Origin: Giardia intestinalis | Lineage: Eukaryota | Assembly: GCA_000002435.2 (NCBI GenBank) | Contig: CM018792.1 | DNA: 64,000 nt | Direction: 5' to 3' (one strand) | Shown: in pieces, positions 1-64,000 of the stretch | Numbering within the stretch: position 1 is the first letter of the stretch | How the letters are laid out: each line of letters starts with the position of its first letter | The notes under the pieces: model-generated | Database searches by the model: none | Told to the model about the DNA's origin: nothing | Seen by the model: the letters and a program-made list of their open reading frames with translations, nothing else | Made by a program: the position numbers and the translations under genes

Positions 1-186
1 ATCATGATCTTTTCGATTTAGAACACTACAAAACGAAATATCTTTGGTTACAAGACAGATTGGTATTATCTTTTTATCAACATAAATATGTTTCTGGAAC
101 ATTCATGTAGCGCTGCACTGACCTCTTTGTGTATCCGTGAAGGCTTCAGACCTTGGTAGGCGTGGCATTAGCAAACGACTCAATGG

Positions 187-1731
187 TTGAGCATTAATGT
201 CTTTATACTTCTGGTTGGCCTTGCGCTCCATCTGGCGACAGAGGAGTGCACACCCGTCTCTGGTGATCAGCCCGACGCTTGCAAGGCCTGTAGCGCCGTC
301 ATCAACGGCAAGAAGTACTGCTCGCAGTGCAACAGCGGTGGGTCTCAATCTGCCCCGACGGACGGAGTGTGCTTACCAGACAACGCTGTGTGTAATGCAA
401 AAGCAGAAGGAAAGTGCACCATGTGCACGGGAAGCTCCTTCATGTACAAGGGCGGATGCTATGTAACAACCAAGGCGCCTGGCAATGCAGCGTGTACACA
501 AGCAGCTGCTGGAGTGTGCACACAAGCCGCGCAAGGATACTTCCTGCCACCCGATGCTGATAGAGATAATGCACACCAATCGGTTATACCATGTGGAGAT
601 GTTGAAGAAGTGTTGGCTGGAAACAGCCACAAGTACAAGGGCGTGCCGCACTGCACTCGGTGTGACACGCCTGACGCAGCAACCGATGCTAACGCCAAGG
701 CTGCCACGTGCACGGCATGTGAGGACGGGTACTTTGTAGATAGCAGTAAAGGGTGCACTGCCTGTGATAGTAGTTGTAAAACGTGTGAGGCCACAGGAGA
801 TACTAAGTGCAAGTCGTGTAAGGATGGCTACTTCCTGGCCGCAGCAGATAATAATCCAGGCAAGTGCATATCATGTGGAGATGTTCAAGGCTCAAGTGGC
901 TGGAAGGGGGTCGCTGGATGCGCCAAGTGCAACAAACCAGCTAATGCAAACACCCCTGCCACATGCACTGAGTGCCAGGAAGATAAGTATCTGAAGACAG
1001 GTGAGACATCCAGCTGTGTCAGTGTAGAGGAGTGTAAGGATGGATTCTTCCCCACGACTGATAAACAAGGCAAGAAGGTGTGTGCTAAGTGCAGCGATAC
1101 TGCCAATGGTGGCATAGAGGGCTATGCAAAGTGCTCTCTCAAGGCAGCGTCTGCAAGAGCAGGTCCAATAGTTACGTGCTCTGAGTGCACCACAAACAAC
1201 CTGAGCCCCCTGAAGGACGCGTGTCTAACAGTCTGCCCTGCCGGGATGCATGCCAACAGCAAGGTGTGCACCCCCTGCCACGAGTCGTGCGCCGGCTGCC
1301 AGACCGATGACAAGGAGACTTCCTGTACGGCCTGCTACCCCGGATTTATACTCGTACGTGCTGGGGCTACCGATAAGGGCACGTGCGTTAAGGAGTGTAC
1401 AGGAGCAGCTGGAGCTGGTTGTGAAAGCAACATGTGCAATGCCAAGATAGCAGGGTCCAATTACTGCTCCAAGTGCATTACGGGGCAGGCACCCATCAAC
1501 GGTATTTGTACATCCGTAACAAGGTCCGCGAGAGATGCAGTCGGTTGTGCTCCGAGTAATGGAAAATGCACAGCGTGTACAGGAGACTATTTCCTCCAGT
1601 TTGGTGGATGCTATGAAAAGACGCAGTTCCCGGGAAAGATGGTATGTGCAGATGTAGACTCACAAAGAAAGTGTAATAGTTGCTTAAAGTTTGTGATGTA
1701 CATTTTGACGTTGTTGCGGAGCTGGAAGTAG
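187..1731 (+). pseudogene. VSP-like cysteine-rich protein, 5' fragment: signal-peptide-like N-terminus and two GGCY subdomains with many CXXC motifs, but no transmembrane segment or CRGKA tail. The ORF opens with TTG, and no in-frame ATG lies between it and the upstream TAG
   Basis: About 25 CXXC/CXC motifs. GGCY motifs occur at aa ~90 and ~485 (MYKGGCYVTTKAPG, LQFGGCYEKTQFPGKMVCAD). Homology to the array VSPs stops near nt 1690, and the ORF ends ...LKFVMYILTLLRSWK with no TM/CRGKA. A TAG lies at 169-171, and the first codon of the ORF is TTG at 187. It could alternatively be a secreted high-cysteine protein. Confidence 0.45.
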
Positions 1732-2173
1732 ACTGAGAAGATCGATTTGAGGAGATTGAGGCAGGATCCTTCTACACGACTAACATCTGTCTGCAAAATA
1801 TTAACAATAAGAATGTCGGCAATGGCAGATGCGAAAGCGCCTATACAGCGTTCAATATTCTGATCATTTTCTGTGGCACGCTCTTTGCTCTCGGACCCCT
1901 TACAATAGAGTAGTAGTATGGTCGGATAGGATCCTGCACCTGGGATGAGTCCCGCTGTAAGCCCCTTGGTCGTCTTTTGTCGGTCGTCATCTTCATCCAA
2001 CGCCTTGAGGCATGTTCCAAAGAGGTCGTTGAAGAGGGTTGACCTGCTATATGACTGGTCAAGAATAACGACACACGCATAATGAAGGGAGTCAGAGCTG
2101 GGATGCTCCGCGCAAGAGCCATATACTTCTTGCTACATGCGCCCTCGTCTGTAACAAAAGGAGCCTCTATTCT

Positions 2174-3236
2174 TCAATGAATAGGGTCGATACCACTGTC
2201 TTCCTCAGTAAGGTGTTCTTCAGCAGCTTCAACATTTGTACCACCGAAAAGATATACAAGTGGGGGCTTAGACATGTTCGTGGACGTAGAGGAAGTTAAA
2301 GAAACCGTAACATTTGTCGGAGTGGAGCGTTCTGCAAGATGTTCGGATTCCTTATGTTGATCCTCCGCTTTAATTGCAGGGCTATTGAGTGTTTGGAAAA
2401 AGCCAATGATCTTTCTGGTCGTGGGCTGCTCTGCCGGGTCCAGGATGAATATCTTCTCGATGACAGTTCTTACGAATTCATCTGTGATGGCGCCCAAATC
2501 AGGCCTCCACTCATTGTCAAAGACTGCTTTCGCATCCTCTGGCTCCCAAAGTGTGAAAAGCTCGGCAAGCTCATACATGACGACTCCAGAGGCTCAGATA
2601 TCCGAAGCGGTGCTCGTCTCGTATGAAGGTCTCGGGGGCCATGTATGCCGACGTTCCTGCAAAGGTGCCTCCACTATGCAGAGAGTCCTTGCAGGGCCCA
2701 AAGTCTGCGAGCACGATGCGCTAGCCGTCCCTATTCATCAGAGTTGGCGGGCCCGAGGTCCCCGTAGACGAGGCTGTAAGATAAGCTCCCGTCTTCGGCC
2801 GCCTTGCGAGGGTTGTGGGGGTAGGCGAGGGCGTCAGCCATCTGCTCTAGGAGAGGGAACATCAGCCCCTTGGGACTGGGTTTACGAGCTGCCCTGTAGG
2901 CAGTGATAAATTTCTGGAGATCCCTGTGGTGGCGGTCCATGATGACGAAGATGGGTCGTTGCTCCTGATCACCTGGTGATACTTGATGACGCTAGGCTGG
3001 GAGAGTCTTGTGACAGTTTTCAGTTCGCACTCTGTGAGCTTCTTCTCACTACGCTTGATCATCCTCTCCTCCACAGAAAGGCCTGGACACCCATCGATGG
3101 CGCGAACGGCACCGAAGGCCCCTTTGCCTAGCAGCTCGCCTTCGCGCTGATACAGCTCTTCGGGACTGAACATGGGGATGCTATCGGGGCCACTGCCAGC
3201 GCTCTCTGCAGCACGAGTGGGACTCTCACTGACCAT
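2174..3236 (-). pseudogene. NEK-like serine/threonine protein kinase pseudogene, with kinase subdomains spread over at least 4 reading frames plus in-frame stops
   Basis: N-lobe ORF 2862..3257 carries GELLGKGAFGAV (glycine loop) and ...SVIKYHQV. The next frame (2731..2940) carries LLEQMADALAYPHNP and a degenerate catalytic loop YGDLGPANSDE followed by TAG. A third frame carries RIVLADFGPCK...GTSAYMAPE. The C-lobe frame (2174..2578) carries DI*ASGVVMYELAE, where the conserved DIWSLG Trp codon is TGA, then ...FVRTVIEKIFILDP. Confidence 0.55.
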
Positions 3237-5682
3237 GTCATGCGCAATTAGATTCACGCTTTCTATTACGCCAAACTAACAATTACTGTACTGGGGCCAA
3301 TTTTCGCAGAATCTGTGGATAGATAGCAATCACGGATTCGGTGAGCCTCAGCCTTGCTACCTCCTGGTCGAACGCTTTTCCTGTGCCAGAGAGGGCCCCC
3401 ACCGCCCGAACAGACTAACCCCGATACCGAAGTGGAGCACGTCTAGGCCCGACGGTGGAGAACCCTGGACCCGTTCATCAACAGCAGCCGCCGCAGCCGG
3501 GTCACCTGCCCCTCAGGTATCCCCCCGCAAACGCAGCTCGCCGCCCGGGGCACGACTGTCCGTGGCGGCGGCCAGCCCTTCATCAAGGGGGCGCGGTACT
3601 CAACCATGAGACGGCGCAGACCATGACCTGCAGATGCCGACAGGCATCCGGTGCCCTGTGGCCTGCCATGGAGGAGGGTGCAGGTACCACGAGTCTGCGC
3701 CTTTTGCTAGTGGCCGCCGATGCCCCTCTGCCGGACTATGTTGGCACCTTCGCTGACTCGTGCTGCGTTAGACTCCGGATGCATGTACCGTGGGCTGACT
3801 ACCAAACGCGATCGCAGCCCACATGGAATAGACAAGGCCTGCCTTGCTGACAAGAGTGAACTTCCTCTTCTCGGGGGAGGAGTCCACCGCACGCCTGAGC
3901 AAGAACGTGCATGGCCACCCAGCTTCTTTTGTAGATCAAGCCCAGCGATGGGCGGGACTTGTCGCCGCCGGTCGGTGACGCCACCTCTTCTGTCCGCTTT
4001 CTGGGATGCCACTGGGGCTCAGAGGCAGCGGGCATGCGGGAGGGTCGCCCAACGCACGCTCCCTAGGCCGTGTTGCGGAGGCCGGTCATCACGTATGGAA
4101 GGGGTTCGCAACAGGGCGCCGACGTGGGCAACGCCATGGATACCGCTCTATCCATTTTCAGTAAGCGGCTTTATCCCAGCATATAGTATTCTATGGTCTA
4201 ATTGTCCCATAACAAACCATACAAAAGCAGACCTTGCACAACCATAATCACCCTTAGAATGCATCAGAGTCAACAGGATAGATTCCAAGGGCCCAGAAAT
4301 TCAGTACTCTTGGTGCCTCGTTGTAAAGGGATTGCCAAAAGTATCCACACCACTTAGCCCTTAGTCCTCACAGAGCACTGACGTGGAAATGCAGTGTGGC
4401 TTACCTTTATGGGCTGATCTCCGTTTTCTGGCTTATAGATTAGTAGGCCCAACTTTGTCGATATCCTTAATAACCTTCCTGAAACTCCTTTCTGGATCAC
4501 CACTCTTATGGTAGAATCACGCGTCTGTATGAGCTTTGTGCATCCAGGTCATTCGTGTCATCGGGTCCGAAGACAGGGCCGATAACACGCGCGGCCTGAA
4601 TCCACTTATCATTGACAAAGGATGTATGCCCAGGTGTGAAACCGTGCCACAGCTTTGCATCTGGTGGAAAAGGCAAGACAGCTTTCTCTCATATTGCATA
4701 GGCTCAACTCTCTAACATAGATAAGCACGCTTCAATGTCGTAGTGAGAATAAAAAGGGCCAGCTAGAGGCTCATGATTGCATTGGCCACGACACACACAG
4801 TTGCTATTCCCCAATAGGCATCAGATTTATTCTATTTCACTGAACCTGGGTTGCTAGCCTTTGTCTGAGTAAATCTCCTATGGAAACGCCACCGCACTGG
4901 GTGATCCTCATCCGAATATAGGGCGTTCCGGAGATTCTTGCACAGGCCTTCAGCGAGATCCTCAGCGCGATCCATAGGATGGGATGCGTGCTCTGTACGG
5001 TTCCGCCTGGCCCTTCCCCAAGGGCGAGGCAGGACAACCACGATCAGCAGACGATCATGATTTGCTCCACAAGACAGTTCCAAGGAGCTGCGTCGGGGCC
5101 TTCCTCCGGCTGGGACGCGCTGCACCCTTGGACTCGGTCCCTCGGGGCCCTGAGCATGCTTCTGTGCTGCGCGGGACAGAACCTGCTCGCCAGGAGCTGA
5201 GGAGAGACCCCGCTCATTGCCCATGTCGACGACGCACTTAGCTTCCATAGTAGCAACAGTGACGCGACGGGGCAGTCACAGAGGCGACAGGCCTGGTGAA
5301 GCAACATGGCTCGACGGTCAACACTGGGTGTAGGAGTACGGAGGGACAGGAGGCCTCTCTCCTGGCCGGTCTCAAGGAGCCCCCAGGGCAACCGAGGGCC
5401 GAAGCTAGTGATGGCACTAATCACTCGCCGTGCTGGTTGAGACGGACCCACACGTGACCTATGTGAATCCCTCGACAAGAAATAGGAGTTGGGGTGCTTG
5501 GCTGGCAGAGGCGGACTGATCCTGCCCGCACCGGAGAGTGGTGGCGGCTCACATGAGAGATCACTCAGGTAGTAGGTGACCTCACCCCGGTGACACGGAG
5601 AGTAAATTAGTATCCTAGCCAGATTAAGTATTTTCATTGTAACAATCTTAGTTTGAAAATAATTATAGATTGTACTTCGCAT

Positions 5683-8600
5683 TTACATTGTTAGGATCGC
5701 AGAAATATCCTCATCACTTAGAGCGCCTAGGAGATGTCGCCTATCGGATTCGTCTAATATTAACCCGCTTGTCGGTTCGTGGTATATGCGATTGGGGGCA
5801 GTGTCTTCTAAATTAGGATACTTTTCATATTGCTTGATCATGTAGTCTATGTTTCGTAGCTCGCTATTAACAGCGCGTTCTATAGAGCCTGGAAGCCGCG
5901 GAGAGATTGGTTCGCGGCTAGCTAGCATCGGGCCGGGATCAACTGGGGTTCTACTGAGAGTAAACGACCCCGCAGAATTGGATCGAGGTAACGGCCGGTC
6001 TTTTGCTGGGATGCGGTACTCTGAACCACTGGGCGTGTAGGGTGCACGCGCAGACTGTGGCCGCAGTGGCTGTGTTTGGAGGTCTACTCGTGGAGAAGGC
6101 TGTAGCGCAGGATGAGAGTGATATGCCTCGTGCTGCTTCTGTTGTTGTTGGATGGTTTGCTTGGCAGCTCGTAATTCTGAAACCAGCGTTCTGATCCTGC
6201 CTTTGGCCACAGTCAGCTCTTTGTTGAGGGCCTCCACTTCTTCGGCCTTAGCAAGTACAGCAGGGCTCTTTGTAGACGGCGTACTTCGTCGAGCATCGAG
6301 ATCCTTCTTGAGTCGGACTACGTCTGCATGTAGAGACTTGTTTTTCGCCTGCATCTTTTCGTTTGCCGCGACAACCCCTTCAAGGTTTTTCTGGAGCTCT
6401 GCGAGCTTCTTGTCCTTTTTGGCCAGCGAGTTAGCGTGTTCAGCCTTCAACATTGCTTGAATGTTGGACAGTGCACCTTCGTGAGAGCGCTCTCGCTCCT
6501 GCATATCGGCTATTTGCTGCATAAATCCTTGCACTTTAGCATTTTCGTCGCGTAAAAGCCGTTCTAGCATATTACACTTATCAACTTTCATCTGTATGCT
6601 TTCCATCGCAGACTCTAGCTTTGCCCTCACTTGCAGCAGTTCGCAATCTGCTTCCCTAGCTTTTATTTTCATTTCTTCCTTGAGTTCTTCCACTTCTATC
6701 TGAGCTGCAGTCAGCATATCTTGCATGTTTTTACAGTCTTGGCACTCAAACCGAGGGGTTTGGGTTCCGACCCCAGTAGCCATGGTTGTGATACTATCAG
6801 TATACAGGGACAATGCAACATCTGGAGGCATTGACGTGTTGACCTTGCTATTTAGTGCAGAGAGATTGTGCATCCTATTGGCCAAGTCTTCATATTCAAT
6901 TCGCGAGACAATATCCATGTGAGATAGTTCTGATTGGGAAGACTTGTAGGAGGTATGAACAATCATAGTCTGCACTGATACAGTTACCGTTTTATCAAAG
7001 GTGTCGCTCCTTCTTAGCGATGTAGGCGACCGCACGAAGTGGAGCATTGCAGGAGTTGTAATAGAGGAATCCATAGGGGCGTCTAAATTGACCAGACTAA
7101 CCTGACATCCAATGGAGCTGGCAGTGCGATCAGATTGACTTCCAGAGAACTCGGAGATCTGCTTCTTAGCAGACAACAGTTCTTCCTGGAGAAGCCTTAT
7201 CTTGTTCCGCATAAGATTCTGAACAGATGACGCGCTCATCGGTCCATTTGCAGTTTCTAACAGATCAAGAAATGATAAGCTAAGTTTCTCATCGCCAGTT
7301 GAATCAGAATACATCTGAAGGCTGCTAGACGGTCTTTCACCTAGATTATCCCCAACTTGATGCTGTTCGGCTTTGGTAGGCATGGAAGCTGAGAAAAGCT
7401 TTTCTCTCAGATCCTCATTCTCCTGCTGGAGTTGCAGTACTTTTTCACGTAATATAGTAAAGCGATCGGACATGCGACTAAATTTAGAGAAGACGCGTCC
7501 AAGAGTGTCTCCAAGCCGTACCTTACATGCCTCAGTAGCACCTTCCGGCTCTACACGAACGCCTGATAAAAGCAAGTCCTGTACATCAAATTGCCTCTCA
7601 GGACTTGATAGTTTAGCACTGGCACCTCTACCATGTTCAGTGGGTGTTGTATGAAGAGATTGGAGCCTATGGTACTGAATACACTTCTCAATGTCCACCG
7701 CATAGCTCTCAATAATTGCTTTACAACCTTGCGCAGACCCTGTGTAAGCATTATAAAGTTTCTGGAGCCGAACACGCAGACCAGCCATGTCTGTACATTC
7801 ATTGTGTAAGCTAGTGTTTTCAGCTTGCAAAGCCAGGACCTGGTCCATAAGCTCTTGCTTTTCGTCCTTTAATGTCTTAATTGAGGCAACTAACGCATCA
7901 TACTCAGCTCCTTGTAAAATGTCACACTGAACTGAAGCAGAAAAAGTTTCCTTTTTCGTAGAATATAACTGTAATTCCTTTTCTAGCTTTGTAGTTGTCT
8001 CTTTTGCTTCAATGAGCTGTTGACGAAGACTCTCTTCCGTAGCCTTGAAGGAACGTAGTGCCTGAGTATATAATGATCGAATGTTCGAAAGATTGGATCG
8101 GATTTTGTCCTTCTTGCAGCAGATAAAGCGAATTGCACCCAACTTAAGACTTAAGCGAGTAACCTCACGATAAATTCTATCAGCTAGCTCAGTATTAAGC
8201 TGCTCTAAGGTTGAGATCCTCCTCTCGCATGCGCTTACAATGCGCTTGCTAGATGAAAGAATGAGCATTCCATTCTCTTGGGTCCCCAACATGGAAACAT
8301 CCTCGTGCAGTGTGTGATGGAAAAACGAAGTACCAGCATTAGTGGTTGCTTGTGTAGAAGGAACTGTTAGCCTAGAAAAATCTCCTGTCATATTGTCTGT
8401 CAATGGAGGTAAGGTGATAATCTCTCCTAGTCCTTCGCAAAGGGAAGAGATTCGAGACTTCATCCCTTGAAGCCTTAATTTAAGAGCTTTTAGTTCAACT
8501 TTCTTATCATCTGCTGATAGATTATTGAATGCTTTGGATTCCGCAAAACATGCCTGAAGCTCAGCTTGGAGGCCCTCACTGGGGCGAATAATGACGCCAC

Positions 8601-11217
8601 CTTCGGCTCGGCCTTTCTGCCACGCTGACTGCTGGGTTAGAGACTTTCTTGCATGCTCGACAGCGGAAAGCTTTGTCGGGACAAAGTTGGGGCCGCTATT
8701 CTGGCCTGCCTGCTGCGGTGGGACCTCATCATATATGATACCTGCAGCAGCTAGTCTAGAACTATACTCTGTGGGCGTTTCACTTTCTAGGATGAGAGCT
8801 AGGCTGTTGCAAATACGATAAGATGCCTCTCCCTCCAGCAGTGCTTCTGCACATCGCTTTATACTTAGAAATGCCAGTTGTAGGCCTGCAGAGTCATGCT
8901 GGGAGCTGCTTCTAACCGAGATAGAGGATGTCTGGGTAGTCGACGATGCTTGCTTGCTAGTTTGAAGGATAGCCTTGGTCAGTAACAGATCGTTTTCCTC
9001 ATTAAATAGCCGCAAGGACTCTTCCATCTCTTTGCATCGAAGACCATGCCCCTGTAGTAGCAAGGAGGAATACATGGATGCTAAGCTCTCTGCAACCATG
9101 CATCTAGCATATAGAGCCTCTACTGAGTCCTCTTTGTCTAGCGATGACAAGTCTTGCAAACTGATCCTGGCTTGGAGATTCACCTGGCGCTGCAGAAGCT
9201 CATTTTCAGCTGTCAACTCATCAATCCGTTCAGCAAACATAATGATCCTGTTTCGCGCAGCAGTAAGATCGTTAATCAATAGAGAAAGTTCATGACTAGA
9301 TGACCAGCTGTCCTTCACACCTTGGTAAGGGAGACGGCCCTTAGAATAAAATTGCTCCAACACATTGTAGCATATACTGCGATAGCGGACTGCTGTATCA
9401 TAGAAGAATTCTGTTGTCTTTTTGGAATCAACCATGCTATTAAGTATCTTCAGTAGGTGTCCTCCGTGTCCGCTAGATAGCGGCGGATTGAGGATGGAGC
9501 TGATATGGGTGTTCATGCGGGATACTATCGCGCTATGCGTTGACAGGGTAGATGCATCAGAGGAGCCCTCAGCGGAAGTTTGGGACTTATTAACTGATGT
9601 AATAAGCTTTTGTTTCCCACGCGTATCTTTGTTATCCTTCACTAGCTTGTACATGCTATCCTGCTCAGTGATAATAGCATGAATATCTGCACACAATCGC
9701 GAATTCAAACGCTCAAGACGGTGGATCTCTGCCTCTAGCTCGTGTTGTCTCATCATCGCCTGATTGCATCTTATTTCCCAAAGACTATCGGGTATAGACA
9801 CTGGCAACAATGAAACAAGTGATTTAATTGCATTTCTATTGATATGTATCTCATTCTTTTCGTTATTTTTTAAGTCTGGTTGTTCTGTGTTGTCAACAGG
9901 TTTGTAATTTTGTGTTGTCAGCGCTCTCATTAGCTCTAGATCCTGCTCCCATAACCCGTCTCTATATGATTGTAATACAAGTGTTTCAACAACATTGCTA
10001 TTAAACAAGTCCGATTTTAGAATTTCATCTTGAACTGTGTTAACAATGCCCAGCCCCAGCTTTATCTTATAGATTTCTCGTATCTTGATGAGGAGGGCTC
10101 TCTTAAGCTCCATAATAAGATCTTTGTCATCCTCATTGCTCACTTGAAGGATCTTGTGGATTTTCAAGTTGTACTCAGTCTGAGTAGTCGCGTGGACAGG
10201 CTTTCTATGGATTGTCTCCTTAGTTATGTCATTGGATGATTCTGAGTCGGATTCTATATACTCATATTCAAGATCTGTAGCTGAAGCTGAGCCACCGTTA
10301 TCACTGGTAGACGTTCCAGAGTCTCCTAAGGAGACCTTCGATACCCGACGTCGGCGCTTCTTGAGTTCTTGTTGTCTTCTTTCAATGACACCGTTTTCTC
10401 CCTCTTCTATTACCTCTATGCGGGTCGAAAATCGAATAGACTTTTCCAGTGGAACATCGGGGCCCAGAGAGACAGAATTTGTAGCAACACGCTTATATAT
10501 CTCCAGATCCTCGGTTTGCTTGTCGCGGAGAGACTTCTCACCCATGTCTATGATGATGTTATGGAGCTCCTGTATCTTCGTGTCCTTTTCAACAAGCAGT
10601 GCTTCCATATTTGCCCGCTCTCTGATGCACGCATCTACTTTTGCTGACAGCGCTATTGCTTTCTCATTGATTTCATGCATGAGTTGAAGGTCCTTTTTCT
10701 GCTCAGCGACTTGCGCCTGGCTGGTTGCTATAACTCGATCTCTATCTGTGATTATTTCTTGAAGTCGACTAATTTCTTCATCCCGCTCTAGTAAGCATCT
10801 TTCTAACTTATCATAATTCTCTTGAAAGGCCTCATCCATTGTGGCGCTTTGAGTTTCCATAGTTTGCTTTAATAGGAGTAATTCTGTAGTTTTCGCCTCA
10901 TTCTGACTACGTAGATGCCGTAATTCCGTCTCCATTCTGCTTAGTTTAGCTTCGAGCGCATTCTGTGTTCGCTCTAACAGAAGCTCCTTTTCCGTTTGAT
11001 CCTTAAGCGCTGCCTCCATGGTTCCAAGGATGTGCTTGTGCTGTCGAACCTCTTGAACGTGTACTTCGCCCAAACTAATTAGTTGAACGCAGGCTTCTGG
11101 TAAGTCTCCTCGCTTCATCAGATCAATGCATTCACGATACTCCTCAGGAAGCTTCCTTACTCTTTGGGCCAAAATGACGGGATCAATCTGCTCCCCTGCA
11201 CTCCCTTCCCCTGCCAT
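5683..11217 (-). CDS. Large coiled-coil protein (1844 aa), function unknown
   Basis: Uninterrupted 5.5 kb ORF with an ATG start (cat at 11215-11217 on the + strand) and a TAA stop. It has long heptad-like Glu/Lys/Leu/Gln-rich stretches (e.g. ...ELRHLRSQNEAKTTELLLLKQTMETQ..., ...LEEADCELLQVRAKLESAMESIQMKVDKCNMLERLLRDENAKVQ...). The C-terminal 200 aa are Pro/Ser-rich. Confidence 0.7.
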   Translation of the reverse strand: MAGEGSAGEQIDPVILAQRVRKLPEEYRECIDLMKRGDLPEACVQLISLGEVHVQEVRQHKHILGTMEAALKDQTEKELLLERTQNALEAKLSRMETELRHLRSQNEAKTTELLLLKQTMETQSATMDEAFQENYDKLERCLLERDEEISRLQEIITDRDRVIATSQAQVAEQKKDLQLMHEINEKAIALSAKVDACIRERANMEALLVEKDTKIQELHNIIIDMGEKSLRDKQTEDLEIYKRVATNSVSLGPDVPLEKSIRFSTRIEVIEEGENGVIERRQQELKKRRRRVSKVSLGDSGTSTSDNGGSASATDLEYEYIESDSESSNDITKETIHRKPVHATTQTEYNLKIHKILQVSNEDDKDLIMELKRALLIKIREIYKIKLGLGIVNTVQDEILKSDLFNSNVVETLVLQSYRDGLWEQDLELMRALTTQNYKPVDNTEQPDLKNNEKNEIHINRNAIKSLVSLLPVSIPDSLWEIRCNQAMMRQHELEAEIHRLERLNSRLCADIHAIITEQDSMYKLVKDNKDTRGKQKLITSVNKSQTSAEGSSDASTLSTHSAIVSRMNTHISSILNPPLSSGHGGHLLKILNSMVDSKKTTEFFYDTAVRYRSICYNVLEQFYSKGRLPYQGVKDSWSSSHELSLLINDLTAARNRIIMFAERIDELTAENELLQRQVNLQARISLQDLSSLDKEDSVEALYARCMVAESLASMYSSLLLQGHGLRCKEMEESLRLFNEENDLLLTKAILQTSKQASSTTQTSSISVRSSSQHDSAGLQLAFLSIKRCAEALLEGEASYRICNSLALILESETPTEYSSRLAAAGIIYDEVPPQQAGQNSGPNFVPTKLSAVEHARKSLTQQSAWQKGRAEGGVIIRPSEGLQAELQACFAESKAFNNLSADDKKVELKALKLRLQGMKSRISSLCEGLGEIITLPPLTDNMTGDFSRLTVPSTQATTNAGTSFFHHTLHEDVSMLGTQENGMLILSSSKRIVSACERRISTLEQLNTELADRIYREVTRLSLKLGAIRFICCKKDKIRSNLSNIRSLYTQALRSFKATEESLRQQLIEAKETTTKLEKELQLYSTKKETFSASVQCDILQGAEYDALVASIKTLKDEKQELMDQVLALQAENTSLHNECTDMAGLRVRLQKLYNAYTGSAQGCKAIIESYAVDIEKCIQYHRLQSLHTTPTEHGRGASAKLSSPERQFDVQDLLLSGVRVEPEGATEACKVRLGDTLGRVFSKFSRMSDRFTILREKVLQLQQENEDLREKLFSASMPTKAEQHQVGDNLGERPSSSLQMYSDSTGDEKLSLSFLDLLETANGPMSASSVQNLMRNKIRLLQEELLSAKKQISEFSGSQSDRTASSIGCQVSLVNLDAPMDSSITTPAMLHFVRSPTSLRRSDTFDKTVTVSVQTMIVHTSYKSSQSELSHMDIVSRIEYEDLANRMHNLSALNSKVNTSMPPDVALSLYTDSITTMATGVGTQTPRFECQDCKNMQDMLTAAQIEVEELKEEMKIKAREADCELLQVRAKLESAMESIQMKVDKCNMLERLLRDENAKVQGFMQQIADMQERERSHEGALSNIQAMLKAEHANSLAKKDKKLAELQKNLEGVVAANEKMQAKNKSLHADVVRLKKDLDARRSTPSTKSPAVLAKAEEVEALNKELTVAKGRIRTLVSELRAAKQTIQQQQKQHEAYHSHPALQPSPRVDLQTQPLRPQSARAPYTPSGSEYRIPAKDRPLPRSNSAGSFTLSRTPVDPGPMLASREPISPRLPGSIERAVNSELRNIDYMIKQYEKYPNLEDTAPNRIYHEPTSGLILDESDRRHLLGALSDEDISAILTM

Positions 11218-11318
11218 GTTTCTAGAAAGCTCTTATTTCAGCCAGGAACGCTCCTCTGAAATGTAAAAGATGGGAATTTTAATCATTTTTTGCTCCCATT
11301 CACTCAGCGGTTGACAGA
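11218..11318. promoter_or_regulatory. Divergent intergenic region (101 bp) between two head-to-head genes; AT-rich tract immediately upstream of the + gene ATG
   Basis: ...gaaatgtaaaagatgggaattttaatcattttttgctccc... Giardia promoters are short AT-rich initiator regions within about 60 bp of the ATG (established knowledge). The call rests on position and composition only. Confidence 0.35.
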
Positions 11319-13748
11319 ATGTCCGTTGACGAGTTTTCTAGAGACTTTGAGATAATAGAAGATATTGTCAACCGCCCCAGTGAGCGTCTCCTGAAAGTGC
11401 GCGGCAAAACCTCTGGTGCATATTATGCATGCAGGCAAATAGACGTATCAAAGCTCAAACAAGAACAGCAGCAGATGCTTGAAGCTGAAATACACCTGTT
11501 TCAACAGCTAGATGGAAAATTAACCACTCGTTACCTCAGGGTGCTGCGCAACAATAAGCCTAGCGTTATCCATTTGATCATGGAATACTGTGACGACGGG
11601 ACATTAGAAGACTTGTTTGTAAGAACTCGGGAAAGAAGAATACCTTGTACAGAGGAAAAGACACGAGCTATTGGGTCTCAGATAGCACATGCTTTGAGCG
11701 CTCTCCGCTCCTCGGCCTGTGGACTTGATGGGGCTACCGTTATGGGCGCTCTTACGCCGAAATCTGTCCTCTTACTCAGCACAGGAAAGATCAGACTTAA
11801 AGGACTTTGCTCATGGCATTCATCGGGACAGATTTCTATATCAACTCGAGCAGACTACATGATATCGTATACTGCACCCGAGGTGTTTACTAGTAACATT
11901 TATAATGAGCAATCGGAGGTGTGGGCTCTAGGATGCATTCTGTATGAGGCCCTTGCAGCAAGGAGATGCTTCTCCGCAGAAACGGGAGCTATTCTGAGGC
12001 ATAACATAATTAACTGCAAATATGCTCCACTTCCTAGCAGCGTCAGCGAAGGAATGAAGCTGCTAATTTCAGAAATGCTCAAGCCCGATTATAATTCCCG
12101 TCCGACTTTACTAGATGTTAGGTTATCCCTTCAACTGCTTAGCAATGCAGAAAAGACGCATCATTGGGACCCCGATATCATAACAGAGATCGCTGGCCAT
12201 CCAACACCAGTTGCGGACTCAATCAAGAAGCTGGTAGGGATGGTTAGTGGAGATATTGTCACATTCCTGCAGAATCCAAGCAGTCCAGTAGTTTCTGCAT
12301 ATATACACACTGATCTAAAGACATCTAAAGCCTCGGGAAACGTGCATCTCGCTGGTAAGGTTGTTCTTACAAAGTCCACGTATGCGGATGGTGCGACTAA
12401 CTGTGCTATCGACAGATCCAGACTACCTACCAGCGCAAGCATAGTGTACACGAGATCAAGCAGCAAAGGTAAAACGAGTTCCATTGTACACACCCCATCC
12501 ATGTCGAAGATGGCTAATACCATACGTCATGGAGCCAGATCGCATAGTAGTTTTTCATCCTCTGCGCTTCAAACTCCCAATTTAACCTGCAAACACGTGG
12601 TATCAAGTTTCAGAAAGTCTATCGGCTCAAATGGTATATTAAACAATAACAGTACTTCTGTTTCAAATACAGACTCATTAAGAAAAAAGCATGCTTCCGA
12701 TTGCAACGTGGACATGAACTCTGATAGCTTGACCCTTAGCAACCTAAATACTGGGCAAGATTGCTTACAACAAAAGCCACAGTTCTTAGAGCGCAATGGT
12801 GGAGGTTCTTCTGTTAGATCCGCTAGTGTAAGATTGCCATCCATGTCAATGACAACGAAACCCGCAAATCTGCAACTAATGGCCCTACACAACGCAGTAG
12901 GAGGTTCGTTTAACGCCCTGAGCAGAGACGTGACATTCAGTAAAACGCAAAGCTCGACCACAGATGTGTGTGGTACAACTGATTTGATGATTGCAGCAGT
13001 GAAAGGGAATGCTTCTCTTGTTGAACGTTACCTTGATACGCAGTCGGGGATGAGAAATTGCAATGGTATGACAGCACTGATGCTCGCAGCAGAGCGAGAC
13101 CATGAGGCTGTAGTCTTACTCCTGCTCGCCACAGAGGGGCGCATGCATGTCTTACTTCCGGACGGGCGCAAGGGAAAGACAGCACTTATGTTTGCCGCCA
13201 TCAACAATCATACAAGTACTGTACAACGTCTTTTGGAGACTGAGGCTGGCCAGCAAGATGAAAATGGCAACACAGCCTTAATGCTTGCTGTGAAGCACCG
13301 GTTTACAGACGTAGTGAAACAGTTGGTGCAGTGGGAAGGAAAGATGGCAAATGAGAGAGGAGAAACCGCCCTTATGATGGCTGCAGCAACTGGAGACGTA
13401 ACTAGCGTAGGGTTATTGATAGACACGGAAGCTGGCTCAGTAACGACGTATGGCTGGACTGCGCTATGCTTTGCTGTCATGAACCATCATGCTTTGGCAG
13501 CCGAGGCTCTTGCTCAACGAGAACTTGGGTTGCAATGTTTTCAACATGGTTGTAGTGGTGTGACTGCGTTTATGATAGCCGCTGAGGCAGGATACGTAGA
13601 TATAGCATCATTGCTGGTAGAAAAGGAGGTATTTCTTCGAAACAAGAACGGCGAAAAAGCACTGGATATAGCCATTAAAGCAGGTCAGGCAGATATGATT
13701 GCCTTCTTAGAGAATGCAGAAAGACTCCTAGAAGCAGATATGTGCTGA
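11319..13748 (+). CDS. NEK-family kinase-like protein with C-terminal ankyrin repeats; predicted catalytically inactive pseudokinase
   Basis: NEK signature IHLIMEYCDDGTLEDL; activation-segment ISYTAPEVF; EVWALGCILYEAL. It lacks the VAIK lysine (YACRQI), the HRDLKPxN loop (ACGLDGATVMGALTPKSVLL) and DFG (RLKGLCSW). At least seven ankyrin repeats (GxTALMxAAxxGH-type: GMTALMLAAERDHEAVV, KTALMFAAINNHTSTVQ, GNTALMLAVKHRFTDVV, GETALMMAAATGDVTSV...). ATG at 11319. Confidence 0.75.
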   Translation: MSVDEFSRDFEIIEDIVNRPSERLLKVRGKTSGAYYACRQIDVSKLKQEQQQMLEAEIHLFQQLDGKLTTRYLRVLRNNKPSVIHLIMEYCDDGTLEDLFVRTRERRIPCTEEKTRAIGSQIAHALSALRSSACGLDGATVMGALTPKSVLLLSTGKIRLKGLCSWHSSGQISISTRADYMISYTAPEVFTSNIYNEQSEVWALGCILYEALAARRCFSAETGAILRHNIINCKYAPLPSSVSEGMKLLISEMLKPDYNSRPTLLDVRLSLQLLSNAEKTHHWDPDIITEIAGHPTPVADSIKKLVGMVSGDIVTFLQNPSSPVVSAYIHTDLKTSKASGNVHLAGKVVLTKSTYADGATNCAIDRSRLPTSASIVYTRSSSKGKTSSIVHTPSMSKMANTIRHGARSHSSFSSSALQTPNLTCKHVVSSFRKSIGSNGILNNNSTSVSNTDSLRKKHASDCNVDMNSDSLTLSNLNTGQDCLQQKPQFLERNGGGSSVRSASVRLPSMSMTTKPANLQLMALHNAVGGSFNALSRDVTFSKTQSSTTDVCGTTDLMIAAVKGNASLVERYLDTQSGMRNCNGMTALMLAAERDHEAVVLLLLATEGRMHVLLPDGRKGKTALMFAAINNHTSTVQRLLETEAGQQDENGNTALMLAVKHRFTDVVKQLVQWEGKMANERGETALMMAAATGDVTSVGLLIDTEAGSVTTYGWTALCFAVMNHHALAAEALAQRELGLQCFQHGCSGVTAFMIAAEAGYVDIASLLVEKEVFLRNKNGEKALDIAIKAGQADMIAFLENAERLLEADMC

Positions 13749-13759
13749 TATCAAGTATC

Positions 13760-14623
13760 CTATAACCAATCAAGAGCTAGTGAAGACGACTCTTCGATTG
13801 AGGTTCCTCTTGAGCTTCCATATCTAAAGTAATTCAAAAGAGCAGATGCGCTTAAGCACTCTGCACTTTTGGGGTCTTTAACAAGTTTAAATTGCTCTAC
13901 AGCAGCTTCTGCCGCCTTTGCGCCGAGGGCTTGTCTGTTGCTTTCCTTATATAGTAGTGCTAAGCGGTAAAGGACTCGAGCTTGTGCTAATCCATAAACA
14001 GTCGGTTTCTTTTGAACTAAGTGCTGATACACTTGTAGGGCAGTCTTTAGGTGTTGCTCTGCTGGCTCGATCATGCGCATGGACAGGAGCAGTGATCCCA
14101 AATTATAGCTGGACTTTCCACAGGCATCACTATATGGATCTGTGCTCTTTCGCACTTTAACTGCACGCTCATAATAATCCTTTGCCGTCTTGTTGTCAAC
14201 TTGCATGTCTGCTGCATACCCCATTAGATGGTAGATGCTCCCTTGAAGAACGGCAGACGACTTCCCAGACAGATCTTTGTCTACAATGTTCTTGGCACGC
14301 TGGGCATAAGTAAGCGCCTTCACAGGATCAGATTGAGCCATGTATGCAATCCCCATATTGATGTAAACGGTTGCTAGAAAAGGAGACGTTGGACCATAGG
14401 CCTCCCGAAGGATTTGTTCTGCAGATTGGTAAGAGGTCATGCAACTATGGTAGGATTGGCAGCGCAACTGAGAAGAGCCAAGAAGTGTAAAGAACCTCGC
14501 CAAGACCAAAGGAGGGCATTGCTGATTCTGTAGAGAGTGACTGATGAGCTTAGATATCAATGCTTCTGCCTGGCGATAATCTCCTGCAGAATAGATTTCG
14601 AAACACTGTTCAAAAAGGTCCAT
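13760..14623 (-). CDS. TPR-like helical repeat protein (287 aa)
   Basis: ATG at 14621-14623 (cat). Repeated about 34-aa units rich in A/L/Y with the pattern ...A..Y...G.AY.....KA...YQRA... (e.g. VYINMGIAYMAQSDPVKALTYAQRAKNI, IYHLMGYAADMQVDNKTAKDYYERAVKV). It converges on the kinase-like gene with an 11-bp gap. Confidence 0.5.
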   Translation of the reverse strand: MDLFEQCFEIYSAGDYRQAEALISKLISHSLQNQQCPPLVLARFFTLLGSSQLRCQSYHSCMTSYQSAEQILREAYGPTSPFLATVYINMGIAYMAQSDPVKALTYAQRAKNIVDKDLSGKSSAVLQGSIYHLMGYAADMQVDNKTAKDYYERAVKVRKSTDPYSDACGKSSYNLGSLLLSMRMIEPAEQHLKTALQVYQHLVQKKPTVYGLAQARVLYRLALLYKESNRQALGAKAAEAAVEQFKLVKDPKSAECLSASALLNYFRYGSSRGTSIEESSSLALDWL

Positions 14624-17600
14624 ACAGTGGCGTGCAGTCCCGCAAAAATGGGAATTTTATATCCTCCGTGCCTCTTTCTTTTAATAAAACGCACACTCCA
14701 GGAAAGCAGTATAGTCAATTAGACGCAGAGCAATCGTTTAGCGAAGCGGTTTCCAATAACTGGCGGCGGAGCATGTTATCTACGAGCCTCTCAACTCCGT
14801 CGCTCGATTTGAACCGCGCTCCAGTCGGCCACGGGCAACGCGTCCTTATGCATAACCCAAATGAGTCGTACATTGAGCAGCACGAGAAAAAGCTTGAAAT
14901 GATGGGTGCCTCTGCTAAGGAGGTGCTTGCTCAGGCCACTCAGAGCATTAGCGATCATTTGTCGTCCATTATGAGCGCAGCTCTTCTGCAGCTGAAGTCC
15001 GACATAGCTAATCGGAAAATGTATGTCATGTTTGAGGAACTTCTTCACTGTGATGTCCGAACCGACCACACGCAGGCCCGGTCTGTCTTGCCTATCTTCG
15101 AGCCATTCATCGATAAGGCTGAATCCTTTTTGCAATCTTCGTTTTACCACTTCATTAAAAAAGAAGTTGAGTATTGTGTCGTGGATTGTATTTCAAAACA
15201 CATTCAGGAACATGAAAGCGATATGTCAAAGATTTTTGATCTCACGGTAGCCTTTGCACAATCACAGTTAATGAACAACATAAACGAATTAGCCAAAAAG
15301 TCTGTGGTCGACGCTAAATTGGCAGAGAAGACTAACTTTTTAACAGAGATTGTACGACTGAAGGAGATGCTCTTTCAGAAACAAAAGATTGGAGATATGT
15401 ATCTGGCAGAAACAGAGAAGTCTAAGAGGCTCTTGTTGAAGCTCATGCGTAGTGATTATGTTGAGTATGGGCAAACCTTGCATCTCAAAGACATACTACT
15501 TAGAGGCTCCGAGAAAAAGAGGGAGATAGAGGAGGCTGTATCCGCCATAGAGCTTGAGAAAACGGCCAAGGAAAGTCAGCAGCGATTGCAAATGTTGGCC
15601 GGGAATGACACTCTCTCCTCTCCTAGTAGCTCAGATGACCTCCATTGTGACGATCTAGATATCCGACAGACTCGTGGACAGCTCATGGATAAGCTTCAGC
15701 GGCGTAATGCCTACATCACGCAGCTAGAAGATTCGATGAAGATGCTTGAGTTCCTTAAGCAGGACCTGTCTAGTAAGACGAAAGAGCTCAATATGGCCCA
15801 TGAAGCCACGTTCAAGGCCAATTATAGAAAGGAAGAGCTGGAAAAATACCTCTACAAACTGACAGGTGTCGATATGCGCTCACCTCAGCGACAGAAAAAC
15901 AAGCCATACACAGAAGCTGATTTTGCAGAATTATCGGACAATTCACTACTTCAAAGCTTCTTATCTGGCGAGGCGCGGTCAGCTACGCCAGACAAGGTCA
16001 ACACTCAACCACTATCGGGCCAGACCCCGACCAATCTTTTTACTAAACGTTCAATATTTGAGCCAAAAGATCTGTTAATTGATAAGCTAAACGGTGATAT
16101 AAAGATTTTAGAATCTATGCTGAGCGGAGACAAGGAGGCCGTGTACGCTGAATTGCGCCGCTATCGCGCTAATGAGCTTCAACATAGACGCAAGATACTA
16201 ACGTACAAACGCTTCTTGGAATTTGATCACGGAAAGAGAGGCAGAGAACATCCTATGACCGGTTTTGAAACGCGAGCAACACCTTTGGCCATTGACAAGC
16301 AACTAGACATGCTCTACTGGATAAGGAAGGCACTGTTAAAAACATTTGGAATAAAAATAAAAGACTCAGACAGTGAACAGACGATATTAAAGCGTCTTGA
16401 CAGAACAATAGCTGAAAACTACATCAATCCGGAGCCGCAGGAGTTCAATAGTTCATTTGACAGTGATGGATCCATAGACTGGGAGGGGGATATTGCTGCA
16501 GAGAAGCGGCTCCAGCTCAATCCCTTACTTGATCCCAGTATGTACAGCAAAGGAAGCACTGCTTCTAGAAGTGCTTCAATGCGGACTCCTGGTCGTGGAT
16601 GGATGCCTAACCTTAATAGTATGTCTAACAGGTCAACTGTACATCGGAACTCAACACTAGCAGATCCTTCTCAACCAGACTTGCATGATACTCCAATTCG
16701 CTTTCAATCTACGTCTTATGGTCCGGACACTATGCAGAATGGAGGCGGATACTATGACGAGTTTGGCAATTTCCTTGGTACAGACATCTTTTGTCCCCAT
16801 TGTGGCAAATATGTGGACGCTACGGCCATTACATACAGTATAGATGATGGAGAGGAGGCAGAAGTGGACGAGAATGAGCATATGAACCTTGCTTCTGCAG
16901 CGCATAAAGGCAGCACTGACAAGCGATCCAGTGTCCAGGGTGAAACACCTTTTGTTACCCCTTCGGGTTCGAGAAAGCGTAGTATTTATGACAAAACAAC
17001 CAGCTTTACAGATAAGTCTCGCCGCAATTCCTCTCAGCATGCGCCGCATGGCCGCACCTTCAAAGGTTATATTCGCGATCCATCTATTGGTTCTCCTTCA
17101 CCAGCAATTTCAATGCGTGTGCGCTTCGGTGACAATTTAGCCTCTACTATCTCGATGGATCCCCTGACAATACCGCAACTGAAGTCGTCTCAACCACAGA
17201 TGAACATAGTCTTGGCCCCAGACGTCACGCAAATCTATACCCATCTATCCACCTCTGATAGGCAGCAGTTTGAGCACGCCTTATTCAAGCAGAATATAGC
17301 CAGGAAGGGCAATCCGAACCTTTGCCAGGAAATAGACAAAGACCTGACACCACTCTTGGTGTCGTCTCTTGCACCGCGGGAAGTAGATAGGATCCTTTCC
17401 ATTCCCTGTGCTGACCCAGATACGCCTACCAGATTCAAGTATGATAGTAGCCTTGATGATTCATTTATTAATTACATAGAGTATTCAGATAATTCTATAC
17501 ACGATTTAGAGTTTTCAGATGCCCACGATCCAGACCTATTCAATTATCTATACAATCAGAGTGCTAAAGTGATAAGCGATAAGGTCACGGTTCAAGTGGG

Positions 17601-20600
17601 TGACGATATTGCTAAGTCGTGCAAACAATCAGAAGTTGCTGTTCCAATTATTACTGAGGGCAACAAGGACGAAGCCTTCACACCACTAAGTCTCAGAAAT
17701 AGCACTGCCTCCGATGGATTTATTGCCATGAGTGGGAATTCTCATCACATTCCTATCTACAATCCTGCAGAGCTATTTAATACCCTATTATTGACAGATT
17801 CGTTTAGAGCATTCATTGAGTCGCGTAGCTTGGATCCACGGGTTGTTTGCGCTAAGGATGTACAAGCCTATATAGCGGCTAAAAGAATCCTTGATGTAAC
17901 TTCTTTCTACACGTCTTACTGCAAGGATACTCAAGCGATTGCTGACTTCGCCATTCTTCCTGAGCTTTCCGAAGAGCCTCAAGAGCTTGATCTGAGCTTC
18001 TCCTCAGATGAGTTTTATGTTGACATTTCCACACACCCTGATGGAGGTACAGAGGGTTGCTTTTTAGTTTCAAGGAAAACTAACACATATGAGCAGCATC
18101 AAGACACCGTCGTAATGCGGCAGCTGAAGCGCCCTTTCTCACATGCCGGGCATATCCACACGAGAGCTTCTGATGTTGAGGAGGTATGTCTTGATCCCTT
18201 ATCTCCAATGCAGAATAAGCCTAACCTGGAACCTCGTCCATCCTCCAGTCCTTGCTGTGGCTATGTTACAGTTAACGGTATAGATTTACAGCTCTCAAGG
18301 TCTAAAACCCAAATCGTTGATGAACAGCCTACATACACAGCATCTAGTCATGAATATTCTATTCGAAGCAGAGAGATTTTGAAGCGATATTTACCAATGA
18401 TTTATGAAGCTAACAACGGAGAGCCATCGTCTCTGAATACTGCTTCGTACAATGGTAATGGTATCATGAATAACATTAAGGTTCGGCCACTGTGCAAGAA
18501 TGTGGTGCAAGTCATTTCACGCGATCGTGCTGAAAGATTCCAAGAGTATCTTTTAAATGAAGTTAAAGAGTTTAAGCTCAACAGAGCAGTTAGGCTCTTC
18601 ATTCAGGAGCAGGTTCTGGAGCATCTTGTGTCCCTTAAGAGAGATCTTCAAAGAAGTCGCACAAGAGAACGCCTCATGCGAAACAAACGTCGAGTGTTGG
18701 CGGCAAAGAAGGCACTATTCGTTAAATACCTACAGAAAAATGGTCCAGGCAATCTTATTAGCTCCCTGGACACGTTAGAAAGTTATGCATCTCGTCTCAA
18801 GGAAAAAGTTGAATATGTTCCTGTATCAGTAGCAGCTAGCTGCACAGATGGCTGGATTGTTAATTTGGACATGTCAACCCTGATTAATAGAGCAGAGCCC
18901 GGTTCTGTGTGTGCATCAAGGGGAGCCTCAGAAGATCGCAAGTCAAGAACCAATGAACTGAGCTATCTGGTCAATCTAGTGGGCCCAGACCAATCTGTTT
19001 GCTCCACCGAACAGCCGCAACCTGCTGTAGGCACAGAGCAGCAAGATGACATCAATGTAGATAAGAGAATTGCAGTTGAAAAGGAGCTTGAAGATCTAGA
19101 CAAGACTGCTACTCTCGCACACCAGCTTTTAGAGCAAATCAAAACAGAAATACAGAAGGCTGTCAATCTGATTAATAAGGGAATTCAATCGCCCCAAGGG
19201 CTTGTTGATGAGGAAGATTTCGACAAATATGCTTCAGAACGGACGCGAAAGAAGGAGGAGGTAGCAATTGAAATAGCAAACACTCTTCTTAAGAAGAGTG
19301 GCCTTACAGCCAACGGCTTTCTCTTTACAAATTTGCCACTGAAGCCAGCAGATATACGGAACATAGATGACGTATACCAGCGTCTTTACGACGAGGCTGC
19401 AATTATAAACGAGAAGATGAATAGTCGACGGATCCAATGTATGCAAAAGCTGAGTGACCACTATAGTAGACTTCATGACTCTATTACGCGTCCTTCAGAG
19501 ATAACTGAATTTTTACGAATAAAATACTATGGCCGTGAAGAACCTGTCTCACGATATAACTACCACCATCACGGCATGTTTATGAATTCTCTGAATAAGT
19601 CCCTCCACGGTCTAACGATTTCCAAGCGTCCTCTCAATGGTGGGTTGACAACCAGCGAGCTTGAATTGCTTGAGCGTACAAATGTCCTTGAAAGAGGAAT
19701 ACAAATTAATGAAAAAACTTCCAATATAATCAACGTTATTTTTGGCAATCTTTATAGATCAAAGTCGACCGGAAATCGTGACCCTGAGACAGGTCAAAAG
19801 AGTCTCATGATGGGACCCGGCAAGTTCATTAGTTGGCAAGAAGCAAACGCAGAGCTGCAGGAAATCATTAATATAAATAATAGGTATTCCTTGAGTGCTC
19901 GGGGCTATCACTCCATGGAGCTAGTGACACCAGCCAATTTAGGCACCATAGGCCGCAGTGCCATTGAGCTTCCGCCTAATTTAACAGATGAGCAACTACA
20001 ACAGATTGCCACTGAGGGAAATTGCTGCCTTGTTGCTGATGTGGATGCAAATCAAGATTCTAAACTGGATGGAGCACATGAAATGTGCTCAACTTGCGAT
20101 GCTGATCCGCCTACGGCCATGCCTCTCAACAGTTCATTAATTAACGAGACCAATAGCTCTCAACATAAATCGCATTCTGGCCCTACTCAGGACTACGGGT
20201 CCAGCATTAACAACTTATCAACACTTTACGAAAAGGATGACTCTGCTCGAGCTAGTAACACCAACAATAACTCTGAAAGTCGTCCTGCTTCCAGCTCTCT
20301 GTTCACCGCCATAACTCCTTTAACTTCTACTGTTGAGTGTCTTGACCAAACAGCACAATATGCAGACCTCTCTAATCTTCCTACTACACGATCTATAGAC
20401 AAGTTGCTGCCATCTTCCTTCTCAACCCCGGTGCAGCGGCAGCTGATTACACAGAGGGTCAACTTAACCCCTACCCTTGAGACTACGCCAGTAATCCCAC
20501 TTGACACACCAAAAAAGGGAAAAAGCCAAGGCCTTTCGTCCAGAAAAATTATTCAAGCTATTCAAGCCAACATCAAGCCACCGTCTACCAACAGGGATGG

Positions 20601-21171
20601 TTATGAGAGGAGTAGGGAGCTAGACAGGCGAAAAGACATTTCGGGAATGAAGTTTATGATTAACACAGTCTCATTAGATCGGGTGGTTCCTTCCAAGACC
20701 AGCAGTCGGCCTACACCTTCTGCCGTGTTCCAAAGATCTGCATCATCCAGAGCTAACGCCCAGAATAACTCCCAAGTCAATGCGCAAACCACTATCCGAA
20801 CAAACTCATCTTATCAGACCCCACTTCCATCACTGGTGACGCCCACTACTCTGCAAGATACTACAGCTCCTGTGGTTGCTCTGAGTGCAAACTCTACAGA
20901 GAGCCGTATAAGCAACAGACCTCACTCATCTATCGGCAAATCTACGATACATGAAGAGCTTGTACCGCTAAACCGGATTACACGGTCACAGAGCACTACA
21001 GAGAAGTCATTGGAATTATCAGATCTTCAACCTCCCTCCTGTCTACCGTCTATAGGCTCTCATCGAGGTACTCGTAATGCTGCTACATCGGATCCACAAA
21101 GGGGGTCGGGACACACATCTAACGATCTAGGAAACGCCTTCGAGCGTGTAGAATTGGGAGGGCTTGTATAG
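14560..21171 (+). CDS. Very large low-complexity hypothetical protein (up to 2203 aa). The true start may be a downstream ATG (about 14773), because the first 64 nt overlap the divergent TPR gene
   Basis: 6.6 kb uninterrupted ORF. It has a coiled-coil segment near aa 230-420 and is otherwise Ser/Thr/Asn/Pro-rich. No recognisable catalytic motif. Confidence 0.6.
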   Translation: MLLPGDNLLQNRFRNTVQKGPYSGVQSRKNGNFISSVPLSFNKTHTPGKQYSQLDAEQSFSEAVSNNWRRSMLSTSLSTPSLDLNRAPVGHGQRVLMHNPNESYIEQHEKKLEMMGASAKEVLAQATQSISDHLSSIMSAALLQLKSDIANRKMYVMFEELLHCDVRTDHTQARSVLPIFEPFIDKAESFLQSSFYHFIKKEVEYCVVDCISKHIQEHESDMSKIFDLTVAFAQSQLMNNINELAKKSVVDAKLAEKTNFLTEIVRLKEMLFQKQKIGDMYLAETEKSKRLLLKLMRSDYVEYGQTLHLKDILLRGSEKKREIEEAVSAIELEKTAKESQQRLQMLAGNDTLSSPSSSDDLHCDDLDIRQTRGQLMDKLQRRNAYITQLEDSMKMLEFLKQDLSSKTKELNMAHEATFKANYRKEELEKYLYKLTGVDMRSPQRQKNKPYTEADFAELSDNSLLQSFLSGEARSATPDKVNTQPLSGQTPTNLFTKRSIFEPKDLLIDKLNGDIKILESMLSGDKEAVYAELRRYRANELQHRRKILTYKRFLEFDHGKRGREHPMTGFETRATPLAIDKQLDMLYWIRKALLKTFGIKIKDSDSEQTILKRLDRTIAENYINPEPQEFNSSFDSDGSIDWEGDIAAEKRLQLNPLLDPSMYSKGSTASRSASMRTPGRGWMPNLNSMSNRSTVHRNSTLADPSQPDLHDTPIRFQSTSYGPDTMQNGGGYYDEFGNFLGTDIFCPHCGKYVDATAITYSIDDGEEAEVDENEHMNLASAAHKGSTDKRSSVQGETPFVTPSGSRKRSIYDKTTSFTDKSRRNSSQHAPHGRTFKGYIRDPSIGSPSPAISMRVRFGDNLASTISMDPLTIPQLKSSQPQMNIVLAPDVTQIYTHLSTSDRQQFEHALFKQNIARKGNPNLCQEIDKDLTPLLVSSLAPREVDRILSIPCADPDTPTRFKYDSSLDDSFINYIEYSDNSIHDLEFSDAHDPDLFNYLYNQSAKVISDKVTVQVGDDIAKSCKQSEVAVPIITEGNKDEAFTPLSLRNSTASDGFIAMSGNSHHIPIYNPAELFNTLLLTDSFRAFIESRSLDPRVVCAKDVQAYIAAKRILDVTSFYTSYCKDTQAIADFAILPELSEEPQELDLSFSSDEFYVDISTHPDGGTEGCFLVSRKTNTYEQHQDTVVMRQLKRPFSHAGHIHTRASDVEEVCLDPLSPMQNKPNLEPRPSSSPCCGYVTVNGIDLQLSRSKTQIVDEQPTYTASSHEYSIRSREILKRYLPMIYEANNGEPSSLNTASYNGNGIMNNIKVRPLCKNVVQVISRDRAERFQEYLLNEVKEFKLNRAVRLFIQEQVLEHLVSLKRDLQRSRTRERLMRNKRRVLAAKKALFVKYLQKNGPGNLISSLDTLESYASRLKEKVEYVPVSVAASCTDGWIVNLDMSTLINRAEPGSVCASRGASEDRKSRTNELSYLVNLVGPDQSVCSTEQPQPAVGTEQQDDINVDKRIAVEKELEDLDKTATLAHQLLEQIKTEIQKAVNLINKGIQSPQGLVDEEDFDKYASERTRKKEEVAIEIANTLLKKSGLTANGFLFTNLPLKPADIRNIDDVYQRLYDEAAIINEKMNSRRIQCMQKLSDHYSRLHDSITRPSEITEFLRIKYYGREEPVSRYNYHHHGMFMNSLNKSLHGLTISKRPLNGGLTTSELELLERTNVLERGIQINEKTSNIINVIFGNLYRSKSTGNRDPETGQKSLMMGPGKFISWQEANAELQEIININNRYSLSARGYHSMELVTPANLGTIGRSAIELPPNLTDEQLQQIATEGNCCLVADVDANQDSKLDGAHEMCSTCDADPPTAMPLNSSLINETNSSQHKSHSGPTQDYGSSINNLSTLYEKDDSARASNTNNNSESRPASSSLFTAITPLTSTVECLDQTAQYADLSNLPTTRSIDKLLPSSFSTPVQRQLITQRVNLTPTLETTPVIPLDTPKKGKSQGLSSRKIIQAIQANIKPPSTNRDGYERSRELDRRKDISGMKFMINTVSLDRVVPSKTSSRPTPSAVFQRSASSRANAQNNSQVNAQTTIRTNSSYQTPLPSLVTPTTLQDTTAPVVALSANSTESRISNRPHSSIGKSTIHEELVPLNRITRSQSTTEKSLELSDLQPPSCLPSIGSHRGTRNAATSDPQRGSGHTSNDLGNAFERVELGGLV

Positions 21172-21415
21172 CTCTACGGCCACAGCTAAAAACAAATGTA
21201 CTTAACAGTGGCGTTCGCTCTTGAACTCTTCCTATTGATCTTTCTCCTTGGTGTGTCTATGTCCTTGTTCCGGTCTGTGCTTGTGACTCTAGTAGCGACA
21301 ATTATAGGTGAAGGAGTAATGCACACAGTTGCTATATTATTTATTATTCCGAAACCGGCGTGTGAGCCTGTATCAACGCGCCCTATGGACCAATTAGCAT
21401 CTTACATGGCCTTCC

Positions 21416-22576
21416 TCAGCACTCAGGATGTCGGATGATCGGGCCCTTCGGAAGACGATATTGTTCTGTAAACGCCACATCTTGTTTCAAATTCAAGGCA
21501 TCTTCTGTTCCGATCCACCCATAATCCCTAATAAACTCCGGGCTACACTTTTCTGATGTGGTACGTAAATTGCGGAAATAGAAGCCATCTTCACTGGTGT
21601 ACGGAAGATAGGGGATATGCAGAGAGTCTGCTATGCGCTTCCCAGCTACATCTGCAAGTGTTCTAGGAGAAAGTTCGCCATTCGAAGCTACAGTCTCAAG
21701 ATATGTTATCACTGTTACGCAGAAGGGATTGAAAAGCTTCCGTATAAGGACACGGAAGAGGCTCTTGCCCACATATTCAGTGTGTATCCATGAATAATAT
21801 TTAATGGAGATTGGCTGGACAGAGACTCCTAAGCGGAAAATAGATGTGTGAAAGCGGAGAAGACTCTTCCCAGTCGTCGTGGTGCCTTCGGGAAATATCA
21901 AAAGGGGTGTCCAAAGGTCGTTATCTTCTTCTTTCATGATCTTTGCACGGGCCTCTAATTGGCAAAAGCCGGACAGGGACTTAGTGTCACAACCGGGAGA
22001 GATAAGTTGGGTTACTTCTTCATGGGTATACTTAGCTATATCGCGACGAATTAAAATGGTGCGCGTGGCTGTCGCAATGGCCCTGATGGCCCAGAACCGG
22101 GTAGCGGCTTCTTTAGAAACATATGAGGTACTTTCTGCGCAATACATGCATGGTATGTCCATAAAGTCTGTATGATTAGCAACAATAGCGTGGCATTTAG
22201 CCTTTCCTTTTCGATTTCGTACTATTACACAATATCCCATAGTAAAGAGCATGAGACGAATTATGGGGGCTGTTATCAGCACAAGGAATGTTGCCCTAAC
22301 TCTATCGAATGGCCTGGTAGGATCTGTCCCCAAATTTAAGAAGAAGCATGCCAGTGCCAATAGCAGAAATAGCGGTATTATAATCATTATTCGCAAGAGA
22401 AGAACGAAGGGGGAAAGTGGTAGATAGCAAGGAAGCAGTAGATACTTAACGTACCACTTTTCTCCCATGGAGGTATAGTGCTTATTCTGAATAAAAGGAA
22501 GAACTGGTCGGTACTCCACCTCTCCGTCCATACTTGTTTCTGACCTATTTAGGTCTGGATTTATGAAGGACGCCAT
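21416..22576 (-). CDS. Lysophospholipid acyltransferase (LPLAT/AGPAT-type) membrane protein
   Basis: Acyltransferase motif I HX4D (IVANHTDFMD). Motif III FPEGT (LLIFPEGTTTTGKSLLRFH). N-terminal hydrophobic helices (LLPCYLPLSPFVLLLRIMIIIPLFLLLALACFFL). ATG at 22574-22576 with the AT-rich upstream aagataaaaATG. Confidence 0.65.
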   Translation of the reverse strand: MASFINPDLNRSETSMDGEVEYRPVLPFIQNKHYTSMGEKWYVKYLLLPCYLPLSPFVLLLRIMIIIPLFLLLALACFFLNLGTDPTRPFDRVRATFLVLITAPIIRLMLFTMGYCVIVRNRKGKAKCHAIVANHTDFMDIPCMYCAESTSYVSKEAATRFWAIRAIATATRTILIRRDIAKYTHEEVTQLISPGCDTKSLSGFCQLEARAKIMKEEDNDLWTPLLIFPEGTTTTGKSLLRFHTSIFRLGVSVQPISIKYYSWIHTEYVGKSLFRVLIRKLFNPFCVTVITYLETVASNGELSPRTLADVAGKRIADSLHIPYLPYTSEDGFYFRNLRTTSEKCSPEFIRDYGWIGTEDALNLKQDVAFTEQYRLPKGPIIRHPEC

Positions 22577-22831
22577 TTTTATCTTCTAGTCTTGTCTGCC
22601 AAGCTGTAGCCGACTACGCATACTTCGTAATGCGTAGACTATACCTCCTAAATAGCCTTGTCCACTACAGCTGATTCCGATGAACGGATCGTTGCTCCTG
22701 CCACACGGTGCCTTTCCCTATTGTGCACAGCATCCCATGAGCACAAGGCAACACTGAGTAGACGATACAACGGACGTTATCCCTAAGTTAGTGGCCATCA
22801 CCAGGATCCATTGATACATTCACTACCCGAG

Positions 22832-24735
22832 TCACGCCTTCCCCCTGCACAGGAACCACCAGCAGAGGAAGCCCACGAGGCCCCCCACGACGACGACCAC
22901 AGCGACGGAGATCCCCGCGATGGCCCCCGTGGAGAGCCCGCCCCTGTTGGCGCCAGAGGACACACAGGAGGCCCCAGCATCATCAGGGCTGTACCCATCG
23001 TTGCACACACAGACAGAGTTATCATCAGTGGAGTTGCTGGGACAGCCATCCACGCATGACTTCCTCCCAGGGCTCACCTTCCCACTACTACATGCCTCGC
23101 ACATGTCATCCCTGTTGGGCTTCTTACTACTGTCACAGGAGGTACAGACAGCGGGGGCCATACCACCATCAGACAGAGCTGCTGGGGCTGTACACTGGGA
23201 GCAGCCCTCTACCCCCACATATGCCTTAGCAGTATTACCAGTGCCTGTCAGTGTGCCTAGGGGTTACTACAAGCCAACACAGACTGATCAGTGTTGGATG
23301 CACCAGGCACTACGAAGTACCTATTGTTGGCTGCTTCTGTGCAGATCCCAGTATTACCTGCTGTCTTGCACATGAAGCTACCAGGAGCCTTCTGAGTGCT
23401 ATAACAGCCACCCATGTATAGGAAGTAGTTGTTGGTGCACTGTGTACATACACCATTAGCACAAGTATTCCCAGCCTTTTGAGCCTCACTAGCACAGAGA
23501 CCATCTATAGGAGCTTGTGAACTATCTCCACAATAGGAACAGTAGTGCTTTGTGGTGCCCTGATCATCTATTACGATGGCATCACAAGAGCCAGCTGTCC
23601 CCCCACAAGCCGTGGGGTCCTCGCAGGTCTTCTCTGTGCATGTATAGTTGTCTGAGGTTCCAGCGGGCTTCCTGTTAGGCTTGCACTTTGTGCACTTGAG
23701 AGGTCCTGTAGACTCCTTTGTGCACTCGGCACACCCATCGATGCCCCCCTGTGCATTATCACAAGCAACGCACTCACCAGTAGGACCATTGCCTTTCATG
23801 AAGAACCCAGGCTTGCATGTATCACACTTATCATTGCCAGTTTGAGTGCAGGTGGCACAGTTAGCACCTGGACAAGCGGTGCATGTAACCGTACCACTAC
23901 CACTACTGTAGTATCCATCGAGGCACTCCGAGCAGGTCGGCGGTGTCGCCGAGTCCTTGGTACACTTCTTACACCCGGCAATGCCCTGGTAATTTGGATC
24001 GGCTCCAGCTGAAACGGTACTGCATAAAACACATGTTTTGTCCTCCTTCATAAATAGGGCCTCGTCAGCGCCTTTACATCCAGCGTAGTCTTTTGTCACG
24101 CACGTCGAGGTCCCATCAAGGGCCGTCCTGGGGATCTTACTGTTATCACAAGCTGTGCACTTCGGCTTCTTGGTAGTCGAATCAACCTCACACTGGGTAC
24201 ATGCTTGATCTATCGTGTTGCAAGGAAGGCACTTCCCCGACTCCGGGTCAGCATAAGTGTTTCCAGTGCATCCATTATTATTCACGCATGACTTGTCAGT
24301 CTTCAGGTACTTCCCCTCTGGGCACGATGTACAATGATTCTGACCACTTCCATCGCAGGTCAGACAGGACGGATCACACTGCTTGCATTCGTTATTCTCT
24401 TTATAGTACCCTGCTTGGCACTCAGTGCACGTGGCAGGTCCTGGACTATTAGTTGGTTCCGTGCACTTGAGGCAGTTAGCCACCCCCGTATATCCATCTG
24501 CTCCCTTGGTATCCCAGCAGAGGATGCACTCCCTTCCCTTCTCTGATGGTGTAGCAGGGTTCTTGAACAGGCCGTTAGCTGTATTACACTCAGTGCACAC
24601 TCCATTACTGGCTGCTGTGCATATCTCACTGCCAGGGTGTGCATCCTTGTTGTAGCACCCGCCCATGAAGAGGAGTCTCATACTATCACTATCACCCCCA
24701 CACCACATAGCACTATCACTATCACTGTACAGCAT
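22832..24735 (-). pseudogene. VSP unit 0 (N-module A', middle X, C-terminal type 1), frameshifted by loss of one G in a G5 run
   Basis: At 23260-23263 the + strand reads cctaggggttactac (G4), whereas every other X-type unit reads cctagggggttactac (G5). This splits the unit into ORFs 23257..24735 and 22832..23218. Last unit of the array. Confidence 0.65.
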
Positions 24736-24740
24736 TCACT
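24734..24740 (-). promoter_or_regulatory. Giardia-type polyadenylation signal AGTGAAT (AGTRAAY) 6 nt after the unit-1 stop codon, overlapping the unit-0 ATG (AGTGAATG). The same motif recurs at every unit junction and after the last unit (22820..22826)
   Basis: + strand attcact (reverse complement AGTGAAT) at 24734-24740. The identical arrangement occurs at 26630-26636, 28551-28557, 30422-30428, 32226-32232, 34101-34107, 36015-36021, 37932-37938 and 39763-39769 (by periodicity). Consensus AGTPuAAPy is the known Giardia polyA signal. Confidence 0.55.
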
Positions 24741-24747
24741 ACCTAAG

Positions 24748-26631
24748 TCACGCCTTCCCCCTGCACAGGAACCACCAGCAGAGGAAGCCCACGAGGCCCC
24801 CCACGACAGCGACCACGGCGACGGCAATGCCCGCGATGGCCCCCGTGCTGAGGCCGCTCCTATTACTGCCAGAGGACACACAGGAGGCCCCAGCATCATC
24901 AGGGCTGTACCCATCGTTGCACACACAGACAGAGTTATCATCAGTGGAGTTGCTGGGACAGCCATCCACGCATGACTTCCTCCCAGGGCTCACCTTCCCA
25001 CTACTACATGCCTCGCACATGTCATCCCTGTTGGGCTTCTTACTACTGTCACAGGAGGTACAGACAGCGGGGGCCATACCACCATCAGACAGAGCTGCTG
25101 GGGCTGTACACTGGGAGCAGCCCTCTACCCCGACGTATGCCTTAGTATCTACTAGTGTGCCTAATGGGTTGCCACAGGCCAGGACAGACTGATCAGTGTT
25201 GGATGCACCAGGGACTACGAAGTACTTATTATTCTCATTGGCAGCTGTACACTTACCATCGGCTGCTGTCTTGCACATGAGGCTTCCTGGTTCTGTATCA
25301 TACTTATAACACCCACCCATGTACAAGAAGTAGTTGTTAGTGCATTGTGTACATACACCTTGATCACATTGATTATTTGCTTTAGCACTATTACACTTCC
25401 CATCTATAGGATACGTATTAGCTTCTCCACAGTATGAGCAATAATGATGCTCTACACCCTTATCATCAATCACTATTGCATCGCAGGCACCAGAGGTACC
25501 ACCACAAGCCGTGGGGTCTTCACATGTCTTCACACATGTATAGTCATCCCCCGCATCTCCATTGGATTGCTTCCTGTAGTTAGGCTTACATTCAGTGCAC
25601 TTGAACCCATTATTGTTAGAACATAGACTACAGCCTTCACGGCCACCATCTGTTGTACTGTCACAAGCAACGCACTCACCAGTAGAGCCGGGTTGTTTCA
25701 TGAAGAATCCAGGCTTGCATTTAGTGCACTTATCATTGCCAGCTTGAGTGCAGGTGGCACAGTTGGCACCACAGGCTTCACATGTAACCGTACCACCATT
25801 TCCACTATTGTAATATCCGTCGAGGCACTCCGAGCAGGTCGGCTTGGCTCCGTTCTTCTTACATGTTTTACACCCAGGCGTCCCTTTATTAGCTTCTAAA
25901 CTTTCACTATCATCACTACACAATATGCACTTGGTGCTACCATCATTTAGAAAGTGGGATCCGTCAACGTTACTTGTTGCGCACCCATTTGCATCGACAC
26001 AGGTTGTCGTGCCATCGATGGCCGTCTTCACCATCTTCTGACCACCGCAGTTAGTGCACTTCGGCTTCTTGGTAGTCGAATCAACCTCACACTGGGTACA
26101 TGCTTGATCTATCGTGTTGCAAGGAAGGCACTTCCCCGACTCCGGGTCAGCATAAGTGTTTCCAGTGCATCCATTATTATTCACGCATGACTTGTCAGTC
26201 TTCAGGTACTTCCCCTCTGGACACGATGTGCAATGATTCGGACCACTTCCATCGCAGGTCAGACAGGACTGATCACACTTCTCACATGCATCACCCTTCT
26301 TAATGTATCCATCTTGGCAGACAGTGCATGTGGCCGGTCCGCTAGTGCCCGTGTGGGAGCATTCTGAGCATCCAGCGACTCCCATGACCCCGTTTCTATC
26401 TATAGTATCGGAGCACAAGATGCACTCACTACCCTTCTCTGATGGTGTAACTGGGTTCTTGAACAGGCCGTTAGCTGTATTACAAGCAGTGCACAGTCCT
26501 CCCTCAGCCTTTGTGCATATCTCACTGCCAGGGTGTGCATCCTTGTTGTAGCACCCGCCCATGAAGAGGAGTCTCATACTATCACTATCACCCCCACACC
26601 ACATAGCACTATCACTATCACTGTACAGCAT
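24748..26631 (-). CDS. VSP unit 1 (N-module A, middle Y, C-terminal type 1); ATG start but no signal peptide
   Basis: 627-aa intact ORF with ATG at 26629-26631 (cat). Ends FLCWWFLCRGKA, stop at 24748-24750. Confidence 0.8.
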   Translation of the reverse strand: MLYSDSDSAMWCGGDSDSMRLLFMGGCYNKDAHPGSEICTKAEGGLCTACNTANGLFKNPVTPSEKGSECILCSDTIDRNGVMGVAGCSECSHTGTSGPATCTVCQDGYIKKGDACEKCDQSCLTCDGSGPNHCTSCPEGKYLKTDKSCVNNNGCTGNTYADPESGKCLPCNTIDQACTQCEVDSTTKKPKCTNCGGQKMVKTAIDGTTTCVDANGCATSNVDGSHFLNDGSTKCILCSDDSESLEANKGTPGCKTCKKNGAKPTCSECLDGYYNSGNGGTVTCEACGANCATCTQAGNDKCTKCKPGFFMKQPGSTGECVACDSTTDGGREGCSLCSNNNGFKCTECKPNYRKQSNGDAGDDYTCVKTCEDPTACGGTSGACDAIVIDDKGVEHHYCSYCGEANTYPIDGKCNSAKANNQCDQGVCTQCTNNYFLYMGGCYKYDTEPGSLMCKTAADGKCTAANENNKYFVVPGASNTDQSVLACGNPLGTLVDTKAYVGVEGCSQCTAPAALSDGGMAPAVCTSCDSSKKPNRDDMCEACSSGKVSPGRKSCVDGCPSNSTDDNSVCVCNDGYSPDDAGASCVSSGSNRSGLSTGAIAGIAVAVVAVVGGLVGFLCWWFLCRGKA

Positions 26632-26643
26632 TCACTACCTAAG

Positions 26644-28552
26644 TCACGCCTTCCCCCTGCACAGGAACCACCAGCAGAGGAAGCCCACGAGGCCCCCCAC
26701 GACAGCGACCACGGCGACGGCAATGCCCGCGATGGCCCCCGTGCGGAGGCCGCTCCTATTACTGCCAGAGGACACACAGGAGGCCCCAGCATCATCAGGG
26801 CTGTACCCATCGTTGCACACACAGACAGAGTTATCATCAGTGGAGTTGCTGGGACAGCCATCCACGCATGACTTCCTCCCAGGGCTCACCTTCCCACTAC
26901 TACATGCCTCGCACATGTCATCCCTGTTGCAGTGGGAGCATCCCTCAATAGCACATGCGAAGCACCCACTACCATCCCTGTTGGGCTTCTTACTACTGTC
27001 ACAGGAGGTACACACAGCAGCAGTCATGCCACCATCAGATGGAGCTGCTGGGGCTGTACATGCTGAGCAGCCATCCACCCCAACGTATGCCTTAGTATCT
27101 ACTAGTGTGCCTAATGGGTTACCACATGCCAATACAGACTGATTCTGATTGGTTGCCCCTGGGACTACGAAGTACTTATTATTGGCCGCCTCTGTGCATA
27201 TCCCATTGTTACCTGCGGTCTTGCACATGTAGTTGCCTGGTGGACTCTGAGTGCTATAACAGCCACCCATGTACAAGAAGTAGTTGTTAGTGCATTGTGT
27301 ACATACACCTTGATCACATTGATTATTTGCTTTAGCACTATTACACTTCCCATCTATAGGATACGTATTAGCTTCTCCACAGTATGAGCAATAATGATGC
27401 TCTACACCCTTATCATCAATCACTATGGCATCACAGGCACCAGAGGTACCACCACAAGCAGTGTCATCCTCACAGGTCTTCACACATGTATAGTCATCCC
27501 CCGCATCTCCATTGGATTGCTTCCTGTAGTTAGGCTTACATTCAGTGCACTTGAACCCATTATTGTTAGAACATAGACTACAGCCTTCACGGCCACCATC
27601 TGTTGTACTGTCACAAGCAACGCACTCACCAGTAGAGCCGGGTTGTTTCATGAAGAATCCAGGCTTGCATTTAGTGCACTTATCATTGCCAGCTTGAGTG
27701 CAGGTGGCACAGTTGGCACCACAGGCTTCACATGTAACCGTACCACCATTCCACTATGTAATATCCGTCGAGGCACTCCGAGCAGGTCGGCTTGGCTCCG
27801 TTCTTTACATGTTTACACCCGGCGTCCCTTTATTAGCTTCTAAACTTACTCATACAACACATGCTTGGTGCTCCATCATAGAATGGGATCCGTCACGTTA
27901 CTTGCGCAGCCTTTTGCATCGACACAGGTGTCGTGCCATCGATGGCCGTCTCACCATCTTCTGACCACCGCAGTGTGCACTTCGGCTTCTTGGTAGTCGA
28001 ATCAACCTCACACTGGGTACATGCTTGATCTATCGTGTTGCAAGGAAGGCACTTCCCCGACTCCGGGTCAGCATAAGTGTTTCCAGTGCATCCATTATTA
28101 TTCACGCATGACTTGTCAGTCTTCAGGTACTTCCCCTCTGGACACGATGTGCAATGATTCGGACCACTTCCATCGCAGGTCAGACAGGACTGATCACACT
28201 TCTCACATGCATCACCCTTCTTAATGTATCCATCTTGGCAGACAGTGCATGTGGCCGGTCCGCTAGTGCCCGTGTGGGAGCATTCTGAGCATCCAGCGAC
28301 TCCCATGACCCCGTTTCTATCTATAGTATCGGAGCACAAGATGCACTCACTACCCTTCTCTGATGGTGTAACTGGGTTCTTGAACAGGCCGTTAGCTGTA
28401 TTACAAGCAGTGCACAGTCCTCCCTCAGCCTTTGTGCATATCTCACTGCCAGGGTGTGCATCCTTGTTGTAGCACCCGCCCATGAAGAGGAGTCTCATAC
28501 TATCACTATCACCCCCACACCACATAGCACTATCACTATCACTGTACAGCAT
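26644..28552 (-). pseudogene. VSP unit 2, decayed. The N-module A piece (27893..28552) and the middle-Y/C-terminal piece (26644..27651) are separated by a ~250-bp zone with at least 6 small deletions relative to unit 1
   Basis: Alignment of 27740..27960 with 25790..26060 shows multiple 1-3 nt deletions (e.g. accaccatttccactattgtaatatcc vs accaccattccactatgtaatatcc). Also an 18-aa insertion (GSGCFACAIEGCSHCNRD) in the C-terminal module. Confidence 0.7.
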
Positions 28553-28564
28553 TCACTACCTAAG

Positions 28565-30358
28565 TCACGCCTTCCCCCTGCACAGGAACCACCAGCAGAG
28601 GAAGCCCACGAGGCCCCCCACGACAGCGACCACGGCGACGGCAATGCCCGCGATGGCCCCCGTGCGGAGGCCGCTCCTATTACTGCCAGAGGACACACAG
28701 GAGGCCCCAGCATCATCAGGGCTGTACCCATCGTTGCACACACAGACAGAGTTATCATCAGTGGAGTTGCTGGGACAGCCATCCACGCATGACTTCCTCC
28801 CAGGGCTCACCTTCCCACTACTACATGCCTCGCACATGTCATCCCTGTTGGGCTTCTTACTACTGTCACAGGAGGTACAGACAGCGGGGGCCATACCACC
28901 ATCAGACAGAGCTGCTGGGGCTGTACACTGGGAGCAGCCCTCTACCCCCACATATGCCTTAGCAGTATTACCAGTGCCTGTCAGTGTGCCTAGGGGGTTA
29001 CTACAAGCCAACACAGACTGATCAGTGTTGGATGCACCAGGCACTACGAAGTACCTATTGTTGGCTGCTTCTGTGCAGATCCCAGTATTACCTGCTGTCT
29101 TGCACATGAAGCTACCAGGAGCCTTCTGAGTGCTATAACAGCCACCCATGTATAGGAAGTAGTTGTTGGTGCACTGTGTACATACACCATTAGCACAAGT
29201 ATTCCCAGCCTTTTGAGCCTCACTAGCACAGAGACCATCTATAGGAGCTTGTGAACTATCTCCACAATAGGAACAGTAGTGCTTTGTGGTGCCCTGATCA
29301 TCTATTACGATGGCATCACAAGAGCCAGCTGTCCCCCCACAAGCCGTGGGGTCCTCGCAGGTCTTCTCTGTGCATGTATAGTTGTCTGAGGTTCCAGCGG
29401 GCTTCCTGTTAGGCTTGCACTTTGTGCACTTGAGAGGTCCTGTAGACTCCTTTGTGCACTCGGCACACCCATCGATGCCCCCCTGTGCATTATCACAAGC
29501 AACGCACTCACCAGTAGGACCATTGCCTTTCATGAAGAACCCAGGCTTGCATGTATCACACTTATCATTGCCAGTTTGAGTGCAGGTGGCACAGTTAGCA
29601 CCTGGACAAGCGGTGCATGTAACCGTACCACTACCACTACTGTAGTATCCATCGAGGCACTCCGAGCAGGTCGGCGGTGTCGCCGAGTCCTTGGTACACT
29701 TCTTACACCCGGCAATGCCCTGGTCATTTGGATCGGCTCCAGCTGAAACGGTACTGCATAAAACACATGTTTTGTCCTCCTTCATAAATAGGGCCTCGTC
29801 AGCGCCTTTACATCCAGCGTAGTCTTTTGTCACGCACGTCGAGGTCCCATCAAGGGCCGTCCTGGGGATCTTACTGTTATCACAAGCTGTGCACTTCGGC
29901 TTCTTGGTAGTCGAATCAACCTCACACTGGGTACATGCTTGATCTATCGTGTTGCAAGGAAGGCACTTCCCCGACTCCGGGTCAGCATAAGTGTTTCCAG
30001 TGCATCCATTATTATTCACGCATGCATTATCCTTCAGGAACGTATTTCCCTTACAAGAGGTACACTGGGTCGCCGACGTCTCACAGGTCAGGCAAGAGTC
30101 GTTGCACTTCTCACATGCCCCGTTACTATTTAGAAAGTATCCCTCTGTGCAGGTATCACATGTAGCTGCTCCTGCATTCTGTGGTGCCGTACATGTGGCG
30201 CAGTTCTCCACTCCCTTTGTCGCGCCATCTCCCACCGTGTCCCAGCACAGGATGCACTCCCTTCCCTTCTCTGGTGTTGCAGCCGGGTTCTGGAATATGT
30301 ACTGGTTATCTACCTTACAAGCAGTGCACACTCCACTACTGACCTTTGTGCATATCAC
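28565..30358 (-). CDS. VSP unit 3 (N-module B, middle X, C-terminal type 1). No ATG-initiated ORF: the junction ATG at 30421-30423 gives MLYNV* and an expanded TATCAC repeat
   Basis: 597-aa ORF from GTG: ICTKVSSGVCTACKVDNQ...; ends FLCRGKA. Confidence 0.75.
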   Translation of the reverse strand: MICTKVSSGVCTACKVDNQYIFQNPAATPEKGRECILCWDTVGDGATKGVENCATCTAPQNAGAATCDTCTEGYFLNSNGACEKCNDSCLTCETSATQCTSCKGNTFLKDNACVNNNGCTGNTYADPESGKCLPCNTIDQACTQCEVDSTTKKPKCTACDNSKIPRTALDGTSTCVTKDYAGCKGADEALFMKEDKTCVLCSTVSAGADPNDQGIAGCKKCTKDSATPPTCSECLDGYYSSGSGTVTCTACPGANCATCTQTGNDKCDTCKPGFFMKGNGPTGECVACDNAQGGIDGCAECTKESTGPLKCTKCKPNRKPAGTSDNYTCTEKTCEDPTACGGTAGSCDAIVIDDQGTTKHYCSYCGDSSQAPIDGLCASEAQKAGNTCANGVCTQCTNNYFLYMGGCYSTQKAPGSFMCKTAGNTGICTEAANNRYFVVPGASNTDQSVLACSNPLGTLTGTGNTAKAYVGVEGCSQCTAPAALSDGGMAPAVCTSCDSSKKPNRDDMCEACSSGKVSPGRKSCVDGCPSNSTDDNSVCVCNDGYSPDDAGASCVSSGSNRSGLRTGAIAGIAVAVVAVVGGLVGFLCWWFLCRGKA

Positions 30359-30420
30359 ACTCCACTATCACCCTATCACCCTCTATCACCCACTATCACC
30401 CATTATCACACATTGTACAG
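30352..30420. repeat. Variable-copy microrepeat (core TATCAC on the + strand, GTGATA on the coding strand) at unit junctions. About 5 copies at this junction versus 2 at 32164..32239 and 39701..39776. The same core forms the MLYSDSDSAMWCGGDSDS N-terminal codons of the A-type units
   Basis: 30356..30410: ccactatcac cctatcac cctctatcac ccactatcac ccattatcac a. The A-type junction (e.g. 24681..24732) reads catactatcactatcacccccacaccacatagcactatcactatcactgtacag. Confidence 0.7.
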
Positions 30421-30435
30421 CATTCACTACCTAAG

Positions 30436-32163
30436 TCACGCCTTCCCTCTACACACGAACCACCAGCAGAGGAACCCTATGAGACCCCCCACGACGACGA
30501 CCACAGCGACGGAGATCCCCGCGATGGCCCCCGTGGAGAGCCCGCCCCTGTTGGCGCCAGAGGACACACACTTACCACCCTCTAGACTGTATCCATCAAC
30601 ACACTCCCCACATATATTATCCATCACACAGCTCTTGCAGTTGGTGTCAGAGCATGTCACACACCCAGTGCCATCCTTGTTGGGCACCTTACTATTGTCA
30701 CAGGAGGTACACACAGCAGCAGTCATGCCAGCTGTTGTTAGAGCTGCTGGGGCTGTACACTGGGAGCAGCCCTCTACCCCCACATATGCCTTAGCAGTAT
30801 TACCAGTGCCTGTCAGTGTGCCAAGGGGGTTACTACAAGCCAACACAGACTGATCAGTGTTGGATGCACCAGGCACTACGAAGTACCTATTGTTGGCTGC
30901 TTCTGTGCAGATCCCAGTATTACCTGCTGTCTTGCACATGAAGCTACCAGGAGCCTTCTGAGTGCTATAACAGCCACCCATGTATAGGAAGTAGTTGTTG
31001 GTGCACTGTGTACATACACCATTAGCACAAGTATTCCCAGCCTTTTGAGCCTCACTAGCACAGAGACCATCTATAGGAGCTTGTGAACTATCTCCACAAT
31101 AGGAACAGTAGTGCTTTGTGGTGCCCTGATCATCTATTACGATGGCATCACAAGAGCCAGCTGTCCCCCCACAAGCCGTGGGGTCCTCGCAGGTCTTCTC
31201 TGTGCATGTATAGTTGTCTGAGGTTCCAGCGGGCTTCCTGTTAGGCTTGCACTTTGTGCACTTGAGAGGTCCTGTAGACTCCTTTGTGCACTCGGCACAC
31301 CCATCGATGCCCCCCTGTGCATTATCACAAGCAACGCACTCACCAGTAGGACCATTGCCTTTCATGAAGAACCCAGGCTTGCATGTATCACACTTATCAT
31401 TGCCAGTTTGAGTGCAGGTGGCACAGTTAGCACCTGGACAAGCGGTGCATGTAACCGTACCACTACCACTACTGTAGTATCCATCGAGGCACTCCGAGCA
31501 GGTCGGCGGTGTCGCCGAGTCCTTGGTACACTTCTTACACCCGGCAATGCCCTGGTAATTTGGATCGGCTCCAGCTGAAACGGTACTGCATAAAACACAT
31601 GTTTTGTCCTCCTTCATAAATAGGGCCTCGTCAGCGCCTTTACATCCAGCGTAGTCTTTTGTCACGCACGTCGAGGTCCCATCAAGGGCCGTCCTGGGGA
31701 TCTTACTGTTATCACAAGCTGTGCACTTCGGCTTCTTGGTAGTCGAATCAACCTCACACTGGGTACATGCTTGATCTATCGTGTTGCAAGGAAGGCACTT
31801 CCCCGACTCCGGGTCAGCATAAGTGTTTCCAGTGCATCCATTATTATTCACGCATGCATTATCCTTCAGGAACGTATTTCCCTTACAAGAGGTACACTGG
31901 GTCGCCGACGTCTCACAGGTCAGGCAAGAGTCGTTGCACTTCTCACATGCCCCGTTACTATTTAGAAAGTATCCCTCTGTGCAGGTATCACATGTAGCTG
32001 CTCCTGCATTCTGTGGTGCCGTACATGTGGCGCAGTTCTCCACTCCCTTTGTCGCGCCATCTCCCACCGTGTCCCAGCACAGGATGCACTCCCTTCCCTT
32101 CTCTGGTGTTGCAGCCGGGTTCTGGAATATGTACTGGTTATCTACCTTACAAGCAGTGCACAC
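30436..32163 (-). CDS. VSP unit 4 (N-module B, middle X, C-terminal type 2, ending FVCRGKA). No ATG-initiated ORF: the junction ATG gives MLYNV*
   Basis: ORF opens at GTG: (V)CTACKVDNQYIFQNPAATPEKGRECILCWDT... A 76-nt junction (32164..32239) separates it from unit 5. Confidence 0.75.
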   Translation of the reverse strand: MCTACKVDNQYIFQNPAATPEKGRECILCWDTVGDGATKGVENCATCTAPQNAGAATCDTCTEGYFLNSNGACEKCNDSCLTCETSATQCTSCKGNTFLKDNACVNNNGCTGNTYADPESGKCLPCNTIDQACTQCEVDSTTKKPKCTACDNSKIPRTALDGTSTCVTKDYAGCKGADEALFMKEDKTCVLCSTVSAGADPNYQGIAGCKKCTKDSATPPTCSECLDGYYSSGSGTVTCTACPGANCATCTQTGNDKCDTCKPGFFMKGNGPTGECVACDNAQGGIDGCAECTKESTGPLKCTKCKPNRKPAGTSDNYTCTEKTCEDPTACGGTAGSCDAIVIDDQGTTKHYCSYCGDSSQAPIDGLCASEAQKAGNTCANGVCTQCTNNYFLYMGGCYSTQKAPGSFMCKTAGNTGICTEAANNRYFVVPGASNTDQSVLACSNPLGTLTGTGNTAKAYVGVEGCSQCTAPAALTTAGMTAAVCTSCDNSKVPNKDGTGCVTCSDTNCKSCVMDNICGECVDGYSLEGGKCVSSGANRGGLSTGAIAGISVAVVVVVGGLIGFLCWWFVCRGKA

Positions 32164-32239
32164 TCCACTACTGGCCTGTGTGCATATCTCACTCCACTAT
32201 CACCCATTATCACACATTGTACAGCATTCACTACCTAAG

Positions 32240-34102
32240 TCACGCCTTCCCCCTGCAGATGAACCACCAGCAGAGGAACCCTATGAGACCCCCCACGACG
32301 ACGACCACAGCGACGGAGATCCCCGCGATGGCCCCCGTGGAGAGCCCGCCCCTGTTGGCGCCAGAGGACACACACTTACCACCCTCTAGACTGTATCCAT
32401 CAACACACTCCCCACATATATTATCCATCACACAGCTCTTGCAGTTGGTGTCAGAGCATGTCACACACCCAGTGCCATCCTTGTTGGGCACCTTACTATT
32501 GTCACAGGAGGTACACACAGCAGCAGTCATGCCAGCTGTTGTTAGAGCTGTTGGTGCTGTACACCGGGAGCAGCCATATACTCCTACATATGCCTTAGCG
32601 GTACTATCAGTGCCTACTAGTGTGCCTAGGGGGTTACTACAAGCCAACACAGACTGATCAGTGTTGGATGCACCAGGCACTACGAAGTACCTATTGTTGG
32701 CTGCTTCTGTGCAGATCCCAGTATTACCTGCTGTCTTGCACATGAAGCTACCAGGAGCCTTCTGAGTGCTATAACAGCCACCCATGTATAGGAAGTAGTT
32801 GTTGGTGCACTGTGTACATACACCATTAGCACAAGTATTCCCAGCCTTTTGAGCCTCACTAGCACAGAGACCATCTATAGGAGCTTGTGAACTATCTCCA
32901 CAATAGGAACAGTAGTGCTTTGTGGTGCCCTGATCATCTATTACGATGGCATCACAAGAGCCAGCTGTCCCCCCACAAGCCGTGGGGTCCTCGCAGGTCT
33001 TCTCTGTGCATGTATAGTTGTCTGAGGTTCCAGCGGGCTTCCTGTTAGGCTTGCACTTTGTGCACTTGAGAGGTCCTGTAGACTCCTTTGTGCACTCGGC
33101 ACACCCATCGATGCCCCCCTGTGCATTATCACAAGCAACGCACTCACCAGTAGGACCATTGCCTTTCATGAAGAACCCAGGCTTGCATGTATCACACTTA
33201 TCATTGCCAGTTTGAGTGCAGGTGGCACAGTTAGCACCTGGACAAGCGGTGCATGTAACCGTACCACTACCACTACTGTAGTATCCATCGAGGCACTCCG
33301 AGCAGGTCGGCGGTGTCGCCGAGTCCTTGGTACACTTCTTACACCCGGCAATGCCCTGGTAATTTGGATCGGCTCCAGCTGAAACGGTACTGCATAAAAC
33401 ACATGTTTTGTCCTCCTTCATAAATAGGGCCTCGTCAGCGCCTTTACATCCAGCGTAGTCTTTTGTCACGCACGTCGAGGTCCCATCAAGGGCCGTCCTG
33501 GGGATCTTACTGTTATCACAAGCTGTGCACTTCGGCTTCTTGGTAGTCGAATCAACCTCACACTGGGTACATGCTTGATCTATCGTGTTGCAAGGAAGGC
33601 ACTTCCCCGACTCCGGGTCAGCATAAGTGTTTCCAGTGCATCCATTATTATTCACGCATGACTTGTCAGTCTTCAGGTACTTCCCCTCTGGACACGATGT
33701 GCAATGATTCGGACCACTTCCATCGCAGGTCAGACAGGACTGATCACACTTCTCACATGCATCACCCTTCTTAATGTATCCATCTTGGCAGACAGTGCAT
33801 GTGGCCGGTCCGCTAGTGCCCGTGTGGGAGCATTCTGAGCATCCAGCGACTCCCATGACCCCGTTTCTATCTATAGTATCGGAGCACAAGATGCACTCAC
33901 TACCCTTCTCTGATGGTGTAACTGGGTTCTTGAACAGGCCGTTAGCTGTATTACAAGCAGTGCACAGTCCTCCCTCAGCCTTTGTGCATATCTCACTGCC
34001 AGGGTGTGCATCCTTGTTGTAGCACCCGCCCATGAAGAGGAGTCTCATACTATCACTATCACCCCCACACCACATAGCACTATCACTATCACTGTACAGC
34101 AT
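32240..34102 (-). CDS. VSP unit 5 (N-module A, middle X, C-terminal type 2, ending FICRGKA); no signal peptide
   Basis: 620-aa intact ORF. The C-terminal module MTAAVCTSCDNSKVPNKDGTGCVTCSDTNCKSCVMDNICGECVDGYSLEGGKCVSSGANRGG... is shared with unit 4 and resembles the head gene. Confidence 0.8.
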   Translation of the reverse strand: MLYSDSDSAMWCGGDSDSMRLLFMGGCYNKDAHPGSEICTKAEGGLCTACNTANGLFKNPVTPSEKGSECILCSDTIDRNGVMGVAGCSECSHTGTSGPATCTVCQDGYIKKGDACEKCDQSCLTCDGSGPNHCTSCPEGKYLKTDKSCVNNNGCTGNTYADPESGKCLPCNTIDQACTQCEVDSTTKKPKCTACDNSKIPRTALDGTSTCVTKDYAGCKGADEALFMKEDKTCVLCSTVSAGADPNYQGIAGCKKCTKDSATPPTCSECLDGYYSSGSGTVTCTACPGANCATCTQTGNDKCDTCKPGFFMKGNGPTGECVACDNAQGGIDGCAECTKESTGPLKCTKCKPNRKPAGTSDNYTCTEKTCEDPTACGGTAGSCDAIVIDDQGTTKHYCSYCGDSSQAPIDGLCASEAQKAGNTCANGVCTQCTNNYFLYMGGCYSTQKAPGSFMCKTAGNTGICTEAANNRYFVVPGASNTDQSVLACSNPLGTLVGTDSTAKAYVGVYGCSRCTAPTALTTAGMTAAVCTSCDNSKVPNKDGTGCVTCSDTNCKSCVMDNICGECVDGYSLEGGKCVSSGANRGGLSTGAIAGISVAVVVVVGGLIGFLCWWFICRGKA

Positions 34103-34114
34103 TCACTACCTAAG

Positions 34115-36016
34115 TCACGCCTTCCCCCTGCACAGGAACCACCAGCAGAGGAAGCCCACGAGGCCCCCCACGACAGCGACCACGGCGACGGCAATGCCCG
34201 CGATGGCCCCCGTGCGGAGGCCGCTCCTATTACTGCCAGAGGACACACAGGAGGCCCCAGCATCATCAGGGCTGTACCCATCGTTGCACACACAGACAGA
34301 GTTATCATCAGTGGAGTTGCTGGGACAGCCATCCACGCATGACTTCCTCCCAGGGCTCACCTTCCCACTACTACATGCCTCGCACATGTCATCCCTGTTG
34401 GGCTTCTTACTACTGTCACAGGAGGTACAGACAGCGGGGGCCATACCACCATCAGACAGAGCTGCTGGGGCTGTACACTGGGAGCAGCCCTCTACCCCCA
34501 CATATGCCTTAGCAGTATTACCAGTGCCTGTCAGTGTGCCAAGGGGGTTACTACAAGCCAACACAGACTGATCAGTGTTGGATGCACCAGGCACTACGAA
34601 GTACCTATTGTTGGCTGCTTCTGTGCAGATCCCAGTATTACCTGCTGTCTTGCACATGAAGCTACCAGGAGCCTTCTGAGTGCTATAACAGCCACCCATG
34701 TATAGGAAGTAGTTGTTGGTGCACTGTGTACATACACCATTAGCACAAGTATTCCCAGCCTTTTGAGCCTCACTAGCACAGAGACCATCTATAGGAGCTT
34801 GTGAACTATCTCCACAATAGGAACAGTAGTGCTTTGTGGTGCCCTGATCATCTATTACGATGGCATCACAAGAGCCAGCTGTCCCCCCACAAGCCGTGGG
34901 GTCCTCGCAGGTCTTCTCTGTGCATGTATAGTTGTCTGAGGTTCCAGCGGGCTTCCTGTTAGGCTTGCACTTTGTGCACTTGAGAGGTCCTGTAGACTCC
35001 TTTGTGCACTCGGCACACCCATCGATGCCCCCCTGTGCATTATCACAAGCAACGCACTCACCAGTAGGACCATTGCCTTTCATGAAGAACCCAGGCTTGC
35101 ATGTATCACACTTATCATTGCCAGTTTGAGTGCAGGTGGCACAGTTAGCACCTGGACAAGCGGTGCATGTAACCGTACCACTACCACTACTGTAGTATCC
35201 ATCGAGGCACTCCGAGCAGGTCGGCGGTGTCGCCGAGTCCTTGGTACACTTCTTACACCCGGCAATGCCCTGGTAATTTGGATCGGCTCCAGCTGAAACG
35301 GTACTGCATAAAACACATGTTTTGTCCTCCTTCATAAATAGGGCCTCGTCAGCGCCTTTACATCCAGCGTAGTCTTTTGTCACGCACGTCGAGGTCCCAT
35401 CAAGGGCCGTCCTGGGGATCTTACTGTTATCACAAGCTGTGCACTTCGGCTTCTTGGTAGTCGAATCAACCTCACACTGGGTACATGCTTGATCTATCGT
35501 GTTGCAAGGAAGGCACTTCCCCGACTCCGGGTCAGCATAAGTGTTTCCAGTGCATCCATTATTATTCACGCATGACTTGTCAGTCTTCAGGTACTTCCCC
35601 TCTGGACACGATGTGCAATGATTCGGACCACTTCCATCGCAGGTCAGACAGGACTGATCACACTTCTCACATGCATCACCCTTCTTAATGTATCCATCTT
35701 GGCAGACAGTGCATGTGGCCGGTCCGCTAGTGCCCGTGTGGGAGCATTCTGAGCATCCAGCGACTCCCATGACCCCGTTTCTATCTATAGTATCGGAGCA
35801 CAAGATGCACTCACTACCCTTCTCTGATGGTGTAACTGGGTTCTTGAACAGGCCGTTAGCTGTATTACAAGCAGTGCACAGTCCTCCCTCAGCCTTTGTG
35901 CATATCTCACTGCCAGGGTGTGCATCCTTGTTGTAGCACCCGCCCATGAAGAGGAGTCTCATACTATCACTATCACCCCCACACCACATAGCACTATCAC
36001 TATCACTGTACAGCAT
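34115..36016 (-). CDS. VSP unit 6 (N-module A, middle X, C-terminal type 1); ATG start but no signal peptide
   Basis: 633-aa intact ORF. N-terminal 190 aa identical to units 1, 2 and 5; middle identical to units 0, 3, 4, 5 and 7. Confidence 0.8.
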   Translation of the reverse strand: MLYSDSDSAMWCGGDSDSMRLLFMGGCYNKDAHPGSEICTKAEGGLCTACNTANGLFKNPVTPSEKGSECILCSDTIDRNGVMGVAGCSECSHTGTSGPATCTVCQDGYIKKGDACEKCDQSCLTCDGSGPNHCTSCPEGKYLKTDKSCVNNNGCTGNTYADPESGKCLPCNTIDQACTQCEVDSTTKKPKCTACDNSKIPRTALDGTSTCVTKDYAGCKGADEALFMKEDKTCVLCSTVSAGADPNYQGIAGCKKCTKDSATPPTCSECLDGYYSSGSGTVTCTACPGANCATCTQTGNDKCDTCKPGFFMKGNGPTGECVACDNAQGGIDGCAECTKESTGPLKCTKCKPNRKPAGTSDNYTCTEKTCEDPTACGGTAGSCDAIVIDDQGTTKHYCSYCGDSSQAPIDGLCASEAQKAGNTCANGVCTQCTNNYFLYMGGCYSTQKAPGSFMCKTAGNTGICTEAANNRYFVVPGASNTDQSVLACSNPLGTLTGTGNTAKAYVGVEGCSQCTAPAALSDGGMAPAVCTSCDSSKKPNRDDMCEACSSGKVSPGRKSCVDGCPSNSTDDNSVCVCNDGYSPDDAGASCVSSGSNRSGLRTGAIAGIAVAVVAVVGGLVGFLCWWFLCRGKA

Positions 36017-36028
36017 TCACTACCTAAG

Positions 36029-37933
36029 TCACGCCTTCCCCCTGCACAGGAACCACCAGCAGAGGAAGCCCACGAGGCCCCCCACGACAGCGACCACGGC
36101 GACGGCAATGCCCGCGATGGCCCCCGTGCTGAGGCCGCTCCTATTACTGCCAGAGGACACACAGGAGGCCCCAGCATCATCAGGGCTGTACCCATCGTTG
36201 CACACACAGACAGAGTTATCATCAGTGGAGTTGCTGGGACAGCCATCCACGCATGACTTCCTCCCAGGGCTCACCTTCCCACTACTACATGCCTCGCACA
36301 TGTCATCCCTGTTGGGCTTCTTACTACTGTCACAGGAGGTACAGACAGCGGGGGCCATACCACCATCAGACAGAGCTGCTGGGGCTGTACACTGGGAGCA
36401 GCCCTCTACCCCCACATATGCCTTAGCAGTATTACCAGTGCCTGTCAGTGTGCCAAGGGGGTTACTACAAGCCAACACAGACTGATCAGTGTTGGATGCA
36501 CCAGGCACTACGAAGTACCTATTGTTGGCTGCTTCTGTGCAGATCCCAGTATTACCTGCTGTCTTGCACATGAAGCTACCAGGAGCCTTCTGAGTGCTAT
36601 AACAGCCACCCATGTATAGGAAGTAGTTGTTGGTGCACTGTGTACATACACCATTAGCACAAGTATTCCCAGCCTTTTGAGCCTCACTAGCACAGAGACC
36701 ATCTATAGGAGCTTGTGAACTATCTCCACAATAGGAACAGTAGTGCTTTGTGGTGCCCTGATCATCTATTACGATGGCATCACAAGAGCCAGCTGTCCCC
36801 CCACAAGCCGTGGGGTCCTCGCAGGTCTTCTCTGTGCATGTATAGTTGTCTGAGGTTCCAGCGGGCTTCCTGTTAGGCTTGCACTTTGTGCACTTGAGAG
36901 GTCCTGTAGACTCCTTTGTGCACTCGGCACACCCATCGATGCCCCCCTGTGCATTATCACAAGCAACGCACTCACCAGTAGGACCATTGCCTTTCATGAA
37001 GAACCCAGGCTTGCATGTATCACACTTATCATTGCCAGTTTGAGTGCAGGTGGCACAGTTAGCACCTGGACAAGCGGTGCATGTAACCGTACCACTACCA
37101 CTACTGTAGTATCCATCGAGGCACTCCGAGCAGGTCGGCGGTGTCGCCGAGTCCTTGGTACACTTCTTACACCCGGCAATGCCCTGGTCATTTGGATCGG
37201 CTCCAGCTGAAACGGTACTGCATAAAACACATGTTTTGTCCTCCTTCATAAATAGGGCCTCGTCAGCGCCTTTACATCCAGCGTAGTCTTTTGTCACGCA
37301 CGTCGAGGTCCCATCAAGGGCCGTCCTGGGGATCTTACTGTTATCACAAGCTGTGCACTTCGGCTTCTTGGTAGTCGAATCAACCTCACACTGGGTACAT
37401 GCTTGATCTATCGTGTTGCAAGGAAGGCACTTCCCCGACTCCGGGTCAGCATAAGTGTTTCCAGTGCATCCATTATTATTCACGCATGACTTGTCAGTCT
37501 TCAGGTACTTCCCCTCTGGGCACGATGTACAATGATTCTGACCACTTCCATCGCAGGTCAGACAGGACGGATCACACTGCTTGCATTCGTTATTCTCTTT
37601 ATAGTACCCTGCTTGGCACTCAGTGCACGTGGCAGGTCCTGGACTATTAGTTGGTTCCGTGCACTTGAGGCAGTTAGCCACCCCCGTATATCCATCTGCT
37701 CCCTTGGTATCCCAGCAGAGGATGCACTCCCTTCCCTTCTCTGATGGTGTAGCAGGGTTCTTGAACAGGCCGTTAGCTGTATTACACTCAGTGCACACTC
37801 CATTACTGGCTGCTGTGCATATCTCACTGCCAGGGTGTGCATCCTTGTTGTAGCACCCGCCCATGAAGAGGAGTCTCATACTATCACTATCACCCCCACA
37901 CCACATAGCACTATCACTATCACTGTACAGCAT
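36029..37933 (-). CDS. VSP unit 7 (N-module A', middle X, C-terminal type 1); ATG start but no signal peptide
   Basis: MLYSDSDSAMWCGGDSDSMRLLFMGGCYNKDAHPGSEICTAASNGVCTEC... ; ends FLCRGKA; intact 634-aa ORF. Confidence 0.8.
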   Translation of the reverse strand: MLYSDSDSAMWCGGDSDSMRLLFMGGCYNKDAHPGSEICTAASNGVCTECNTANGLFKNPATPSEKGRECILCWDTKGADGYTGVANCLKCTEPTNSPGPATCTECQAGYYKENNECKQCDPSCLTCDGSGQNHCTSCPEGKYLKTDKSCVNNNGCTGNTYADPESGKCLPCNTIDQACTQCEVDSTTKKPKCTACDNSKIPRTALDGTSTCVTKDYAGCKGADEALFMKEDKTCVLCSTVSAGADPNDQGIAGCKKCTKDSATPPTCSECLDGYYSSGSGTVTCTACPGANCATCTQTGNDKCDTCKPGFFMKGNGPTGECVACDNAQGGIDGCAECTKESTGPLKCTKCKPNRKPAGTSDNYTCTEKTCEDPTACGGTAGSCDAIVIDDQGTTKHYCSYCGDSSQAPIDGLCASEAQKAGNTCANGVCTQCTNNYFLYMGGCYSTQKAPGSFMCKTAGNTGICTEAANNRYFVVPGASNTDQSVLACSNPLGTLTGTGNTAKAYVGVEGCSQCTAPAALSDGGMAPAVCTSCDSSKKPNRDDMCEACSSGKVSPGRKSCVDGCPSNSTDDNSVCVCNDGYSPDDAGASCVSSGSNRSGLSTGAIAGIAVAVVAVVGGLVGFLCWWFLCRGKA

Positions 37934-37945
37934 TCACTACCTAAG

Positions 37946-39700
37946 TCACGCCTTCCCCCTGCACAGGAACCACCAGCAGAGGAAGCCCACGAGGCCCCCC
38001 ACGACAGCGACCACGGCGACGGCAATGCCCGCGATGGCCCCCGTGCGGAGGCCGCTCCTATTACTGCCAGAGGACACACAGGAGGCCCCAGCATCATCAG
38101 GGCTGTACCCATCGTTGCACACACAGACAGAGTTATCATCAGTGGAGTTGCTGGGACAGCCATCCACGCATGACTTCCTCCCAGGGCTCACCTTCCCACT
38201 ACTACATGCCTCGCACATGTCATCCCTGTTGGGCTTCTTACTACTGTCACAGGAGGTACAGACAGCGGGGGCCATACCACCATCAGACAGAGCTGCTGGG
38301 GCTGTACACTGGGAGCAGCCCTCTACCCCGACGTATGCCTTAGTATCTACTAGTGTGCCTAATGGGTTGCCACAGGCCAGGACAGACTGATCAGTGTTGG
38401 ATGCACCAGGGACTACGAAGTACTTATTATTCTCATTGGCAGCTGTACACTTACCATCGGCTGCTGTCTTGCACATGAGGCTTCCTGGTTCTGTATCATA
38501 CTTATAACACCCACCCATGTACAAGAAGTAGTTGTTAGTGCATTGTGTACATACACCTTGATCACATTGATTATTTGCTTTAGCACTATTACACTTCCCA
38601 TCTATAGGATACGTATTAGCTTCTCCACAGTATGAGCAATAATGATGCTCTACACCCTTATCATCAATCACTATTGCATCGCAGGCACCAGAGGTACCAC
38701 CACAAGCAGTGTCATCCTCACAGGTCTTCACACATGTATAGTCATCCCCCGCATCTCCATTGGATTGCTTCCTGTAGTTAGGCTTACATTCAGTGCATTT
38801 GAATCCACCAGTGTTAGAGCATGCACTGCACCCTTCGCGGCCCTTATTGTCCACACTGTCGCATGAGACACACTCACCAGGGGCGCCACTCTTCAGGAAG
38901 AACCCGGGCTTGCAGGTTTGGCACTGGTTAGCATTAGCGCTGTTGCAGGTGGCACAGTTGGTCCCACAGGGCTTGCAGGTGGTATCAAAGTAGAATCCAG
39001 GGAGGCATTCTGAGCAGATTGGAGGCTGTGCCAGGTCGGTTTTCTTACACCCACTGCACTCAGCAATTCCCTTGTTGGGGGCGGTTCCTCCGGTAGCGCT
39101 GCATAGTATGCAACTGTTCTCATCCTGGCTTAGGAAGTGTGTTCCCACTGTGTTTAGCGCTGCACATCCCGCCTTATCCACGCACTCTGTTGATCCATCG
39201 ACATACCCTTTAAGGAGAGGCTTGGCTCCCCCACAGGCGGTGCACTTCGGCTTCTGTAGCTTTGCATCGTACGTGCAAGCAGTGCACTCTGGTATGCCCC
39301 CCTGATCTGCTCCAGCGTTACAAGCTATGCACTTGCCGGTGCTTGGGTCGGGGTACTTATCTCCATTACAACTGCTAGCATCTACACAATTATTCCCATC
39401 GAGATACTTCTCGCCCGCACAGAGGGTGCACTTAGTTGCGCCCTCACCGCTGCAAGTCAGACAAGCTTCATTACATTTGACACATGCACCGTTACCATCT
39501 TTATAGTACCCTGCTTGACACTCTGTACACGTGGCAGGTCCTGCATTCCCCGGTGCTGTACACTTGAGGCAGTTGGCCACTCCTTTGTTCTCATTCGCTC
39601 CCGTGGCATCATGACAGAGGATGCACTCCCCACCAGGGGTCACCTTCTCTGCCTTGTTCTGGAATATGTACTGACTATCTGTATTACACTCAGTGCACAC
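37946..39700 (-). CDS. VSP unit 8 (N-module type C, middle Y, C-terminal type 1). 5'-truncated: no signal peptide; the ORF opens with GTG, and the unit's junction ATG is closed after 5 codons (MLYNV*)
   Basis: Begins (V)CTECNTDSQYIFQNKAEK... immediately after the junction repeat. Ends FLCWWFLCRGKA. Confidence 0.75.
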   Translation of the reverse strand: MCTECNTDSQYIFQNKAEKVTPGGECILCHDATGANENKGVANCLKCTAPGNAGPATCTECQAGYYKDGNGACVKCNEACLTCSGEGATKCTLCAGEKYLDGNNCVDASSCNGDKYPDPSTGKCIACNAGADQGGIPECTACTYDAKLQKPKCTACGGAKPLLKGYVDGSTECVDKAGCAALNTVGTHFLSQDENSCILCSATGGTAPNKGIAECSGCKKTDLAQPPICSECLPGFYFDTTCKPCGTNCATCNSANANQCQTCKPGFFLKSGAPGECVSCDSVDNKGREGCSACSNTGGFKCTECKPNYRKQSNGDAGDDYTCVKTCEDDTACGGTSGACDAIVIDDKGVEHHYCSYCGEANTYPIDGKCNSAKANNQCDQGVCTQCTNNYFLYMGGCYKYDTEPGSLMCKTAADGKCTAANENNKYFVVPGASNTDQSVLACGNPLGTLVDTKAYVGVEGCSQCTAPAALSDGGMAPAVCTSCDSSKKPNRDDMCEACSSGKVSPGRKSCVDGCPSNSTDDNSVCVCNDGYSPDDAGASCVSSGSNRSGLRTGAIAGIAVAVVAVVGGLVGFLCWWFLCRGKA

Positions 39701-39776
39701 TCCACTACTGGCCTGTGTGCATATCTCACTCCACTATCACCCATTATCACACATTGTACAGCATTCACTACCTAAG

Positions 39777-42074
39777 TCACGCCTTCCCCCTGCAGATGAA
39801 CCACCAGCAGAGGAACCCTATGAGACCCCCCACGACGACGACCACAGCGACGGAGATCCCCGCGATGGCCCCCGTGGAGAGCCCGCCCCTGTTGGCGCCA
39901 GAGGACACACACATGCCATCCCTCGGGACATAGCCCTCCTCGCACTCCCCGCAGACGCCCTCTGCGCTGCACCGCATGCACCTCTCTATGTCACAGACAA
40001 TGCACTGGGTGCCGTCCAGGCTGGGTCTCTGGTCTTTATTGGTACATGCCTCACACTTGTTGTCTGCGCTGCAGTGAGAGCAGCCCTGGGCCGGACACAC
40101 ATAGCAGGTGCTTCCAGCCATGTTGGGCTTCTTATTGTCCTCAGCACACACCTCGCACATCCCGTCGATGGCGCAGCTCTTGCACCCGCCGACCGCACAC
40201 AGGGTGCACCCGCTGCCATCCTTGTTGGGCTTCTTCGTCTTGTCGCACGCACTACAGACCGCCGCGGCCATCGCATTGGCGGCTGGCGCCTGCGGGGCCG
40301 CGCACGCCGTGCAGTCTAGCACGCCGACGTACGCCTTGTCGCCCGCGGTCGCTCCCACAGGGTTGCCACAGGCAAGCACGGACTGCTGAGCAGCAGAGTC
40401 CCCGGGAATCTTGAAGTAGCGCCCGACCGGTGTGGTGCAGAACCCACTTGGAGCCGCAGAGCACATGAGGTTGCCAGGAGCCTTCGACACATCATAGCAA
40501 CCACCCATATAGAGGAAGTAGTTGTTGGTGCACCGCGTACATACGCCATCGGCGCAGGTATTACCTGCAAGTGCATTGGTGCACTTCCCATTAATAGGGC
40601 CATAGCCGGCGCCAACACACTTTGAACAGTAAGAGAGCATGCTGCCGTCGTTGCCGACCACGATGGCGTCGCAGGCCCCTGCTGTCCCTCCACATGCAGT
40701 CTCATCTTCACAGGTCTTTGTACATGTGAGGTCGCTAGGTTCTCCGCTGGGTCTGTAGTTGGGCTTACATTCAGTGCATTTGAGGGACCCCACGCCGCCT
40801 GTGCACTCGACACAGCCTGGAATCCCACTTGTCTCGTCATCACAGAGAACGCATGTCTTAGGCGGGCCATCCTTAAGGAAGTACCCCGGCATGCATCTTG
40901 TACATGTGTTGATTTGACCCGCTGTTCCGCACTCTGCGCAGTTTCCTGTGCAGGCCTCGCAGGCGTTTCCGTTGACTTTATACCCGTCGACACAAGCCTC
41001 GCAGGTGCCTTTTGCGGTGCACAGCTTGCAGTTCTGGACTCCGCCCTTACCATTGTCGCCGCACTGCACGCACTTCGAGGCGTCGTAGAAGTGCGTCTTG
41101 CCCACTTTGCACTCGGCCTCATCAACACAGGTCGTTGTCCCATCCAGCTCGTCTCTGACCGTCTTACTACCGCAGTCGGTGCACTTCGGCTTTCCCGTGG
41201 CGTCGTCGTATGCACACGCGGTGCATCCTTGTATCTCACTGCAGGCCTTACAGGTCCAGGTCTTCTTGTCCGCATAGTTACCATTGTCACATCCACCAGC
41301 ATCTACACAAGTGTTACCACCCTTCAAGTACTTCCCCTCAACGCAGGCGGTACACTGAGTCGGAGTATCAGCTGAGCAAGCAGAGCAGCCGTCTCCGCAC
41401 TTCACACATGCACTGCCCTTCGTAACGAACCCTGCTTGACACTCTGTACACGTGGCCGGTCCGCTAGTGCCCGTGTGGGAGCATTCTGAGCATCCAGCGA
41501 CTCCCATGACCCCGTTTCTATCTATAGTATCGGAGCACAAGATGCACTCGCTACCCTTCTCTGATGGTGTAACTGGGTTCTTGAACAGGCCGTTAGCTGT
41601 CTTACACTCAGTGCACAGTCCTCCCTCAGCCTTTGTGCATATCTCGCTGCCGGGCCCGTCGGTTGTCTTGTAGCACCCGCCCATGAAGAGGAAGTACCCG
41701 TCGCCGCACTTTCCGCAGGTGGTTGCCGTCTTGTCGAGGGCAGTCCCGTCTGCTTGGGTGCACCCGGCTGCCGCGGCCTGGGGGGAGCCGGGGGGCCAGC
41801 AGAAGCCGTCGACTGGGACGCCCCCGGTCTTGCACTCGGTGCAGATCTCTGTGCTACCGACCGTCTCGCACTTATCGGTCTGGCAGGTCGCTGTATGGTT
41901 CCCGTCTTGCTGGCAGGTCACTGCAAGCGCGCTCACCACGAACAGGGGTATCAGTAGAAAGGCTGTGGTGTGGACCGGATTGCGTGCAGCGGGTGGGGGT
42001 GCCCCGGCGGCCTCCTCTCTGAGACTCCCACTCCGAGGGTTGCCCCAGGGGGGAGCCCGCTGGCCTGGTCGCAC
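39777..42074 (-). CDS. VSP (variant-specific surface protein), head gene of the array: signal peptide, about 700-aa CXXC-rich ectodomain, TM and CRGKA. No in-frame ATG was found upstream of the signal peptide, and the ORF-track start is GTG
   Basis: TAFLLIPLFVVSALAVTC signal-like segment; GGCY motifs (FLFMGGCYKTTDGPG, FLYMGGCYDVSKAPG); about 35 CXXC motifs; C-terminus GAIAGISVAVVVVVGGLIGFLCWWFICRGKA. The unique N-terminal ~130 aa and the long C-terminal CXXC module are not shared with the downstream units. Confidence 0.8.
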   Translation of the reverse strand: MRPGQRAPPWGNPRSGSLREEAAGAPPPAARNPVHTTAFLLIPLFVVSALAVTCQQDGNHTATCQTDKCETVGSTEICTECKTGGVPVDGFCWPPGSPQAAAAGCTQADGTALDKTATTCGKCGDGYFLFMGGCYKTTDGPGSEICTKAEGGLCTECKTANGLFKNPVTPSEKGSECILCSDTIDRNGVMGVAGCSECSHTGTSGPATCTECQAGFVTKGSACVKCGDGCSACSADTPTQCTACVEGKYLKGGNTCVDAGGCDNGNYADKKTWTCKACSEIQGCTACAYDDATGKPKCTDCGSKTVRDELDGTTTCVDEAECKVGKTHFYDASKCVQCGDNGKGGVQNCKLCTAKGTCEACVDGYKVNGNACEACTGNCAECGTAGQINTCTRCMPGYFLKDGPPKTCVLCDDETSGIPGCVECTGGVGSLKCTECKPNYRPSGEPSDLTCTKTCEDETACGGTAGACDAIVVGNDGSMLSYCSKCVGAGYGPINGKCTNALAGNTCADGVCTRCTNNYFLYMGGCYDVSKAPGNLMCSAAPSGFCTTPVGRYFKIPGDSAAQQSVLACGNPVGATAGDKAYVGVLDCTACAAPQAPAANAMAAAVCSACDKTKKPNKDGSGCTLCAVGGCKSCAIDGMCEVCAEDNKKPNMAGSTCYVCPAQGCSHCSADNKCEACTNKDQRPSLDGTQCIVCDIERCMRCSAEGVCGECEEGYVPRDGMCVSSGANRGGLSTGAIAGISVAVVVVVGGLIGFLCWWFICRGKA

Positions 42075-52761: not shown

Positions 52762-54480
52762 TTATTGATTTTTCTGGATATACTCGTACCAGGCCTTGGG
52801 GTTTAGATTTCGGAGACGCTCCTCGAAGTCCTGCTCTACCTCTGCCTTTATCTTGTACATTTCATTTCGCAACTTTGTGTCATATTCGTCCTGAATTTGC
52901 TCACGGAGCTTATTAAATCTAATATCGCTCTCGAGTAATTTTTGTTGGAGCTCTAAGATCTTACTTTCATATTCCAAACATTGTAATTGCTTAGTTCCAT
53001 GGCAATCCTCATCTTCTTTTTCTGTATTTGGCACTCTGATGGTTTGTAACCCAGATGAGCACCTGGCCCCATCCAACTCCATGGTGATTTTATCCCAGGC
53101 TATGCTGGCGTCTGCCGAGTCCCTACCGTTTGGAAGAGTGCATAAAAATTCATCTAGGGTATCCTCTATCTTGTTTTCCTTTATCGGTAGCAGCGGATTA
53201 GTTGCCGTTGTCATGGGTGAACACTCCTCATCAAGGCCCCGTAGAGTCCGTCGTTCGTCCTCTGCAGGCCCTTCGTGAAGCTTCTTAAGCAGGTACGTTA
53301 CCTTGCGTCGCTCGTTTTCAGCATCTCCTTGGGCCTTTGCGAGATCCGCTGTTAGCTTTGCCAAATGATCCTCCAAGTTCTTGCGGATATACTGCTCCTT
53401 CATCAACATCTTGCTCAGGGTAAACTGATCCTGTGTTGCAGCATCAAGCTTCTGCTGCAAGTGTTTAATTAGGTCGTCGGTAGTGGGGTCGTGCAGGTTA
53501 CGGTGCTCATCATGTAAATAGGACGAGTCAATCGAAGAGTCACATATGTGCACTGACTTTTTTTCTTTTTTTGGTGAATCAATCTCAATCCCAGGGTTCG
53601 TAATGGAAGAGGGAAAAAGTGCATCCTTTAAGATGGCACGAAGCACCCCCTGAATACTCTGCTTCTTGTGTAGCTCTGGATTAATTACAGTTAAGATGGT
53701 AAGTGTTTTAGCACCGAATTCTTGGGCCTCTAGTAAAGAGAGCATGTAGTTGTGTATTTTCTTGTGGGCAGGTGAAGGCTTGGCTGCGCTGAAATATCTA
53801 GTAAAGCTTGCTTTGCGTGTTCTGGCATCAAGATACTTCAAGATAACGGTGTTGTGATCGGAAGGCCCTTTTACGCACTGGTAGTCACAGAAGATAGAGA
53901 GCCACTCGGGCGCGGATACAGGGGTTGTGTTGGACATCTTCCCGACAAACGGAGAGAGAAGGTGAATTTTCATGGGGGCTAGTTCAGCACCATCCACAGA
54001 TAGCTCCAGCTGAAGGGCATACGTCTCCACACGGTCCGCTGCGAACCTGCGAACTGCCTTCACAACAGCTTCTGCAGCGCTGCGAGTTAAGCTGTCTCTT
54101 GTTAACAGTCCTATTGCTTCCTCCTCAAACATAGGTTCTTGGTCCATCGAGTGAACAAAGCGATAGCCAGTGATAGCGAGTTTATAGCCTGTTAGACGAA
54201 GTATTAGACGTAGGAGCTCGTCATGAACTGCTGTCATATCGGTTTCAAGGAAGCGGGGCACAACTAATAGGAACGTTTCTGCCACGACCCTCTTTGGCAA
54301 GAGATGGTAGAGGGCTGTGCATATCCTTTTTCTGGCAGAAGATGGGGTCCGCAGAAATGACACGTCCCCTTCCAAGAACACAGCTCCATCAGAGCACGAA
54401 ATGCATGCAGCTTGAAGACTGGTTGCCTTAAGATCAGGAGGAAAGCCTGTGACTACTTGAAGCAAAACATCTGTGCTCAT
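52762..54480 (-). CDS. Hypothetical protein (572 aa) with two C-terminal coiled-coil segments
   Basis: ATG at 54478-54480 (cat). Coiled-coil stretches ...KNLEDHLAKLTADLAKAQGDAENERRKVTYLLKKL... and ...ILELQQKLLESDIRFNKLREQIQDEYDTKLRNEMYKIKAEVEQDFEERLRNL... Confidence 0.55.
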   Translation of the reverse strand: MSTDVLLQVVTGFPPDLKATSLQAACISCSDGAVFLEGDVSFLRTPSSARKRICTALYHLLPKRVVAETFLLVVPRFLETDMTAVHDELLRLILRLTGYKLAITGYRFVHSMDQEPMFEEEAIGLLTRDSLTRSAAEAVVKAVRRFAADRVETYALQLELSVDGAELAPMKIHLLSPFVGKMSNTTPVSAPEWLSIFCDYQCVKGPSDHNTVILKYLDARTRKASFTRYFSAAKPSPAHKKIHNYMLSLLEAQEFGAKTLTILTVINPELHKKQSIQGVLRAILKDALFPSSITNPGIEIDSPKKEKKSVHICDSSIDSSYLHDEHRNLHDPTTDDLIKHLQQKLDAATQDQFTLSKMLMKEQYIRKNLEDHLAKLTADLAKAQGDAENERRKVTYLLKKLHEGPAEDERRTLRGLDEECSPMTTATNPLLPIKENKIEDTLDEFLCTLPNGRDSADASIAWDKITMELDGARCSSGLQTIRVPNTEKEDEDCHGTKQLQCLEYESKILELQQKLLESDIRFNKLREQIQDEYDTKLRNEMYKIKAEVEQDFEERLRNLNPKAWYEYIQKNQ

Positions 54481-54615
54481 TTGTCCTTGTTAGCTTCTTA
54501 AAAACACGAGGTCAAAACCCATCTGCTAACGCATAAACGATAACATACAAGGCAGGCTAATCAGCAATATAGCTGAAAATTTACAGCACAGCGTGCTCTA
54601 GAGCAGACGCATAAT

Positions 54616-55305
54616 TTATACATCAGGCCTGTCCCCTGCAAGCTGCCGCCATCGGGCTCGTTCTGCAGCTATCATAGTATCTAATTCCGCAATCTGCTCC
54701 CTTATTGCTGTATTCCGCTCGCGACATCTAGCAAGCTCTGTACTGGCCTCTCCGATTGACGAACTAATTTTAGCAAAGCTCTCTTCCCGTTTCTTTGCAA
54801 CATTCCCAAAGTACGCCTCATGCTTTTCCAGAATTGCTTTGAAGGTCGATGCCAGCGTGCCCCCAAATGTCATGCCCGAAGCTGCTGCATCACTGAGCTT
54901 TGAATTGATATCATCCGAACCAGTTGACAGTGGAGGATCGCCCCTTTGGATAGATGAAACTGTAGACCTCTTTGCATCCCTGGATGGTGGAGCATTGCTG
55001 ATGACACTAACTAATTCTGCGCTGGCCGCAGAAGCCCGTGCACTAGGACTGTCGCTGATGGTGCTACTTAGCGTCTTTGGCTGTCTATACTTGGAAGAAA
55101 CGACCCTTTCCTCTATTAGTTTGTCAACAGGAACATATTTAGAGACGGATGGGGCTCCGGGACGGTACACCAAAACCCACGCGTCATTAGGGCTCGCCTC
55201 TGGGTTGTTGGCCTCAATGAACTGCTCCCCAGCTTCAAAAGAAAACTCGTTGCTGGGATCCTCAGCTGTATATGGCTGTGCAGCGACAAACGTACGAGAA
55301 CTCAT
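54616..55305 (-). CDS. SH3-like domain protein with a C-terminal coiled coil (229 aa)
   Basis: The N-terminus VAAQPYTAEDPSNEFSFEAGEQFIEANNPEASPNDAWVLVYRPGAPSVSKYVPVDKLIE fits the SH3 pattern (ALYDY...ELSF..GD.I......WW........G.IP.NYV). ATG at 55303-55305. Confidence 0.45.
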   Translation of the reverse strand: MSSRTFVAAQPYTAEDPSNEFSFEAGEQFIEANNPEASPNDAWVLVYRPGAPSVSKYVPVDKLIEERVVSSKYRQPKTLSSTISDSPSARASAASAELVSVISNAPPSRDAKRSTVSSIQRGDPPLSTGSDDINSKLSDAAASGMTFGGTLASTFKAILEKHEAYFGNVAKKREESFAKISSSIGEASTELARCRERNTAIREQIAELDTMIAAERARWRQLAGDRPDV

Positions 55306-55547
55306 AGACTTTGACTACTGCTATTTTTGAACGACAAGGCGGCAACCCGTTGAACCAGGCTGAAGCAGACGTTGCTGCATAGCTTCACAAATGCTTACTG
55401 CGCCAACAAAACGCATATATGCATAGATATATGCACAGCCTCACGAGTATTCGCATATTTCAACAAATTTAGCCAATATGTTGCCGACACAAACAAAGCG
55501 GTCTGAGACCCAACACAAGGTCAGAGAGCATATTTACAGTGCCAATG

Positions 55548-56417
55548 TCAGCTCATATTTGCATTTATGGTGGTATACATCTGTGGTGCAGGACTGACGC
55601 ACCCTCCTGCTCTCGGAGCCGTCAAAATAAAGGGAACGTATGTGAAGGGGGCCTGGCTGAAGAAGGAGGCTGGGGGTGGCGGGTAAGACATGGGCACATA
55701 CCCGTGCGGAGCGGCGGGGTAGGGGAGATTGATGAACGATTGATTAGGCATGAGAGGAAGCAGGGTAGGGTCAGGAAGAGAGACAATCCCCCCGGGAACA
55801 TACTCTATGGGGCACGGAGAAAGTTGCGAAGAAATTTGCGAAGAATGCTGTGAGGAATGTTGTGAGGAAAGTTGCGATACCTCCACTGGTGTGTTTGCTT
55901 CTGGAGCCTTGGGCTTATCTGCCTTTTTGCGCTGCGCTCTCGGTCTGTACGGTCTTCGTGATGATATCTTAACTCCGCATTCTTCTAATACCGCACGAAC
56001 ACTGTGGGTACGAAGCGCGTTATTGTAAGTCATACGCAACTCCTGGCGTGGATATTTCGCGCTAAAGCGCTTGTGTATCTCTTTATAAAACTCTGCGTCG
56101 ATAGCTCTTCTATCACGGATACCCCCAATTATAATTGACCTGATTGCTTCTCGGTCTTCGTTTGTCATCTTCACATCCAGGATGTTCCGAGAGTGGGTCT
56201 CACGATACCAATGATAGATCCGATTGCGATCTTGGTTGAGGGCGGTTGCTATCTTGCGCCAATTGATAGGAGTTTTAATGGCATAGGCGTACAGCTTCCG
56301 TGGAGTGCGGATGAGTGTTTCTACGTCCTCAGAGACACCGCGAGTGACAATAATTTGTGAAGCAAGTTCCCGAAGGATAGACTCTTGCAGTTCCGATGAC
56401 ATACTAGGATAAACCAT
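55548..56417 (-). CDS. Myb/SANT-like DNA-binding domain protein with a Ser/Gln/His repeat and a Pro-rich tail (289 aa)
   Basis: TPINWRKIATALNQDRNRIYHWYRETH matches the third-helix region of a Myb repeat (W..IA..L..R......W..H). SSQHSSQHSSQISSQ comes from an imperfect 15-nt DNA repeat (55800-55870). ATG at 56415-56417. Confidence 0.45.
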   Translation of the reverse strand: MVYPSMSSELQESILRELASQIIVTRGVSEDVETLIRTPRKLYAYAIKTPINWRKIATALNQDRNRIYHWYRETHSRNILDVKMTNEDREAIRSIIIGGIRDRRAIDAEFYKEIHKRFSAKYPRQELRMTYNNALRTHSVRAVLEECGVKISSRRPYRPRAQRKKADKPKAPEANTPVEVSQLSSQHSSQHSSQISSQLSPCPIEYVPGGIVSLPDPTLLPLMPNQSFINLPYPAAPHGYVPMSYPPPPASFFSQAPFTYVPFILTAPRAGGCVSPAPQMYTTINANMS

Positions 56418-58504
56418 GGAATTCTGATTCTTTAATGCCTAAAACCTTTGAATTAATATAGTAGAGTAAAACCCGGACTAGAACCTTGTAGGCCGACGTA
56501 TTGCTGAGCAATATGATTATCAGGCTTCTAAGTGACTCCCAGCAAAAGGCCCCGACCGATGTCTTTTAATCATGCCTACAACTATATGAACCCATCTAGG
56601 ATTAAAAGAATTGCCTCTTGCCTGTAGCTAAAGTAACCGACTACTTGGAGGTAAGGCCGAGCACCTTATGGTTTGACTGTAGACCGAGTTGGACGATTAA
56701 ACTAATTGCTAAAAACAACGGTCAAGAAATGCCACCCACTAGTGTTACTAACAGTAGCTACAGCAACACCAAAAATCTTTAGAACCTACATCGTATGCCA
56801 AAAATGGCAAAATCCGGGTCCAAAAAGAAAATATCTCAACGCATTTCCAGCGCTAGCGAGTCAGGGCATCCTGTACTGACTACGGAGAGGTCCTATGTAG
56901 CTTTATAATCCAGTCGGCGAGTATGTGCAAGCCCGTGATCCGGATGAGACTTTGCATTCATTCAGTAGCAAGACATGCAAACGCTTTTTGTGCTGAAGCC
57001 TTGGCGATGCATGTATTTGGAGGTGTCTTAGCTGGAAATACAGCATTATCTACGGCCGCAAAACGTAGTTGTGTCTTCGTTTGCCATGTCCTCTACCTTG
57101 CGAGGGCAGGTTTGACCACGACGTCCCGACACAGGTTCTTTAACGTTGAGCACACGTAATCTAACATGCTAATCTAACATGCGTATCCGTCAAATTCCTG
57201 CTTGTAGTGATCCTGATCCAACACACAATGAGAATCTAACATGGAATGAATTGGTTGCTGTTAGGCATAAGCAGCAGATGGTCACATTCTTTCACGGTCT
57301 GCTCCCCCAGAATCTGACATGCTAAGCGGGGCAGTTGGCGAGTCGTCAGGTGAAGATGAAAATTGCGGGATCTTCTTATGCTGCGCAACGAACCGCTGTC
57401 CTCCCTCACGCGGTCTCCTGCATTGGCCTCTAATTGTGATGAGTGCCACCAAAAGGACGTAACGATGGCAGGGATGGATACCGCGATGGGATTGGACAAC
57501 GATCCTTTAAACGACTCTGAATAAAGCCTGAGCACAAAGCTTGTGAACGCTCAACGTCAACCGGAACAGTTACATACGCAGATTAACGAGAAGAACGAGA
57601 TTATATATGCGTATGGGTCCAAAGGGACTGCGCCAAATTTATTTAGCTATATTTCGGATGCAAATTTCACACACCTCCAATTTACAAGGGATGGTTTTAA
57701 TTCTTTTGAAACAGGATTAGAATTACTAGCTGCCAACTTCGCCTACGTGGTCAAATGCTCATGACTTCACAAGAATCTCAGATGGCGACTTTTCTTTGCC
57801 ACTTCGAGTTTTCAGGAGTTCTAACCCTAATCATAGAAGGATGTCAGCCATTCAAGACATACAAGCTCTTTCAGAGATGATTGGACAGGTGCCAAACGAA
57901 GCACTAGATGAGCCTGTTACCACCAATAACACGCTGCTGATGCATGCAATACGTTTTGGATAACCGTTTTGGCCTGAAAACACTTTTTGAGACGTGCCAG
58001 AATGGCTGCCTGCGAAAGGGAAATAATCTCTAGTTTCTGTGGGAACGGTGGTCTTACGAATCTTGCGTTGCACTTTAGCAGTTGGAAGAGAAGCAGGTAT
58101 GGCGAGTAATCAATATACGATTACTCTAAAATCGTCGTGTGGATAGAGCAGGACTTAAGATCCTGAGGGATTCTTCTACCACAAGAGGAGTACGTGTGAA
58201 ATAGCGTGAGAAAAGCACCCTACTCATGCTATAGGCACGGAAACTACGACATGGTTGTTCCGATGGCCTCAGACTCATGGGTGTTATCAAGGGGGTCAAG
58301 ATGAAGAATTCTGAAGGAGAAATTTATCCACTCACACCGGTTAAACACGGTAATCTACCCCTGGCAAACCTTTTATTAAAGGGGTTAGAACCTCTACAAC
58401 CGAAAATTTCCCGAAAAAATGAAAGAGTTGAATTGGTGGCTGCAGTTCTGGCTCTAGTTCTGGTTGCCGCCCCTCGGAAGGCGTCCAGACCGGTGGTAAG
58501 GTAG

Positions 58505-60067
58505 TCAGCTGGTGTCAAGAGCGTCTTCTGTGAGCTTTAATATCTTCTTTATCCTGTTCTCGAACCGGAAAAGGATCGAATCGGTAGAGTACGTCGTCAA
58601 GTTGTTTTCAAGGCAATCTAGCTGCTTGTACAGACGACTGAGTTTTTGCTTGAACGCGGGCTTATTGCCGCGAAGCTCCTGGAACTTGTCGGAGAACAGG
58701 ACTGTCATTATGTACCGTGAAAAGTCATAGAGCCATTGGAAGTTTTTGATATAGACAGCATCTTGCTTCTGCATAGCATCACCTGCCGTGCTGTGCACGT
58801 TCTCGTGTATATCTGACTGAATTTGCTGGTAGGGGAACTCCTTTCCGCTCTCCTGGCGAGAAAAGCACGACATAAGGGCCTTCTTGGAGAGGGTGTCTCC
58901 ACCCATGCCTGCTGCAGCATGCCGGGTCCTAAGAAGCTCCCTGAAGGAATTATTCTTTTTGGTGATTTCCTCGTGCGGCATTCCCTCGTTAGAAAGTTTT
59001 TTTGCAGGCCAGTTAATGCTCTTTAGTGGTAGGCTTCGCTTTAGAGGCGGCTCGGAGTACACCCCATCTAATATGCAGGTGTTAACCATTTTTTCGTAGT
59101 CTATGATGTGTGCGTTTAGCAGGTTTCCGTGCCCAATGTCCTTCATGAGAAGCATGTTGTAGGCTTGTATGGATCGAATCAGAACAAAATTGGATGCGTT
59201 GCGGTAACAGTTATGAATGTCGTCGCCTACGCCATACGATGTGTGCGGTTGGAAGAGGGCACTGTTCCCCTGGAGCTTATCGTTAGCGTCCATCACTGTC
59301 AAGAGATTCACCGTACTTCCACCGTTGGTATCATATAGTAAATCATCTATCTTGCACCTGAAGCCTTTGGAGGGCGTGTCTGCTGACTCTTCCTGAAGGT
59401 TGTGGGAACCGAACAGCGTAATGTCTCCAACAACACTTAGAAGATTGATGTGAATGTTGTTAATATCGAATAAGTTTCTGAAGCGATCGTGCTTATTGCT
59501 GAAAGAGCGCTTGATAACGTTGAGCAGGTGTGTCATGGTCTTGCTGGAGTCGTCCATAAAGCTAGTGCTGGGCATTATGGTAGTCTTACGAGTCCCTCCA
59601 GGACCAGATGTCTTGAACTCAGTGATGTAGTTACTCTTAGCGTGATCATCAAATTCAAAGATGACGTGAAGCCAGAAGTCAGACTCAAAGTTGGGACCCT
59701 CCTTAGAAACAGTATCGTACAGGGCTTTGATGTTAGGATAAAGACGGAAGATCATGTCCTTGTAAGCAGGGCTAACGACGGCCTCCAGTGGCTTGGAGTC
59801 GGCGTCTTGGTGGACCCTGCGGATGGAGAATCCATTTAGCTCCTGAAACTCCACATGCTTATGTGGAATAAAGGAAATGACCGGCTCAAGGAGTGCTGCA
59901 GTCTGGAGCTTGGGGTTGAAGCGCATGAGCTTCTCTTGCTGGCTGTAAAGATCATAAAATTCTTCATCACTTAGTATTTTATTTTGCCCGACAAGCTGGG
60001 CATAGCTATCATGCTCCTGATCGCCTATCTGAGTAAGGATCTCCTTGATCTTACTCGCCGTATCCAT
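58505..60067 (-). CDS. Hypothetical protein (520 aa)
   Basis: ATG at 60065-60067 (cat). Uninterrupted ORF with an AT-rich upstream region. No motif recognised with confidence. Confidence 0.55.
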   Translation of the reverse strand: MDTASKIKEILTQIGDQEHDSYAQLVGQNKILSDEEFYDLYSQQEKLMRFNPKLQTAALLEPVISFIPHKHVEFQELNGFSIRRVHQDADSKPLEAVVSPAYKDMIFRLYPNIKALYDTVSKEGPNFESDFWLHVIFEFDDHAKSNYITEFKTSGPGGTRKTTIMPSTSFMDDSSKTMTHLLNVIKRSFSNKHDRFRNLFDINNIHINLLSVVGDITLFGSHNLQEESADTPSKGFRCKIDDLLYDTNGGSTVNLLTVMDANDKLQGNSALFQPHTSYGVGDDIHNCYRNASNFVLIRSIQAYNMLLMKDIGHGNLLNAHIIDYEKMVNTCILDGVYSEPPLKRSLPLKSINWPAKKLSNEGMPHEEITKKNNSFRELLRTRHAAAGMGGDTLSKKALMSCFSRQESGKEFPYQQIQSDIHENVHSTAGDAMQKQDAVYIKNFQWLYDFSRYIMTVLFSDKFQELRGNKPAFKQKLSRLYKQLDCLENNLTTYSTDSILFRFENRIKKILKLTEDALDTS

Positions 60068-60360
60068 AAGGGCAAGAGGATTTTATTTTTAGAAATGCTA
60101 AGGAAGAGATCCACAGCTATGAGCGGATACAAAGAAGCAGACGCTTCATTGAAGGCTGGGATAAAAACAATCTTATTATAGAAATAGATGCATATATTGG
60201 CTGACTTGTGAGACAGCTTGGGCTAAGTTACCACTAGTGAATAATAATATCCATTCAAATGTACATATTCTTTGTATGACCCATTCCCTCCTTACTGTCT
60301 TCTTTGCCCTCTTGTTGTGAGGGTTGGGGCACGGAGTTGGCAGGTACAAAATTATCTCTA

Positions 60361-61254
60361 ATGAGCACCCAGCTGGAGAAGCTTGCAGACATTATTCTTT
60401 CGCTAGTAGGTCAAGCAGGGTTTACAACGGTGGATACAACTGCAGTGCACCGCCTCATCAAATTTGTGCAGGACTTTTGTCTTTCGGCACACAGACCAAT
60501 TAGGCTGAACTTCTCCGATGTAATCGATCGCTCTCTAACGGTATTTAATGAGGAAAAGGGGATCAGGAACAAGACAGTGGAAGACTTCTTTTACTCCTTC
60601 AGCGCGCTTCTCTTTAAGACGCCCCTGGGACGCCTGGCCACTACTCGTCTTTTCGAAACCCTACAGGCTCAGCAAGGGCCAGCGAAGGGCTTTGATTCCT
60701 TGGGAGGGTTTCGCATACAGGAACCCCTAGATGTTCTCCAGATAAAACTGACTCCTGACAACCCCAGTGATACCGTCCAAGCAGCCATCATACAGGACCA
60801 AAGTTCAGAGTACACCCCATGTGGCTTTCGCAATTGCAATATTCACCCCGTTTTCACATCAACCACCGAAAACTACACACTGACCCCAGAGCACAGCATT
60901 TCAAGCGATGAAAACAACGTCACCCACAGGCCTTACACTATTGAGAATCTCTCAGATAGCTCAGATAACGATGATGCCTTGCCAATGATCCAGGCGGGGC
61001 CTTTCAAAACCGATCAAAACCCTCCCTGGAATCAGCTTCCGCTGGACCTCATTGAGGAGCCAGCCATATGCTTTCTCTGCGATAGCTTAATGGCACAGTT
61101 CTCTAAAAGCGCCCCGCTTCCAACTGTCGCATCACAATTTGACAAGATTGAGCCGTTCCTTATTCCTCCACCGACGGCCTCTCACAGAGCATTCGGTGGA
61201 TATGGCCCTGCCCTTAACCAGCTCCTGGAAAGAAACTGTCAGTTGGGAACATGA
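60361..61254 (+). CDS. Small protein with an N-terminal histone-fold-like (TAF8/TAF3 BTP-type) segment, by inference. The ORF-track start at 60304 is TTG; the first ATG is at 60361
   Basis: MSTQLEKLADIILSLVGQAGFTTVDTTAVHRLIKFVQDFCLSAHRPIRLNFSDVIDRSLTV resembles the TAF8 histone-fold pattern (L..A...IL...GF......A...L.......Y.......A...A.HA.R......DV...L). Confidence 0.4.
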   Translation: MSTQLEKLADIILSLVGQAGFTTVDTTAVHRLIKFVQDFCLSAHRPIRLNFSDVIDRSLTVFNEEKGIRNKTVEDFFYSFSALLFKTPLGRLATTRLFETLQAQQGPAKGFDSLGGFRIQEPLDVLQIKLTPDNPSDTVQAAIIQDQSSEYTPCGFRNCNIHPVFTSTTENYTLTPEHSISSDENNVTHRPYTIENLSDSSDNDDALPMIQAGPFKTDQNPPWNQLPLDLIEEPAICFLCDSLMAQFSKSAPLPTVASQFDKIEPFLIPPPTASHRAFGGYGPALNQLLERNCQLGT

Positions 61255-61301
61255 CTGGATTGGAGCATGAACTAAATAAAAGTGAATTGATGACCTTCCG
61301 G

Positions 61302-64000: not shown

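What the first reader, a model, noticed from the sequence alone, without database searches (positions are those of the whole stretch)
187..3236. Gene-graveyard at the window start: a 3'-truncated VSP fragment abutting a multiply disrupted NEK kinase
The VSP-like ORF 187..1731 keeps the signal peptide and both GGCY subdomains but loses homology at ~1690, exactly where the minus-strand kinase-associated ORFs begin. It is the mirror image of the array units, which lack the 5' half. The adjacent NEK kinase has specific lesions: a TAG inside the catalytic-loop region (DE*GR), a TGA replacing the Trp codon of the DIWSLG motif, and at least 3 frameshifts between subdomains. Together with ~2.3 kb of ORF-less GC-rich DNA (3260..5680) this looks like a rearrangement scar, and it could be the donor-side remnant of the event that created the 5'-truncated units.
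Basis: partly seen in the sequence, partly recalled or inferred. Interest (0 to 1): 0.5.

Follow-up and report, generated by a model that had tools for sequence, protein, structure and literature searches.

The report
Dead VSP joined to dead Nek-GTPase gene
The start of this Giardia window holds two dead gene remnants fused tail to tail, a surface-antigen (VSP) fragment and the front quarter of a large kinase-GTPase-ankyrin gene; the kinase part is already catalogued as a pseudogene, so the finding is real but ordinary.

Summary
ORF 187..1731 is a VSP that lacks its membrane anchor and CRGKA tail. Its own ATG (197) is also one base out of frame. The minus-strand kinase is broken by frameshifts and stops.

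Two corrections. First, the kinase is already published: it matches Nek-GL4 pseudogene GK415 / GL50803_104193 (Manning 2011, Table S1) in 362 of 363 residues, including all three frame changes and both stops. Second, the ORFs between kinase and VSP are the N-terminal half of an RHD3/Sey1-type GTPase domain. Kinase plus GTPase fragment (3236 down to ~1687) align end to end with residues 1-527 of an intact 2044-aa Giardia protein (kinase + RHD3 GTPase + coiled coil + ankyrin repeats; a P15 relative is GLP15_1450). They are one ancestral gene that has lost its 3' three quarters.

The VSP/GTPase junction lies at 1684-1686. It is also present in isolate DH and in a metagenome contig, so it is old and not an artefact.

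The proposed link to the VSP array is not supported: amino-acid identity is at most about 41%, there is no meaningful DNA similarity, and the breakpoints do not coincide.

Verdict: a known kind of Giardia gene decay. Low interest.

The parts
187..1683 (+). VSP-derived reading frame (pseudo-VSP). It carries a signal-peptide-like N-terminus, a CXXC-rich ectodomain and two GGCY motifs (nt 451 and 1603). It follows full-length VSPs through Cys499.
   Evidence: Pfam PF03302 E=3.7e-51. Alignment to P0003-P0007. Motif counts.
197..199 (+). Probable native VSP start codon, in TAATGTC (one base off the PyAatgTT initiator consensus). It is one base out of frame with the VSP ORF, and the same is true in isolate DH.
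   Evidence: Sequence. Initiator consensus PyAatgTT from PMC2996952. Signal peptides of homologues, MFY.FLLIGLAL.
1684..1686 (.). Tail-to-tail junction between VSP-derived and GTPase-derived DNA, placed to within a few bases.
   Evidence: VSP homology ends at codon 499 (1681-1683). GTPase DNA and protein homology to L001, P0002 and P0129 runs down to about 1687.
1684..1731 (+). Sixteen codons plus the stop that close the VSP ORF. They read through the antisense of the GTPase remnant (LKFVMYILTLLRSWK*) and are not VSP sequence.
1687..2173 (-). N-terminal half of an RHD3/Sey1-type GTPase domain. It carries frame changes near 2096 and 1711, and degenerate motifs: P-loop LDQSYSRS in place of GPQSSGKS, and YCKG in place of DCEG.
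   Evidence: Pfam PF05879 E=4e-15, profile 23-130 of 245. Colinear alignment to P0129. DNA alignment to L001.
2174..2176 (-). TGA that ends the 'kinase ORF'. It aligns to Gln in P0129 and to Arg in GLP15_1450, so it is a nonsense lesion inside one longer ancestral gene.
2177..3236 (-). Nek-GL4 kinase domain plus linker; this is pseudogene GK415 / GL50803_104193. Lesions: frame changes at 2965-2966, 2742 and 2606-2612; TAG at 2721-2723; TGA at 2594-2596. The catalytic Lys and the HRD motif are replaced (LSVEER, YGDLGPAN).
   Evidence: 362 of 363 residues identical to the published reconstruction. NEK2 is among the best solved-structure hits.
3237..5682 (.). Spacer of 55% GC between the kinase remnant and the coiled-coil gene (5683..11217, ortholog DHA2_112787). 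It holds no supported gene.
   Evidence: No Pfam hits. The 175-aa ORF shows 2 synonymous against 13 nonsynonymous differences versus DH. No Rfam family in the part of the spacer covered by the 1..6000 scan. No similarity to the other loci or to the rest of the window.

Best explanation
Window 187..3236 holds two non-functional gene remnants joined 3' end to 3' end.

(1) A pseudo-VSP. It keeps its own upstream region and ATG, but carries a one-base frame error right after the ATG. It has lost its last ~135 codons, which held the membrane anchor and the CRGKA tail.

(2) The first ~520 of ~2000 codons of a Giardia-specific Nek-GL4 kinase / RHD3(Sey1)-type GTPase / coiled-coil / ankyrin-repeat gene. 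This remnant is riddled with five frame changes and three in-frame stops, and its catalytic motifs are degenerate.

Most likely origin (inferred). The two genes once lay convergently, and a single deletion or non-reciprocal recombination removed both 3' ends and whatever lay between them. This happened before assemblage sub-groups AI and AII separated.

Since then the kinase-GTPase remnant has drifted neutrally and exchanged sequence with its dead paralogues. The 5' kilobase of the VSP remnant has been overwritten in frame by other VSP sequences in at least one lineage.

Nothing here is expected to make a working protein.
For: Shown.
- VSP identity and truncation.
- The start codon is out of frame in both WB-type and DH sequence.
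- The kinase equals the curated pseudogene GK415 / GL50803_104193.
- RHD3 GTPase fragment.
- One ancestral gene: the repaired 518-aa translation aligns colinearly to P0129 residues 1-527 (51% identity, E=2e-161) and to GLP15_1450 (55%).
- P0129 is an intact 2044-aa ORF with Pkinase, RHD3_GTPase and ankyrin repeats.
- Manning's table lists GLP15_1450 as Nek-GL4 with RHD3 and 34 ankyrin repeats.

Age and reality of the junction.
- The DH contig is colinear over window 1..11780 and has the same VSP C-terminus.
- Contig L002 is 98.4% identical across the junction.
- The frame changes at 2965-2966 and 2742 and the TAG at 2721-2723 are shared with DH. Other lesions differ between the two.

Relaxed constraint (window against DH). 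Omega is 1.08 for the GTPase fragment, on only 9 substitutions, against 0.15 for the neighbouring coiled-coil gene.

A deletion is favoured over an insertion because no VSP 3' piece lies on the far side of the kinase remnant.

Literature. There are 30 Nek pseudogenes in WB, 29 of them GL4 (PMC3218828). C-terminally truncated pVSPs, and pVSPs whose signal peptide lies in another frame, are described (bioRxiv 10.1101/2022.03.07.483299).
Against: - The ancestral arrangement could not be seen. Contigs carrying more distant orthologues of the coiled-coil gene (L004, L005) end within 800 bp of it and share no DNA with window 1..5700. The G. muris locus is arranged differently. The single-deletion step is therefore inference.
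- The VSP ORF stays open for 514-515 codons in both isolates, and every indel between them is in frame. That could hint at residual use.
- The omega estimates for the remnants rest on very few substitutions.
- Some differences from DH may reflect gene conversion between paralogous dead copies rather than independent mutation. The DH patch resembles WB paralogue GK426.
Confidence: 0.82

Rival explanations
1. The 3'-truncated VSP is the reciprocal (donor-side) product of the rearrangement that produced the 5'-truncated VSP units of the array at about 23-42 kb.
For: One remnant lacks its 3' end, and the array units lack the signal-peptide end. Both lie in the same 64-kb window.
Against: Only 26-41% amino-acid identity, and only one 74-bp DNA match at 74% identity. 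Array units start just before the first GGCY and contain regions equivalent to fragment residues ~21-507, so the two overlap instead of complementing each other. The fragment's partner at the junction is a GTPase gene, not array DNA. Intact long genes lie between the two. Arrays of 5'-incomplete VSPs are a general genome feature (PMC2996952).
Confidence: 0.03
2. The frameshifts, stops and junction are sequencing or assembly errors in an otherwise intact VSP and kinase.
For: None specific. Draft Giardia assemblies do contain errors in repeated families.
Against: The same three frame changes and two stops appear in the reconstruction published in 2011. The core lesions and the junction are in the DH assembly and in a metagenome contig. 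Neighbouring ORFs of 1844, 2203 and 1722 codons are uninterrupted. WB paralogues GK420 and GK421 carry the same lesion pattern.
Confidence: 0.02
3. The remnant is dead as a gene but still in use. The pseudo-VSP would serve as a recombination substrate or reservoir for VSP diversification. Convergent transcription across the junction might also yield antisense or double-stranded RNA.
For: Between WB-type and DH sequence the flanks are 98-99.5% identical, but VSP nt 200-1200 is only 74-89% identical, with nine indels that are all in frame. dS is 0.198 against 0.046 background, with omega 0.43. The best-matching VSP changes along the length; for example DH residues 61-150 are 96.7% identical to P0044. 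Recombination among vsp genes has been reported (PMC2996952).
Against: These data show the remnant receiving sequence, not donating it. Ancient allelic polymorphism or a chimeric DH assembly could mimic the pattern. No expression or small-RNA data were available.
Confidence: 0.25
4. The junction arose by insertion. An already dead, already truncated copy of the Nek-GTPase remnant, one of several dispersed copies, landed in the 3' part of a VSP.
For: WB has at least three further copies (GK420, GK421, GK424) that share even the sequence upstream of the ATG and the same lesions, so the dead gene has been copied around.
Against: An insertion should leave the VSP 3' end beyond the insert. None is found in any frame between 1731 and 6000, where the next intact gene starts. 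No target-site or flanking repeats are seen.
Confidence: 0.15

Closest known systems
Nek-GL4 pseudogene GK415 / GL50803_104193 (Manning et al. 2011, Genome Biol 12:R66, Table S1)
   Same: The same locus. 362 of 363 residues of the published three-frame reconstruction match the window, including three frame changes and two stops.
   Different: The published entry stops at ...GIDPIH. It does not note that the reading frame continues into an RHD3 GTPase domain.
GLP15_1450 (GK458, assemblage E isolate P15) and metagenome protein P0129: intact Nek-GL4 kinase + RHD3 GTPase + ankyrin proteins
   Same: Same domain order, colinear over kinase, linker and the first half of the GTPase domain. Identity is 55% to GLP15_1450 and 51% to P0129.
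   Different: Those are intact ORFs; P0129 has 2044 aa, an HRD catalytic loop and a GPQSSGKS P-loop. The window copy keeps only about the first quarter. It has 5 frame changes, 3 stops and degenerate motifs.
C-terminally truncated pseudo-VSPs (pVSP) of Giardia WB (Adam 2010, PMC2996952; Rodriguez-Walker 2022 preprint, 10.1101/2022.03.07.483299)
   Same: [quoted passage not shown] Both categories are described.
   Different: I could not match this copy to a named pVSP locus tag. Here the truncation point is a defined fusion to another gene remnant.
Canonical Sey1p/RHD3 ER-fusion GTPases
   Same: The fragment matches the RHD3 GTPase domain profile, with motifs around TTKG and IVNI.QTDV.
   Different: The intact Giardia relatives P0128 and P0129 end in ankyrin repeats, whereas the more Sey1-like P0131 has a hydrophobic C-terminal stretch. 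P0129 also carries an N-terminal kinase. The window piece is a degenerate half-domain.

Membership tests
Giardia VSP (PF03302) | Cysteine-rich ectodomain with many CXXC motifs and a GGCY motif | tested here: met
   19 CXXC, 11.3% Cys, GGCY at aa 89 and 473. Pfam E=3.7e-51.
Giardia VSP (PF03302) | N-terminal signal peptide translated from an ATG | tested here: not met
   A hydrophobic leader is present, but the ATG at 197 is one base out of frame. The first in-frame ATG is codon 79. No signal-peptide predictor was run.
Giardia VSP (PF03302) | C-terminal transmembrane segment followed by CRGKA | tested here: not met
   Alignment ends ~135 residues short. No CRGKA, WWF or GGLVGF motif in six frames of 1..6000.
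Nek kinase, Giardia subfamily GL4 | Protein kinase domain that groups with curated GL4 members | tested here: met
Identical to the curated GL4 entry GK415. No phylogeny was built here.
Nek kinase, Giardia subfamily GL4 | Uninterrupted ORF with catalytic Lys, HRD and DFG | tested here: not met
   Three frame changes and two stops inside the domain. LSVEER replaces VAVKE and YGDLGPAN replaces HRDLKPxN. DFG is kept.
RHD3/Sey1 dynamin-like GTPase (PF05879) | Complete GTPase domain with a GxxxxGKS P-loop | tested here: not met
   Only profile positions 23-130 of 245 are matched. The P-loop reads LDQSYSRS where P0129 has GPQSSGKS.
RHD3/Sey1 dynamin-like GTPase (PF05879) | Helical stalk and C-terminal membrane anchor | tested here: not met
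   The sequence is cut at ~1687. In addition, the intact Giardia relatives P0128 and P0129 carry ankyrin repeats at the C-terminus.
Processed or unitary pseudogene (general) | Disabling lesions reproducible in independent sequences, and relaxed constraint | tested here: met
   Lesions are shared with DH and with the published WB reconstruction. Omega is about 1 in the GTPase fragment against 0.15 in the neighbouring gene, on small counts.

The most novel reading that the evidence does not exclude
The pseudo-VSP may be an active recombination substrate rather than an inert remnant. Since the AI/AII split, its 5' kilobase has been rewritten in frame by tracts from other VSPs, while its disabling start-codon shift and its 3' junction stayed fixed. 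If so, dead VSP fragments would form part of Giardia's reservoir for antigen diversification, as VSG pseudogenes do in trypanosomes. Separately, the locus marks the loss in assemblage A of a little-noticed kinase-RHD3 GTPase-ankyrin gene type that is intact in other Giardia lineages.
Probability: 0.3. Interest if true: 0.45.

Novelty: already known. Interest (0 to 1): 0.15.

Why it matters
It matters little on its own. Giardia's VSP and Nek-GL4 families are known to turn over quickly and to leave many pseudogenes, and this kinase remnant was catalogued in 2011.

There are two modest gains.
- An annotation correction: the 'kinase pseudogene' and the neighbouring unannotated ORFs are one truncated kinase-RHD3 GTPase-ankyrin gene. 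This points to a Giardia-specific multidomain family that is listed only in a supplementary table.
- A clean, dated example (older than the AI/AII split) of a tail-to-tail gene-remnant fusion, with signs of in-frame gene conversion into a dead VSP.

Tried and rejected
- An exact look-up of the 1844-aa neighbour found nothing.
- Contigs with its more distant orthologues (L004, L005) end 260-750 bp past the gene. They share no DNA with window 1..5700, so the ancestral arrangement could not be read.
- The G. muris locus is not colinear.
- The word-indexed protein search with the GTPase fragment gave only two hits. The full HMMER search was needed to find intact relatives.
- The M*Q TAG at 2133-2135 was first counted as a lesion, then dropped. 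It lies in a frame that is not the ancestral one at that point, and the 175-aa ORF P0001 is an artefactual call.
- Tandem Repeats Finder found nothing in the array because its period exceeds 500.
- Pfam on spacer ORFs, Rfam on 1..6000 and a repeat search around the junction all found nothing.
- I considered a canonical Sey1 pseudogene and rejected it. The intact relatives carry a kinase and/or ankyrin repeats, not a membrane anchor.
Full report
**What is in the sequence**

The plus-strand ORF 187..1731 (514 codons) is clearly VSP-derived. Pfam VSP scores E=3.7e-51. It has 58 cysteines, 19 CXXC motifs and GGCY at residues 89 and 473.

Its best Pfam stretch covers only profile positions 1-244 of 397. 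In an alignment with full-length VSPs it follows them through Cys499 (nt 1681-1683). It then lacks about 135 residues, including the membrane segment and CRGKA. A search with VSP C-termini, and for CRGKA-type motifs in all six frames of 1..6000, found nothing. The gene therefore does not continue in another frame.

The ORF is also disabled at its 5' end. There is an in-frame TAG at 169-171, and the first in-frame ATG is codon 79. The ATG that sits in TAATGTC (197-199), one base off the published PyAatgTT initiator consensus, is one base out of frame with the signal-peptide-like leader (consensus from PMC2996952). Isolate DH has exactly the same arrangement; its annotated 'VSP' simply starts at the TTG.

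**The kinase**

On the minus strand, three reading frames have to be spliced to follow a kinase domain from the ATG at 3236. The lesions are:

- Frame change at 2965-2966.
- Frame change at 2742.
- Frame change at 2606-2612.
- TAG at 2721-2723 (DG*RIV).
- TGA at 2594-2596 (SDI*ASG).

However, it lies in the frame already abandoned at 2742; the homologues show that the ancestral frame reads AN-LMNRDG*RIVLADFG.

The catalytic Lys and HRD are also replaced.

This object is already in the literature. Table S1 of the Giardia kinome paper (PMC3218828) lists GK415 / GL50803_104193 as Nek-GL4, 'Pseudogene'. Its reconstruction matches the window in 362 of 363 residues, including all three frame changes and both stops. 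The same table lists near-identical dead paralogues with the same lesion pattern: GK420, GK421, GK424 and GK426. The paper counts 30 Nek pseudogenes in WB, 29 of them GL4.

**What lies between kinase and VSP**

The ORF 1611..2000 is the N-terminal half of an RHD3/Sey1-type GTPase domain (PF05879, E=4e-15, profile 23-130 of 245). Its P-loop is degenerate.

A full HMMER search with this fragment found intact Giardia relatives:

- P0129: 2044 aa, from a metagenome contig (L007).
- P0128: 1185 aa.
- A multi-copy 945-aa family in G. muris.
- A partial 'ankyrin repeat protein' of G. duodenalis.

P0129 is a single uninterrupted ORF with Pkinase (33-286), RHD3_GTPase (401-652), a coiled coil and many ankyrin repeats.

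The repaired translation of window 3236 down to ~1687 (518 aa) aligns colinearly with P0129 residues 1-527 (51% identity, E=2e-161). It also aligns with the P15 protein GLP15_1450 (55%). The kinome table records GLP15_1450 as a P15-only Nek-GL4 with an RHD3 domain and 34 ankyrin repeats.

The TGA at 2174-2176 that 'ends' the kinase ORF aligns to Gln/Arg in these proteins. It is therefore a further nonsense lesion. Two more frame changes lie near 2096 and 1711.

Kinase and GTPase fragment are thus one ancestral gene of about 2000 codons, of which only the first quarter survives.

**The junction**

VSP homology ends at 1683. DNA and protein homology of the GTPase side to L001, P0002 and P0129 runs down to about 1687. 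This places the junction at 1684-1686.

The last 16 codons of the VSP ORF are antisense GTPase DNA.

Both genes have lost their 3' ends. No VSP 3' piece lies beyond the kinase remnant, and no repeats flank the junction. I therefore favour one deletion or non-reciprocal recombination between convergent neighbours. This step is inferred, not shown.

**Age and reality**

The DH contig AHGT01000028 is colinear with window 1..11780. It carries the same VSP C-terminus ...CNSCLKFVMYILTLLRSWK. Contig L002, from a third source, is 98.4% identical across 1514..2254 and mixes WB-like and DH-like variants.

Comparison of lesions with DH:

- Shared: the frame changes at 2965-2966 and 2742, and the TAG at 2721-2723.
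- Different: DH keeps TGG in DIW and a 14-bp stretch that the window lacks. It has its own TAA and its own 14-bp loss.
- The differing DH patch resembles WB paralogue GK426, so exchange between dead copies is likely.

Nei-Gojobori estimates, window against DH:

| Region | omega | Note |
|---|---|---|
| Coiled-coil neighbour | 0.15 | dS 0.046 |
| GTPase fragment | 1.08 | only 9 substitutions |

Sequencing error is therefore excluded, and the event predates the AI/AII split.

**The array hypothesis**

The fragment and the array units (23257..42074, minus strand) share 26-41% amino-acid identity. The only DNA match is one 74-bp stretch at 74% identity.

Array units start MLYSDSDS...LFMGGCY, just before the first GGCY. 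They carry nearly a whole ectodomain plus CRGKA; only the head unit has a leader. The fragment ends after the second GGCY. The pieces overlap rather than complement each other.

Linear arrays of 5'-incomplete VSPs are a general feature of the genome (PMC2996952). The proposed link is not supported.

**The spacer 3237..5682**

It is 55.4% GC against 49.5% for the window. Its ORFs have no Pfam hits. The 175-aa ORF that DH annotates shows 2 synonymous against 13 nonsynonymous differences. The Rfam scan of 1..6000, which covers the spacer, found nothing, and nothing similar occurs elsewhere in the held sequences.

GC-rich islands and synteny breaks around VSP and Nek genes have been described (PMC2723961).

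**Verdict**

The 'graveyard' reading is right and the link to the array is wrong.

The components belong to well-documented categories, and the kinase part is already catalogued. New here are three points:

- The kinase and GTPase remnants form one gene.
- The junction can be placed to within a few bases.
- The VSP remnant shows in-frame mosaic divergence between isolates.

Interest is low.

Noticed in passing
window 200..1200, compared with L003 10015..11015: The 5' kilobase of the dead VSP is only 74-89% identical between WB-type and DH sequence, while the flanks are 98-99.5% identical. All nine indels are in frame, dS is 0.198 against 0.046 background, and the best-matching VSP changes along the length. 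This looks like gene conversion into a pseudogene.
   Followed up: partly
L007 194..6328 (P0129); also P0128, P0130, P0132: Giardia has a family of RHD3/Sey1-type GTPases fused to ankyrin repeats, and in some members also to an N-terminal Nek-GL4 kinase. It is intact in some lineages and multi-copy in G. muris (at least 5 near-identical 945-aa genes). In the papers I read and searched, it appears only in a supplementary table.
   Followed up: partly
L001 1157..1883: A second, 72%-identical copy of the GTPase region, from another metagenome. It is also split over three frames, yet it reads on past the point where the window copy is cut. This is a separately decaying copy in another Giardia lineage.
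   Followed up: partly
L002 (equivalent to window 1514..2254): This metagenome contig carries DH-type variants in the GTPase part and WB-type variants in the VSP part. This suggests a recombinant or third A-type haplotype.
   Followed up: no
window 23257..42074 (minus strand): A linear array of about ten VSP units behind one head unit (39777..42074) that has a leader. Downstream units start MLYSDSDS or at GTG within the first GGCY region. Several ORFs are cut short (for example 23257..24735 and 26644..27651).
   Followed up: partly
window 3720..4247: In the frame offset by +2 from the 175-aa ORF, differences from DH are 10 synonymous against 4 nonsynonymous, despite 7 stops. This may be chance, or the trace of an older decayed coding sequence in the GC-rich spacer.
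   Followed up: no
window 2568 and 2623, compared with L003: There are reciprocal 14-bp presence/absence differences between WB-type and DH copies of the kinase remnant. The WB loss happens to restore the reading frame across YELA|ELFTLW.
   Followed up: partly

Follow-up and report, generated by a model that had tools for sequence, protein, structure and literature searches.

A linear array of ten psiVSP units, including a head without a start codon, on chromosome 4 of Giardia intestinalis WB C6

The window (the whole stretch of 64,000 nt that was analysed) is from chromosome 4 of Giardia intestinalis WB C6 (GL2.1), and its proteins flanking the array exactly match the WB C6 GL2.1 chromosome 4 entries KAE8304520/21 and KAE8304522/25/26/28. 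Accession numbers run unbroken across the array, with none between KAE8304521 and KAE8304522; because the flanking protein accessions are consecutive, no CDS is annotated inside the array in the reference. The array lies internally on the chromosome, with housekeeping genes at both sides, and consists of ten VSP units arranged head-to-tail on the minus strand (22832–42164; Table 1), i.e. a 2.2-kb head (U0) and nine downstream units (U1–U9) of 1804–1921 nt.

All ten units end with a transmembrane (TM) segment, CRGKA and a stop. Their Cys-rich CXXC ectodomains with the GGCY motif match the PF03302 profile (E = 2e-46 for U2 and 6e-44 for the head). The N-terminal domain is absent from the nine downstream units, which retain ∼575–645 of ∼690–750 codons. 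The tandem array proposed in an earlier sequence-only reading is thus borne out, with ten minus-strand units of which the nine downstream ones are 5'-truncated and 3'-complete; its term 'complete 3' half' was right about the 3' ends but too modest about the extent, as more than half of each coding region is kept. Six units retain intact ORFs of 620–634 codons (645 codons for U7 in the older annotation), six or seven have long ORFs that start with an ATG, and three units have no ATG for 180–390 codons. Such long intact ORFs would be unexpected in decaying pseudogenes unless conversion keeps refreshing them. Plus-strand ORFs of 112–193 aa, one per unit, were rejected as genes and are antisense by-products. 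Tandem Repeats Finder gave only a 10-nt microsatellite because the ∼1.9-kb unit period exceeds its 500-nt limit.

Table 1. Features of the array (all on the minus strand). Units are delimited by their CRGKA stops, so the lower coordinate of each unit is its CRGKA-stop end.
Feature	Coordinates	Strand	Description
GC-rich leader	41964..42164	-	From the GL50803_00111911 stop to the U0 hydrophobic segment; sequence read directly
U0, 'head' pseudo-VSP	39777..41963	-	Signal-like segment AFLLIPLFVVSALA, N-terminal domain, CXXC ectodomain, TM-CRGKA-stop
∼195-bp tract in U0	41452..41645	-	Near-identical to U3, U4, U7 and U8; exact blocks of 37, 50 and 98 nt
U1	37946..39776	-	B-type junction: MLYNV*, then in-frame VSP from ...CTECNTD
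U2	36029..37945	-	A-type junction; 634-codon ORF, junk N-terminus
Representative A-type junction	35947..36028	-	Stop-overlapping polyadenylation motif, CTGTACA, GTGATAGT microsatellite filler, FMGGCY homology
U3	34115..36028	-	A-type junction; 633-codon ORF
U4	32240..34114	-	A-type junction; 620-codon ORF
U5	30436..32239	-	B-type junction; first true in-frame ATG at codon 183
U6	28565..30435	-	B-type junction; expanded 10-nt microsatellite at 30362-30409, GTGATAGTGG-type
U7	26644..28564	-	A-type junction; vsp213 / GL50803_114122, 645 aa in the older annotation
U8	24748..26643	-	A-type junction; 627-codon ORF
U9, last unit	22832..24747	-	A-type junction

The head unit was inspected for elements that would allow its expression. 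U0 has an N-terminal domain of ∼95 aa before its first GGCY motif and sits in a leader of 64% GC. No ATG occurs in the leader or U0 from the stop of the upstream gene (42165) to the Met of FLFMGGCY: GCC at 41963–41961 replaces the initiator Met of the paralogs P0030 and P0031, so that U0 reads AFLLIPLF where these intact paralogs read MFQLIPLF. The leader also lacks an AT-rich initiator, unlike the compared starts of the neighbouring genes. The suggestion that only the head carries a hydrophobic N-terminal segment holds, with a maximum 9-residue Kyte–Doolittle mean of 3.14 in U0, 2.3–2.7 in intact VSPs and at most 1.4 in all nine downstream units. An ATG-initiated N-terminal signal peptide is nevertheless found in no unit, since U0 is hydrophobic without an ATG and U1–U9 have no hydrophobic N-terminus. 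The further suggestion that the head is an expression-competent gene fails: judged by its sequence, with no ATG, no VSP initiator (Inr), a GC-rich leader and no protein in the reference, U0 is predicted not to be expression-competent.

Two kinds of junction open the downstream units, as had been proposed. Six are of A type, in which TGA, 12 nt and an ATG lead into MLYSDSDSAMWCGGDSDSMRLLFMGGCY, giving the junk opening peptide MLYSDSDSAMWCGGDSDS; three are of B type, in which ATG CTG TAC AAT GTG TGA (MLYNV*) forms a 5-codon ORF. The ATG 12 nt past each stop falls within the conserved polyadenylation motif (AGTGAATGC), and the extended VSP motif ACTTAGRTAGTRAAYRY is present in all ten units (nine perfect and one with two mismatches) against 0.17 expected. 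VSP homology restarts only ∼70–90 nt beyond each stop, after a GTGATAGT-type microsatellite. The proposal that units sit 12 nt apart, leaving no room for a promoter, therefore mistook the polyadenylation motif for a unit start but was right that a promoter is lacking. The YAATGTT initiator (PyAatgTT) is absent on either strand from 18.5 to 51 kb, and no AT-rich initiator occurs at the junctions when compared with the starts of neighbouring genes. The junk N-terminus of the A-type junction also occurs in other WB arrays (P0097, P0075 and P0073), and the junction is kept across different arrays although their ectodomains are only ∼50% identical. This conservation between arrays could hint at constraint. 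An unrecognized exon upstream, or a head 5' end spliced onto the units, was rejected, as no Giardia intron 3' motif occurs in the array; GTATGT is absent near the head GGCY region, its sole occurrence being at 40544. Retroposition was considered because the 5'-truncated units end near the mRNA cleavage site, but it is unsupported, as the junctions contain GTGATAGT repeats alone and no A-tract.

The units differ in both divergence and integrity. U1 is the most divergent of the downstream units, and its first true in-frame ATG is codon 395; U2 and U9 are 99.2% identical, and the 3' 136 nt of U4 are identical to those of the head. In U9, the frame is broken by a 1-nt deletion at 23264, and the polyadenylation motif is the one with two mismatches, followed by a unique flank. 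U7 corresponds to vsp213 (GL50803_114122; 645 aa, P0062, XP_001703902.1), a Clade I gene flagged 'LA' and without an Inr. Its frame is broken in this assembly by small deletions clustered at 27750–27975, which looks like a long-read consensus error because the Sanger-era annotation is intact at 645 aa.

A module map of the units has sharp boundaries between module alleles. For 35 of the 36 unit pairs, none of 1000 site-order permutations gives an identical run as long as the longest one observed, and 29% of informative site pairs fail the four-gamete test. The ∼195-bp tract in U0 stands out against ∼60% identity to U3, U4, U7 and U8 elsewhere in U0, and is a putative gene-conversion or shared-ancestry tract. 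Intact VSPs, compared at the protein level only (P0030, P0031 and P0150), share long tracts with the array: (i) U0 residues 413–689 (277 residues) are identical to the intact chromosome 5 VSP P0030 (KAE8304683.1); and (ii) residues 216–615 (400 residues) of the intact chromosome 4 VSP P0150 (KAE8304460.1) form an exact chimera of U8-type and U2-type sequence with one residue unmatched, a module combination present in no single unit. U8 bears the module allele of residues 264–374 of this protein. The shared tracts fix neither the direction nor the timing of exchange. The mosaicism of the units supports segmental gene conversion over evolutionary time rather than programmed switching; the recombination-switching reading put forward earlier does not stand, as no programmed switching is shown and the mosaicism is evolutionary (germline) evidence only.

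Arrays of this kind are known. Adam et al. 2010 (BMC Genomics 11:424; PMC2996952) described linear vsp arrays with as many as 10 genes in which downstream members lack an Inr and spacing is ∼60 bp, listed vsp213 among the Inr-less members, and put forward the idea that such arrays are cassettes or recombination reservoirs. Xu et al. 2020 (PMC7641422; PMC7000408, Sci Data 7:38) and Rodriguez-Walker et al. 2022 (bioRxiv) described psiVSP arrays whose members have neither signal peptide nor start codon. A role as recombination reservoirs is suggested in two of these three sources. The earlier claim that a silent-cassette arrangement is undescribed in Giardia is therefore wrong, signal-peptide-less arrays having been reported in all three. 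The locus is a psiVSP linear array, real but ordinary, because such arrays and the recombination-cassette idea were in print in 2010 and 2020. The class is characterized by at least three adjacent head-to-tail vsp units with very short spacers (mean ∼60 bp), and the array has ten, with ∼70–90 nt from each stop to the resumed homology; past the head, its units carry the conserved 3' end but no Inr, proper start or signal peptide; and U7 (vsp213) is listed as a linear-array member in the WB genome. The locus is not the 'longest array' of Adam et al. 2010 (the 10-gene chromosome 4 array, vsp56–65), whose 650-, 887- and 662-aa members (P0073, P0136 and P0097, respectively) differ from the units here.

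Compared with other psiVSP arrays of WB, i.e. of the same organism and genome, there is no difference in kind: head-to-tail Clade I units, very short spacers, complete 3' ends and recombination among members are shared. Details that the papers cited here apparently do not spell out are a head without any ATG and the exact chimera of array modules found in intact KAE8304460.1; in 2010 this array was represented by mere fragments on unplaced contigs. The telomere-adjacent psiVSP arrays of G. muris (Xu et al. 2020, Microb Genom 6:mgen000402) are likewise tandem, signal-peptide-less and apparently silent pseudogenes that show evidence of exchange with intact VSPs and are read as a reservoir, but the array here is chromosome-internal, and its tail is CRGKA rather than the GCRGK of G. 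muris. The discovery value of the locus is small: it belongs to the reference genome of the most thoroughly studied Giardia isolate, and both the array class and the cassette hypothesis were published as early as 2010. It provides a worked example, at base resolution, of how such arrays are constructed (truncation at the first GGCY, a junction starting in the polyadenylation signal, a dead head and combinatorial module alleles), and also shows that two unit types are combined, as an exact chimera, in an intact VSP at another site on chromosome 4.

The array probably represents a silent coding reservoir or graveyard of the psiVSP linear-array kind that swaps segments with expressible VSPs and involves no programmed switching. 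Because the set of elements required for VSP expression (initiator PyAatgTT, ATG and signal peptide) is found in no unit, not even the head, the array is predicted to be silent coding material, and the psiVSP arrays of G. muris are essentially untranscribed (Xu et al. 2020, PMC7641422). On the other side, epitope-tagged vsp213 has served as an expressible reporter in miRNA studies, expressed from constructs and not from this locus. We infer the following order of events: (i) a Clade I vsp gene would have been truncated from the 5' side as far as the first GGCY motif; (ii) tandem duplication and unequal crossing-over would have multiplied the truncated unit, which runs from the GGCY motif through TM-CRGKA, stop and polyadenylation signal to a short GT-rich filler, in head-to-tail order; and (iii) a small set of module alleles would have been reshuffled by gene conversion among the units and with intact Clade I VSPs elsewhere. 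The role of the array is most likely passive, as an ectodomain reservoir or graveyard that exchanges segments with expressible VSP genes on an evolutionary time scale.

A more active role, in which array segments are gene-converted into an expression-competent VSP during switching, with GGCY as 5' and TM-CRGKA-polyadenylation signal as 3' homology, is rather improbable. The units share promoter-less, 5'-incomplete copies, conserved bounding blocks and segmental mosaicism with silent-cassette systems (Trypanosoma brucei VSG arrays and mosaic VSGs, Pneumocystis MSG, and bacterial pilS, vls and msp2 banks), and Xu et al. (PMC7641422) draw a parallel between the telomeric psiVSP arrays of G. muris and the systems of Trypanosoma and Pneumocystis. 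The two bounding blocks are conserved in all VSPs and may act as recombination homology; the 400-residue chimera in P0150 and the 277 residues common to the head and P0030 also fit this role, which was raised by Adam et al. 2010 (PMC2996952) and, for G. muris, by Xu et al. 2020 (PMC7641422). Unlike those systems, however, this bank has no linked, dedicated expression site: the head itself is dead, having no ATG, no Inr and no annotated protein. The shared tracts could equally stem from an old duplication or from conversion running the other way, and no somatic mosaic is reported in the Giardia VSP array literature cited here. VSP switching is epigenetic according to Adam et al. 2010 (PMC2996952); more generally, epigenetic or post-transcriptional mechanisms are described for switching in Giardia, and no case that depends on recombination is known there. 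There is a correspondingly slender chance that the array works as a donor bank within an infection, its modules being copied to Clade I VSPs elsewhere (e.g. KAE8304460.1, ∼60 genes away) to make mosaic antigens, with the inter-unit element (polyadenylation motif, GT-rich microsatellite and GGCY) as homology block or recombination hotspot. If the donor-bank reading were true, it would add a trypanosome-like diversification layer over epigenetic VSP switching; if somatic mosaic formation were true, such arrays would be central to Giardia immune evasion. It is highly improbable that the array is an assembly artefact, with dispersed full-length VSPs mis-joined or copy number inflated in the long-read assembly. 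Kilobase-long 100%-identical stretches between the units, ten in this assembly, of a 19-kb array, the homopolymer-type deletion cluster in U7 (typical of unpolished consensus) and the collapse of short-read assemblies at the array edge are compatible with it. However, the Sanger-era assembly already had the same truncated unit with the junk N-terminus (vsp213), flagged as a linear-array member; the junction recurs in other arrays and joins 3' UTR to internal VSP sequence, which is impossible from dispersed full-length genes; and the distal boundary is exact in short-read contigs from four independent runs, ending at 22857–22863 (contigs L001–L005 have 0 mismatches to the window).

Products of the array itself would offer other roles. 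That read-through or antisense units feed VSP-silencing RNAi/miRNA, or sponge miRNAs through their conserved 3' ends, is unlikely: no promoter-like element occurs in the junctions or upstream of the head, the alternative is weakened because each unit retains a polyadenylation signal (9 of 10 perfect) that should end read-through, no Rfam family is found in the window at the gathering threshold, and the G. muris arrays are, as noted, essentially untranscribed. In its favour, the literature gives validated miR2, miR4, miR6 and miR10 target sites in the 3' end of vsp213 (U7), and antisense reads exceed sense reads at most VSP loci in published strand-specific RNA-seq. That internal or junk ATGs start translation of the units, yielding VSP-like proteins that lack a signal peptide but have some function, is extremely doubtful. 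Although the long ATG-initiated ORFs of six or seven units would permit it, and tagged signal-peptide-less 'VSPs' are placed at the membrane by one group (as given in a passage of a citing paper that criticizes the finding), these ATGs follow no Inr or AT-rich initiator, the first lies inside the polyadenylation motif of the preceding unit, no hydrophobic N-terminus would result, and three units are ATG-less over the long stretches given above. Such genes are treated as pseudogenes in the reference annotation (PMC7000408) and by Rodriguez-Walker et al. 2022.

The minus strand of the window carries ten reading frames that end in ...FLCWWF(L/I/V)CRGKA-stop, and unit boundaries drawn from these stops give a 2.2-kb head unit (U0) and nine downstream units (U1–U9) of 1804–1921 nt each. 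The VSP-specific extended polyadenylation motif of Rodriguez-Walker et al. (ACTTAGRTAGTRAAYRY) overlaps the stop in all ten units (nine perfect matches and one with two mismatches vs 0.17 expected by chance). At the junctions the motif is followed by CTGTACA, a GT-rich GTGATAGT-type microsatellite and then in-frame VSP coding sequence; CTGTACAGTGATAGTGATAGTGCTATGTGGTGTGGGGG is one of the junction-unique k-mers. Two junction types occur among the nine downstream units: (i) in six (U2, U3, U4, U7, U8 and U9), MLYSDSDSAMWCGGDSDSMRLLFMGGCY is opened by an ATG 12 nt past the stop; and (ii) in three (U1, U5 and U6), the corresponding ATG yields MLYNV-stop, VSP homology restarts ∼45 nt deeper in the gene at ...EICT, and the first real in-frame ATG lies 183–395 codons downstream. 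The feature is real, and the sequence-only reading described its tandem repetition accurately, with the ten CRGKA-stop ends, the polyadenylation motifs and the junction types all seen in the sequence. Its 12-nt spacing holds for the ATG but not for the spacer, which extends ∼70–90 nt to the resumed VSP homology; this ATG is the AATG within the polyadenylation motif (AGTGAATGC), and is a by-product of that motif rather than a start site. The units had also been taken for 3' halves, but they keep all sequence from the first GGCY motif (∼575–645 of 690–750 codons).

The junction microsatellite before U6 (30362–30409; 10-nt period, GTGATAGTGG-type on the coding strand) has ∼5 copies and is longer than elsewhere, and members of other arrays differ in junction peptide length (SDSDS vs SDSDSDS); the spacer is thus a simple repeat whose length varies. 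Also, plus-strand ORFs of 112 and 175–193 aa (24637–38390), one per unit, lie antisense to the VSP units. We rejected them as independent genes, regarding them as periodic by-products of the repeat and of strand-biased composition.

Coordinates of array units (CRGKA stop, frame end) and flanking genes
Feature	Position	Strand	Accession	Remark
U0 (head)	39777	minus		CRGKA stop
U1	37946	minus		CRGKA stop
U2	36029	minus		CRGKA stop
U3	34115	minus		CRGKA stop
U4	32240	minus		CRGKA stop
U5	30436	minus		CRGKA stop
U6	28565	minus		CRGKA stop
U7	26644	minus		CRGKA stop
U8	24748	minus		CRGKA stop
U9	22832	minus		CRGKA stop
GL50803_00112784	14773-21171	plus	KAE8304520.1	
Acyltransferase	21416-22576		KAE8304521.1	
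GL50803_00111911	42165-43493	minus	KAE8304522.1	
GL50803_0016869	45436-50604		KAE8304525.1	
GL50803_00104234	50588-52519	minus	KAE8304526.1	annotated shorter, 569 aa
GL50803_0011152	52762-54480		KAE8304528.1	

The flanking ORFs exactly match proteins that Giardia intestinalis WB C6 (ATCC 50803) encodes on a 2,761,001-bp contig, chromosome 4 of assembly GL2.1. Their accessions run in chromosomal order, with KAE8304521 and KAE8304522 bracketing the array. Because these numbers are consecutive across the array, and because none of the four unit ORFs looked up in the protein collection (U2, U3, U4 and U8) is present there, we infer that the head and all nine downstream units count as non-protein-coding in the reference, which fits Xu et al. 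In the older Sanger-based annotation, XP_001703902.1 (645 aa; our P0062) is identical to both halves of U7; it corresponds to vsp213 (GL50803_114122), classed as Clade I, 'LA', without the VSP initiator PyAatgTT (Inr) and on an unplaced contig (Adam et al. 2010, PMC2996952). Between 27750 and 27975, U7 lacks ∼30 bases relative to U8, in many 1–10-nt gaps that break the frame and include several single-base losses within short A runs. Since the Sanger-era protein is unbroken over this stretch, the cluster probably reflects an erroneous long-read consensus in the reference rather than real decay. In this assembly U9 also has an apparent 1-nt deletion at 23264. Short-read contigs from four independent runs end at 22857–22863, which confirms the distal array boundary; these ends fall just inside the conserved tail of the last unit, so short reads are unable to assemble the array. 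Contigs L001–L005 show no mismatch to the window.

The head had been regarded as an expression-competent gene, but it is not intact: it lacks an ATG and an Inr and has a GC-rich leader. No ATG occurs in any frame from the stop of the upstream gene (42165) to the Met of FLFMGGCY in the head. Intact paralogs (the database proteins P0030, P0031 and P0150) start MFQLIPLFVASALMAAC; the head has ...TTAFLLIPLFVVSALAVTC, and GCC at 41963–41961 replaces the ATG. The Inr has no occurrence across the whole array, and the region at 42–44 kb is 64% GC; housekeeping neighbours, unlike the head leader, have A/T-rich stretches immediately 5' of their ATGs. The loss of the ATG is not a sequencing slip, because a VSP of isolate DH (ESU34700.1, P0057) shares the ATG-less leader. 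A signal-like segment is indeed confined to the head, with a score of 3.14 on a hydropathy proxy vs ≤1.4 in the units and 2.3–2.7 in intact VSPs. Taken together, the head is predicted to be dead.

Directly upstream of the head lies GL50803_00111911, a GC-rich 442-aa hypothetical gene without a Pfam match, for which WB has at least three paralogs at ≥90% identity (GL50803_00113952, 00114445 and 00d114445) and DH has one. These paralogs, together with the ATG-less leader of ESU34700.1 (head leader 41964–42164), suggest a segmentally duplicated module of hypothetical gene and dead array head at several loci.

Units U2–U9 are 70–99% identical to one another, U1 is 64–78% identical to the others, and the head ∼60%. 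On a 60-column haplotype map every unit is pieced together from two to five module alleles that meet at sharp boundaries, and six units contain 100%-identical stretches of ≥300 nt. For 35 of the 36 unit pairs, none of 1000 permutations of site order gave a run of identical polymorphic sites as long as the longest one observed, and the four-gamete test failed for 29% of informative site pairs. The head shares a 195-bp near-identical tract (41645–41452) with U3, U4, U7 and U8, vs ∼60% identity elsewhere, and its last 136 nt with U4. These patterns point to repeated unequal crossing-over or gene conversion rather than simple duplication and drift.

Similar sequence is found beyond the array. The junk N-terminus MLYSDSDS(DS)AMWCGGDS..(L/F)FMGGCY also starts members of other WB arrays (P0097/vsp65, P0075 and P0073/vsp60), despite ectodomains that are only ∼50% identical, and assemblage E isolate P15 and other Giardia assemblies have ORFs whose start coincides with the first GGCY motif or falls shortly before it. 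The truncated unit with its junction is therefore not peculiar to this locus but an old design that has been propagated. At the protein level, head residues 413–689 (277 aa) are identical to the intact chromosome 5 VSP KAE8304683.1 (P0030, 748 aa), which matches, by length and chromosome only, vsp149 (GL50803_116477), the Inr-bearing first member of another array (Adam 2010, PMC2996952). In the intact chromosome 4 VSP KAE8304460.1 (P0150, 689 aa), residues 216–615 are exact copies of array modules, bar one unmatched residue: residues 264–374 are found only in U8, residues 383–568 are of the U2–U6 type, and no single unit has this combination. Size and chromosome suggest that it is vsp139/VSP1269. 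KAE8303325.1 (P0031, GL50803 locus 114674, chromosome 3) shares identical tracts of 46–51 residues with the head and with U2. Segments thus appear to move between the array and expressible VSP genes, in a direction and at a date that protein-level evidence does not give.

A silent linear array of VSP pseudogenes (psiVSPs) is the best-supported reading. A 5'-truncated Clade-I unit may have been duplicated in tandem to form the array, and gene conversion would keep it mosaic; it is probably silent and at most an evolutionary reservoir, a role that the kept long ORFs and the tracts common to intact VSPs fit. Those ORFs could in principle yield signal-peptide-less proteins, but the missing initiator, ATG and signal peptide argue against unit-level expression, and we consider such products extremely improbable. 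A regulatory-RNA role would draw on transcripts of the units; the polyadenylation signal that closes each unit speaks against long read-through, psiVSP arrays in G. muris are essentially untranscribed (PMC7641422), and this role is unlikely.

Active cassette use during VSP switching has the chimera in P0150 and the head tract identical to P0030 on its side. Truncated donors with flanking homology, as in generic silent-cassette systems, are present, but the linked expression site is absent; the defining step of such systems would be transfer during switching. Adam et al. (2010, PMC2996952) describe switching as epigenetic, and cassette use seems quite unlikely. Short reads do not assemble the array and U7 probably carries consensus errors; given the confirmed distal boundary and the mismatch-free contigs, an assembly artefact is very improbable.

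The arrangement had been presented as not described for Giardia, which is incorrect because Adam 2010, Xu et al. and Rodriguez-Walker et al. 2022 report such arrays. Linear arrays of at most ten members account for more than half of the vsp genes in WB; the mean spacer is 60 bp, the Inr occurs in only 12 of 25 first members and in no downstream member, and recombination has statistical support (Adam 2010, PMC2996952). In G. muris, intact internal VSPs are few and arrays lie next to telomeres, a repertoire likened to Trypanosoma and Pneumocystis systems (Xu et al., PMC7641422), and pVSPs without the 5' portion are reported 'in arrays of multiple pVSPs' (Rodriguez-Walker et al. 2022). The array thus belongs to a class that is already in print, as is the cassette hypothesis. 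Details perhaps worth keeping are (i) the exact chimera in KAE8304460.1, (ii) the ATG-less head with its duplicated leader and (iii) the probable consensus errors in U7.

In isolate DH (A2), orthologs of the flanks compared (21416–22576 and 45436–52519) lie on separate contigs (DHA2_151766/67 on 125,590 bp and DHA2_151272/71 on 434,863 bp). Both contigs carry partial VSPs (P0038 and P0040) that are top matches to the head, so in DH, too, VSPs apparently occupy the locus and the assembly breaks there. The stretch between GL50803_00111911 and GL50803_0016869 (43500–45400) is GC-elevated (54–64%), and accession numbering would place two annotated proteins (KAE8304523 and KAE8304524) there; its largest ORF (44041–45375; TTG start, bacterial code) has no match in the protein collection or Pfam. 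The GL50803_00104234 ORF encodes 643 aa, an exact sequence widespread in short-read assemblies, and its difference from the GL2.1 protein suggests start-codon choice or an annotation difference. GL50803_00112784 (UniRef 'spindle pole protein') has 2132 aa in GL2.1 against 2203 aa in DH and the older annotation; in the window, the reading frame of the longer version is open from position 14560 (14560–21171).

What the first reader, a model, noticed from the sequence alone, without database searches (positions are those of the whole stretch)
24721..24750. Inter-unit junction: stop, 12 nt, ATG, with the polyA signal AGTGAAT overlapping the next unit's ATG
Each CRGKA stop (TGA) is followed by cttaggtagtga ATG. 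The Giardia polyA consensus AGTRAAY (AGTGAAT) sits 6 nt after the stop and shares its last bases with the downstream ATG. The same 12-nt spacer plus ATG follows the last unit (22817..22831), where it opens only a 33-codon ORF. This shows that the duplicated unit is the 3' end of a VSP gene plus its 12-nt 3' flank. Transcripts ending at one unit's polyA site would sit immediately next to the next unit's start codon, an unusual arrangement that could couple 3' processing to downstream initiation.
Basis: partly seen in the sequence, partly recalled or inferred. Interest (0 to 1): 0.6.

Follow-up and report, generated by a model that had tools for sequence, protein, structure and literature searches.

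The report
Giardia VSP pseudogene array junction
The "stop, 12 nt, ATG" junction is the poly(A) signal that follows every Giardia surface-antigen (VSP) gene, repeated ten times in an already catalogued tandem array of VSP pseudogenes; the ATG is an incidental part of that signal, not a start codon.

Summary
It lies on the minus strand. Ten CRGKA-TGA stops (22832 to 39779) are each followed by 12 nt and an ATG. Nine junctions are identical; the last differs at 2 of the 12 spacer positions. The window is Giardia intestinalis WB chromosome NC_051859.1. The locus is a head-to-tail "linear array" of ten VSP pseudogenes, whose published sequences (GL50803_0050264, 0050265 and 0050274) match the window exactly. 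The junction TG[ACTTAGGTAGTGAATGC]TG fits all 17 positions of the published VSP extended poly(A) signal ACUUAGRUAGURAAYRY. The ATG is the Y=T, R=G state of two degenerate positions and occurs in 210 of 327 genome-wide copies of the signal. The orthologous single VSP of isolate DH has ATG there and that of isolate P15 has ACA. The junction ATGs do not look like start codons. None has the VSP initiator PyAATGTT and none is followed by a signal peptide. Three open 5-codon ORFs and two open truncated ORFs. Cleavage is predicted 5-8 nt 3' of the ATG. The proposed coupling of 3' processing to initiation is unsupported. Already known; low interest.

The parts
22816..41963 (-). Head-to-tail linear array of ten VSP pseudogene units: head U0 plus U1-U9. 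The three published psiVSP sequences that were checked (GL50803_0050264, 0050265, 0050274, all on NC_051859.1) lie in it. The ID series 0050264-0050274 matches the ten junction motifs.
   Evidence: Ten CRGKA-TGA stops. 1.8-1.9 kb direct repeats. Published psiVSP sequences match exactly. No CDS accession between the flanking genes KAE8304521 and KAE8304522.
24748..24750 (-). TGA stop of unit U8 (probably GL50803_0050265). This is the stop of the finding's junction.
24732..24748 (-). Extended VSP poly(A) signal ACTTAGGTAGTGAATGC. It runs from the last base of the stop through the ATG plus 1 nt and fits ACUUAGRUAGURAAYRY at 17 of 17 positions.
   Evidence: sequence; published consensus; the 20-mer GACTTAGGTAGTGAATGCTG is listed 57 times in WB
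24735..24740 (-). Core poly(A) hexamer AGTGAA. The heptamer AGTGAAT is 24734-24740.
   Evidence: AGURAA is the Giardia poly(A) signal
24733..24735 (-). Junction ATG. It occupies the A-Y-R positions of the poly(A) signal. It opens the 492-codon broken ORF of unit U9.
24725..24728 (-). Predicted cleavage/poly(A) site if the signal is used. It gives a 3' UTR of 20-23 nt and lies 5-8 nt 3' of the ATG. This is an inference, not a measurement.
   Evidence: Signal-to-cleavage distance of 13-16 nt counted from the hexamer start, applied to the coordinates.
24674..24732 (-). Type A linker (CTGTACA + GTGATAG-rich sequence) between the poly(A) signal and the point where homology to the VSP body (LFMGGCY) begins.
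   Evidence: The blastn match of the DH VSP starts exactly at 24674.
22816..22834 (-). Terminal junction TGA CTCGGGTAGTGA ATG T. This is the original 3' flank of the locus, and the orthologous DH flank reads the same except for one base.
   Evidence: It is a unique entry in published Table S6, listed for GL50803_0050264.
39777..41963 (-). Head unit U0 (GL50803_0050274). It has a signal-peptide-like stretch FLLIPLFVVSALA but no ATG and no initiator. The DH and P15 orthologs have TAATGTT at that position.
37946..39764 (-). U1. Type B linker; the junction ATG opens MLYNV-stop.
36029..37933 (-). U2. Intact 634-codon ORF from the junction ATG to CRGKA.
34115..36016 (-). U3. Intact 633-codon ORF.
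32240..34102 (-). U4. Intact 620-codon ORF.
30436..32227 (-). U5. Type B linker; the junction ATG opens a 5-codon ORF.
28565..30423 (-). U6. Type B linker with an expanded 10-nt repeat (30362-30409); the junction ATG opens a 5-codon ORF.
26644..28552 (-). U7. Frameshifted: 219 codons from the junction ATG, then a separate 335-aa ORF that ends in CRGKA.
24748..26631 (-). U8. Intact 627-codon ORF. By position in the ID series it is probably GL50803_0050265, the published example of a pseudogene with 'complete ORF, Met to CRGKA, no signal peptide'. The 399-nt published prefix also matches units U7, U4 and U3.
22832..24735 (-). U9 (GL50803_0050264, 1904 nt). Broken into a 492-aa ORF and a 128-aa ORF.

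Best explanation
The window is Giardia intestinalis WB chromosome NC_051859.1. Between the acyltransferase gene and the gene GL50803_00111911 lies a head-to-tail 'linear array' of ten VSP pseudogenes.

Every VSP and psiVSP stop codon in this genome is followed by a family-specific extended poly(A) signal, ACUUAGRUAGURAAYRY. The finding's 'stop, 12 nt, ATG' is that signal. The ATG is what the signal reads when its two degenerate positions are T and G.

It recurs ten times because a 1.8-1.9 kb unit was amplified in tandem. The unit is a VSP ORF lacking its first 92 or so codons, plus the stop, 22 nt of 3' flank and a short GTGATAG-rich linker. Amplification by unequal crossing-over and homogenisation in patches by gene conversion are inferred, not shown.

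The ATG is not a start codon maintained by selection. If the signal is used at all, cleavage is expected about 20-23 nt after the stop, just past the ATG. This is also an inference.

The units are most likely not expressed as proteins. At most they are low-level transcripts or sequence donors for recombination.
For: Identity of the locus:
- The flanking proteins are exact matches to WB KAE8304521 and KAE8304522. These accessions are consecutive, so no CDS is annotated between them.
- Published psiVSP sequences GL50803_0050264, 0050265 and 0050274 match the units exactly.
- The unit proteins hit Pfam VSP PF03302 and VSP homologues.

Identity of the motif:
- The junction fits the published extended poly(A) signal at 17 of 17 positions.
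- The exact 20-mer GACTTAGGTAGTGAATGCTG is listed 57 times, and AGTRAATG occurs in 210 of 327 copies of the signal in WB.
- The terminal junction is a unique entry, listed for GL50803_0050264.

The ATG is incidental:
- The single syntenic VSP in isolate DH has ...AGTGAATGTATCAATGG with no downstream unit. The P15 ortholog has AGTAAACACGTCGATGG. Four other solitary VSPs have AAACG.

The ATG is not a start:
- There is no PyAATGTT anywhere on the coding strand of the array.
- The N-termini lack a hydrophobic stretch: maximum mean Kyte-Doolittle score 1.06, against 2.2-3.0 for the orthologs' signal peptides.
- The ten junction ATGs open ORFs of 634, 633, 620, 627, 492, 219, 5, 5, 5 and 33 codons.
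- The head unit has lost its ATG and initiator relative to DH and P15.

Origin by amplification:
- The 5' part of the DH VSP matches the WB head (86%). Its 3' 1.1 kb plus flank is colinear with U9 and the flanking genes (95.9%).
- The units share a patchwork of near-identical 100-nt blocks.

Literature:
- Linear arrays have short or overlapping spacers and downstream members without an initiator, and are thought non-functional.
- The poly(A) signal lies 13-15 nt from the cleavage site.
Against: - Four units keep uninterrupted 620-634-codon ORFs from the junction ATG to CRGKA. Very recent duplication or conversion explains this (up to 99% identity between units), but it does not exclude expression.
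- Franzen et al. 2013 detected RNA for all 178 WB ORFs with an ATG and a CRGKA tail, including 108 without the initiator (median FPKM 19 against 42). Array members may therefore be transcribed at a low level.
- No 5'-end, 3'-end, ribosome or peptide data for this locus could be examined here.
- The single-copy state in DH and P15 comes from short-read assemblies, which can collapse arrays.
Confidence: 0.9

Rival explanations
1. The junction is a functional bicistronic-like module: cleavage and polyadenylation of one unit's transcript is coupled to transcription or translation initiation at the next unit's ATG, so the units are expressed serially.
For: - Four intact ORFs start at the junction ATG.
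- The 2007 annotation called such an ORF a VSP (XP_001703902.1 starts MLYSDSDS...).
- RNA was detected for initiator-less VSP ORFs in WB.
- Giardia 5' UTRs are only 1-14 nt, so a start site in the 12-nt spacer is conceivable.
Against: - The ATG is part of a family-wide poly(A) motif that is also present where nothing follows it.
- Predicted cleavage is 3' of the ATG.
- There is no initiator and no signal peptide.
- 5 of the 9 in-array ATGs open broken or 5-codon ORFs.
- The units are annotated as pseudogenes by two independent groups.
- psiVSP arrays are not transcribed in G. muris.
Confidence: 0.03
2. The array is a silent donor reservoir. The stereotyped junction (stop + CTTAGGTAGTGAATGCTGTACA + GTGATAG-rich linker) together with the conserved 3' end serves as a homology anchor for gene conversion or unequal crossing-over that reshuffles VSP segments. 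This is compatible with the best explanation for what the junction is; it adds a function for the array.
For: - The units share identical blocks in a mosaic pattern.
- The same junction and linker occur in psiVSPs on other chromosomes, NC_051860.1 and NC_051857.1.
- Complete VSPs followed by the exact 20-mer are the first members of linear arrays.
- A reservoir role has been proposed for G. intestinalis and G. muris arrays.
Against: - No transfer from this array into an expressed VSP was shown here.
- VSP switching in Giardia is described as epigenetic (abstract of Adam 2010).
- Adam et al. also allow that arrays are 'remains of discarded vsp genes'.
Confidence: 0.3
3. The array is transcribed by read-through as long sense or antisense RNA that feeds the RNAi-type silencing of VSPs. 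The junction poly(A) signals are then weak or bypassed.
For: - Pervasive low-level VSP transcription is reported, and RNA interference is cited as a possible regulator.
- Many orphan and antisense poly(A) sites exist in Giardia.
Against: - No locus-specific RNA data were available.
- The ten full-consensus poly(A) signals would be expected to terminate sense transcripts.
- The head unit has no promoter-like initiator.
Confidence: 0.05
4. Assembly artefact: the ten-fold repeat is an over-expansion or mis-join in the assembly.
For: VSP arrays were problematic in earlier assemblies.
Against: - The units differ in length (1804-1921 nt), in linker type and in sequence (64-99% identity).
- The sequence equals the PacBio-based reference annotation, as judged by the three psiVSP sequences checked.
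Confidence: 0.02

Closest known systems
Giardia intestinalis vsp 'linear arrays' / psiVSP arrays (Adam et al. 2010, PMC2996952; Xu et al. 2020, PMC7000408)
   Same: - Head-to-tail VSP copies with very short spacers (published range: overlapping to 241 bp).
- Downstream members lack the initiator PyAATGTT and a signal peptide.
- Near-identical pairs within an array.
- Located on NC_051859.1, probably the chromosome 4 that Adam et al. describe as the most VSP-dense.
- This locus is itself one of those arrays: the three annotated psiVSP sequences that were checked match it exactly.
   Different: Nothing substantive. The 12-nt figure comes from taking the first ATG after the stop. If the spacer is measured to the start of VSP homology it is about 74 nt, close to the published mean of 60 bp.
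VSP extended polyadenylation signal ACUUAGRUAGURAAYRY / MEME motif GACTTAGGTAGTRAAYGCKK (Rodriguez-Walker et al. 2022, bioRxiv 10.1101/2022.03.07.483299)
   Same: - The junction matches at 17 of 17 positions and begins with the last base of the stop.
- The motif is restricted to VSPs and psiVSPs.
- The exact 20-mer is listed 57 times in WB.
   Different: None. The 'ATG' is the Y=T/R=G variant. 210 of 327 copies have it and 107 have AAACG or GAACG instead.
Giardia muris telomere-adjacent psiVSP arrays (Xu et al. 2020, PMC7641422)
   Same: - Tandem arrays of VSP copies without signal peptides, generated by duplication.
- Evidence of recombination or gene conversion.
- Regarded as silent reservoirs.
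   Different: - The G. muris arrays are telomere-adjacent, their tail is GCRGK, and they are documented as non-transcribed.
- This array is chromosome-internal with a CRGKA tail, and its transcription status is unknown.
Silent arrays of surface-antigen pseudogenes in Trypanosoma brucei (VSG) and Pneumocystis (MSG)
   Same: Tandem arrays of promoterless or defective antigen genes with conserved 3' ends that could anchor recombination. The G. muris paper draws this analogy.
   Different: In those systems gene conversion into an expression site is the demonstrated switching mechanism. In Giardia, switching is described as epigenetic or post-transcriptional, and donation from arrays is only inferred.
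Signal compaction in diplomonads: poly(A) signal overlapping the stop codon (G. muris, Spironucleus salmonicida, some G. lamblia genes; PMC9014877)
   Same: The poly(A) signal is packed against or into a neighbouring coding signal in a very compact genome.
   Different: There the overlap is with the gene's own stop codon and shapes 3' UTR length. Here the overlap is with an ATG that shows no evidence of use.

Membership tests
Functional VSP gene (criteria of Rodriguez-Walker 2022 / Xu 2020) | N-terminal signal peptide | tested here: not met
   From the junction ATG or any of the next three in-frame Met residues, the maximum mean Kyte-Doolittle score over 10 aa is 1.06 or less. The Inr-Met N-termini of the DH and P15 orthologs score 2.2-3.0. 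The published SignalP/Phobius/TOPCONS result for GL50803_0050265 is 'no SP in any Met in frame'. The head unit has a signal-peptide-like stretch but no ATG.
Functional VSP gene | Initiator/Kozak-like PyAATGTT at the start codon | tested here: not met
   The junctions read GAATGCT, and the terminal one reads GAATGTA. No PyAATGTT occurs on the minus strand between 22.8 and 42.1 kb. The head unit reads AGCCTTT where DH and P15 have TAATGTT.
Functional VSP gene | Cys-rich ectodomain with many CXXC motifs and a GGCY motif | tested here: met
   Intact units have 11.4-11.6% Cys, 24-26 CXXC motifs and 2 GGCY motifs. Pfam PF03302 hits with E = 2.9e-39.
Functional VSP gene | Conserved transmembrane domain followed by a CRGKA tail | tested here: met
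   All ten units end ...GGL(V/I)GFLCWWF(L/I/V)CRGKA-stop.
Functional VSP gene | Extended poly(A) signal ACUUAGRUAGURAAYRY just after the stop | tested here: met
   17 of 17 positions at nine junctions and 15 of 17 at the terminal one (compared).
psiVSP linear array (Adam 2010; Xu 2020) | Two or more adjacent head-to-tail VSP copies with spacers from overlapping to about 241 bp | tested here: met
   Ten units on one strand. The stop-to-next-ATG distance is 12 nt, and the distance to the start of VSP homology is about 74 nt or about 50 nt depending on linker type.
psiVSP linear array | Downstream members lack a proper start, initiator and signal peptide and are annotated as pseudogenes | tested here: met
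   Exact sequence identity to annotated psiVSPs GL50803_0050264, 0050265 and 0050274. No protein accessions exist between the flanking genes.
psiVSP linear array | Not expressed (hypothesised for G. intestinalis, shown for G. muris) | not testable with these tools
   No RNA or protein data for this locus were available. The literature is mixed: G. muris arrays are silent, while RNA was detected for initiator-less WB ORFs.
Giardia poly(A) signal AGURAA | AGURAA hexamer within about 20 nt upstream of a mapped cleavage site | tested here: inconclusive
   The hexamer AGTGAA is present 7 nt after each stop. It is absent from unit bodies on the coding strand. No cleavage-site data could be consulted, so actual use is inferred.

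The most novel reading that the evidence does not exclude
The stereotyped array junction is more than a passive scar. One reading is that it is a recombination module that propagates psiVSP units between chromosomes. The junction is the stop, then the poly(A) signal with its conserved AAYGC extension, then the TGTACA palindrome, then a GTGATAG-rich microsatellite of variable length. A second reading is that the four intact ORFs starting at the junction ATG are translated into VSP-like proteins without a signal peptide, from low-level transcripts.
Probability: 0.05. Interest if true: 0.45.

Novelty: already known. Interest (0 to 1): 0.1.

Why it matters
As found, it adds little. The locus, its pseudogene status, the linear-array organisation and the extended poly(A) motif containing the ATG have all been published. 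The practical value is a caution: in Giardia VSP arrays the first ATG after a stop is part of the 3'-end signal and should not be taken as a start codon. The 2007 annotation did take it as one. psiVSP arrays remain relevant as a possible reservoir for antigenic diversity, and this locus shows clear mosaicism between units. It also shows an instructive history. Isolates DH and P15 have a single initiator-bearing VSP at this position, while WB has a headless ten-unit array plus a decayed 5' relic.

Tried and rejected
- Tandem Repeats Finder did not report the array because its maximum period is 500 nt. The repeat finder and a CRGKA scan did find it.
- Exact look-up of five unit ORFs in the protein collection found nothing. 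This fits their pseudogene status.
- The look-up of encoding contigs returned nothing for three WB VSPs. Solitary VSP flanks were taken instead from ENA, P15 and DH assemblies.
- The expression tables in the Rodriguez-Walker supplements are truncated as stored and hold no rows for these psiVSP IDs. Transcription of this array therefore could not be checked.
- The bacterial promoter/terminator scanner and the RNA-family tools were not used, because the sequence is eukaryotic protein-coding DNA.
- Considered and rejected: the ATG as a selected start codon.
- Considered and rejected: an assembly artefact. The units differ from one another and match the reference annotation.
- Considered and rejected: that the shared 'spacer + ATG' at the terminal copy proves the ATG belongs to the duplicated unit. 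It is instead the ancestral 3' flank, which is also present in DH.
- The plus-strand ORFs of 112-193 aa that span each junction were treated as antisense by-products of the repeat and not pursued.


Full report
**1. What is in the sequence**

The finding lies on the minus strand. Reading the reverse complement of 24750-24733 gives TGA CTTAGGTAGTGA ATG. It is preceded by TGC AGG GGG AAG GCG, which encodes CRGKA.

A scan for CRGKA followed by a stop finds ten sites, all on the minus strand. Their stop codons begin (low coordinate) at 22832, 24748, 26644, 28565, 30436, 32240, 34115, 36029, 37946 and 39777.

The 18-mer TGACTTAGGTAGTGAATG matches ten times with up to 2 mismatches, against 0.00 expected in shuffles. 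Nine copies are exact. The terminal copy (22834-22817) reads TGACTCGGGTAGTGAATG, so its spacer differs at 2 of 12 positions.

AGTGAAT begins after 7 nt (CTTAGGT), not 6, and shares its last two bases with the ATG. The 33-codon ORF after the last unit is confirmed.

The observation therefore stands with small corrections.

**2. What the locus is**

The flanking ORFs 21416-22576(-) and 42165-43493(-) are exact matches to Giardia intestinalis WB proteins KAE8304521 (acyltransferase) and KAE8304522 (GL50803_00111911), on a 2,761,001-bp contig. These accession numbers are consecutive, so no protein-coding gene is annotated in the 19.6 kb between them. None of five unit ORFs is present in a collection of 15 billion proteins.

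The unit proteins are VSPs:
- Pfam PF03302, E = 2.9e-39.
- All homologues are Giardia VSPs.

Supplementary Table S7 of Rodriguez-Walker et al. (bioRxiv 10.1101/2022.03.07.483299) gives sequences for pseudogenes GL50803_0050264, 0050265 and 0050274 on NC_051859.1. Their first 399 nt match the window exactly at the unit starts 24735/37933, at 26631/28552/34102/36016, and at 41684. GL50803_0050264 is listed as 1904 nt, which is exactly 22832-24735.

[quoted passage not shown] By its place in the ID series it is probably the unit whose stop is the finding's stop, although its 399-nt prefix also matches three other units.

The region is therefore a published psiVSP array. Adam et al. 2010 (PMC2996952) described such "linear arrays". 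They hold over half of the WB vsp copies. Their spacers range from overlapping to 241 bp (mean 60). None of the downstream members has the initiator PyAatgTT, and they are thought to be non-functional. Xu et al. [quoted passage not shown]

**3. What the junction is**

Rodriguez-Walker et al. report that all 136 WB VSPs carry an extended poly(A) signal, ACUUAGRUAGURAAYRY. It is found almost only after VSPs and psiVSPs (323 of 327 hits).

The junction TG[ACTTAGGTAGTGAATGC]TG fits all 17 positions. The "ATG" is the A-Y-R part of the motif with Y = T and R = G.

Their Table S6 lists the exact 20-mer GACTTAGGTAGTGAATGCTG 57 times. Across the 327 hits the variants are:

| Variant | Count |
|---|---|
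| AGTGAATG | 184 |
| AGTAAATG | 26 |
| AGTAAACG | 103 |
| AGTGAACG | 4 |

ATG therefore sits at this position in 210 of 327 copies.

The terminal junction GACTCGGGTAGTGAATGTAT is a unique entry, assigned to GL50803_0050264. The nine IDs 0050265, 0050266 and 0050268-0050274 all carry the exact 20-mer. This matches the nine identical junctions in the window.

Complete VSPs followed by the exact 20-mer (GL50803_00115742, 41472, 137606, 137620, 137608) are marked as first members of linear arrays in Adam's supplementary table. VSPs not marked as array members, such as 112693 and 117473, also have ATG at this position with other continuations.

The ATG thus belongs to the 3'-end signal. The extension ...ATGCTGTACA is the genome-wide array-type junction: 127 of the 327 hits contain ATGCTG, and the same linker occurs in psiVSPs on NC_051860.1 and NC_051857.1.

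**4. Independent test with orthologous loci**

The syntenic locus of isolate P15 (assemblage E) has one VSP between the 1722-aa gene and the acyltransferase. Isolate DH (assemblage AII) has one VSP 256 nt from the acyltransferase.

| Isolate | 3' flank after the stop |
|---|---|
| DH | TGA ctcaggtagtgaATGtatcaatggatcctggtgatgg |
| WB, terminal junction | TGA ctcgggtagtgaATGtatcaatggatcctggtgatgg |
| P15 | TAG acttaggtagtaaACAcgtcgatggatcctg |

The DH flank is the same as the WB terminal flank apart from one base. Four other solitary VSP flanks read AAACG.

The ATG therefore predates the array in the A lineage, exists where there is no downstream unit, and is not conserved in assemblage E.

blastn shows that the DH gene's 5' part matches the WB head unit (86%). 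Its last 1.1 kb plus flank is colinear with unit U9 and the neighbouring genes (95.9%). The simplest reading is that the WB array is an internal tandem expansion of a single-gene arrangement. The caveat is that DH and P15 are short-read assemblies.

**5. Anatomy of the units**

The units are 1804-1921 nt long, and five of the nine lengths are not multiples of three.

All junctions share the stop plus CTTAGGTAGTGAATGCTGTACA. After that come two linker types:
- Type A (six junctions). A 62-nt GTGATAG-rich stretch, after which homology to the VSP body starts at LFMGGCY, residue 92 of the head unit.
- Type B (three junctions). It reads ATG CTG TAC AAT GTG TGA, and homology starts further in, at EICT. 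One copy has an expanded 10-nt repeat.

The ORFs opened by the ten junction ATGs have 634, 633, 620, 627, 492, 219, 5, 5, 5 and 33 codons.

Pairwise identity between the repeat units U1-U9 runs from 64% to 99%, with a patchwork of near-identical 100-nt blocks. This is the signature of unequal crossing-over and gene conversion.

**6. Why the ATG is not a start codon**

- VSP start codons sit in PyAATGTT (135 of 136 VSPs). The junctions read GAATGCT. No PyAATGTT exists on the coding strand of the array.
- There is no hydrophobic signal sequence after the junction ATG or the next in-frame Met residues. The maximum mean Kyte-Doolittle score is 1.06, against 2.2-3.0 for the DH and P15 signal peptides. 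This agrees with the published predictions.
- The head unit has the signal-peptide coding stretch but reads AGCCTTT where DH and P15 have TAATGTT, so it has neither an ATG nor an initiator.
- Giardia poly(A) signals lie mostly 13-15 nt from the cleavage site (PMC9014877). VSP examples give 15-16 nt counted from the first base of the hexamer. Here the hexamer starts 8 nt after the stop. Cleavage is therefore predicted 20-23 nt after the stop, about 24728-24725, which is 5-8 nt 3' of the ATG (inference). The ATG would end up in the upstream 3' UTR, not at the 5' end of a downstream RNA.

**7. What remains open**

Four units keep intact ORFs, which their recent homogenisation explains. Franzen et al. 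2013 detected RNA for all 178 WB ORFs with an ATG and a CRGKA tail, including 108 without the initiator, at lower levels. In G. muris the psiVSP arrays are essentially not transcribed. I could not examine RNA, ribosome or peptide data for this locus. Non-expression is therefore inferred, not shown. Whether the array donates sequence to expressed VSPs is also untested.

**8. Verdict**

The functional half, coupling of 3' processing to downstream initiation, is not supported and is contradicted by several lines of sequence evidence.

The feature is an already described property of Giardia VSP linear arrays and of the VSP extended poly(A) signal. Interest is 0.1.

Noticed in passing
window 45035-45145 (-): A decayed 5' relic of a VSP gene lies 291 nt from the start of the 1722-aa gene. 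Its ATG (45145-45143) sits in CGATGTT, a mutated initiator, and the signal-peptide region has a 1-nt deletion. With one base restored it reads MLLSVFCFVxNTFTAPCNSGRNHLVTCAHKKC, colinear with the start of the single P15 VSP at this position.
   Followed up: yes
window 42165-45035: About 3 kb is present in WB between the VSP 5' relic and the array head, with no counterpart in the P15 locus. It carries a 442-aa ORF (42165-43493, GL50803_00111911) that has no Pfam hit but has near-identical paralogues in WB (GL50803_00113952, 00114445, 00d114445 on the 2.76-Mb and 4.02-Mb contigs). It may be a repeated element associated with VSP regions.
   Followed up: partly
window 41900-41970 (-): The head unit of the array keeps a signal-peptide-like stretch (FLLIPLFVVSALA) but has lost the ATG and the TAATGTT initiator that the DH and P15 orthologs have. 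The sequence upstream of that point is unrelated to DH.
   Followed up: yes
window 30362-30409, and the first 40-110 nt of each unit: The linker after each junction is a GTGATAG-rich microsatellite-like stretch. It comes in two types and varies in copy number; TRF reports period 10 with 5 copies in unit U6. The same linkers occur in psiVSPs on other chromosomes according to published Table S7.
   Followed up: partly
window 22816-41963 (-): On the coding strand of the 19-kb array, AGTRAAY occurs only at the ten junctions and never inside a unit body. This fits the reported depletion of the poly(A) hexamer from Giardia coding sequence.
   Followed up: partly
window 24637-25192 (+), recurring at 26533, 28454, 34004 and 35918: Repeated plus-strand ORFs of 112-193 aa span each junction antisense to the VSP units. 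They are most likely by-products of the repeat and its composition.
   Followed up: no
window 13760-14623 (-) and 14560-21171 (+): Two divergently oriented ORFs (287 aa, TPR-like, and 2203 aa) overlap by 64 nt at their 5' ends. The same overlap is called in the DH locus (L004 20756-21619 and 14208-20819). One start codon may be mis-assigned.
   Followed up: no
L004 1-10380 (DH) compared with the window: Upstream of the DH VSP the gene order differs from WB and P15: a radial-spoke-3 gene and others replace the 1722-aa gene. This points to a rearrangement, or an assembly join, at the 5' side of this VSP locus in assemblage AII.
   Followed up: no
window 55818-55877: A 12-nt tandem repeat (AGAAAGTTGCGA, 5 copies) lies inside or near the 55548-56417 (-) ORF.
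   Followed up: no

Follow-up and report, generated by a model that had tools for sequence, protein, structure and literature searches.

A linear VSP pseudogene array in Giardia intestinalis WB-C6 and the probable origin of its mosaic copies by recombination among misaligned repeats

In a window of 64,000 nucleotides, taken from the 2020 PacBio reference of Giardia intestinalis WB-C6 (contig CM018792.1), VSP-like gene copies combine the same near-identical segments in different ways, and the question is how such a mosaic arose and whether it concerns expressed antigens. An earlier note on this DNA had proposed that segmental gene conversion shuffles epitope-bearing N-terminal, middle and C-terminal modules independently among the units. 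The explanation that we favor, with high confidence, is a linear VSP pseudogene array that has become mosaic by recombination among misaligned repeats, for which we infer the specific mechanism.

A pseudogene array between two housekeeping genes

Ten head-to-tail VSP bodies occupy the minus strand at 22.8-42.0 kb, and these are one copy called the head and nine 5'-truncated units, u8 to u0 (Table 1). The limits 24748-39700 given previously were too narrow, because u0 and the head also belong to the array. All ten bodies terminate in ...GFLCWWF(L/V/I)CRGKA, so that each has a transmembrane segment and a CRGKA tail at its C-terminus, and PF03302 (VSP; gathering cut-off 31.4) is matched by u6, the head and u8 with 148.6, 150.9 and 128 bits, respectively. 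The array sits chromosome-internally between two housekeeping genes, whose proteins exactly match KAE8304521.1 and KAE8304522.1 of WB-C6; because these accessions are consecutive, zero proteins are annotated across the 19.5-kb array. The locus is of a kind known in the Giardia WB reference genome, a linear pseudo-VSP array. Linear vsp arrays without Inr, vsp recombination and the cassette hypothesis have been described by Adam et al. (2010; PMC2996952), and 208 pseudo-VSPs in arrays by Xu et al. (2020; PMC7000408); the published arrays have two or more head-to-tail bodies and spacers of 60 bp on average and up to 241 bp (Adam et al., 2010; Xu et al., 2020). Here an apparent ATG follows each stop codon after 12 nt, and recognizable VSP sequence resumes after about 60-125 nt. 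To judge by length alone, one unit is probably vsp213 of PMC2996952 (GL50803_114122; 645 aa; linear array; no Inr).

The P15 and DH draft assemblies have one VSP at the syntenic site, and this lone VSP may represent an array that was collapsed in these 454-era assemblies. The DH orthologue of the head begins with MFQLIPLF, and homology of WB starts only 8 nt past the DH ATG; upstream of the head lies unrelated, GC-rich DNA. The head has a complete ectodomain, a transmembrane segment and an FICRGKA tail, and lacks both ATG and Inr.

The extended VSP polyadenylation signal (consensus ACUUAGRUAGURAAYRY; bioRxiv 10.1101/2022.03.07.483299) was found 10 times against 0.17 expected, once after each VSP body (22816, 24732, 26628, 28549, 30420, 32224, 34099, 36013, 37930 and 39761; a variant in u0), and overlaps the last base of every body's stop codon. 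Each of the nine copies is fused directly to the extended signal and GT-rich 3' flank of the prior copy. The units open in 3'-flank sequence, with VSP homology from the FMGGCY motif or later; the copies start about 125-140 codons into the VSP, and the apparent ATG of a unit lies within the polyadenylation signal of the preceding copy. By inspection, no signal-peptide-like hydrophobic stretch was present at the unit N-termini, and the Inr YAATGTT (Adam, 2010) had no match at 22.8-42.1 kb. Lacking signal peptide and Inr, and with the ATG inside the prior polyadenylation signal, the units are pseudogenes. In u3, u4 and u8 no long ORF is initiated by ATG, the u2 frame is broken in the 2020 assembly, and in u0 the loss of 1 nt in a C5 run at 23263 produces a stop. 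Judged from these sequence features, the array is probably transcriptionally silent. The phrase "epitope-bearing segments" should accordingly not be taken literally, since no annotated protein corresponds to the units either, and their pseudogene features make direct selection on their epitopes impossible.

Table 1. Features of the array in the window (offsets are counted within a unit)
Feature	Position	Strand	Description
Head pseudo-VSP	39777..41966	-	signal-peptide-like start FLLIPLFVVSALAVTC; ORF translation and upstream DNA
Unit u8	37946..39776	-	short junction, N-terminal type C, own middle to offset ~1070, Y, L-type C-terminus
Unit u7	36029..37945	-	long junction, A', X, L(S)
Unit u6	34115..36028	-	long junction, A, X, L(R)
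Unit u5	32240..34114	-	long junction, A, X to offset 1487, then I-type C-terminus (FICRGKA)
Unit u4	30436..32239	-	short junction, B, X, V-type C-terminus
Unit u3	28565..30435	-	short junction (GT-rich stretch 28 nt longer), B, X, L(R)
Unit u2	26644..28564	-	long junction, A, Y variant, L-type C-terminus
Unit u1	24748..26643	-	long junction, A, Y, L(S)
Terminal unit u0	22816..24747	-	long junction, A', X, L-type C-terminus
V/I-type patch of u0	22881-22966	-	transmembrane region, 60-86 nt
VSP-specific extended polyadenylation signal	36013..36029	-	ACTTAGGTAGTGAATGC; one of ten copies
Shared block CVNNNGC...KKPKCT, u6 copy	35439..35605	-	unit offsets ~424-590
Longest near-identical tract, copy 1	34542..37519	-	u7+427 to u6+1487
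Longest near-identical tract, copy 2	32628-35605		u6+424 to u5+1487
2,559-nt tract	36149..38707	-	u8+1070 to u7+1797
2,559-nt tract, repeat 13.2 kb away	22952-25509		u1+1135 to u0+1796
A-type patch of the head	41452..41645	-	near-identical to the A N-terminal module of u1, u2, u5 and u6
Head part encoding 277 aa	39897..40727	-	identical to intact VSP KAE8304683.1
Micro-deletion patch of u2	27750..27974	-	~21 deletions of 1-3 nt vs u1

Sharp-edged blocks, old types and recent copying

In the nucleotide alignment of the nine units, blocks with 0 differences in 60 columns abut blocks with 20-55 differences in 60, and the uniform divergence that had been named beforehand as the refuting outcome was not seen. 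Tracts with 0-2 differences over 0.3-3 kb adjoin tracts that are 23-44% divergent, and exact tracts within the unit frame reach 1,487 nt (u5/u6), 1,117 nt (u4/u6) and 1,058 nt (u0/u6). Types differ by about 23% (A/A'), 37% (A/B) and 44% (A/C) in the N-terminal region, by about 36% (X/Y) in the middle, and by about 27% (L vs V/I type) in the C-terminal region. The groupings of units are incompatible between segments. Chance could be excluded as the cause. PHI was 0.043, with permutations averaging 0.269 (z = -78; as low in 0 of 2000 permutations), and a GENECONV-like test gave, for 35 of the 36 unit pairs, a run of concordant polymorphic sites unmatched in 1000 permutations of site order; the four-gamete Rmin was 29, a value probably inflated by poorly aligned stretches. 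The alignment, these tests and the tracts crossing unit boundaries described below strongly support recombination over uniform divergence, and the mosaic of near-identical blocks is confirmed. The view that equally old units never recombined, with identical blocks held by extreme purifying selection and variable blocks evolving fast, can draw on the conservation of the CVNNNGC...KKPKCT block and of the transmembrane/CRGKA tail in many VSPs, but the incompatible partitions and the complete lack of synonymous divergence inside tracts refute it: identity there extends over 1-3 kb including synonymous sites and the non-coding junction while neighboring blocks show dS from 0.5 to saturation.

The earlier assignment of N-terminal types was right for every unit (A in u1, u2, u5 and u6; A' in u0 and u7; B in u3 and u4; C in u8), as was the boundary at KKPKCT, which falls at unit offset 590/591. 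The CVNNNGC...KKPKCT block is identical in eight of the nine units, and at either edge of it apparent breakpoints recur where N-terminal modules meet middle modules. The division of the middle into X and Y needs modification at two units: u8 has Y only from offset ~1070, its first middle half being a third type, and u2 differs from u1 at several points, among them a stretch of its own type from offset ~1326 to 1636. At the C-terminus there are more than the two versions claimed, with variable breakpoints (offsets ~1487, 1500-1531, 1571, 1636 and 1797); u2 carries an extra CXXC unit of 54 nt (18 aa), and the final 136 nt of u5 are identical to the head. The A-type patch of the head, 195 nt long, contains exact blocks of 37, 50 and 98 nt, and around it the head is only 50-70% identical to u1, u2, u5 and u6.

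Between types, dS ranges from 0.5 to saturated and dN/dS from 0.16 to 0.5, indicating that the types are old coding lineages. Within types, divergence is at most 0.2%, compared with about 4% in the flanking DNA between WB and the A2 isolate DH, which makes the copying recent. At the amino-acid level, exact tracts are shared with the intact VSPs KAE8304683.1 (277 aa), KAE8304460.1 (up to 186 aa) and KAE8303325.1 (51 aa); the long ones, including one of 167 aa, range over 167-277 aa, and for most other VSP matches exact sharing is just about 15-30 aa. KAE8304460.1 is encoded on the array's chromosome and KAE8304683.1 on another one of 4.02 Mb. These protein sequences suggest that modules have been exchanged with intact antigen genes on an evolutionary timescale. 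Segmental gene conversion has been described in VSP and pseudo-VSP genes (PMC7641422), and in assemblage A gene-conversion tracts have a median of about 3.3 kb and are VSP-enriched (PMC12669663). A stronger proposal is that the array is an active partner in DNA-level antigen diversification within clonal assemblage-AI lineages, creating new expressible VSPs at infection-relevant rates through mitotic recombination with intact Inr-bearing VSPs (e.g., KAE8304460.1 and KAE8304683.1). We consider this improbable; if true, it would place a genetic layer on top of the epigenetic/RNAi-type switching of Giardia.

Linkage across unit boundaries and the origin of the mosaic

The identity tracts continue past the stop codon, the polyadenylation signal and the junction and enter the next unit; the longest that cross a boundary have 2,978 nt (with 2 mismatches), 2,559 nt and 2,051 nt. 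A V/I-type C-terminus is followed by a short junction and a B or C type in 3/3 cases, and an L-type C-terminus by a long junction and A or A' in 6/6. Because tracts cross unit boundaries in this manner, the C-module of one unit and the N-module of the next form one linked block, and the modules are not shuffled independently within units as had been supposed.

Two units can be composed from their neighbors. The 5' part of u5 joined to the 3' part of u7 gives u6 with 1 residual difference (u5 alone leaves 141 and u7 alone 84; the crossover lies between offsets 755 and 1488), and the 5' part of u3 joined to the 3' part of u5 gives u4 (crossover at offsets 1494-1501); the polarity of both is that expected of duplication-generating unequal exchange. 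In structure u6 and u4 are thus single-crossover hybrids of neighbors, with only presumptive roles of parent and recombinant: u5, for instance, can also be written as u6 5' plus u4 3' with 18 residual differences. Unequal crossing-over fits the large-scale pattern at least as well as gene conversion, whereas the short internal patches in the transmembrane region of u0 and in the head need gene conversion. The interpretation in the earlier note is thus partly right: segmental gene conversion, to which it had attributed the whole mosaic, is required for the short patches and explains the large-scale pattern no better than unequal crossing-over does.

We propose the following course. One VSP body has kept its 5' signal-peptide region and lost its ATG and Inr, with nine truncated copies following it. 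Homologous recombination among misaligned repeats probably produced the mosaic: unequal crossing-over, or an equivalent template switch, in shared blocks would expand the array and place hybrid units between both parents, and later gene conversion would add patches, the shortest tracts having about 60-200 nt and the longest about 2.5 kb. Exchange would take place at identical or similar types, such as the CVNNNGC...KKPKCT block, the X body and the SVLAC..NPLGTL..AYVGV region, and the array has its module pool in common with intact VSP genes, both on its own chromosome and elsewhere.

The alternative that survives best, though we regard it as doubtful, is that short-tract segmental gene conversion independently shuffles N-terminal, middle and C-terminal epitope modules among expressed genes, driven by selection for antigenic novelty. 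It could account for the patches with two breakpoints (u0, the head and the variant stretch of u2), for the same modules in intact VSPs, and for the VSP-enriched conversion of assemblage A. Against it, the largest tracts span unit boundaries, the linkage between the C-terminal type of one unit and the N-terminal type of the next is complete, two units are simple single-crossover hybrids of neighbors, and the units have no signal peptide or Inr, start in the prior polyadenylation signal and are annotated as non-coding.

A much less probable alternative is that the mosaic is an assembly artifact, i.e., a chimeric consensus or mis-ordered or mis-counted repeats resulting from assembling and gap-filling near-identical copies. 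The 2020 assembly was made with PBJelly, which closed gaps, and Quiver, from 200x PacBio coverage and an optical map. Signs of local trouble are the micro-deletions in u2, the homopolymer deletion in u0, a possible conflict of neighbor order with the 2007 annotation, and the short-read contigs, all of which end at the array edge, so that none enters it. The u2 patch is probably a consensus or gap-fill error rather than biology; the Sanger-era protein XP_001703902.1 (645 aa) is an intact u2, unbroken there. Four distinct module junctions occur independently in Sanger-era proteins, namely A|Y plus the 18-aa insert (XP_001703902.1), A'|X (XP_001705183.1), X|I-type (XP_001705182.1) and Y|X (UPI000017B5CF, with a close relative, KAE8304460.1, in the 2020 annotation). 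These junctions, together with the coverage, the optical map and the divergent blocks of 300-900 nt that serve as unambiguous read anchors, argue against an artifact. The order and number of the units come from a single PacBio assembly, which has local defects in u2 and u0. The adjacent 2007 accessions XP_001705182.1 (3' part of u5) and XP_001705183.1 (5' part of u0) hint at a different order of neighbors.

Significance and comparison with known systems

Linear pseudo-VSP arrays, their recombination and the idea of a "cassette reservoir" have already been published (Adam et al., 2010; Xu et al., 2020), and mosaicism is thus not new; the unit-by-unit breakpoint map, the cross-boundary linkage and the neighbor-hybrid pattern were worked out here and not found in these papers. 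The locus is a clean and well-delimited example of repertoire remodeling of Giardia surface antigens, with ten copies at a site, flanked by two housekeeping genes, that seems to hold a single copy in related isolates. The growth of the array, probably through unequal exchange with patchy conversion, is recent, and the "modules" span gene boundaries and recur in intact VSPs. The locus is also a practical long-read target for recombination rates in pseudo-VSP arrays, and it flags local quality problems of the reference assembly. The current picture of antigenic variation in Giardia is unchanged; VSP switching is described as epigenetic in PMC2996952.

The array resembles the linear arrays of Giardia WB (PMC2996952, PMC7000408) in its head-to-tail bodies with very short spacers, in downstream members without Inr, signal peptide and proper start codon, and in pairs of members that are 100% identical over long stretches; those arrays have been proposed to recombine and to act as a "cassette reservoir", and for the present one a reservoir role is what we infer. 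WB arrays often start with a typical VSP that has non-coding DNA upstream and an Inr, unlike the head here, which lacks ATG and Inr; the word "often" means that this feature is not strictly defining. The pseudo-VSP arrays of Giardia muris (PMC7641422) likewise consist of VSP copies without signal peptides and are essentially untranscribed, as the array here probably is, and there is phylogenetic evidence that they recombine, or undergo segmental gene conversion, with intact VSPs. They are telomere-adjacent, unlike the chromosome-internal WB array, and VSPs of Giardia muris end with GCRGK and those of WB with CRGKA.

The VSG pseudogene arrays of Trypanosoma brucei (e.g., PMC13233330) similarly keep silent antigen copies, many of them truncated, in a large archive from which mosaic genes are built by segmental recombination. 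In Trypanosoma brucei, experiments have shown that mosaics are formed into a defined expression site in the course of an infection. Giardia is not known to have an expression site or to undergo real-time donation. Borrelia vlsE has tandem, promoterless silent vls cassettes, truncated at 5' and 3' ends, beside one complete gene, with segmental conversion as one-way transfer into this single expressed gene. The feature of a silent cassette archive, an array of promoterless and truncated antigen gene copies, is present in the Giardia array; unlike in Borrelia, the adjacent head has no start codon, and exchange occurs mainly among the cassettes themselves.

Block mosaicism and tracts that cross unit boundaries

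The ten minus-strand VSP bodies of the array, a head followed by nine 5'-truncated units (u8 to u0), are mosaics of near-identical blocks, and this pattern is real and far above chance. When u6 was compared with the other units, long stretches had 0 differences per 60 alignment columns and other parts 20–55, and the longest exact tract inside the unit frame reached 1,487 nt. The PHI statistic was 0.043; permutations averaged 0.269 ± 0.003, with none of 2000 reaching so low a value, and for 35 of 36 unit pairs the run of concordant sites was never equalled in 1000 permutations; the four-gamete Rmin was 29, a value probably inflated by poorly aligned parts. Divergence inside a module type is at most 0.2%. 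Between types, dS ranges from 0.5 to saturated with dN/dS of 0.16–0.5, indicating that the module types are old protein-coding VSP lineages. The mosaic described in the earlier note was thus borne out, and its N-terminal types (A, A', B and C) and its module boundary at KKPKCT were right. The assignments of the middle (X or Y) and of the C-terminus (L type, FLCRGKA; V/I type, F(V/I)CRGKA) held in part and required refinement: in u8 the Y type begins only at about offset 1070 (offsets are counted in nt from a unit's 5' end), the u2 middle is a variant of Y, the C-terminal breakpoints are several (offsets 1487, 1500–1531, 1571, 1636 and 1797), and u0 bears a V/I-type patch of 60–86 nt in its transmembrane region.

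The mosaic had been read as segmental gene conversion, and this interpretation is partly supported; it overlooked that the tracts of identity ignore unit boundaries. We traced them with an exact-match chaining script, because a megablast self-comparison had hidden the longest ones. The tract from u7+427 to u6+1487 is repeated from u6+424 to u5+1487 (2,978 nt, 2 mismatches); that from u8+1070 to u7+1797 recurs 13.2 kb away from u1+1135 to u0+1796 (2,559 nt); and a tract of 2,051 nt is found three times (u6+455 to u5+591, u3+412 to u2+591 and u7+458 to u6+591). Since such tracts cross unit boundaries, the C-terminal type of a unit predicts both the junction that follows (the stretch between one stop and the next VSP sequence) and the N-terminal type of the next unit. 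A V/I-type C-terminus is followed by a short junction and B or C (3/3), and an L-type C-terminus by a long junction and A or A' (6/6); the linkage corresponds to 1 in 84 arrangements (hypergeometric), a figure that is descriptive only, as the copies are non-independent.

Two units are hybrids of their neighbours. Apart from 1 residual difference, the u6 sequence is that of u5 in its 5' part and that of u7 in its 3' part, the single-parent differences being 141 and 84; u4 likewise follows u3 in its 5' part and u5 in its 3' part, the crossover falling at offsets 1494–1501. Both take the 5' part from the downstream and the 3' part from the upstream neighbour, and this polarity is that expected of the product of an unequal exchange adding a unit. 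Gene conversion is nevertheless required by the short two-breakpoint patches in u0 and in the head, and a long conversion tract is the best reading of the distant 2.56-kb tract, whose end lies within the terminal unit. For assemblage A, work published in 2025 estimated the median conversion tract at ~3.3 kb, with enrichment in VSPs (PMC12669663).

Anatomy of the array and its expression signals

The array is flanked on one side by an acyltransferase gene (KAE8304521.1) and on the other by GL50803_00111911 (KAE8304522.1), each matching a WB clone C6 protein exactly. Exact WB clone C6 proteins of the 2020 chromosome-scale assembly were found for four flanking ORFs, and these two are both on its 2,761,001-bp contig; their accessions are consecutive, and therefore the 19.5 kb between them is without an annotated protein. 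The unit ORFs were absent as exact entries from the protein collection (0/4 ORFs looked up). The order and copy number of the ten bodies are those given by a single PacBio reference assembly.

All ten bodies end in CRGKA and match Pfam PF03302. Each is followed by ACTTAGGTAGTGAATGC (10 occurrences, 0.17 expected), which is the VSP-specific extended polyadenylation signal ACUUAGRUAGURAAYRY (bioRxiv 10.1101/2022.03.07.483299). For six unit ORFs, the opening ATG falls within the preceding signal of this kind, and the "MLYSDSDSAMWCGGDSDS" that comes after it is translated GT-rich 3' flank; unit VSP sequence restarts at or after the FMGGCY motif, about 125–140 codons into a normal VSP. The units u3, u4 and u8 have the shorter junction, and there the frame from the ATG ends after five codons. 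The head has a signal-peptide-like stretch and lacks an ATG, and a motif search for the initiator element YAATGTT gave 0 occurrences in the whole array. The array bodies are pseudo-VSPs under the criteria set out by Xu et al. (2020).

The unit junctions also contain GT-rich GTGATA/GGTGATAG micro-repeats of varying length, the GT-rich stretch being 28 nt longer at the u3 junction than at that of u4; they resemble 3'-flank sequence prone to slippage, at the joint of the duplication. An antisense ORF (MKRSLILSLSPPHH...) of 175–193 aa recurs across each long-type junction, most likely as a by-product of VSP coding-strand composition. Plus-strand GC skew is uniformly -0.13 to -0.17 over 24000–40000 and about 0 in the flanks, the negative values arising because the VSP coding strand is G-rich. 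Tandem Repeats Finder, whose limit is 500 nt against an array period of ~1.9 kb, reported no repeats, and Rfam gave no RNA family across 21–46 kb.

Coordinates of the array, its flanks and the features discussed in the text
Feature	Position	Strand	Remark
Acyltransferase, KAE8304521.1	21416-22576		flank of array
Nine units, u8 to u0	39776 down to 22816	-	head-to-tail VSP bodies
1-nt loss in C5 run of u0	23263	-	creates u0 stop
Micro-deletion patch in u2	27750-27974	-	~21 deletions of 1-3 nt in 225 nt vs u1
Antisense ORF	24665-25192, 26561-27142, 28482-29021, 34032-34571, 35946-36485, 37863-38390	+	spans long-type junctions
GT-rich micro-repeats (examples)	35965-36012, 30359-30420		in unit junctions
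Head	39777-41966	-	VSP body
A-type patch in head	41452-41645	-	~195 nt
GC-rich segment	42075-45034		~3 kb, 54-64% GC, between head and 5'-end relic
GL50803_00111911, KAE8304522.1	42165-43493		other flank of array
Degenerate relic of VSP 5' end (MLLSVF...)	45035-45296	-	frameshifted; homologous to first 262 nt of P15 VSP ORF

Reliability of the assembly and comparison with other isolates

The assembly was made with PacBio RS II, HGAP3, PBJelly and Quiver. The micro-deletions in u2 and the single-nucleotide loss in u0 disrupt frames that Sanger-era proteins or sister units preserve, XP_001703902.1 being an intact u2, and are probably consensus or gap-fill errors, possibly from PBJelly gap filling. 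Logan contigs of five runs (SRR3602122, SRR3602127, SRR2642196, SRR17933279 and SRR3178007) that carry the identical acyltransferase all stop at the conserved VSP 3' end, 60–290 bp past this gene (5/5 runs), so that none of these runs allowed the array to be assembled from short reads. The mosaicism itself is no artefact, because four module junctions are found independently in Sanger-era proteins (A|Y with insert, A'|X, X|I-type and Y|X). Of two adjacent 2007 accessions, XP_001705182.1 (X and FICRGKA) matches the 3' part of u5 and XP_001705183.1 (A' and X) the 5' part of u0; if they were neighbours on an old contig, their order, which is missing from the window, hints at a second related array or an assembly disagreement.

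One VSP of 738 aa lies in the syntenic interval of P15 (assemblage E), which is bounded by a 1722-aa gene and the acyltransferase, and in DH (AII) one VSP of 848 aa adjoins the acyltransferase. The DH VSP resembles the WB head at its 5' end (86%) and u2 in its 3' part, the extra CXXC unit included; it starts with MFQLIPLF, and WB homology first appears 8 nt past that ATG. Flank divergence (about 4% between WB and DH, 13–16% between WB and P15) far exceeds the divergence within tracts, and on this basis, together with the one VSP in DH and P15, the array expansion looks recent and lineage-specific, with the proviso that 454-era drafts can collapse arrays.

On the DH contig (AHGT01000028.1, 1–10383), the genes 5' of the VSP (radial spoke 3 and others) differ from those of WB and P15, and the VSP 5' end is the exact point at which synteny is lost, owing either to a genuine rearrangement or to chimerism of the draft contig. 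In WB, the relic of a VSP 5' end adjoins the 1722-aa gene, and the GC-rich segment separating it from the head looks like an insertion or rearrangement that severed the ancestral VSP start. GL50803_00111911, which lies within this segment, has three or more paralogues elsewhere in the genome and is without a Pfam match; neither of the two ORFs that the segment carries upstream of the head matched Pfam.

Array modules in intact VSPs and relation to published arrays

Three intact annotated WB VSPs are partly made of array modules. The 689-aa KAE8304460.1, on the same chromosome as the array and with a proper MFQLIPLF signal peptide, has 167 aa identical to u1 (the shared block and the first half of Y) followed by 186 aa identical to the X/L sequence of u3, u4, u6 and u7; it also has head-like patches, and exact tracts of 12 aa or more make up 71% of the protein. 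KAE8304683.1 (4.02-Mb chromosome) has a 277-aa exact tract in common with the head, and KAE8303325.1 has patches of 46, 28 and 26 aa in common with the head and a 51-aa X patch with the u3/u7-specific variant. Most remaining VSP matches have only about 15–30 aa in common with the array. The search covered, at the protein level, the VSPs returned by a homology search, and it overturned the statement that no intact VSP shares array tracts, which had been based on HSPs with an identity of 85% or more across 50 aa or more. These exact tracts suggest that modules have moved between the array and intact genes; we consider it improbable that arrays of this kind give rise to new expressible VSPs at infection-relevant rates.

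Vsp "linear arrays" with short spacers and downstream members without Inr were already reported from this genome by Adam et al. (2010), who noted array pairs with "long regions of 100% identity", gave statistical support for recombination among vsp genes and suggested that the members "serve as cassettes for recombination" (PMC2996952). Identity with the published vsp57-65 array was rejected, as the protein lengths do not match; vsp212-214 is a better fit, on length only. Arrays are not mentioned in the Be-2/WB comparison paper. Since linear arrays and their recombination were already published, the feature type is known and the mosaic finding is a correct rediscovery: the observation is confirmed. 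The details added here to what was known of these arrays, none of which we found in the published accounts consulted, are the breakpoint map, the linkage between neighbouring units across their boundaries, the two neighbour hybrids, which point to unequal exchange, and the named intact VSPs carrying array modules.

Follow-up and report, generated by a model that had tools for sequence, protein, structure and literature searches.

Giardia VSP genes and pseudogenes can form linear arrays, in which copies follow one another head-to-tail and the spacers are very short or overlap (PMC2996952; Rodriguez-Walker et al. 2022 preprint; G. muris, PMC7641422). In the arrays reported by Adam et al. (2010; PMC2996952), intergenic spacers have a mean length of 60 bp, downstream members lack the initiator (Inr), and a role as cassettes was proposed; typical 5′ features are common in the first member, although Inr is present in only 12/25 first members. 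The initiator, PyAATGTT, is reported at the start codon of 135/136 complete VSPs, an extended poly(A) signal is described as specific to VSPs and VSP pseudogenes, and current classifications place array members without a signal peptide among the pseudogenes (bioRxiv 10.1101/2022.03.07.483299). The many silent VSP pseudogene arrays of Giardia may be no more than dead remains, or they may serve as a working archive from which new surface antigens are supplied (PMC2996952, PMC7641422).

Here we describe the sequence that joins the units of one such array. The joint sequence, its GTGATA filler and the copy-number variation of that filler are not described in the searched text of the VSP-array papers (PMC2996952, 2022 preprint, PMC7641422). 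Our analysis indicates that the GTGATA tract is probably a non-coding, unstable, minisatellite-like filler in the joints of a known type of VSP pseudogene ('linear') array.

Anatomy of the array and its joints

The window (the whole stretch of DNA that was analysed, 64 kb) contains ten VSP 3′ ends arranged head-to-tail on the minus strand. These belong to one upstream 'parent' and nine units of 1.8-1.9 kb.

22832-42074, minus strand: head-to-tail VSP array, the parent and nine units, each ending TM-CRGKA-TGA
39777-42074, minus strand: parent gene, without an in-frame ATG
39777, 37946, 36029, 34115, 32240, 30436, 28565, 26644, 24748, 22832: stop codons of the array (lowest coordinates)
30422-30436, minus strand: extended VSP poly(A) signal ACTTAGGTAGTGAAT, overlapping the stop codon and providing the AT for the ATG of the following unit

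The ten consecutive 3′ ends are spaced 1804-1921 bp apart, with 12 nt from stop codon to next ATG, an arrangement that fits a VSP linear array (at least two adjacent head-to-tail VSP genes with very short or overlapping spacers). Unit translations end in GFLCWWF(L/I/V)CRGKA, and ten ...GGGAAGGCGTGA (RGKA-stop) ends occur in the array, giving the C-terminal transmembrane segment and CRGKA tail of VSPs. The Pfam VSP family PF03302 is matched with E=3.1e-43 (148.6 bits versus a cut-off of 31.4) and is present in all of the top 120 homologues. The closest database matches of the units are VSPs of G. lamblia ATCC 50803, and XP_001705183 shares 100% identity over 379 aa with the unit at 23599-24735; the source of the array is Giardia intestinalis, WB-like.

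As in other VSP linear arrays, downstream members lack the initiator and a signal peptide, the units are mosaics with long 100%-identical tracts, and some units carry an ORF from Met to CRGKA without a signal peptide while others have no start codon. This array differs in that its head gene also lacks a start codon: the parent has a signal-peptide-like AFLLIPLFVVSALA, yet no in-frame ATG, and neither an ATG nor Inr precedes that segment. No signal peptide was found in any unit of either joint type, on visual inspection and when set beside MFQLIPLFVASALMA of the WB VSP P0003. PyAATGTT is absent at all unit starts, whichever the joint type; the context of the junction ATG is GAATGCT, and a second ATG in some joints (the B-type, below) reads CAATGTG, matching the initiator at 6/7 positions. 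Since the units have no signal peptide or PyAATGTT, all are pseudogene-type array members regardless of joint.

All nine joints read TGA-CTTAGGTAGTGA-ATGCTGTAC. The consensus of the extended VSP poly(A) signal is ACTYAGRTAGTRAAY. The 15-mer ACTTAGGTAGTGAAT has nine exact matches, all in the array and one per joint, and the tenth signal, at the array end, is the variant ACTCGGGTAGTGAAT. The uniform reading of the nine joints identifies the unit 'ATG' as the poly(A) signal AGTGAAT followed by G; this ATG thus arises incidentally from the poly(A) signal. Beyond this common start the joints fall into two types, A-type at six (identical) and B-type at three.

37814-37933, minus strand: A-type junction, one of six identical, in frame with the unit
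35897-36016, 33983-34102, 28433-28552, 26512-26631 and 24616-24735, minus strand: the other A-type junctions
30347-30423, minus strand: expanded B-type filler, with the junction ATG (30423), MLYNV-stop and six exact GTGATA (30353-30409)
32179-32227, minus strand: short B-type filler ATGCTGTACAATGTGTGATAATGGGTGATAGTGGAGTGAGATATGCACA, with two exact GTGATA (32198-32213), the degenerate GTGAGATA and MLYNV-stop
39716-39764, minus strand: short B-type filler at the boundary of parent and first unit, identical to 32179-32227, with two exact GTGATA (39735-39750) and the degenerate GTGAGATA

A-type joints (junction ATGs at 37933, 36016, 34102, 28552, 26631 and 24735) read ATGCTGTAC(AGTGAT)2AGTGCTATGTGGTGTGGGG(GTGATA)2GTATGAGA, followed by the codons for LLFMGGCY...SEICT. 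Their four GTGATA copies, (GTGATA)2...(GTGATA)2, lie in frame and yield MLYSDSDSAMWCGGDSDS...GGCY. As the initial annotation of this DNA had noted, the repeat core in these six units is translated as SDSDS (AGT GAT AGT GAT AGT), and further on as GDSDS (GGT GAT AGT GAT AGT). Units begin MLYSDSDSAMW... or have no start. In principle, SDSDS...GGDSDS might form an N-terminus, tuned by repeat length, of VSP-like proteins that are expressed despite having no signal peptide, given that four units have full ORFs of 620-634 aa from junction ATG to CRGKA, that the known length variant steps by a whole 6 nt ((SD)2 versus (SD)3), and that such ORFs were called VSP in the older WB annotation. We consider a coding role very unlikely. 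The units have neither a signal peptide nor Inr, they are pseudogenes in current classifications, the remaining two are frameshifted, and the ATG stems from the poly(A) signal.

In the B-type joints the GGCY segment is missing and the junction ATG opens the reading MLYNV-stop, which we confirmed in the units starting at 30423, 32227 and 39764, where that ATG is off the VSP frame by 2, 1 and 1. The initial annotation held that the repeat kills the unit ORF. The junction-ATG frame is indeed closed in these three units, but the wording is too strong, because the ATG is a poly(A) by-product and all units are of pseudogene type. Likewise, the suggested replacement of the GGCY region by the repeat applies to the three B-type units, but not to the A-type units, which retain GGCY downstream of the repeat. 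B-type units have their first in-frame Met only at residue 183-395 and keep open frames of 575-597 codons without an internal stop; either these are recent copies or something has preserved them, and we count this against the reading of the array as silent filler-joined remnants.

The repeat described earlier at 30352-30423 is real and reads, on the minus strand, ATGCTGTACAATGTG TGA TAA TGG GTGATAGTGG GTGATAGAGG GTGATAGG GTGATAGTGGA GTGTGATATGCACA. The expanded filler that contains it (30347-30423) ends GTG ATA TGC ACA, encoding (E>V)ICT in the VSP frame, and has stop codons in three frames (5, 2 and 4). Tandem Repeats Finder assigns 30362-30409 to 5.0 copies of a 10-nt unit with 87% matches.

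Enrichment, structure and possible origin of the filler

Exact GTGATA counts are 2, 2 and 6 at the B-type joints, all in one array, and 4 at each A-type joint, in agreement with the initial description of a copy-number-variable microrepeat at unit junctions. The sequence GGTGATAG occurs 12 times in the 64 kb, always on the minus strand and always at the nine junctions, against 1.93 occurrences expected; none of 100 shuffles reached 12. The spaced pair GTGATA-N2-6-GTGATA was found six times versus 0.02 expected. The tract therefore consists of head-to-tail copies of a short unit beyond chance, as a micro- or minisatellite does. Durigan et al. (2018; PMC6291164) report that SSRs are polymorphic and often located in or near VSPs, and the filler resembles those loci in its short tandem units with interspersed variants and in a copy number that differs between loci and assemblies. 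It differs from micro- and minisatellites in its irregular unit (6, 8, 10 or 11 nt), its few copies (2-6) and its tie to the array joint; the motif GTGATA goes unmentioned in PMC6291164.

Each joint fuses a conserved VSP 3′ end (TM, CRGKA, stop and extended poly(A) signal) to a 5′-truncated VSP body, the link between them being ~35-65 nt of GT-rich filler with the core GTGATA. The period of the filler is 6 nt in A-type joints and 8-11 nt, GTGATAGNGG, in B-type joints. As a degenerate mini- or microsatellite it may shift in length through replication slippage or unequal exchange, and it would be liable to microhomology-mediated deletion. A B-type joint would arise by fusion of the tract with the similar AGTGAGATA in the SEICT codons further downstream, an event that would remove the GGCY segment and throw the fortuitous junction ATG out of frame. 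The conserved linker (3′ end, filler, GGCY/SEICT) may be copied as a block during unit duplication or mutual conversion, with the filler sitting mid-linker and not acting as a preferred breakpoint. Slippage, microhomology deletion and conversion are the mechanisms that we infer.

Several structural and sequence classes were compared with the filler. No hairpin or cruciform was detected at the joints (z-scores -0.19 to +1.09), and no Rfam family matched anywhere in the window. The telomere unit of Giardia is TAGGG. On inspection, the tract has a single TAGGG and a 10-nt rather than 5-nt period, and a telomere-like repeat was rejected. We also rejected a derivation from whatever normally follows free-standing VSP genes, as no significant similarity was seen (fractions 0.05-0.76).

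The position of the tract might suggest that it serves 3′-end formation or termination of the upstream unit, either as a GT-rich downstream element beside the cleavage site or as a three-frame stop barrier that insulates each cassette against read-through. The first GTGATA lies ~27 nt (B-type) or 22 nt (A-type) past the stop codon, within the range of 16-38 nt reported for VSP cleavage sites (bioRxiv 10.1101/2022.03.07.483299); the tract is GU-rich on the transcribed strand, and in its expanded form it stops all three frames. However, the unit frame runs through the A-type tract without a stop, so that this tract provides no barrier, and the sequence past the poly(A) signal is unrelated in free-standing VSP genes. 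Known downstream GU/U-rich elements are reported as not enriched in Giardia, with doubtful CstF candidates (PMC9014877), and the corresponding G. muris VSP pseudogene arrays are described as essentially untranscribed (PMC7641422). A 3′-end role is thus highly improbable. Nothing that we found points to any function of the tract beyond being unstable junk carried with the joint, and we infer that it has none.

As to origin, the filler could be a decayed VSP 5′ end, comprising the initiator CAATGTT, the ATG and the codons that open the signal peptide (Leu-Leu-Ile-Ala, ATGTTGTTGATAGC). On this view, every unit would originally have had a start of its own immediately behind the poly(A) signal of its upstream neighbour, and GTGATAG would be an amplified TTGATAG. 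The B-type head TACAATGTGTGATA(A/G) aligns with CAATGTTGTTGATAG, with two 1-nt gaps and 13-14 matches, at precisely the place where a gene would be expected to start, and CAATGTTGTTGATAG is the real 5′ end of a P15 VSP (L013:9719-9745) and of vsp1267 (primer, PMC7066823); the filler goes on GATAGTGCT against GATAGCGCT in L013. These scores are nevertheless borderline relative to background 60-nt segments taken elsewhere in the window (fractions 0.016-0.085 for P15 and 0.04-0.30 for the vsp1267 primer), a second kind of VSP 5′ end (L011) shows no resemblance (fractions 0.25-0.82), the sequence is of low complexity and the hypothesis is post hoc. We regard this origin as possible but doubtful. 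It concerns origin only and is compatible with an unstable filler.

Identity tracts and the expanded joint

Relative to the 2-copy joints, the expanded (5-copy) joint carries a 28-nt insertion and the change GAGATA>GTGATA, together with two SNPs just downstream and four SNPs in the preceding 3′ end, so that the repeat does not vary between otherwise identical units, as had been supposed. The insertion is made up of three distinct variant units, the clustered SNPs number seven in all, and identity then resumes. The 3′-end variant of this joint, GTGTGTAGAGGG, also precedes the multi-copy joints of a metagenome locus (L010). The 5-copy joint is a haplotype patch of its own, ~150 nt long, and does not represent a clean expansion. 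This linker variant (30347-30423) was probably acquired from another array by short-tract conversion and would not have grown in place.

Perfect identity extends across every A-type joint (at least 98+135 nt), and the recurrent boundary of the identity blocks falls outside the repeat, immediately behind ATATGCACA and 135 nt beyond the stop codon. Junction type is completely linked to the 3′-end type of the preceding unit (9/9). The identity that crosses the joints, together with this linkage, indicates that recent exchanges ended within gene bodies and not at the repeat, which argues against its proposed role as a hotspot defining the 5′ edge of each unit.

Short repeats of a comparable kind are known from antigenic-variation cassettes. 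The 70-bp repeats of T. brucei, the conserved junction element of Pneumocystis MSG genes and the direct repeats of Borrelia vls are shared with the expression site and mark conversion endpoints. In Giardia, by contrast, VSP switching is viewed as an epigenetic or post-transcriptional process and not a recombinational one. The GTGATA tract resembles the cassette repeats as a short repeat at the 5′ boundary of each silent tandem cassette, but here the head gene has no tract (at the corresponding position the parent reads TGCGGCGACGGGTACTTCCTCTTC) and identity blocks run through it; it is thus neither shared with the head gene nor a marker of exchange endpoints. A general parallel with other antigenic-variation cassette systems is drawn in PMC7641422.

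By analogy with the T. brucei VSG 70-bp repeats, the Pneumocystis MSG junction element and the G4 of Neisseria pilE, the tract could still be a cis-acting recombination element, namely a fragile or G4-forming site or a homology box that starts conversion or unequal exchange among cassettes. The relevant structural feature is the following.

30371-30401, minus strand: canonical G-quadruplex motif (G3N1-7 x4) GGGTGATAGTGGGTGATAGAGGGTGATAGGG, the sole such motif in the window

This motif arises from the extra repeat copies of the expanded tract. A single motif is at chance level (0.69 expected per shuffled window, hence no enrichment), and eight of the nine joints have none. Initiation of exchange at the tract would agree with the placement of the 5-copy joint in a short patch of clustered differences resembling a short conversion tract, with the conservation of the filler across arrays whose unit bodies share ~60-65% identity, with deletions at other loci that end inside the tract, and with the proposal that array cassettes are recombination donors (PMC2996952; PMC7641422). 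Set against this are the identity tracts that cross the joints, the linkage of joint type to the upstream 3′ end and the recurrent block boundary 135 nt past the stop, not in the repeat. The parent gene lacks the tract at the matching position, and the tract can therefore supply no homology with the head gene of the array. We judge a cis-acting recombination element to be improbable, and the same applies to the specific version in which the expanded GTGATAGNGG tract is an instability element whose G4 or fragile site on the coding strand triggers inter-array short-patch conversion. If that version were true, the element would keep the joint linker uniform genome-wide and seed new mosaic cassettes.

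The filler at other loci

The motif had been recommended for a search beside other VSP genes, and it was found there. Other WB VSP proteins have the same core at their N-terminus (MLYSDSDSAMWCGGDSGG..., MLYSDSDSDSAMWCGG... with three SD, and MIVLCGVLCSVGDSDS...), and other WB arrays encode (SD)2 versus (SD)3. The same filler is present, with other copy numbers, in three independent (unrelated) short-read metagenome assemblies from ENA, a comparison of copy number that covers different joints and different loci. In two of the metagenome loci (L003 and L010) the filler reads GTGATAATGG GTGATAGAAG GTGATAGAGG GTGATATGCACA, and its last GTGATA doubles as the (V/M)I codons of SEICT. A third locus (L009) has more than five copies and combines a B-type head with an A-type tail in which the GGCY region is preserved, so that A and B are ends of a continuum; at L009:1886 the filler abuts the C-terminal GGCKSC region, and the result is a mini-unit of ~270 bp. 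The overlap with the SEICT codons and this fusion both favour joining through microhomology. The variant units ATGG, GTGG, GAGG and GAAG are common to several loci in differing order. Two further candidates, from other assemblages, were rejected as head-to-tail joints: the GS-B locus (L012) consists of a truncated VSP preceded by GC-rich sequence, whereas a full-length VSP interrupted by an internal TAG occupies the P15 locus (L013).

The peptide encoded by the filler is more conserved between WB arrays than are the unit bodies. For example, MLYSDSDSAMWCGGDS is identical in WB P0004, whose body has 64% identity to the best-matching unit. We count this against an unstable, functionless filler, as it could reflect constraint, although homogenisation of a short segment between two conserved blocks explains it equally well.

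The recurrence of the filler in three metagenome assemblies and in other WB VSPs shows that repeats of this kind do not stem from faulty assembly, the possibility that the initial annotation had named as its refutation. The extra copies at 30352-30410 could, more narrowly, be an assembly or consensus error in a highly repetitive array. Near-identical 1.9-kb units are hard to assemble, and there are discrepancies with the older WB annotation, where P0001 shares 93.5% identity with the best-matching unit and a frameshift terminates P0005. No independent assembly of the array locus was retrieved: exact-product look-ups of a unit ORF and of the upstream flanking ORF in other assemblies gave no match, as did look-ups of the chromosome-borne WB VSPs P0003 and P0049; the 2203-aa neighbour was recovered on one 8.4-kb Logan contig only, which ends short of the array; and a JGI metagenome scan for AGGTAGTGAATGCTRTACA returned five matches, all to unrelated non-VSP sequence. 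However, a 28-nt insertion of three distinct variant units with seven linked SNPs is atypical of consensus error, and multi-copy tracts of like design occur in the three independent short-read assemblies. An artefact at this joint is extremely unlikely.

The joint filler does not settle whether silent VSP arrays are dead remains or a working archive. The joints do explain why array members have been annotated variously as 'ORF without signal peptide' or 'no start codon', and the MLYSDSDS N-termini in the older WB annotation are to be read as translated junction filler, not protein sequence. Each joint also carries a short variable 'barcode', given by the number and order of its ATGG, GTGG, GAGG and GAAG variant units. 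If long reads were available for several clones, unit duplication, unequal exchange and short-tract conversion could be followed by means of these barcodes.

Array layout and anatomy of the joints

Ten VSP 3′ ends terminating in CRGKA-TGA are carried on the minus strand at approximately 22.8-42.1 kb, with a spacing of 1804-1921 bp. The unit ORF matches Pfam PF03302 (VSP; E=3e-43), and its best protein matches are VSPs of ATCC 50803; across 379 residues XP_001705183 shares 100% identity with the unit at 23599-24735. The window is DNA of Giardia intestinalis, either of isolate WB or of a near-identical one.

Features of the array and its flanks
39777-42074, minus strand: parent VSP gene, longer than the units, owner of the first VSP 3′ end
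U8 to U0, minus strand: nine units, named in descending coordinate order
37933, 36016, 34102, 28552, 26631, 24735, minus strand: ATGs of six identical A-type joints, which keep the GGCY segment
39764, 32227, 30423, minus strand: ATGs of three B-type joints, without this segment
21416-22576: acyltransferase, ordinary flanking gene (start codon at 22576)
11319-13748: kinase with ankyrin repeats, ordinary flanking gene

All nine joints begin TGA CTTAGGTAGTGA ATG CTG TAC and carry the 15-mer ACTTAGGTAGTGAAT, the extended poly(A) signal that VSP genes typically have. The ‘ATG’ of each unit thus simply arises where the AAT ending AGTGAAT meets the following G. Such a signal has been reported as specific to VSPs and VSP pseudogenes (bioRxiv 10.1101/2022.03.07.483299). 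The joints diverge into two forms 3′ of ATGCTGTAC. A-type joints read (AGTGAT)2AGTGCTATGTGGTGTGGGG(GTGATA)2GTATGAGA followed by CTCCTCTTCATGGGCGGGTGCTAC, and their in-frame translation is MLYSDSDSAMWCGGDSDSMRLLFMGGCY... B-type joints comprise AATGTGTGATAATGG, at least one GTGATAGNGG unit and AGTG(A/T)GATATGCACA; as the initial annotation had described, translation from all three junction ATGs (39764, 32227 and 30423) yields MLYNV and then a stop; a second stop follows directly.

B-type joints 39764 and 32227 share one sequence, with two exact GTGATA copies plus a degenerate GTGAGATA. Joint 30423 has six exact copies, and this copy-rich tract, originally reported as five copies at 30352-30410, is real: Tandem Repeats Finder gives period 10 and 5.0 copies at 30362-30409, and GTGATA-N2-6-GTGATA occurs six times in the window versus 0.02 expected. 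GGTGATAG is found 12 times across the 64 kb, always at joints on the minus strand (1.93 expected). The repeat at the joints is not due to chance. A separate 12-nt tandem repeat, AGAAAGTTGCGA (five copies, 81% matches), lies at 55818-55877 inside a minus-strand 289-codon ORF (55548-56417) that has no Pfam match.

At the far end of the array (22790-22832, minus strand), the last unit has a variant poly(A) signal, ACTCGGGTAGTGAAT, followed 3′ by GTATCAATGGATCCTGGTGATGG in place of the usual filler, the GT-rich stretch inside the joint; 256 bp separate the array end from the acyltransferase start codon.

Reading frames and relation to the parent gene

Alignment of the parent with A-type units places the beginning of homology at (T/C)TCCTCTTCATGGGCGGGTGCTAC, the LFMGGCY codons, with the filler upstream of this homologous segment. 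In B-type units homology begins at AGTGAGATATGCACA, the SEICT codons, and the LFMGGCY segment is wholly absent. The proposal that the repeat replaces the GGCY region is thus true for the three B-type units only, since A-type units retain the GGCY codons downstream of the filler. Relative to the VSP frame, the B-type junction ATGs are shifted by 1, 1 and 2; the VSP frames are open for 575-597 codons with zero internal stops, and the first in-frame Met falls at residue 183-395. These three open, start-less units contrast with two frameshifted A-type units, U2 (26644-28564, minus strand; ORFs 27893-28552 and 26644-27651) and U0 (22832-24747, minus strand; ORFs 23257-24735 and 22832-23218).

The parent itself (41900-42200, minus strand) carries a signal-peptide-like AFLLIPLFVVSALAVTCQ without an in-frame ATG, reading ACA GCC TTT CTA CTG ATA where another WB VSP protein (P0003) starts MFQLIPLF. 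Sequence upstream of the parent is 59-64% GC, and GC-rich DNA reaches approximately 44000. A protein from another Giardia assembly has a similar upstream translation (...VRPGQRAFRWGSPRSGSLREEAAEAPP...), so that the absence of a start is a conserved feature of this 5′ end.

Mosaic blocks and the expanded joint

The units are mosaics of at least 99% identical blocks in varying combinations. The repeat had been proposed as a recombination hotspot defining the unit edge, and three observations speak against this. Block boundaries fall away from the repeat; all A-type joints are crossed by perfect identity (at least 98+135 nt), which reaches 423+594 nt or 98+1490 nt in some unit pairs; and joint type is fully linked to the 3′-end type of the preceding unit, type b preceding A-type joints (6/6), type a short B-type joints (2/2) and type c the expanded B-type joint (n=1). 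A recurrent downstream boundary lies immediately 3′ of ...GAGATATGCACA (SEICT codons), at which B-type joints also pick up the VSP frame. Exchange thus seems to favour the conserved SEICT motif over the repeat. This boundary recurs 135 nt beyond each A-type stop codon (for example 37814, 35897 and 33983).

Copy number does differ between units (two versus six exact GTGATA), but the units concerned are not otherwise identical, as linked SNPs accompany the difference and no clean expansion is seen. Relative to joint 32227, joint 30423 has a 28-nt insertion (GTGATAGTGG GTGATAGAGG GTGATAGG), a GAGATA to GTGATA change and two SNPs at most 20 nt downstream, and the preceding 3′ end carries four SNPs that change ...FICRGKA to ...FVCRGKA; beyond these differences the two joints are identical again. 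The GTGTGTAGAGGG 3′-end variant of joint 30423 also precedes the multi-copy joints of L010, an ENA metagenome contig. From this clustering and the shared variant we infer that the expanded joint is probably a patch of ~150 nt from another array, introduced by short-tract conversion, not by in-place slippage.

Other arrays and the nature of the filler

Far from being absent from independent assemblies, a joint of the same design is present in ENA metagenome contigs of three different samples; among JGI metagenomes, scanning for it returned unrelated sequences only. In contigs L003 and L010 the joints read ...TAGTGAATGCT(A/G)TACAATGTGTGATAATGG GTGATAGAAG GTGATAGAGG GTGATATGCACA, the last GTGATA forming the two codons that precede the CT of the SEICT motif. 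A joint in L009, also from ENA, joins a B-type head with at least five copies to an A-type tail keeping the GGCY region (...GTGGTGTGGGGGTGATAGTATGGGACTTCTCTTCATAGGAGGATGCTAC), so that A and B are not discrete classes. At a second L009 joint the filler is fused straight to the GGCKSC...CRGKA region of the C-terminus, and the resulting mini-unit of ~270 bp (1886-2150) resembles the 224-bp ‘vsp14’ fragment of Adam et al. 2010 (PMC2996952). This mini-unit runs into another joint.

The motif is also found at the N-termini of other WB VSP proteins (MLYSDSDSAMWCGGDSGGVGLLFMGGCY; MLYSDSDSDSAMWCGG..., with three SD; MIVLCGVLCSVGDSDSVGLLFMGGCY); the bodies of these proteins share only 60-65% identity with the window units. 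Three other WB arrays (P0004, P0006 and P0007) and the window units encode one and the same filler peptide, MLYSDSDSAMWCGGDS, and the joint, along with the C-terminus, is therefore the most conserved part of the units. Together with the ENA contigs, these proteins indicate that the filler belongs to several arrays and differs in copy number among them.

A VSP of G. intestinalis P15 (L013:9719-10010; ACVC01000194) is full-length, with an Inr CAATGTT plus MLLIALLFVSSTLA and an in-frame TAG within its first EICT-x-C motif, and is annotated only from a downstream MGGCY; ‘MGGCY-start’ VSP entries are therefore not all array members. Many assemblage B ‘partial VSP’ entries start VNDPAGVSIDSLCRP. The GS-B locus L012 (9990-10010; AHHH01000010) starts GTGAGTGAACGATCC, has GC-rich non-VSP sequence upstream in place of a VSP 3′ end, and is a different kind of 5′-truncated VSP.

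The canonical VSP start is a possible, though rather unlikely, origin of the filler. The junction CAATG-TG-TGATAG resembles CAATGTTGTTGATAGCGCT, a VSP start found in the P15 VSP and in the vsp1267 primer, and the similarity is suggestive but borderline (background fractions 0.016-0.085 with the P15 start). Sequences that follow free-standing VSP genes showed no significant similarity to the filler versus background windows.

No hairpin was found at the tract on either strand (z-scores -0.19 to +1.09), and a search of the whole window against Rfam gave no family match. A single canonical G-quadruplex motif exists across the 64 kb, made by the expanded tract (30371-30401; 0.69 expected by chance) and absent at the other eight joints. 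We consider it very improbable that the tract acts in cis as a fragile site or G4 element and drives short-patch conversion among arrays. First GTGATA copies begin ~22-27 nt past the stop codon, inside the 16-38 nt range of VSP cleavage sites (bioRxiv 10.1101/2022.03.07.483299); Giardia has no known GU-rich downstream element (PMC9014877). Most likely, the tract is unstable, non-functional junction filler. The initial observation is thus confirmed and its interpretation partly supported.

VSP ‘linear arrays’ with very short spacers, initiator-less downstream members and mosaic relationships were described in 2010 and suggested to be silent cassettes or discarded genes (PMC2996952); their members were reclassified in 2022 as VSP pseudogenes (bioRxiv 10.1101/2022.03.07.483299). 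In that scheme, A-type units correspond to the class ‘ORF from Met to CRGKA without signal peptide’, B-type units to the class ‘no proper start codon, in arrays’. Silent arrays of a similar kind occur in G. muris, where gene conversion has been inferred (PMC7641422), and simple repeats in or near VSP genes are frequent and polymorphic (PMC6291164). The literature texts that were searched do not mention the filler of the joints, GTGATA or the MLYSDSDS peptide, which are therefore a new descriptive detail inside a known structure. No unit has what VSP expression needs. Filler length and microhomology-driven deletions would set whether the fortuitous ATG keeps frame, and a conserved linker, which runs from the 3′ end and poly(A) signal through the filler to GGCY/SEICT, would be copied as a single piece, with the variable cassette bodies lying between such linkers.
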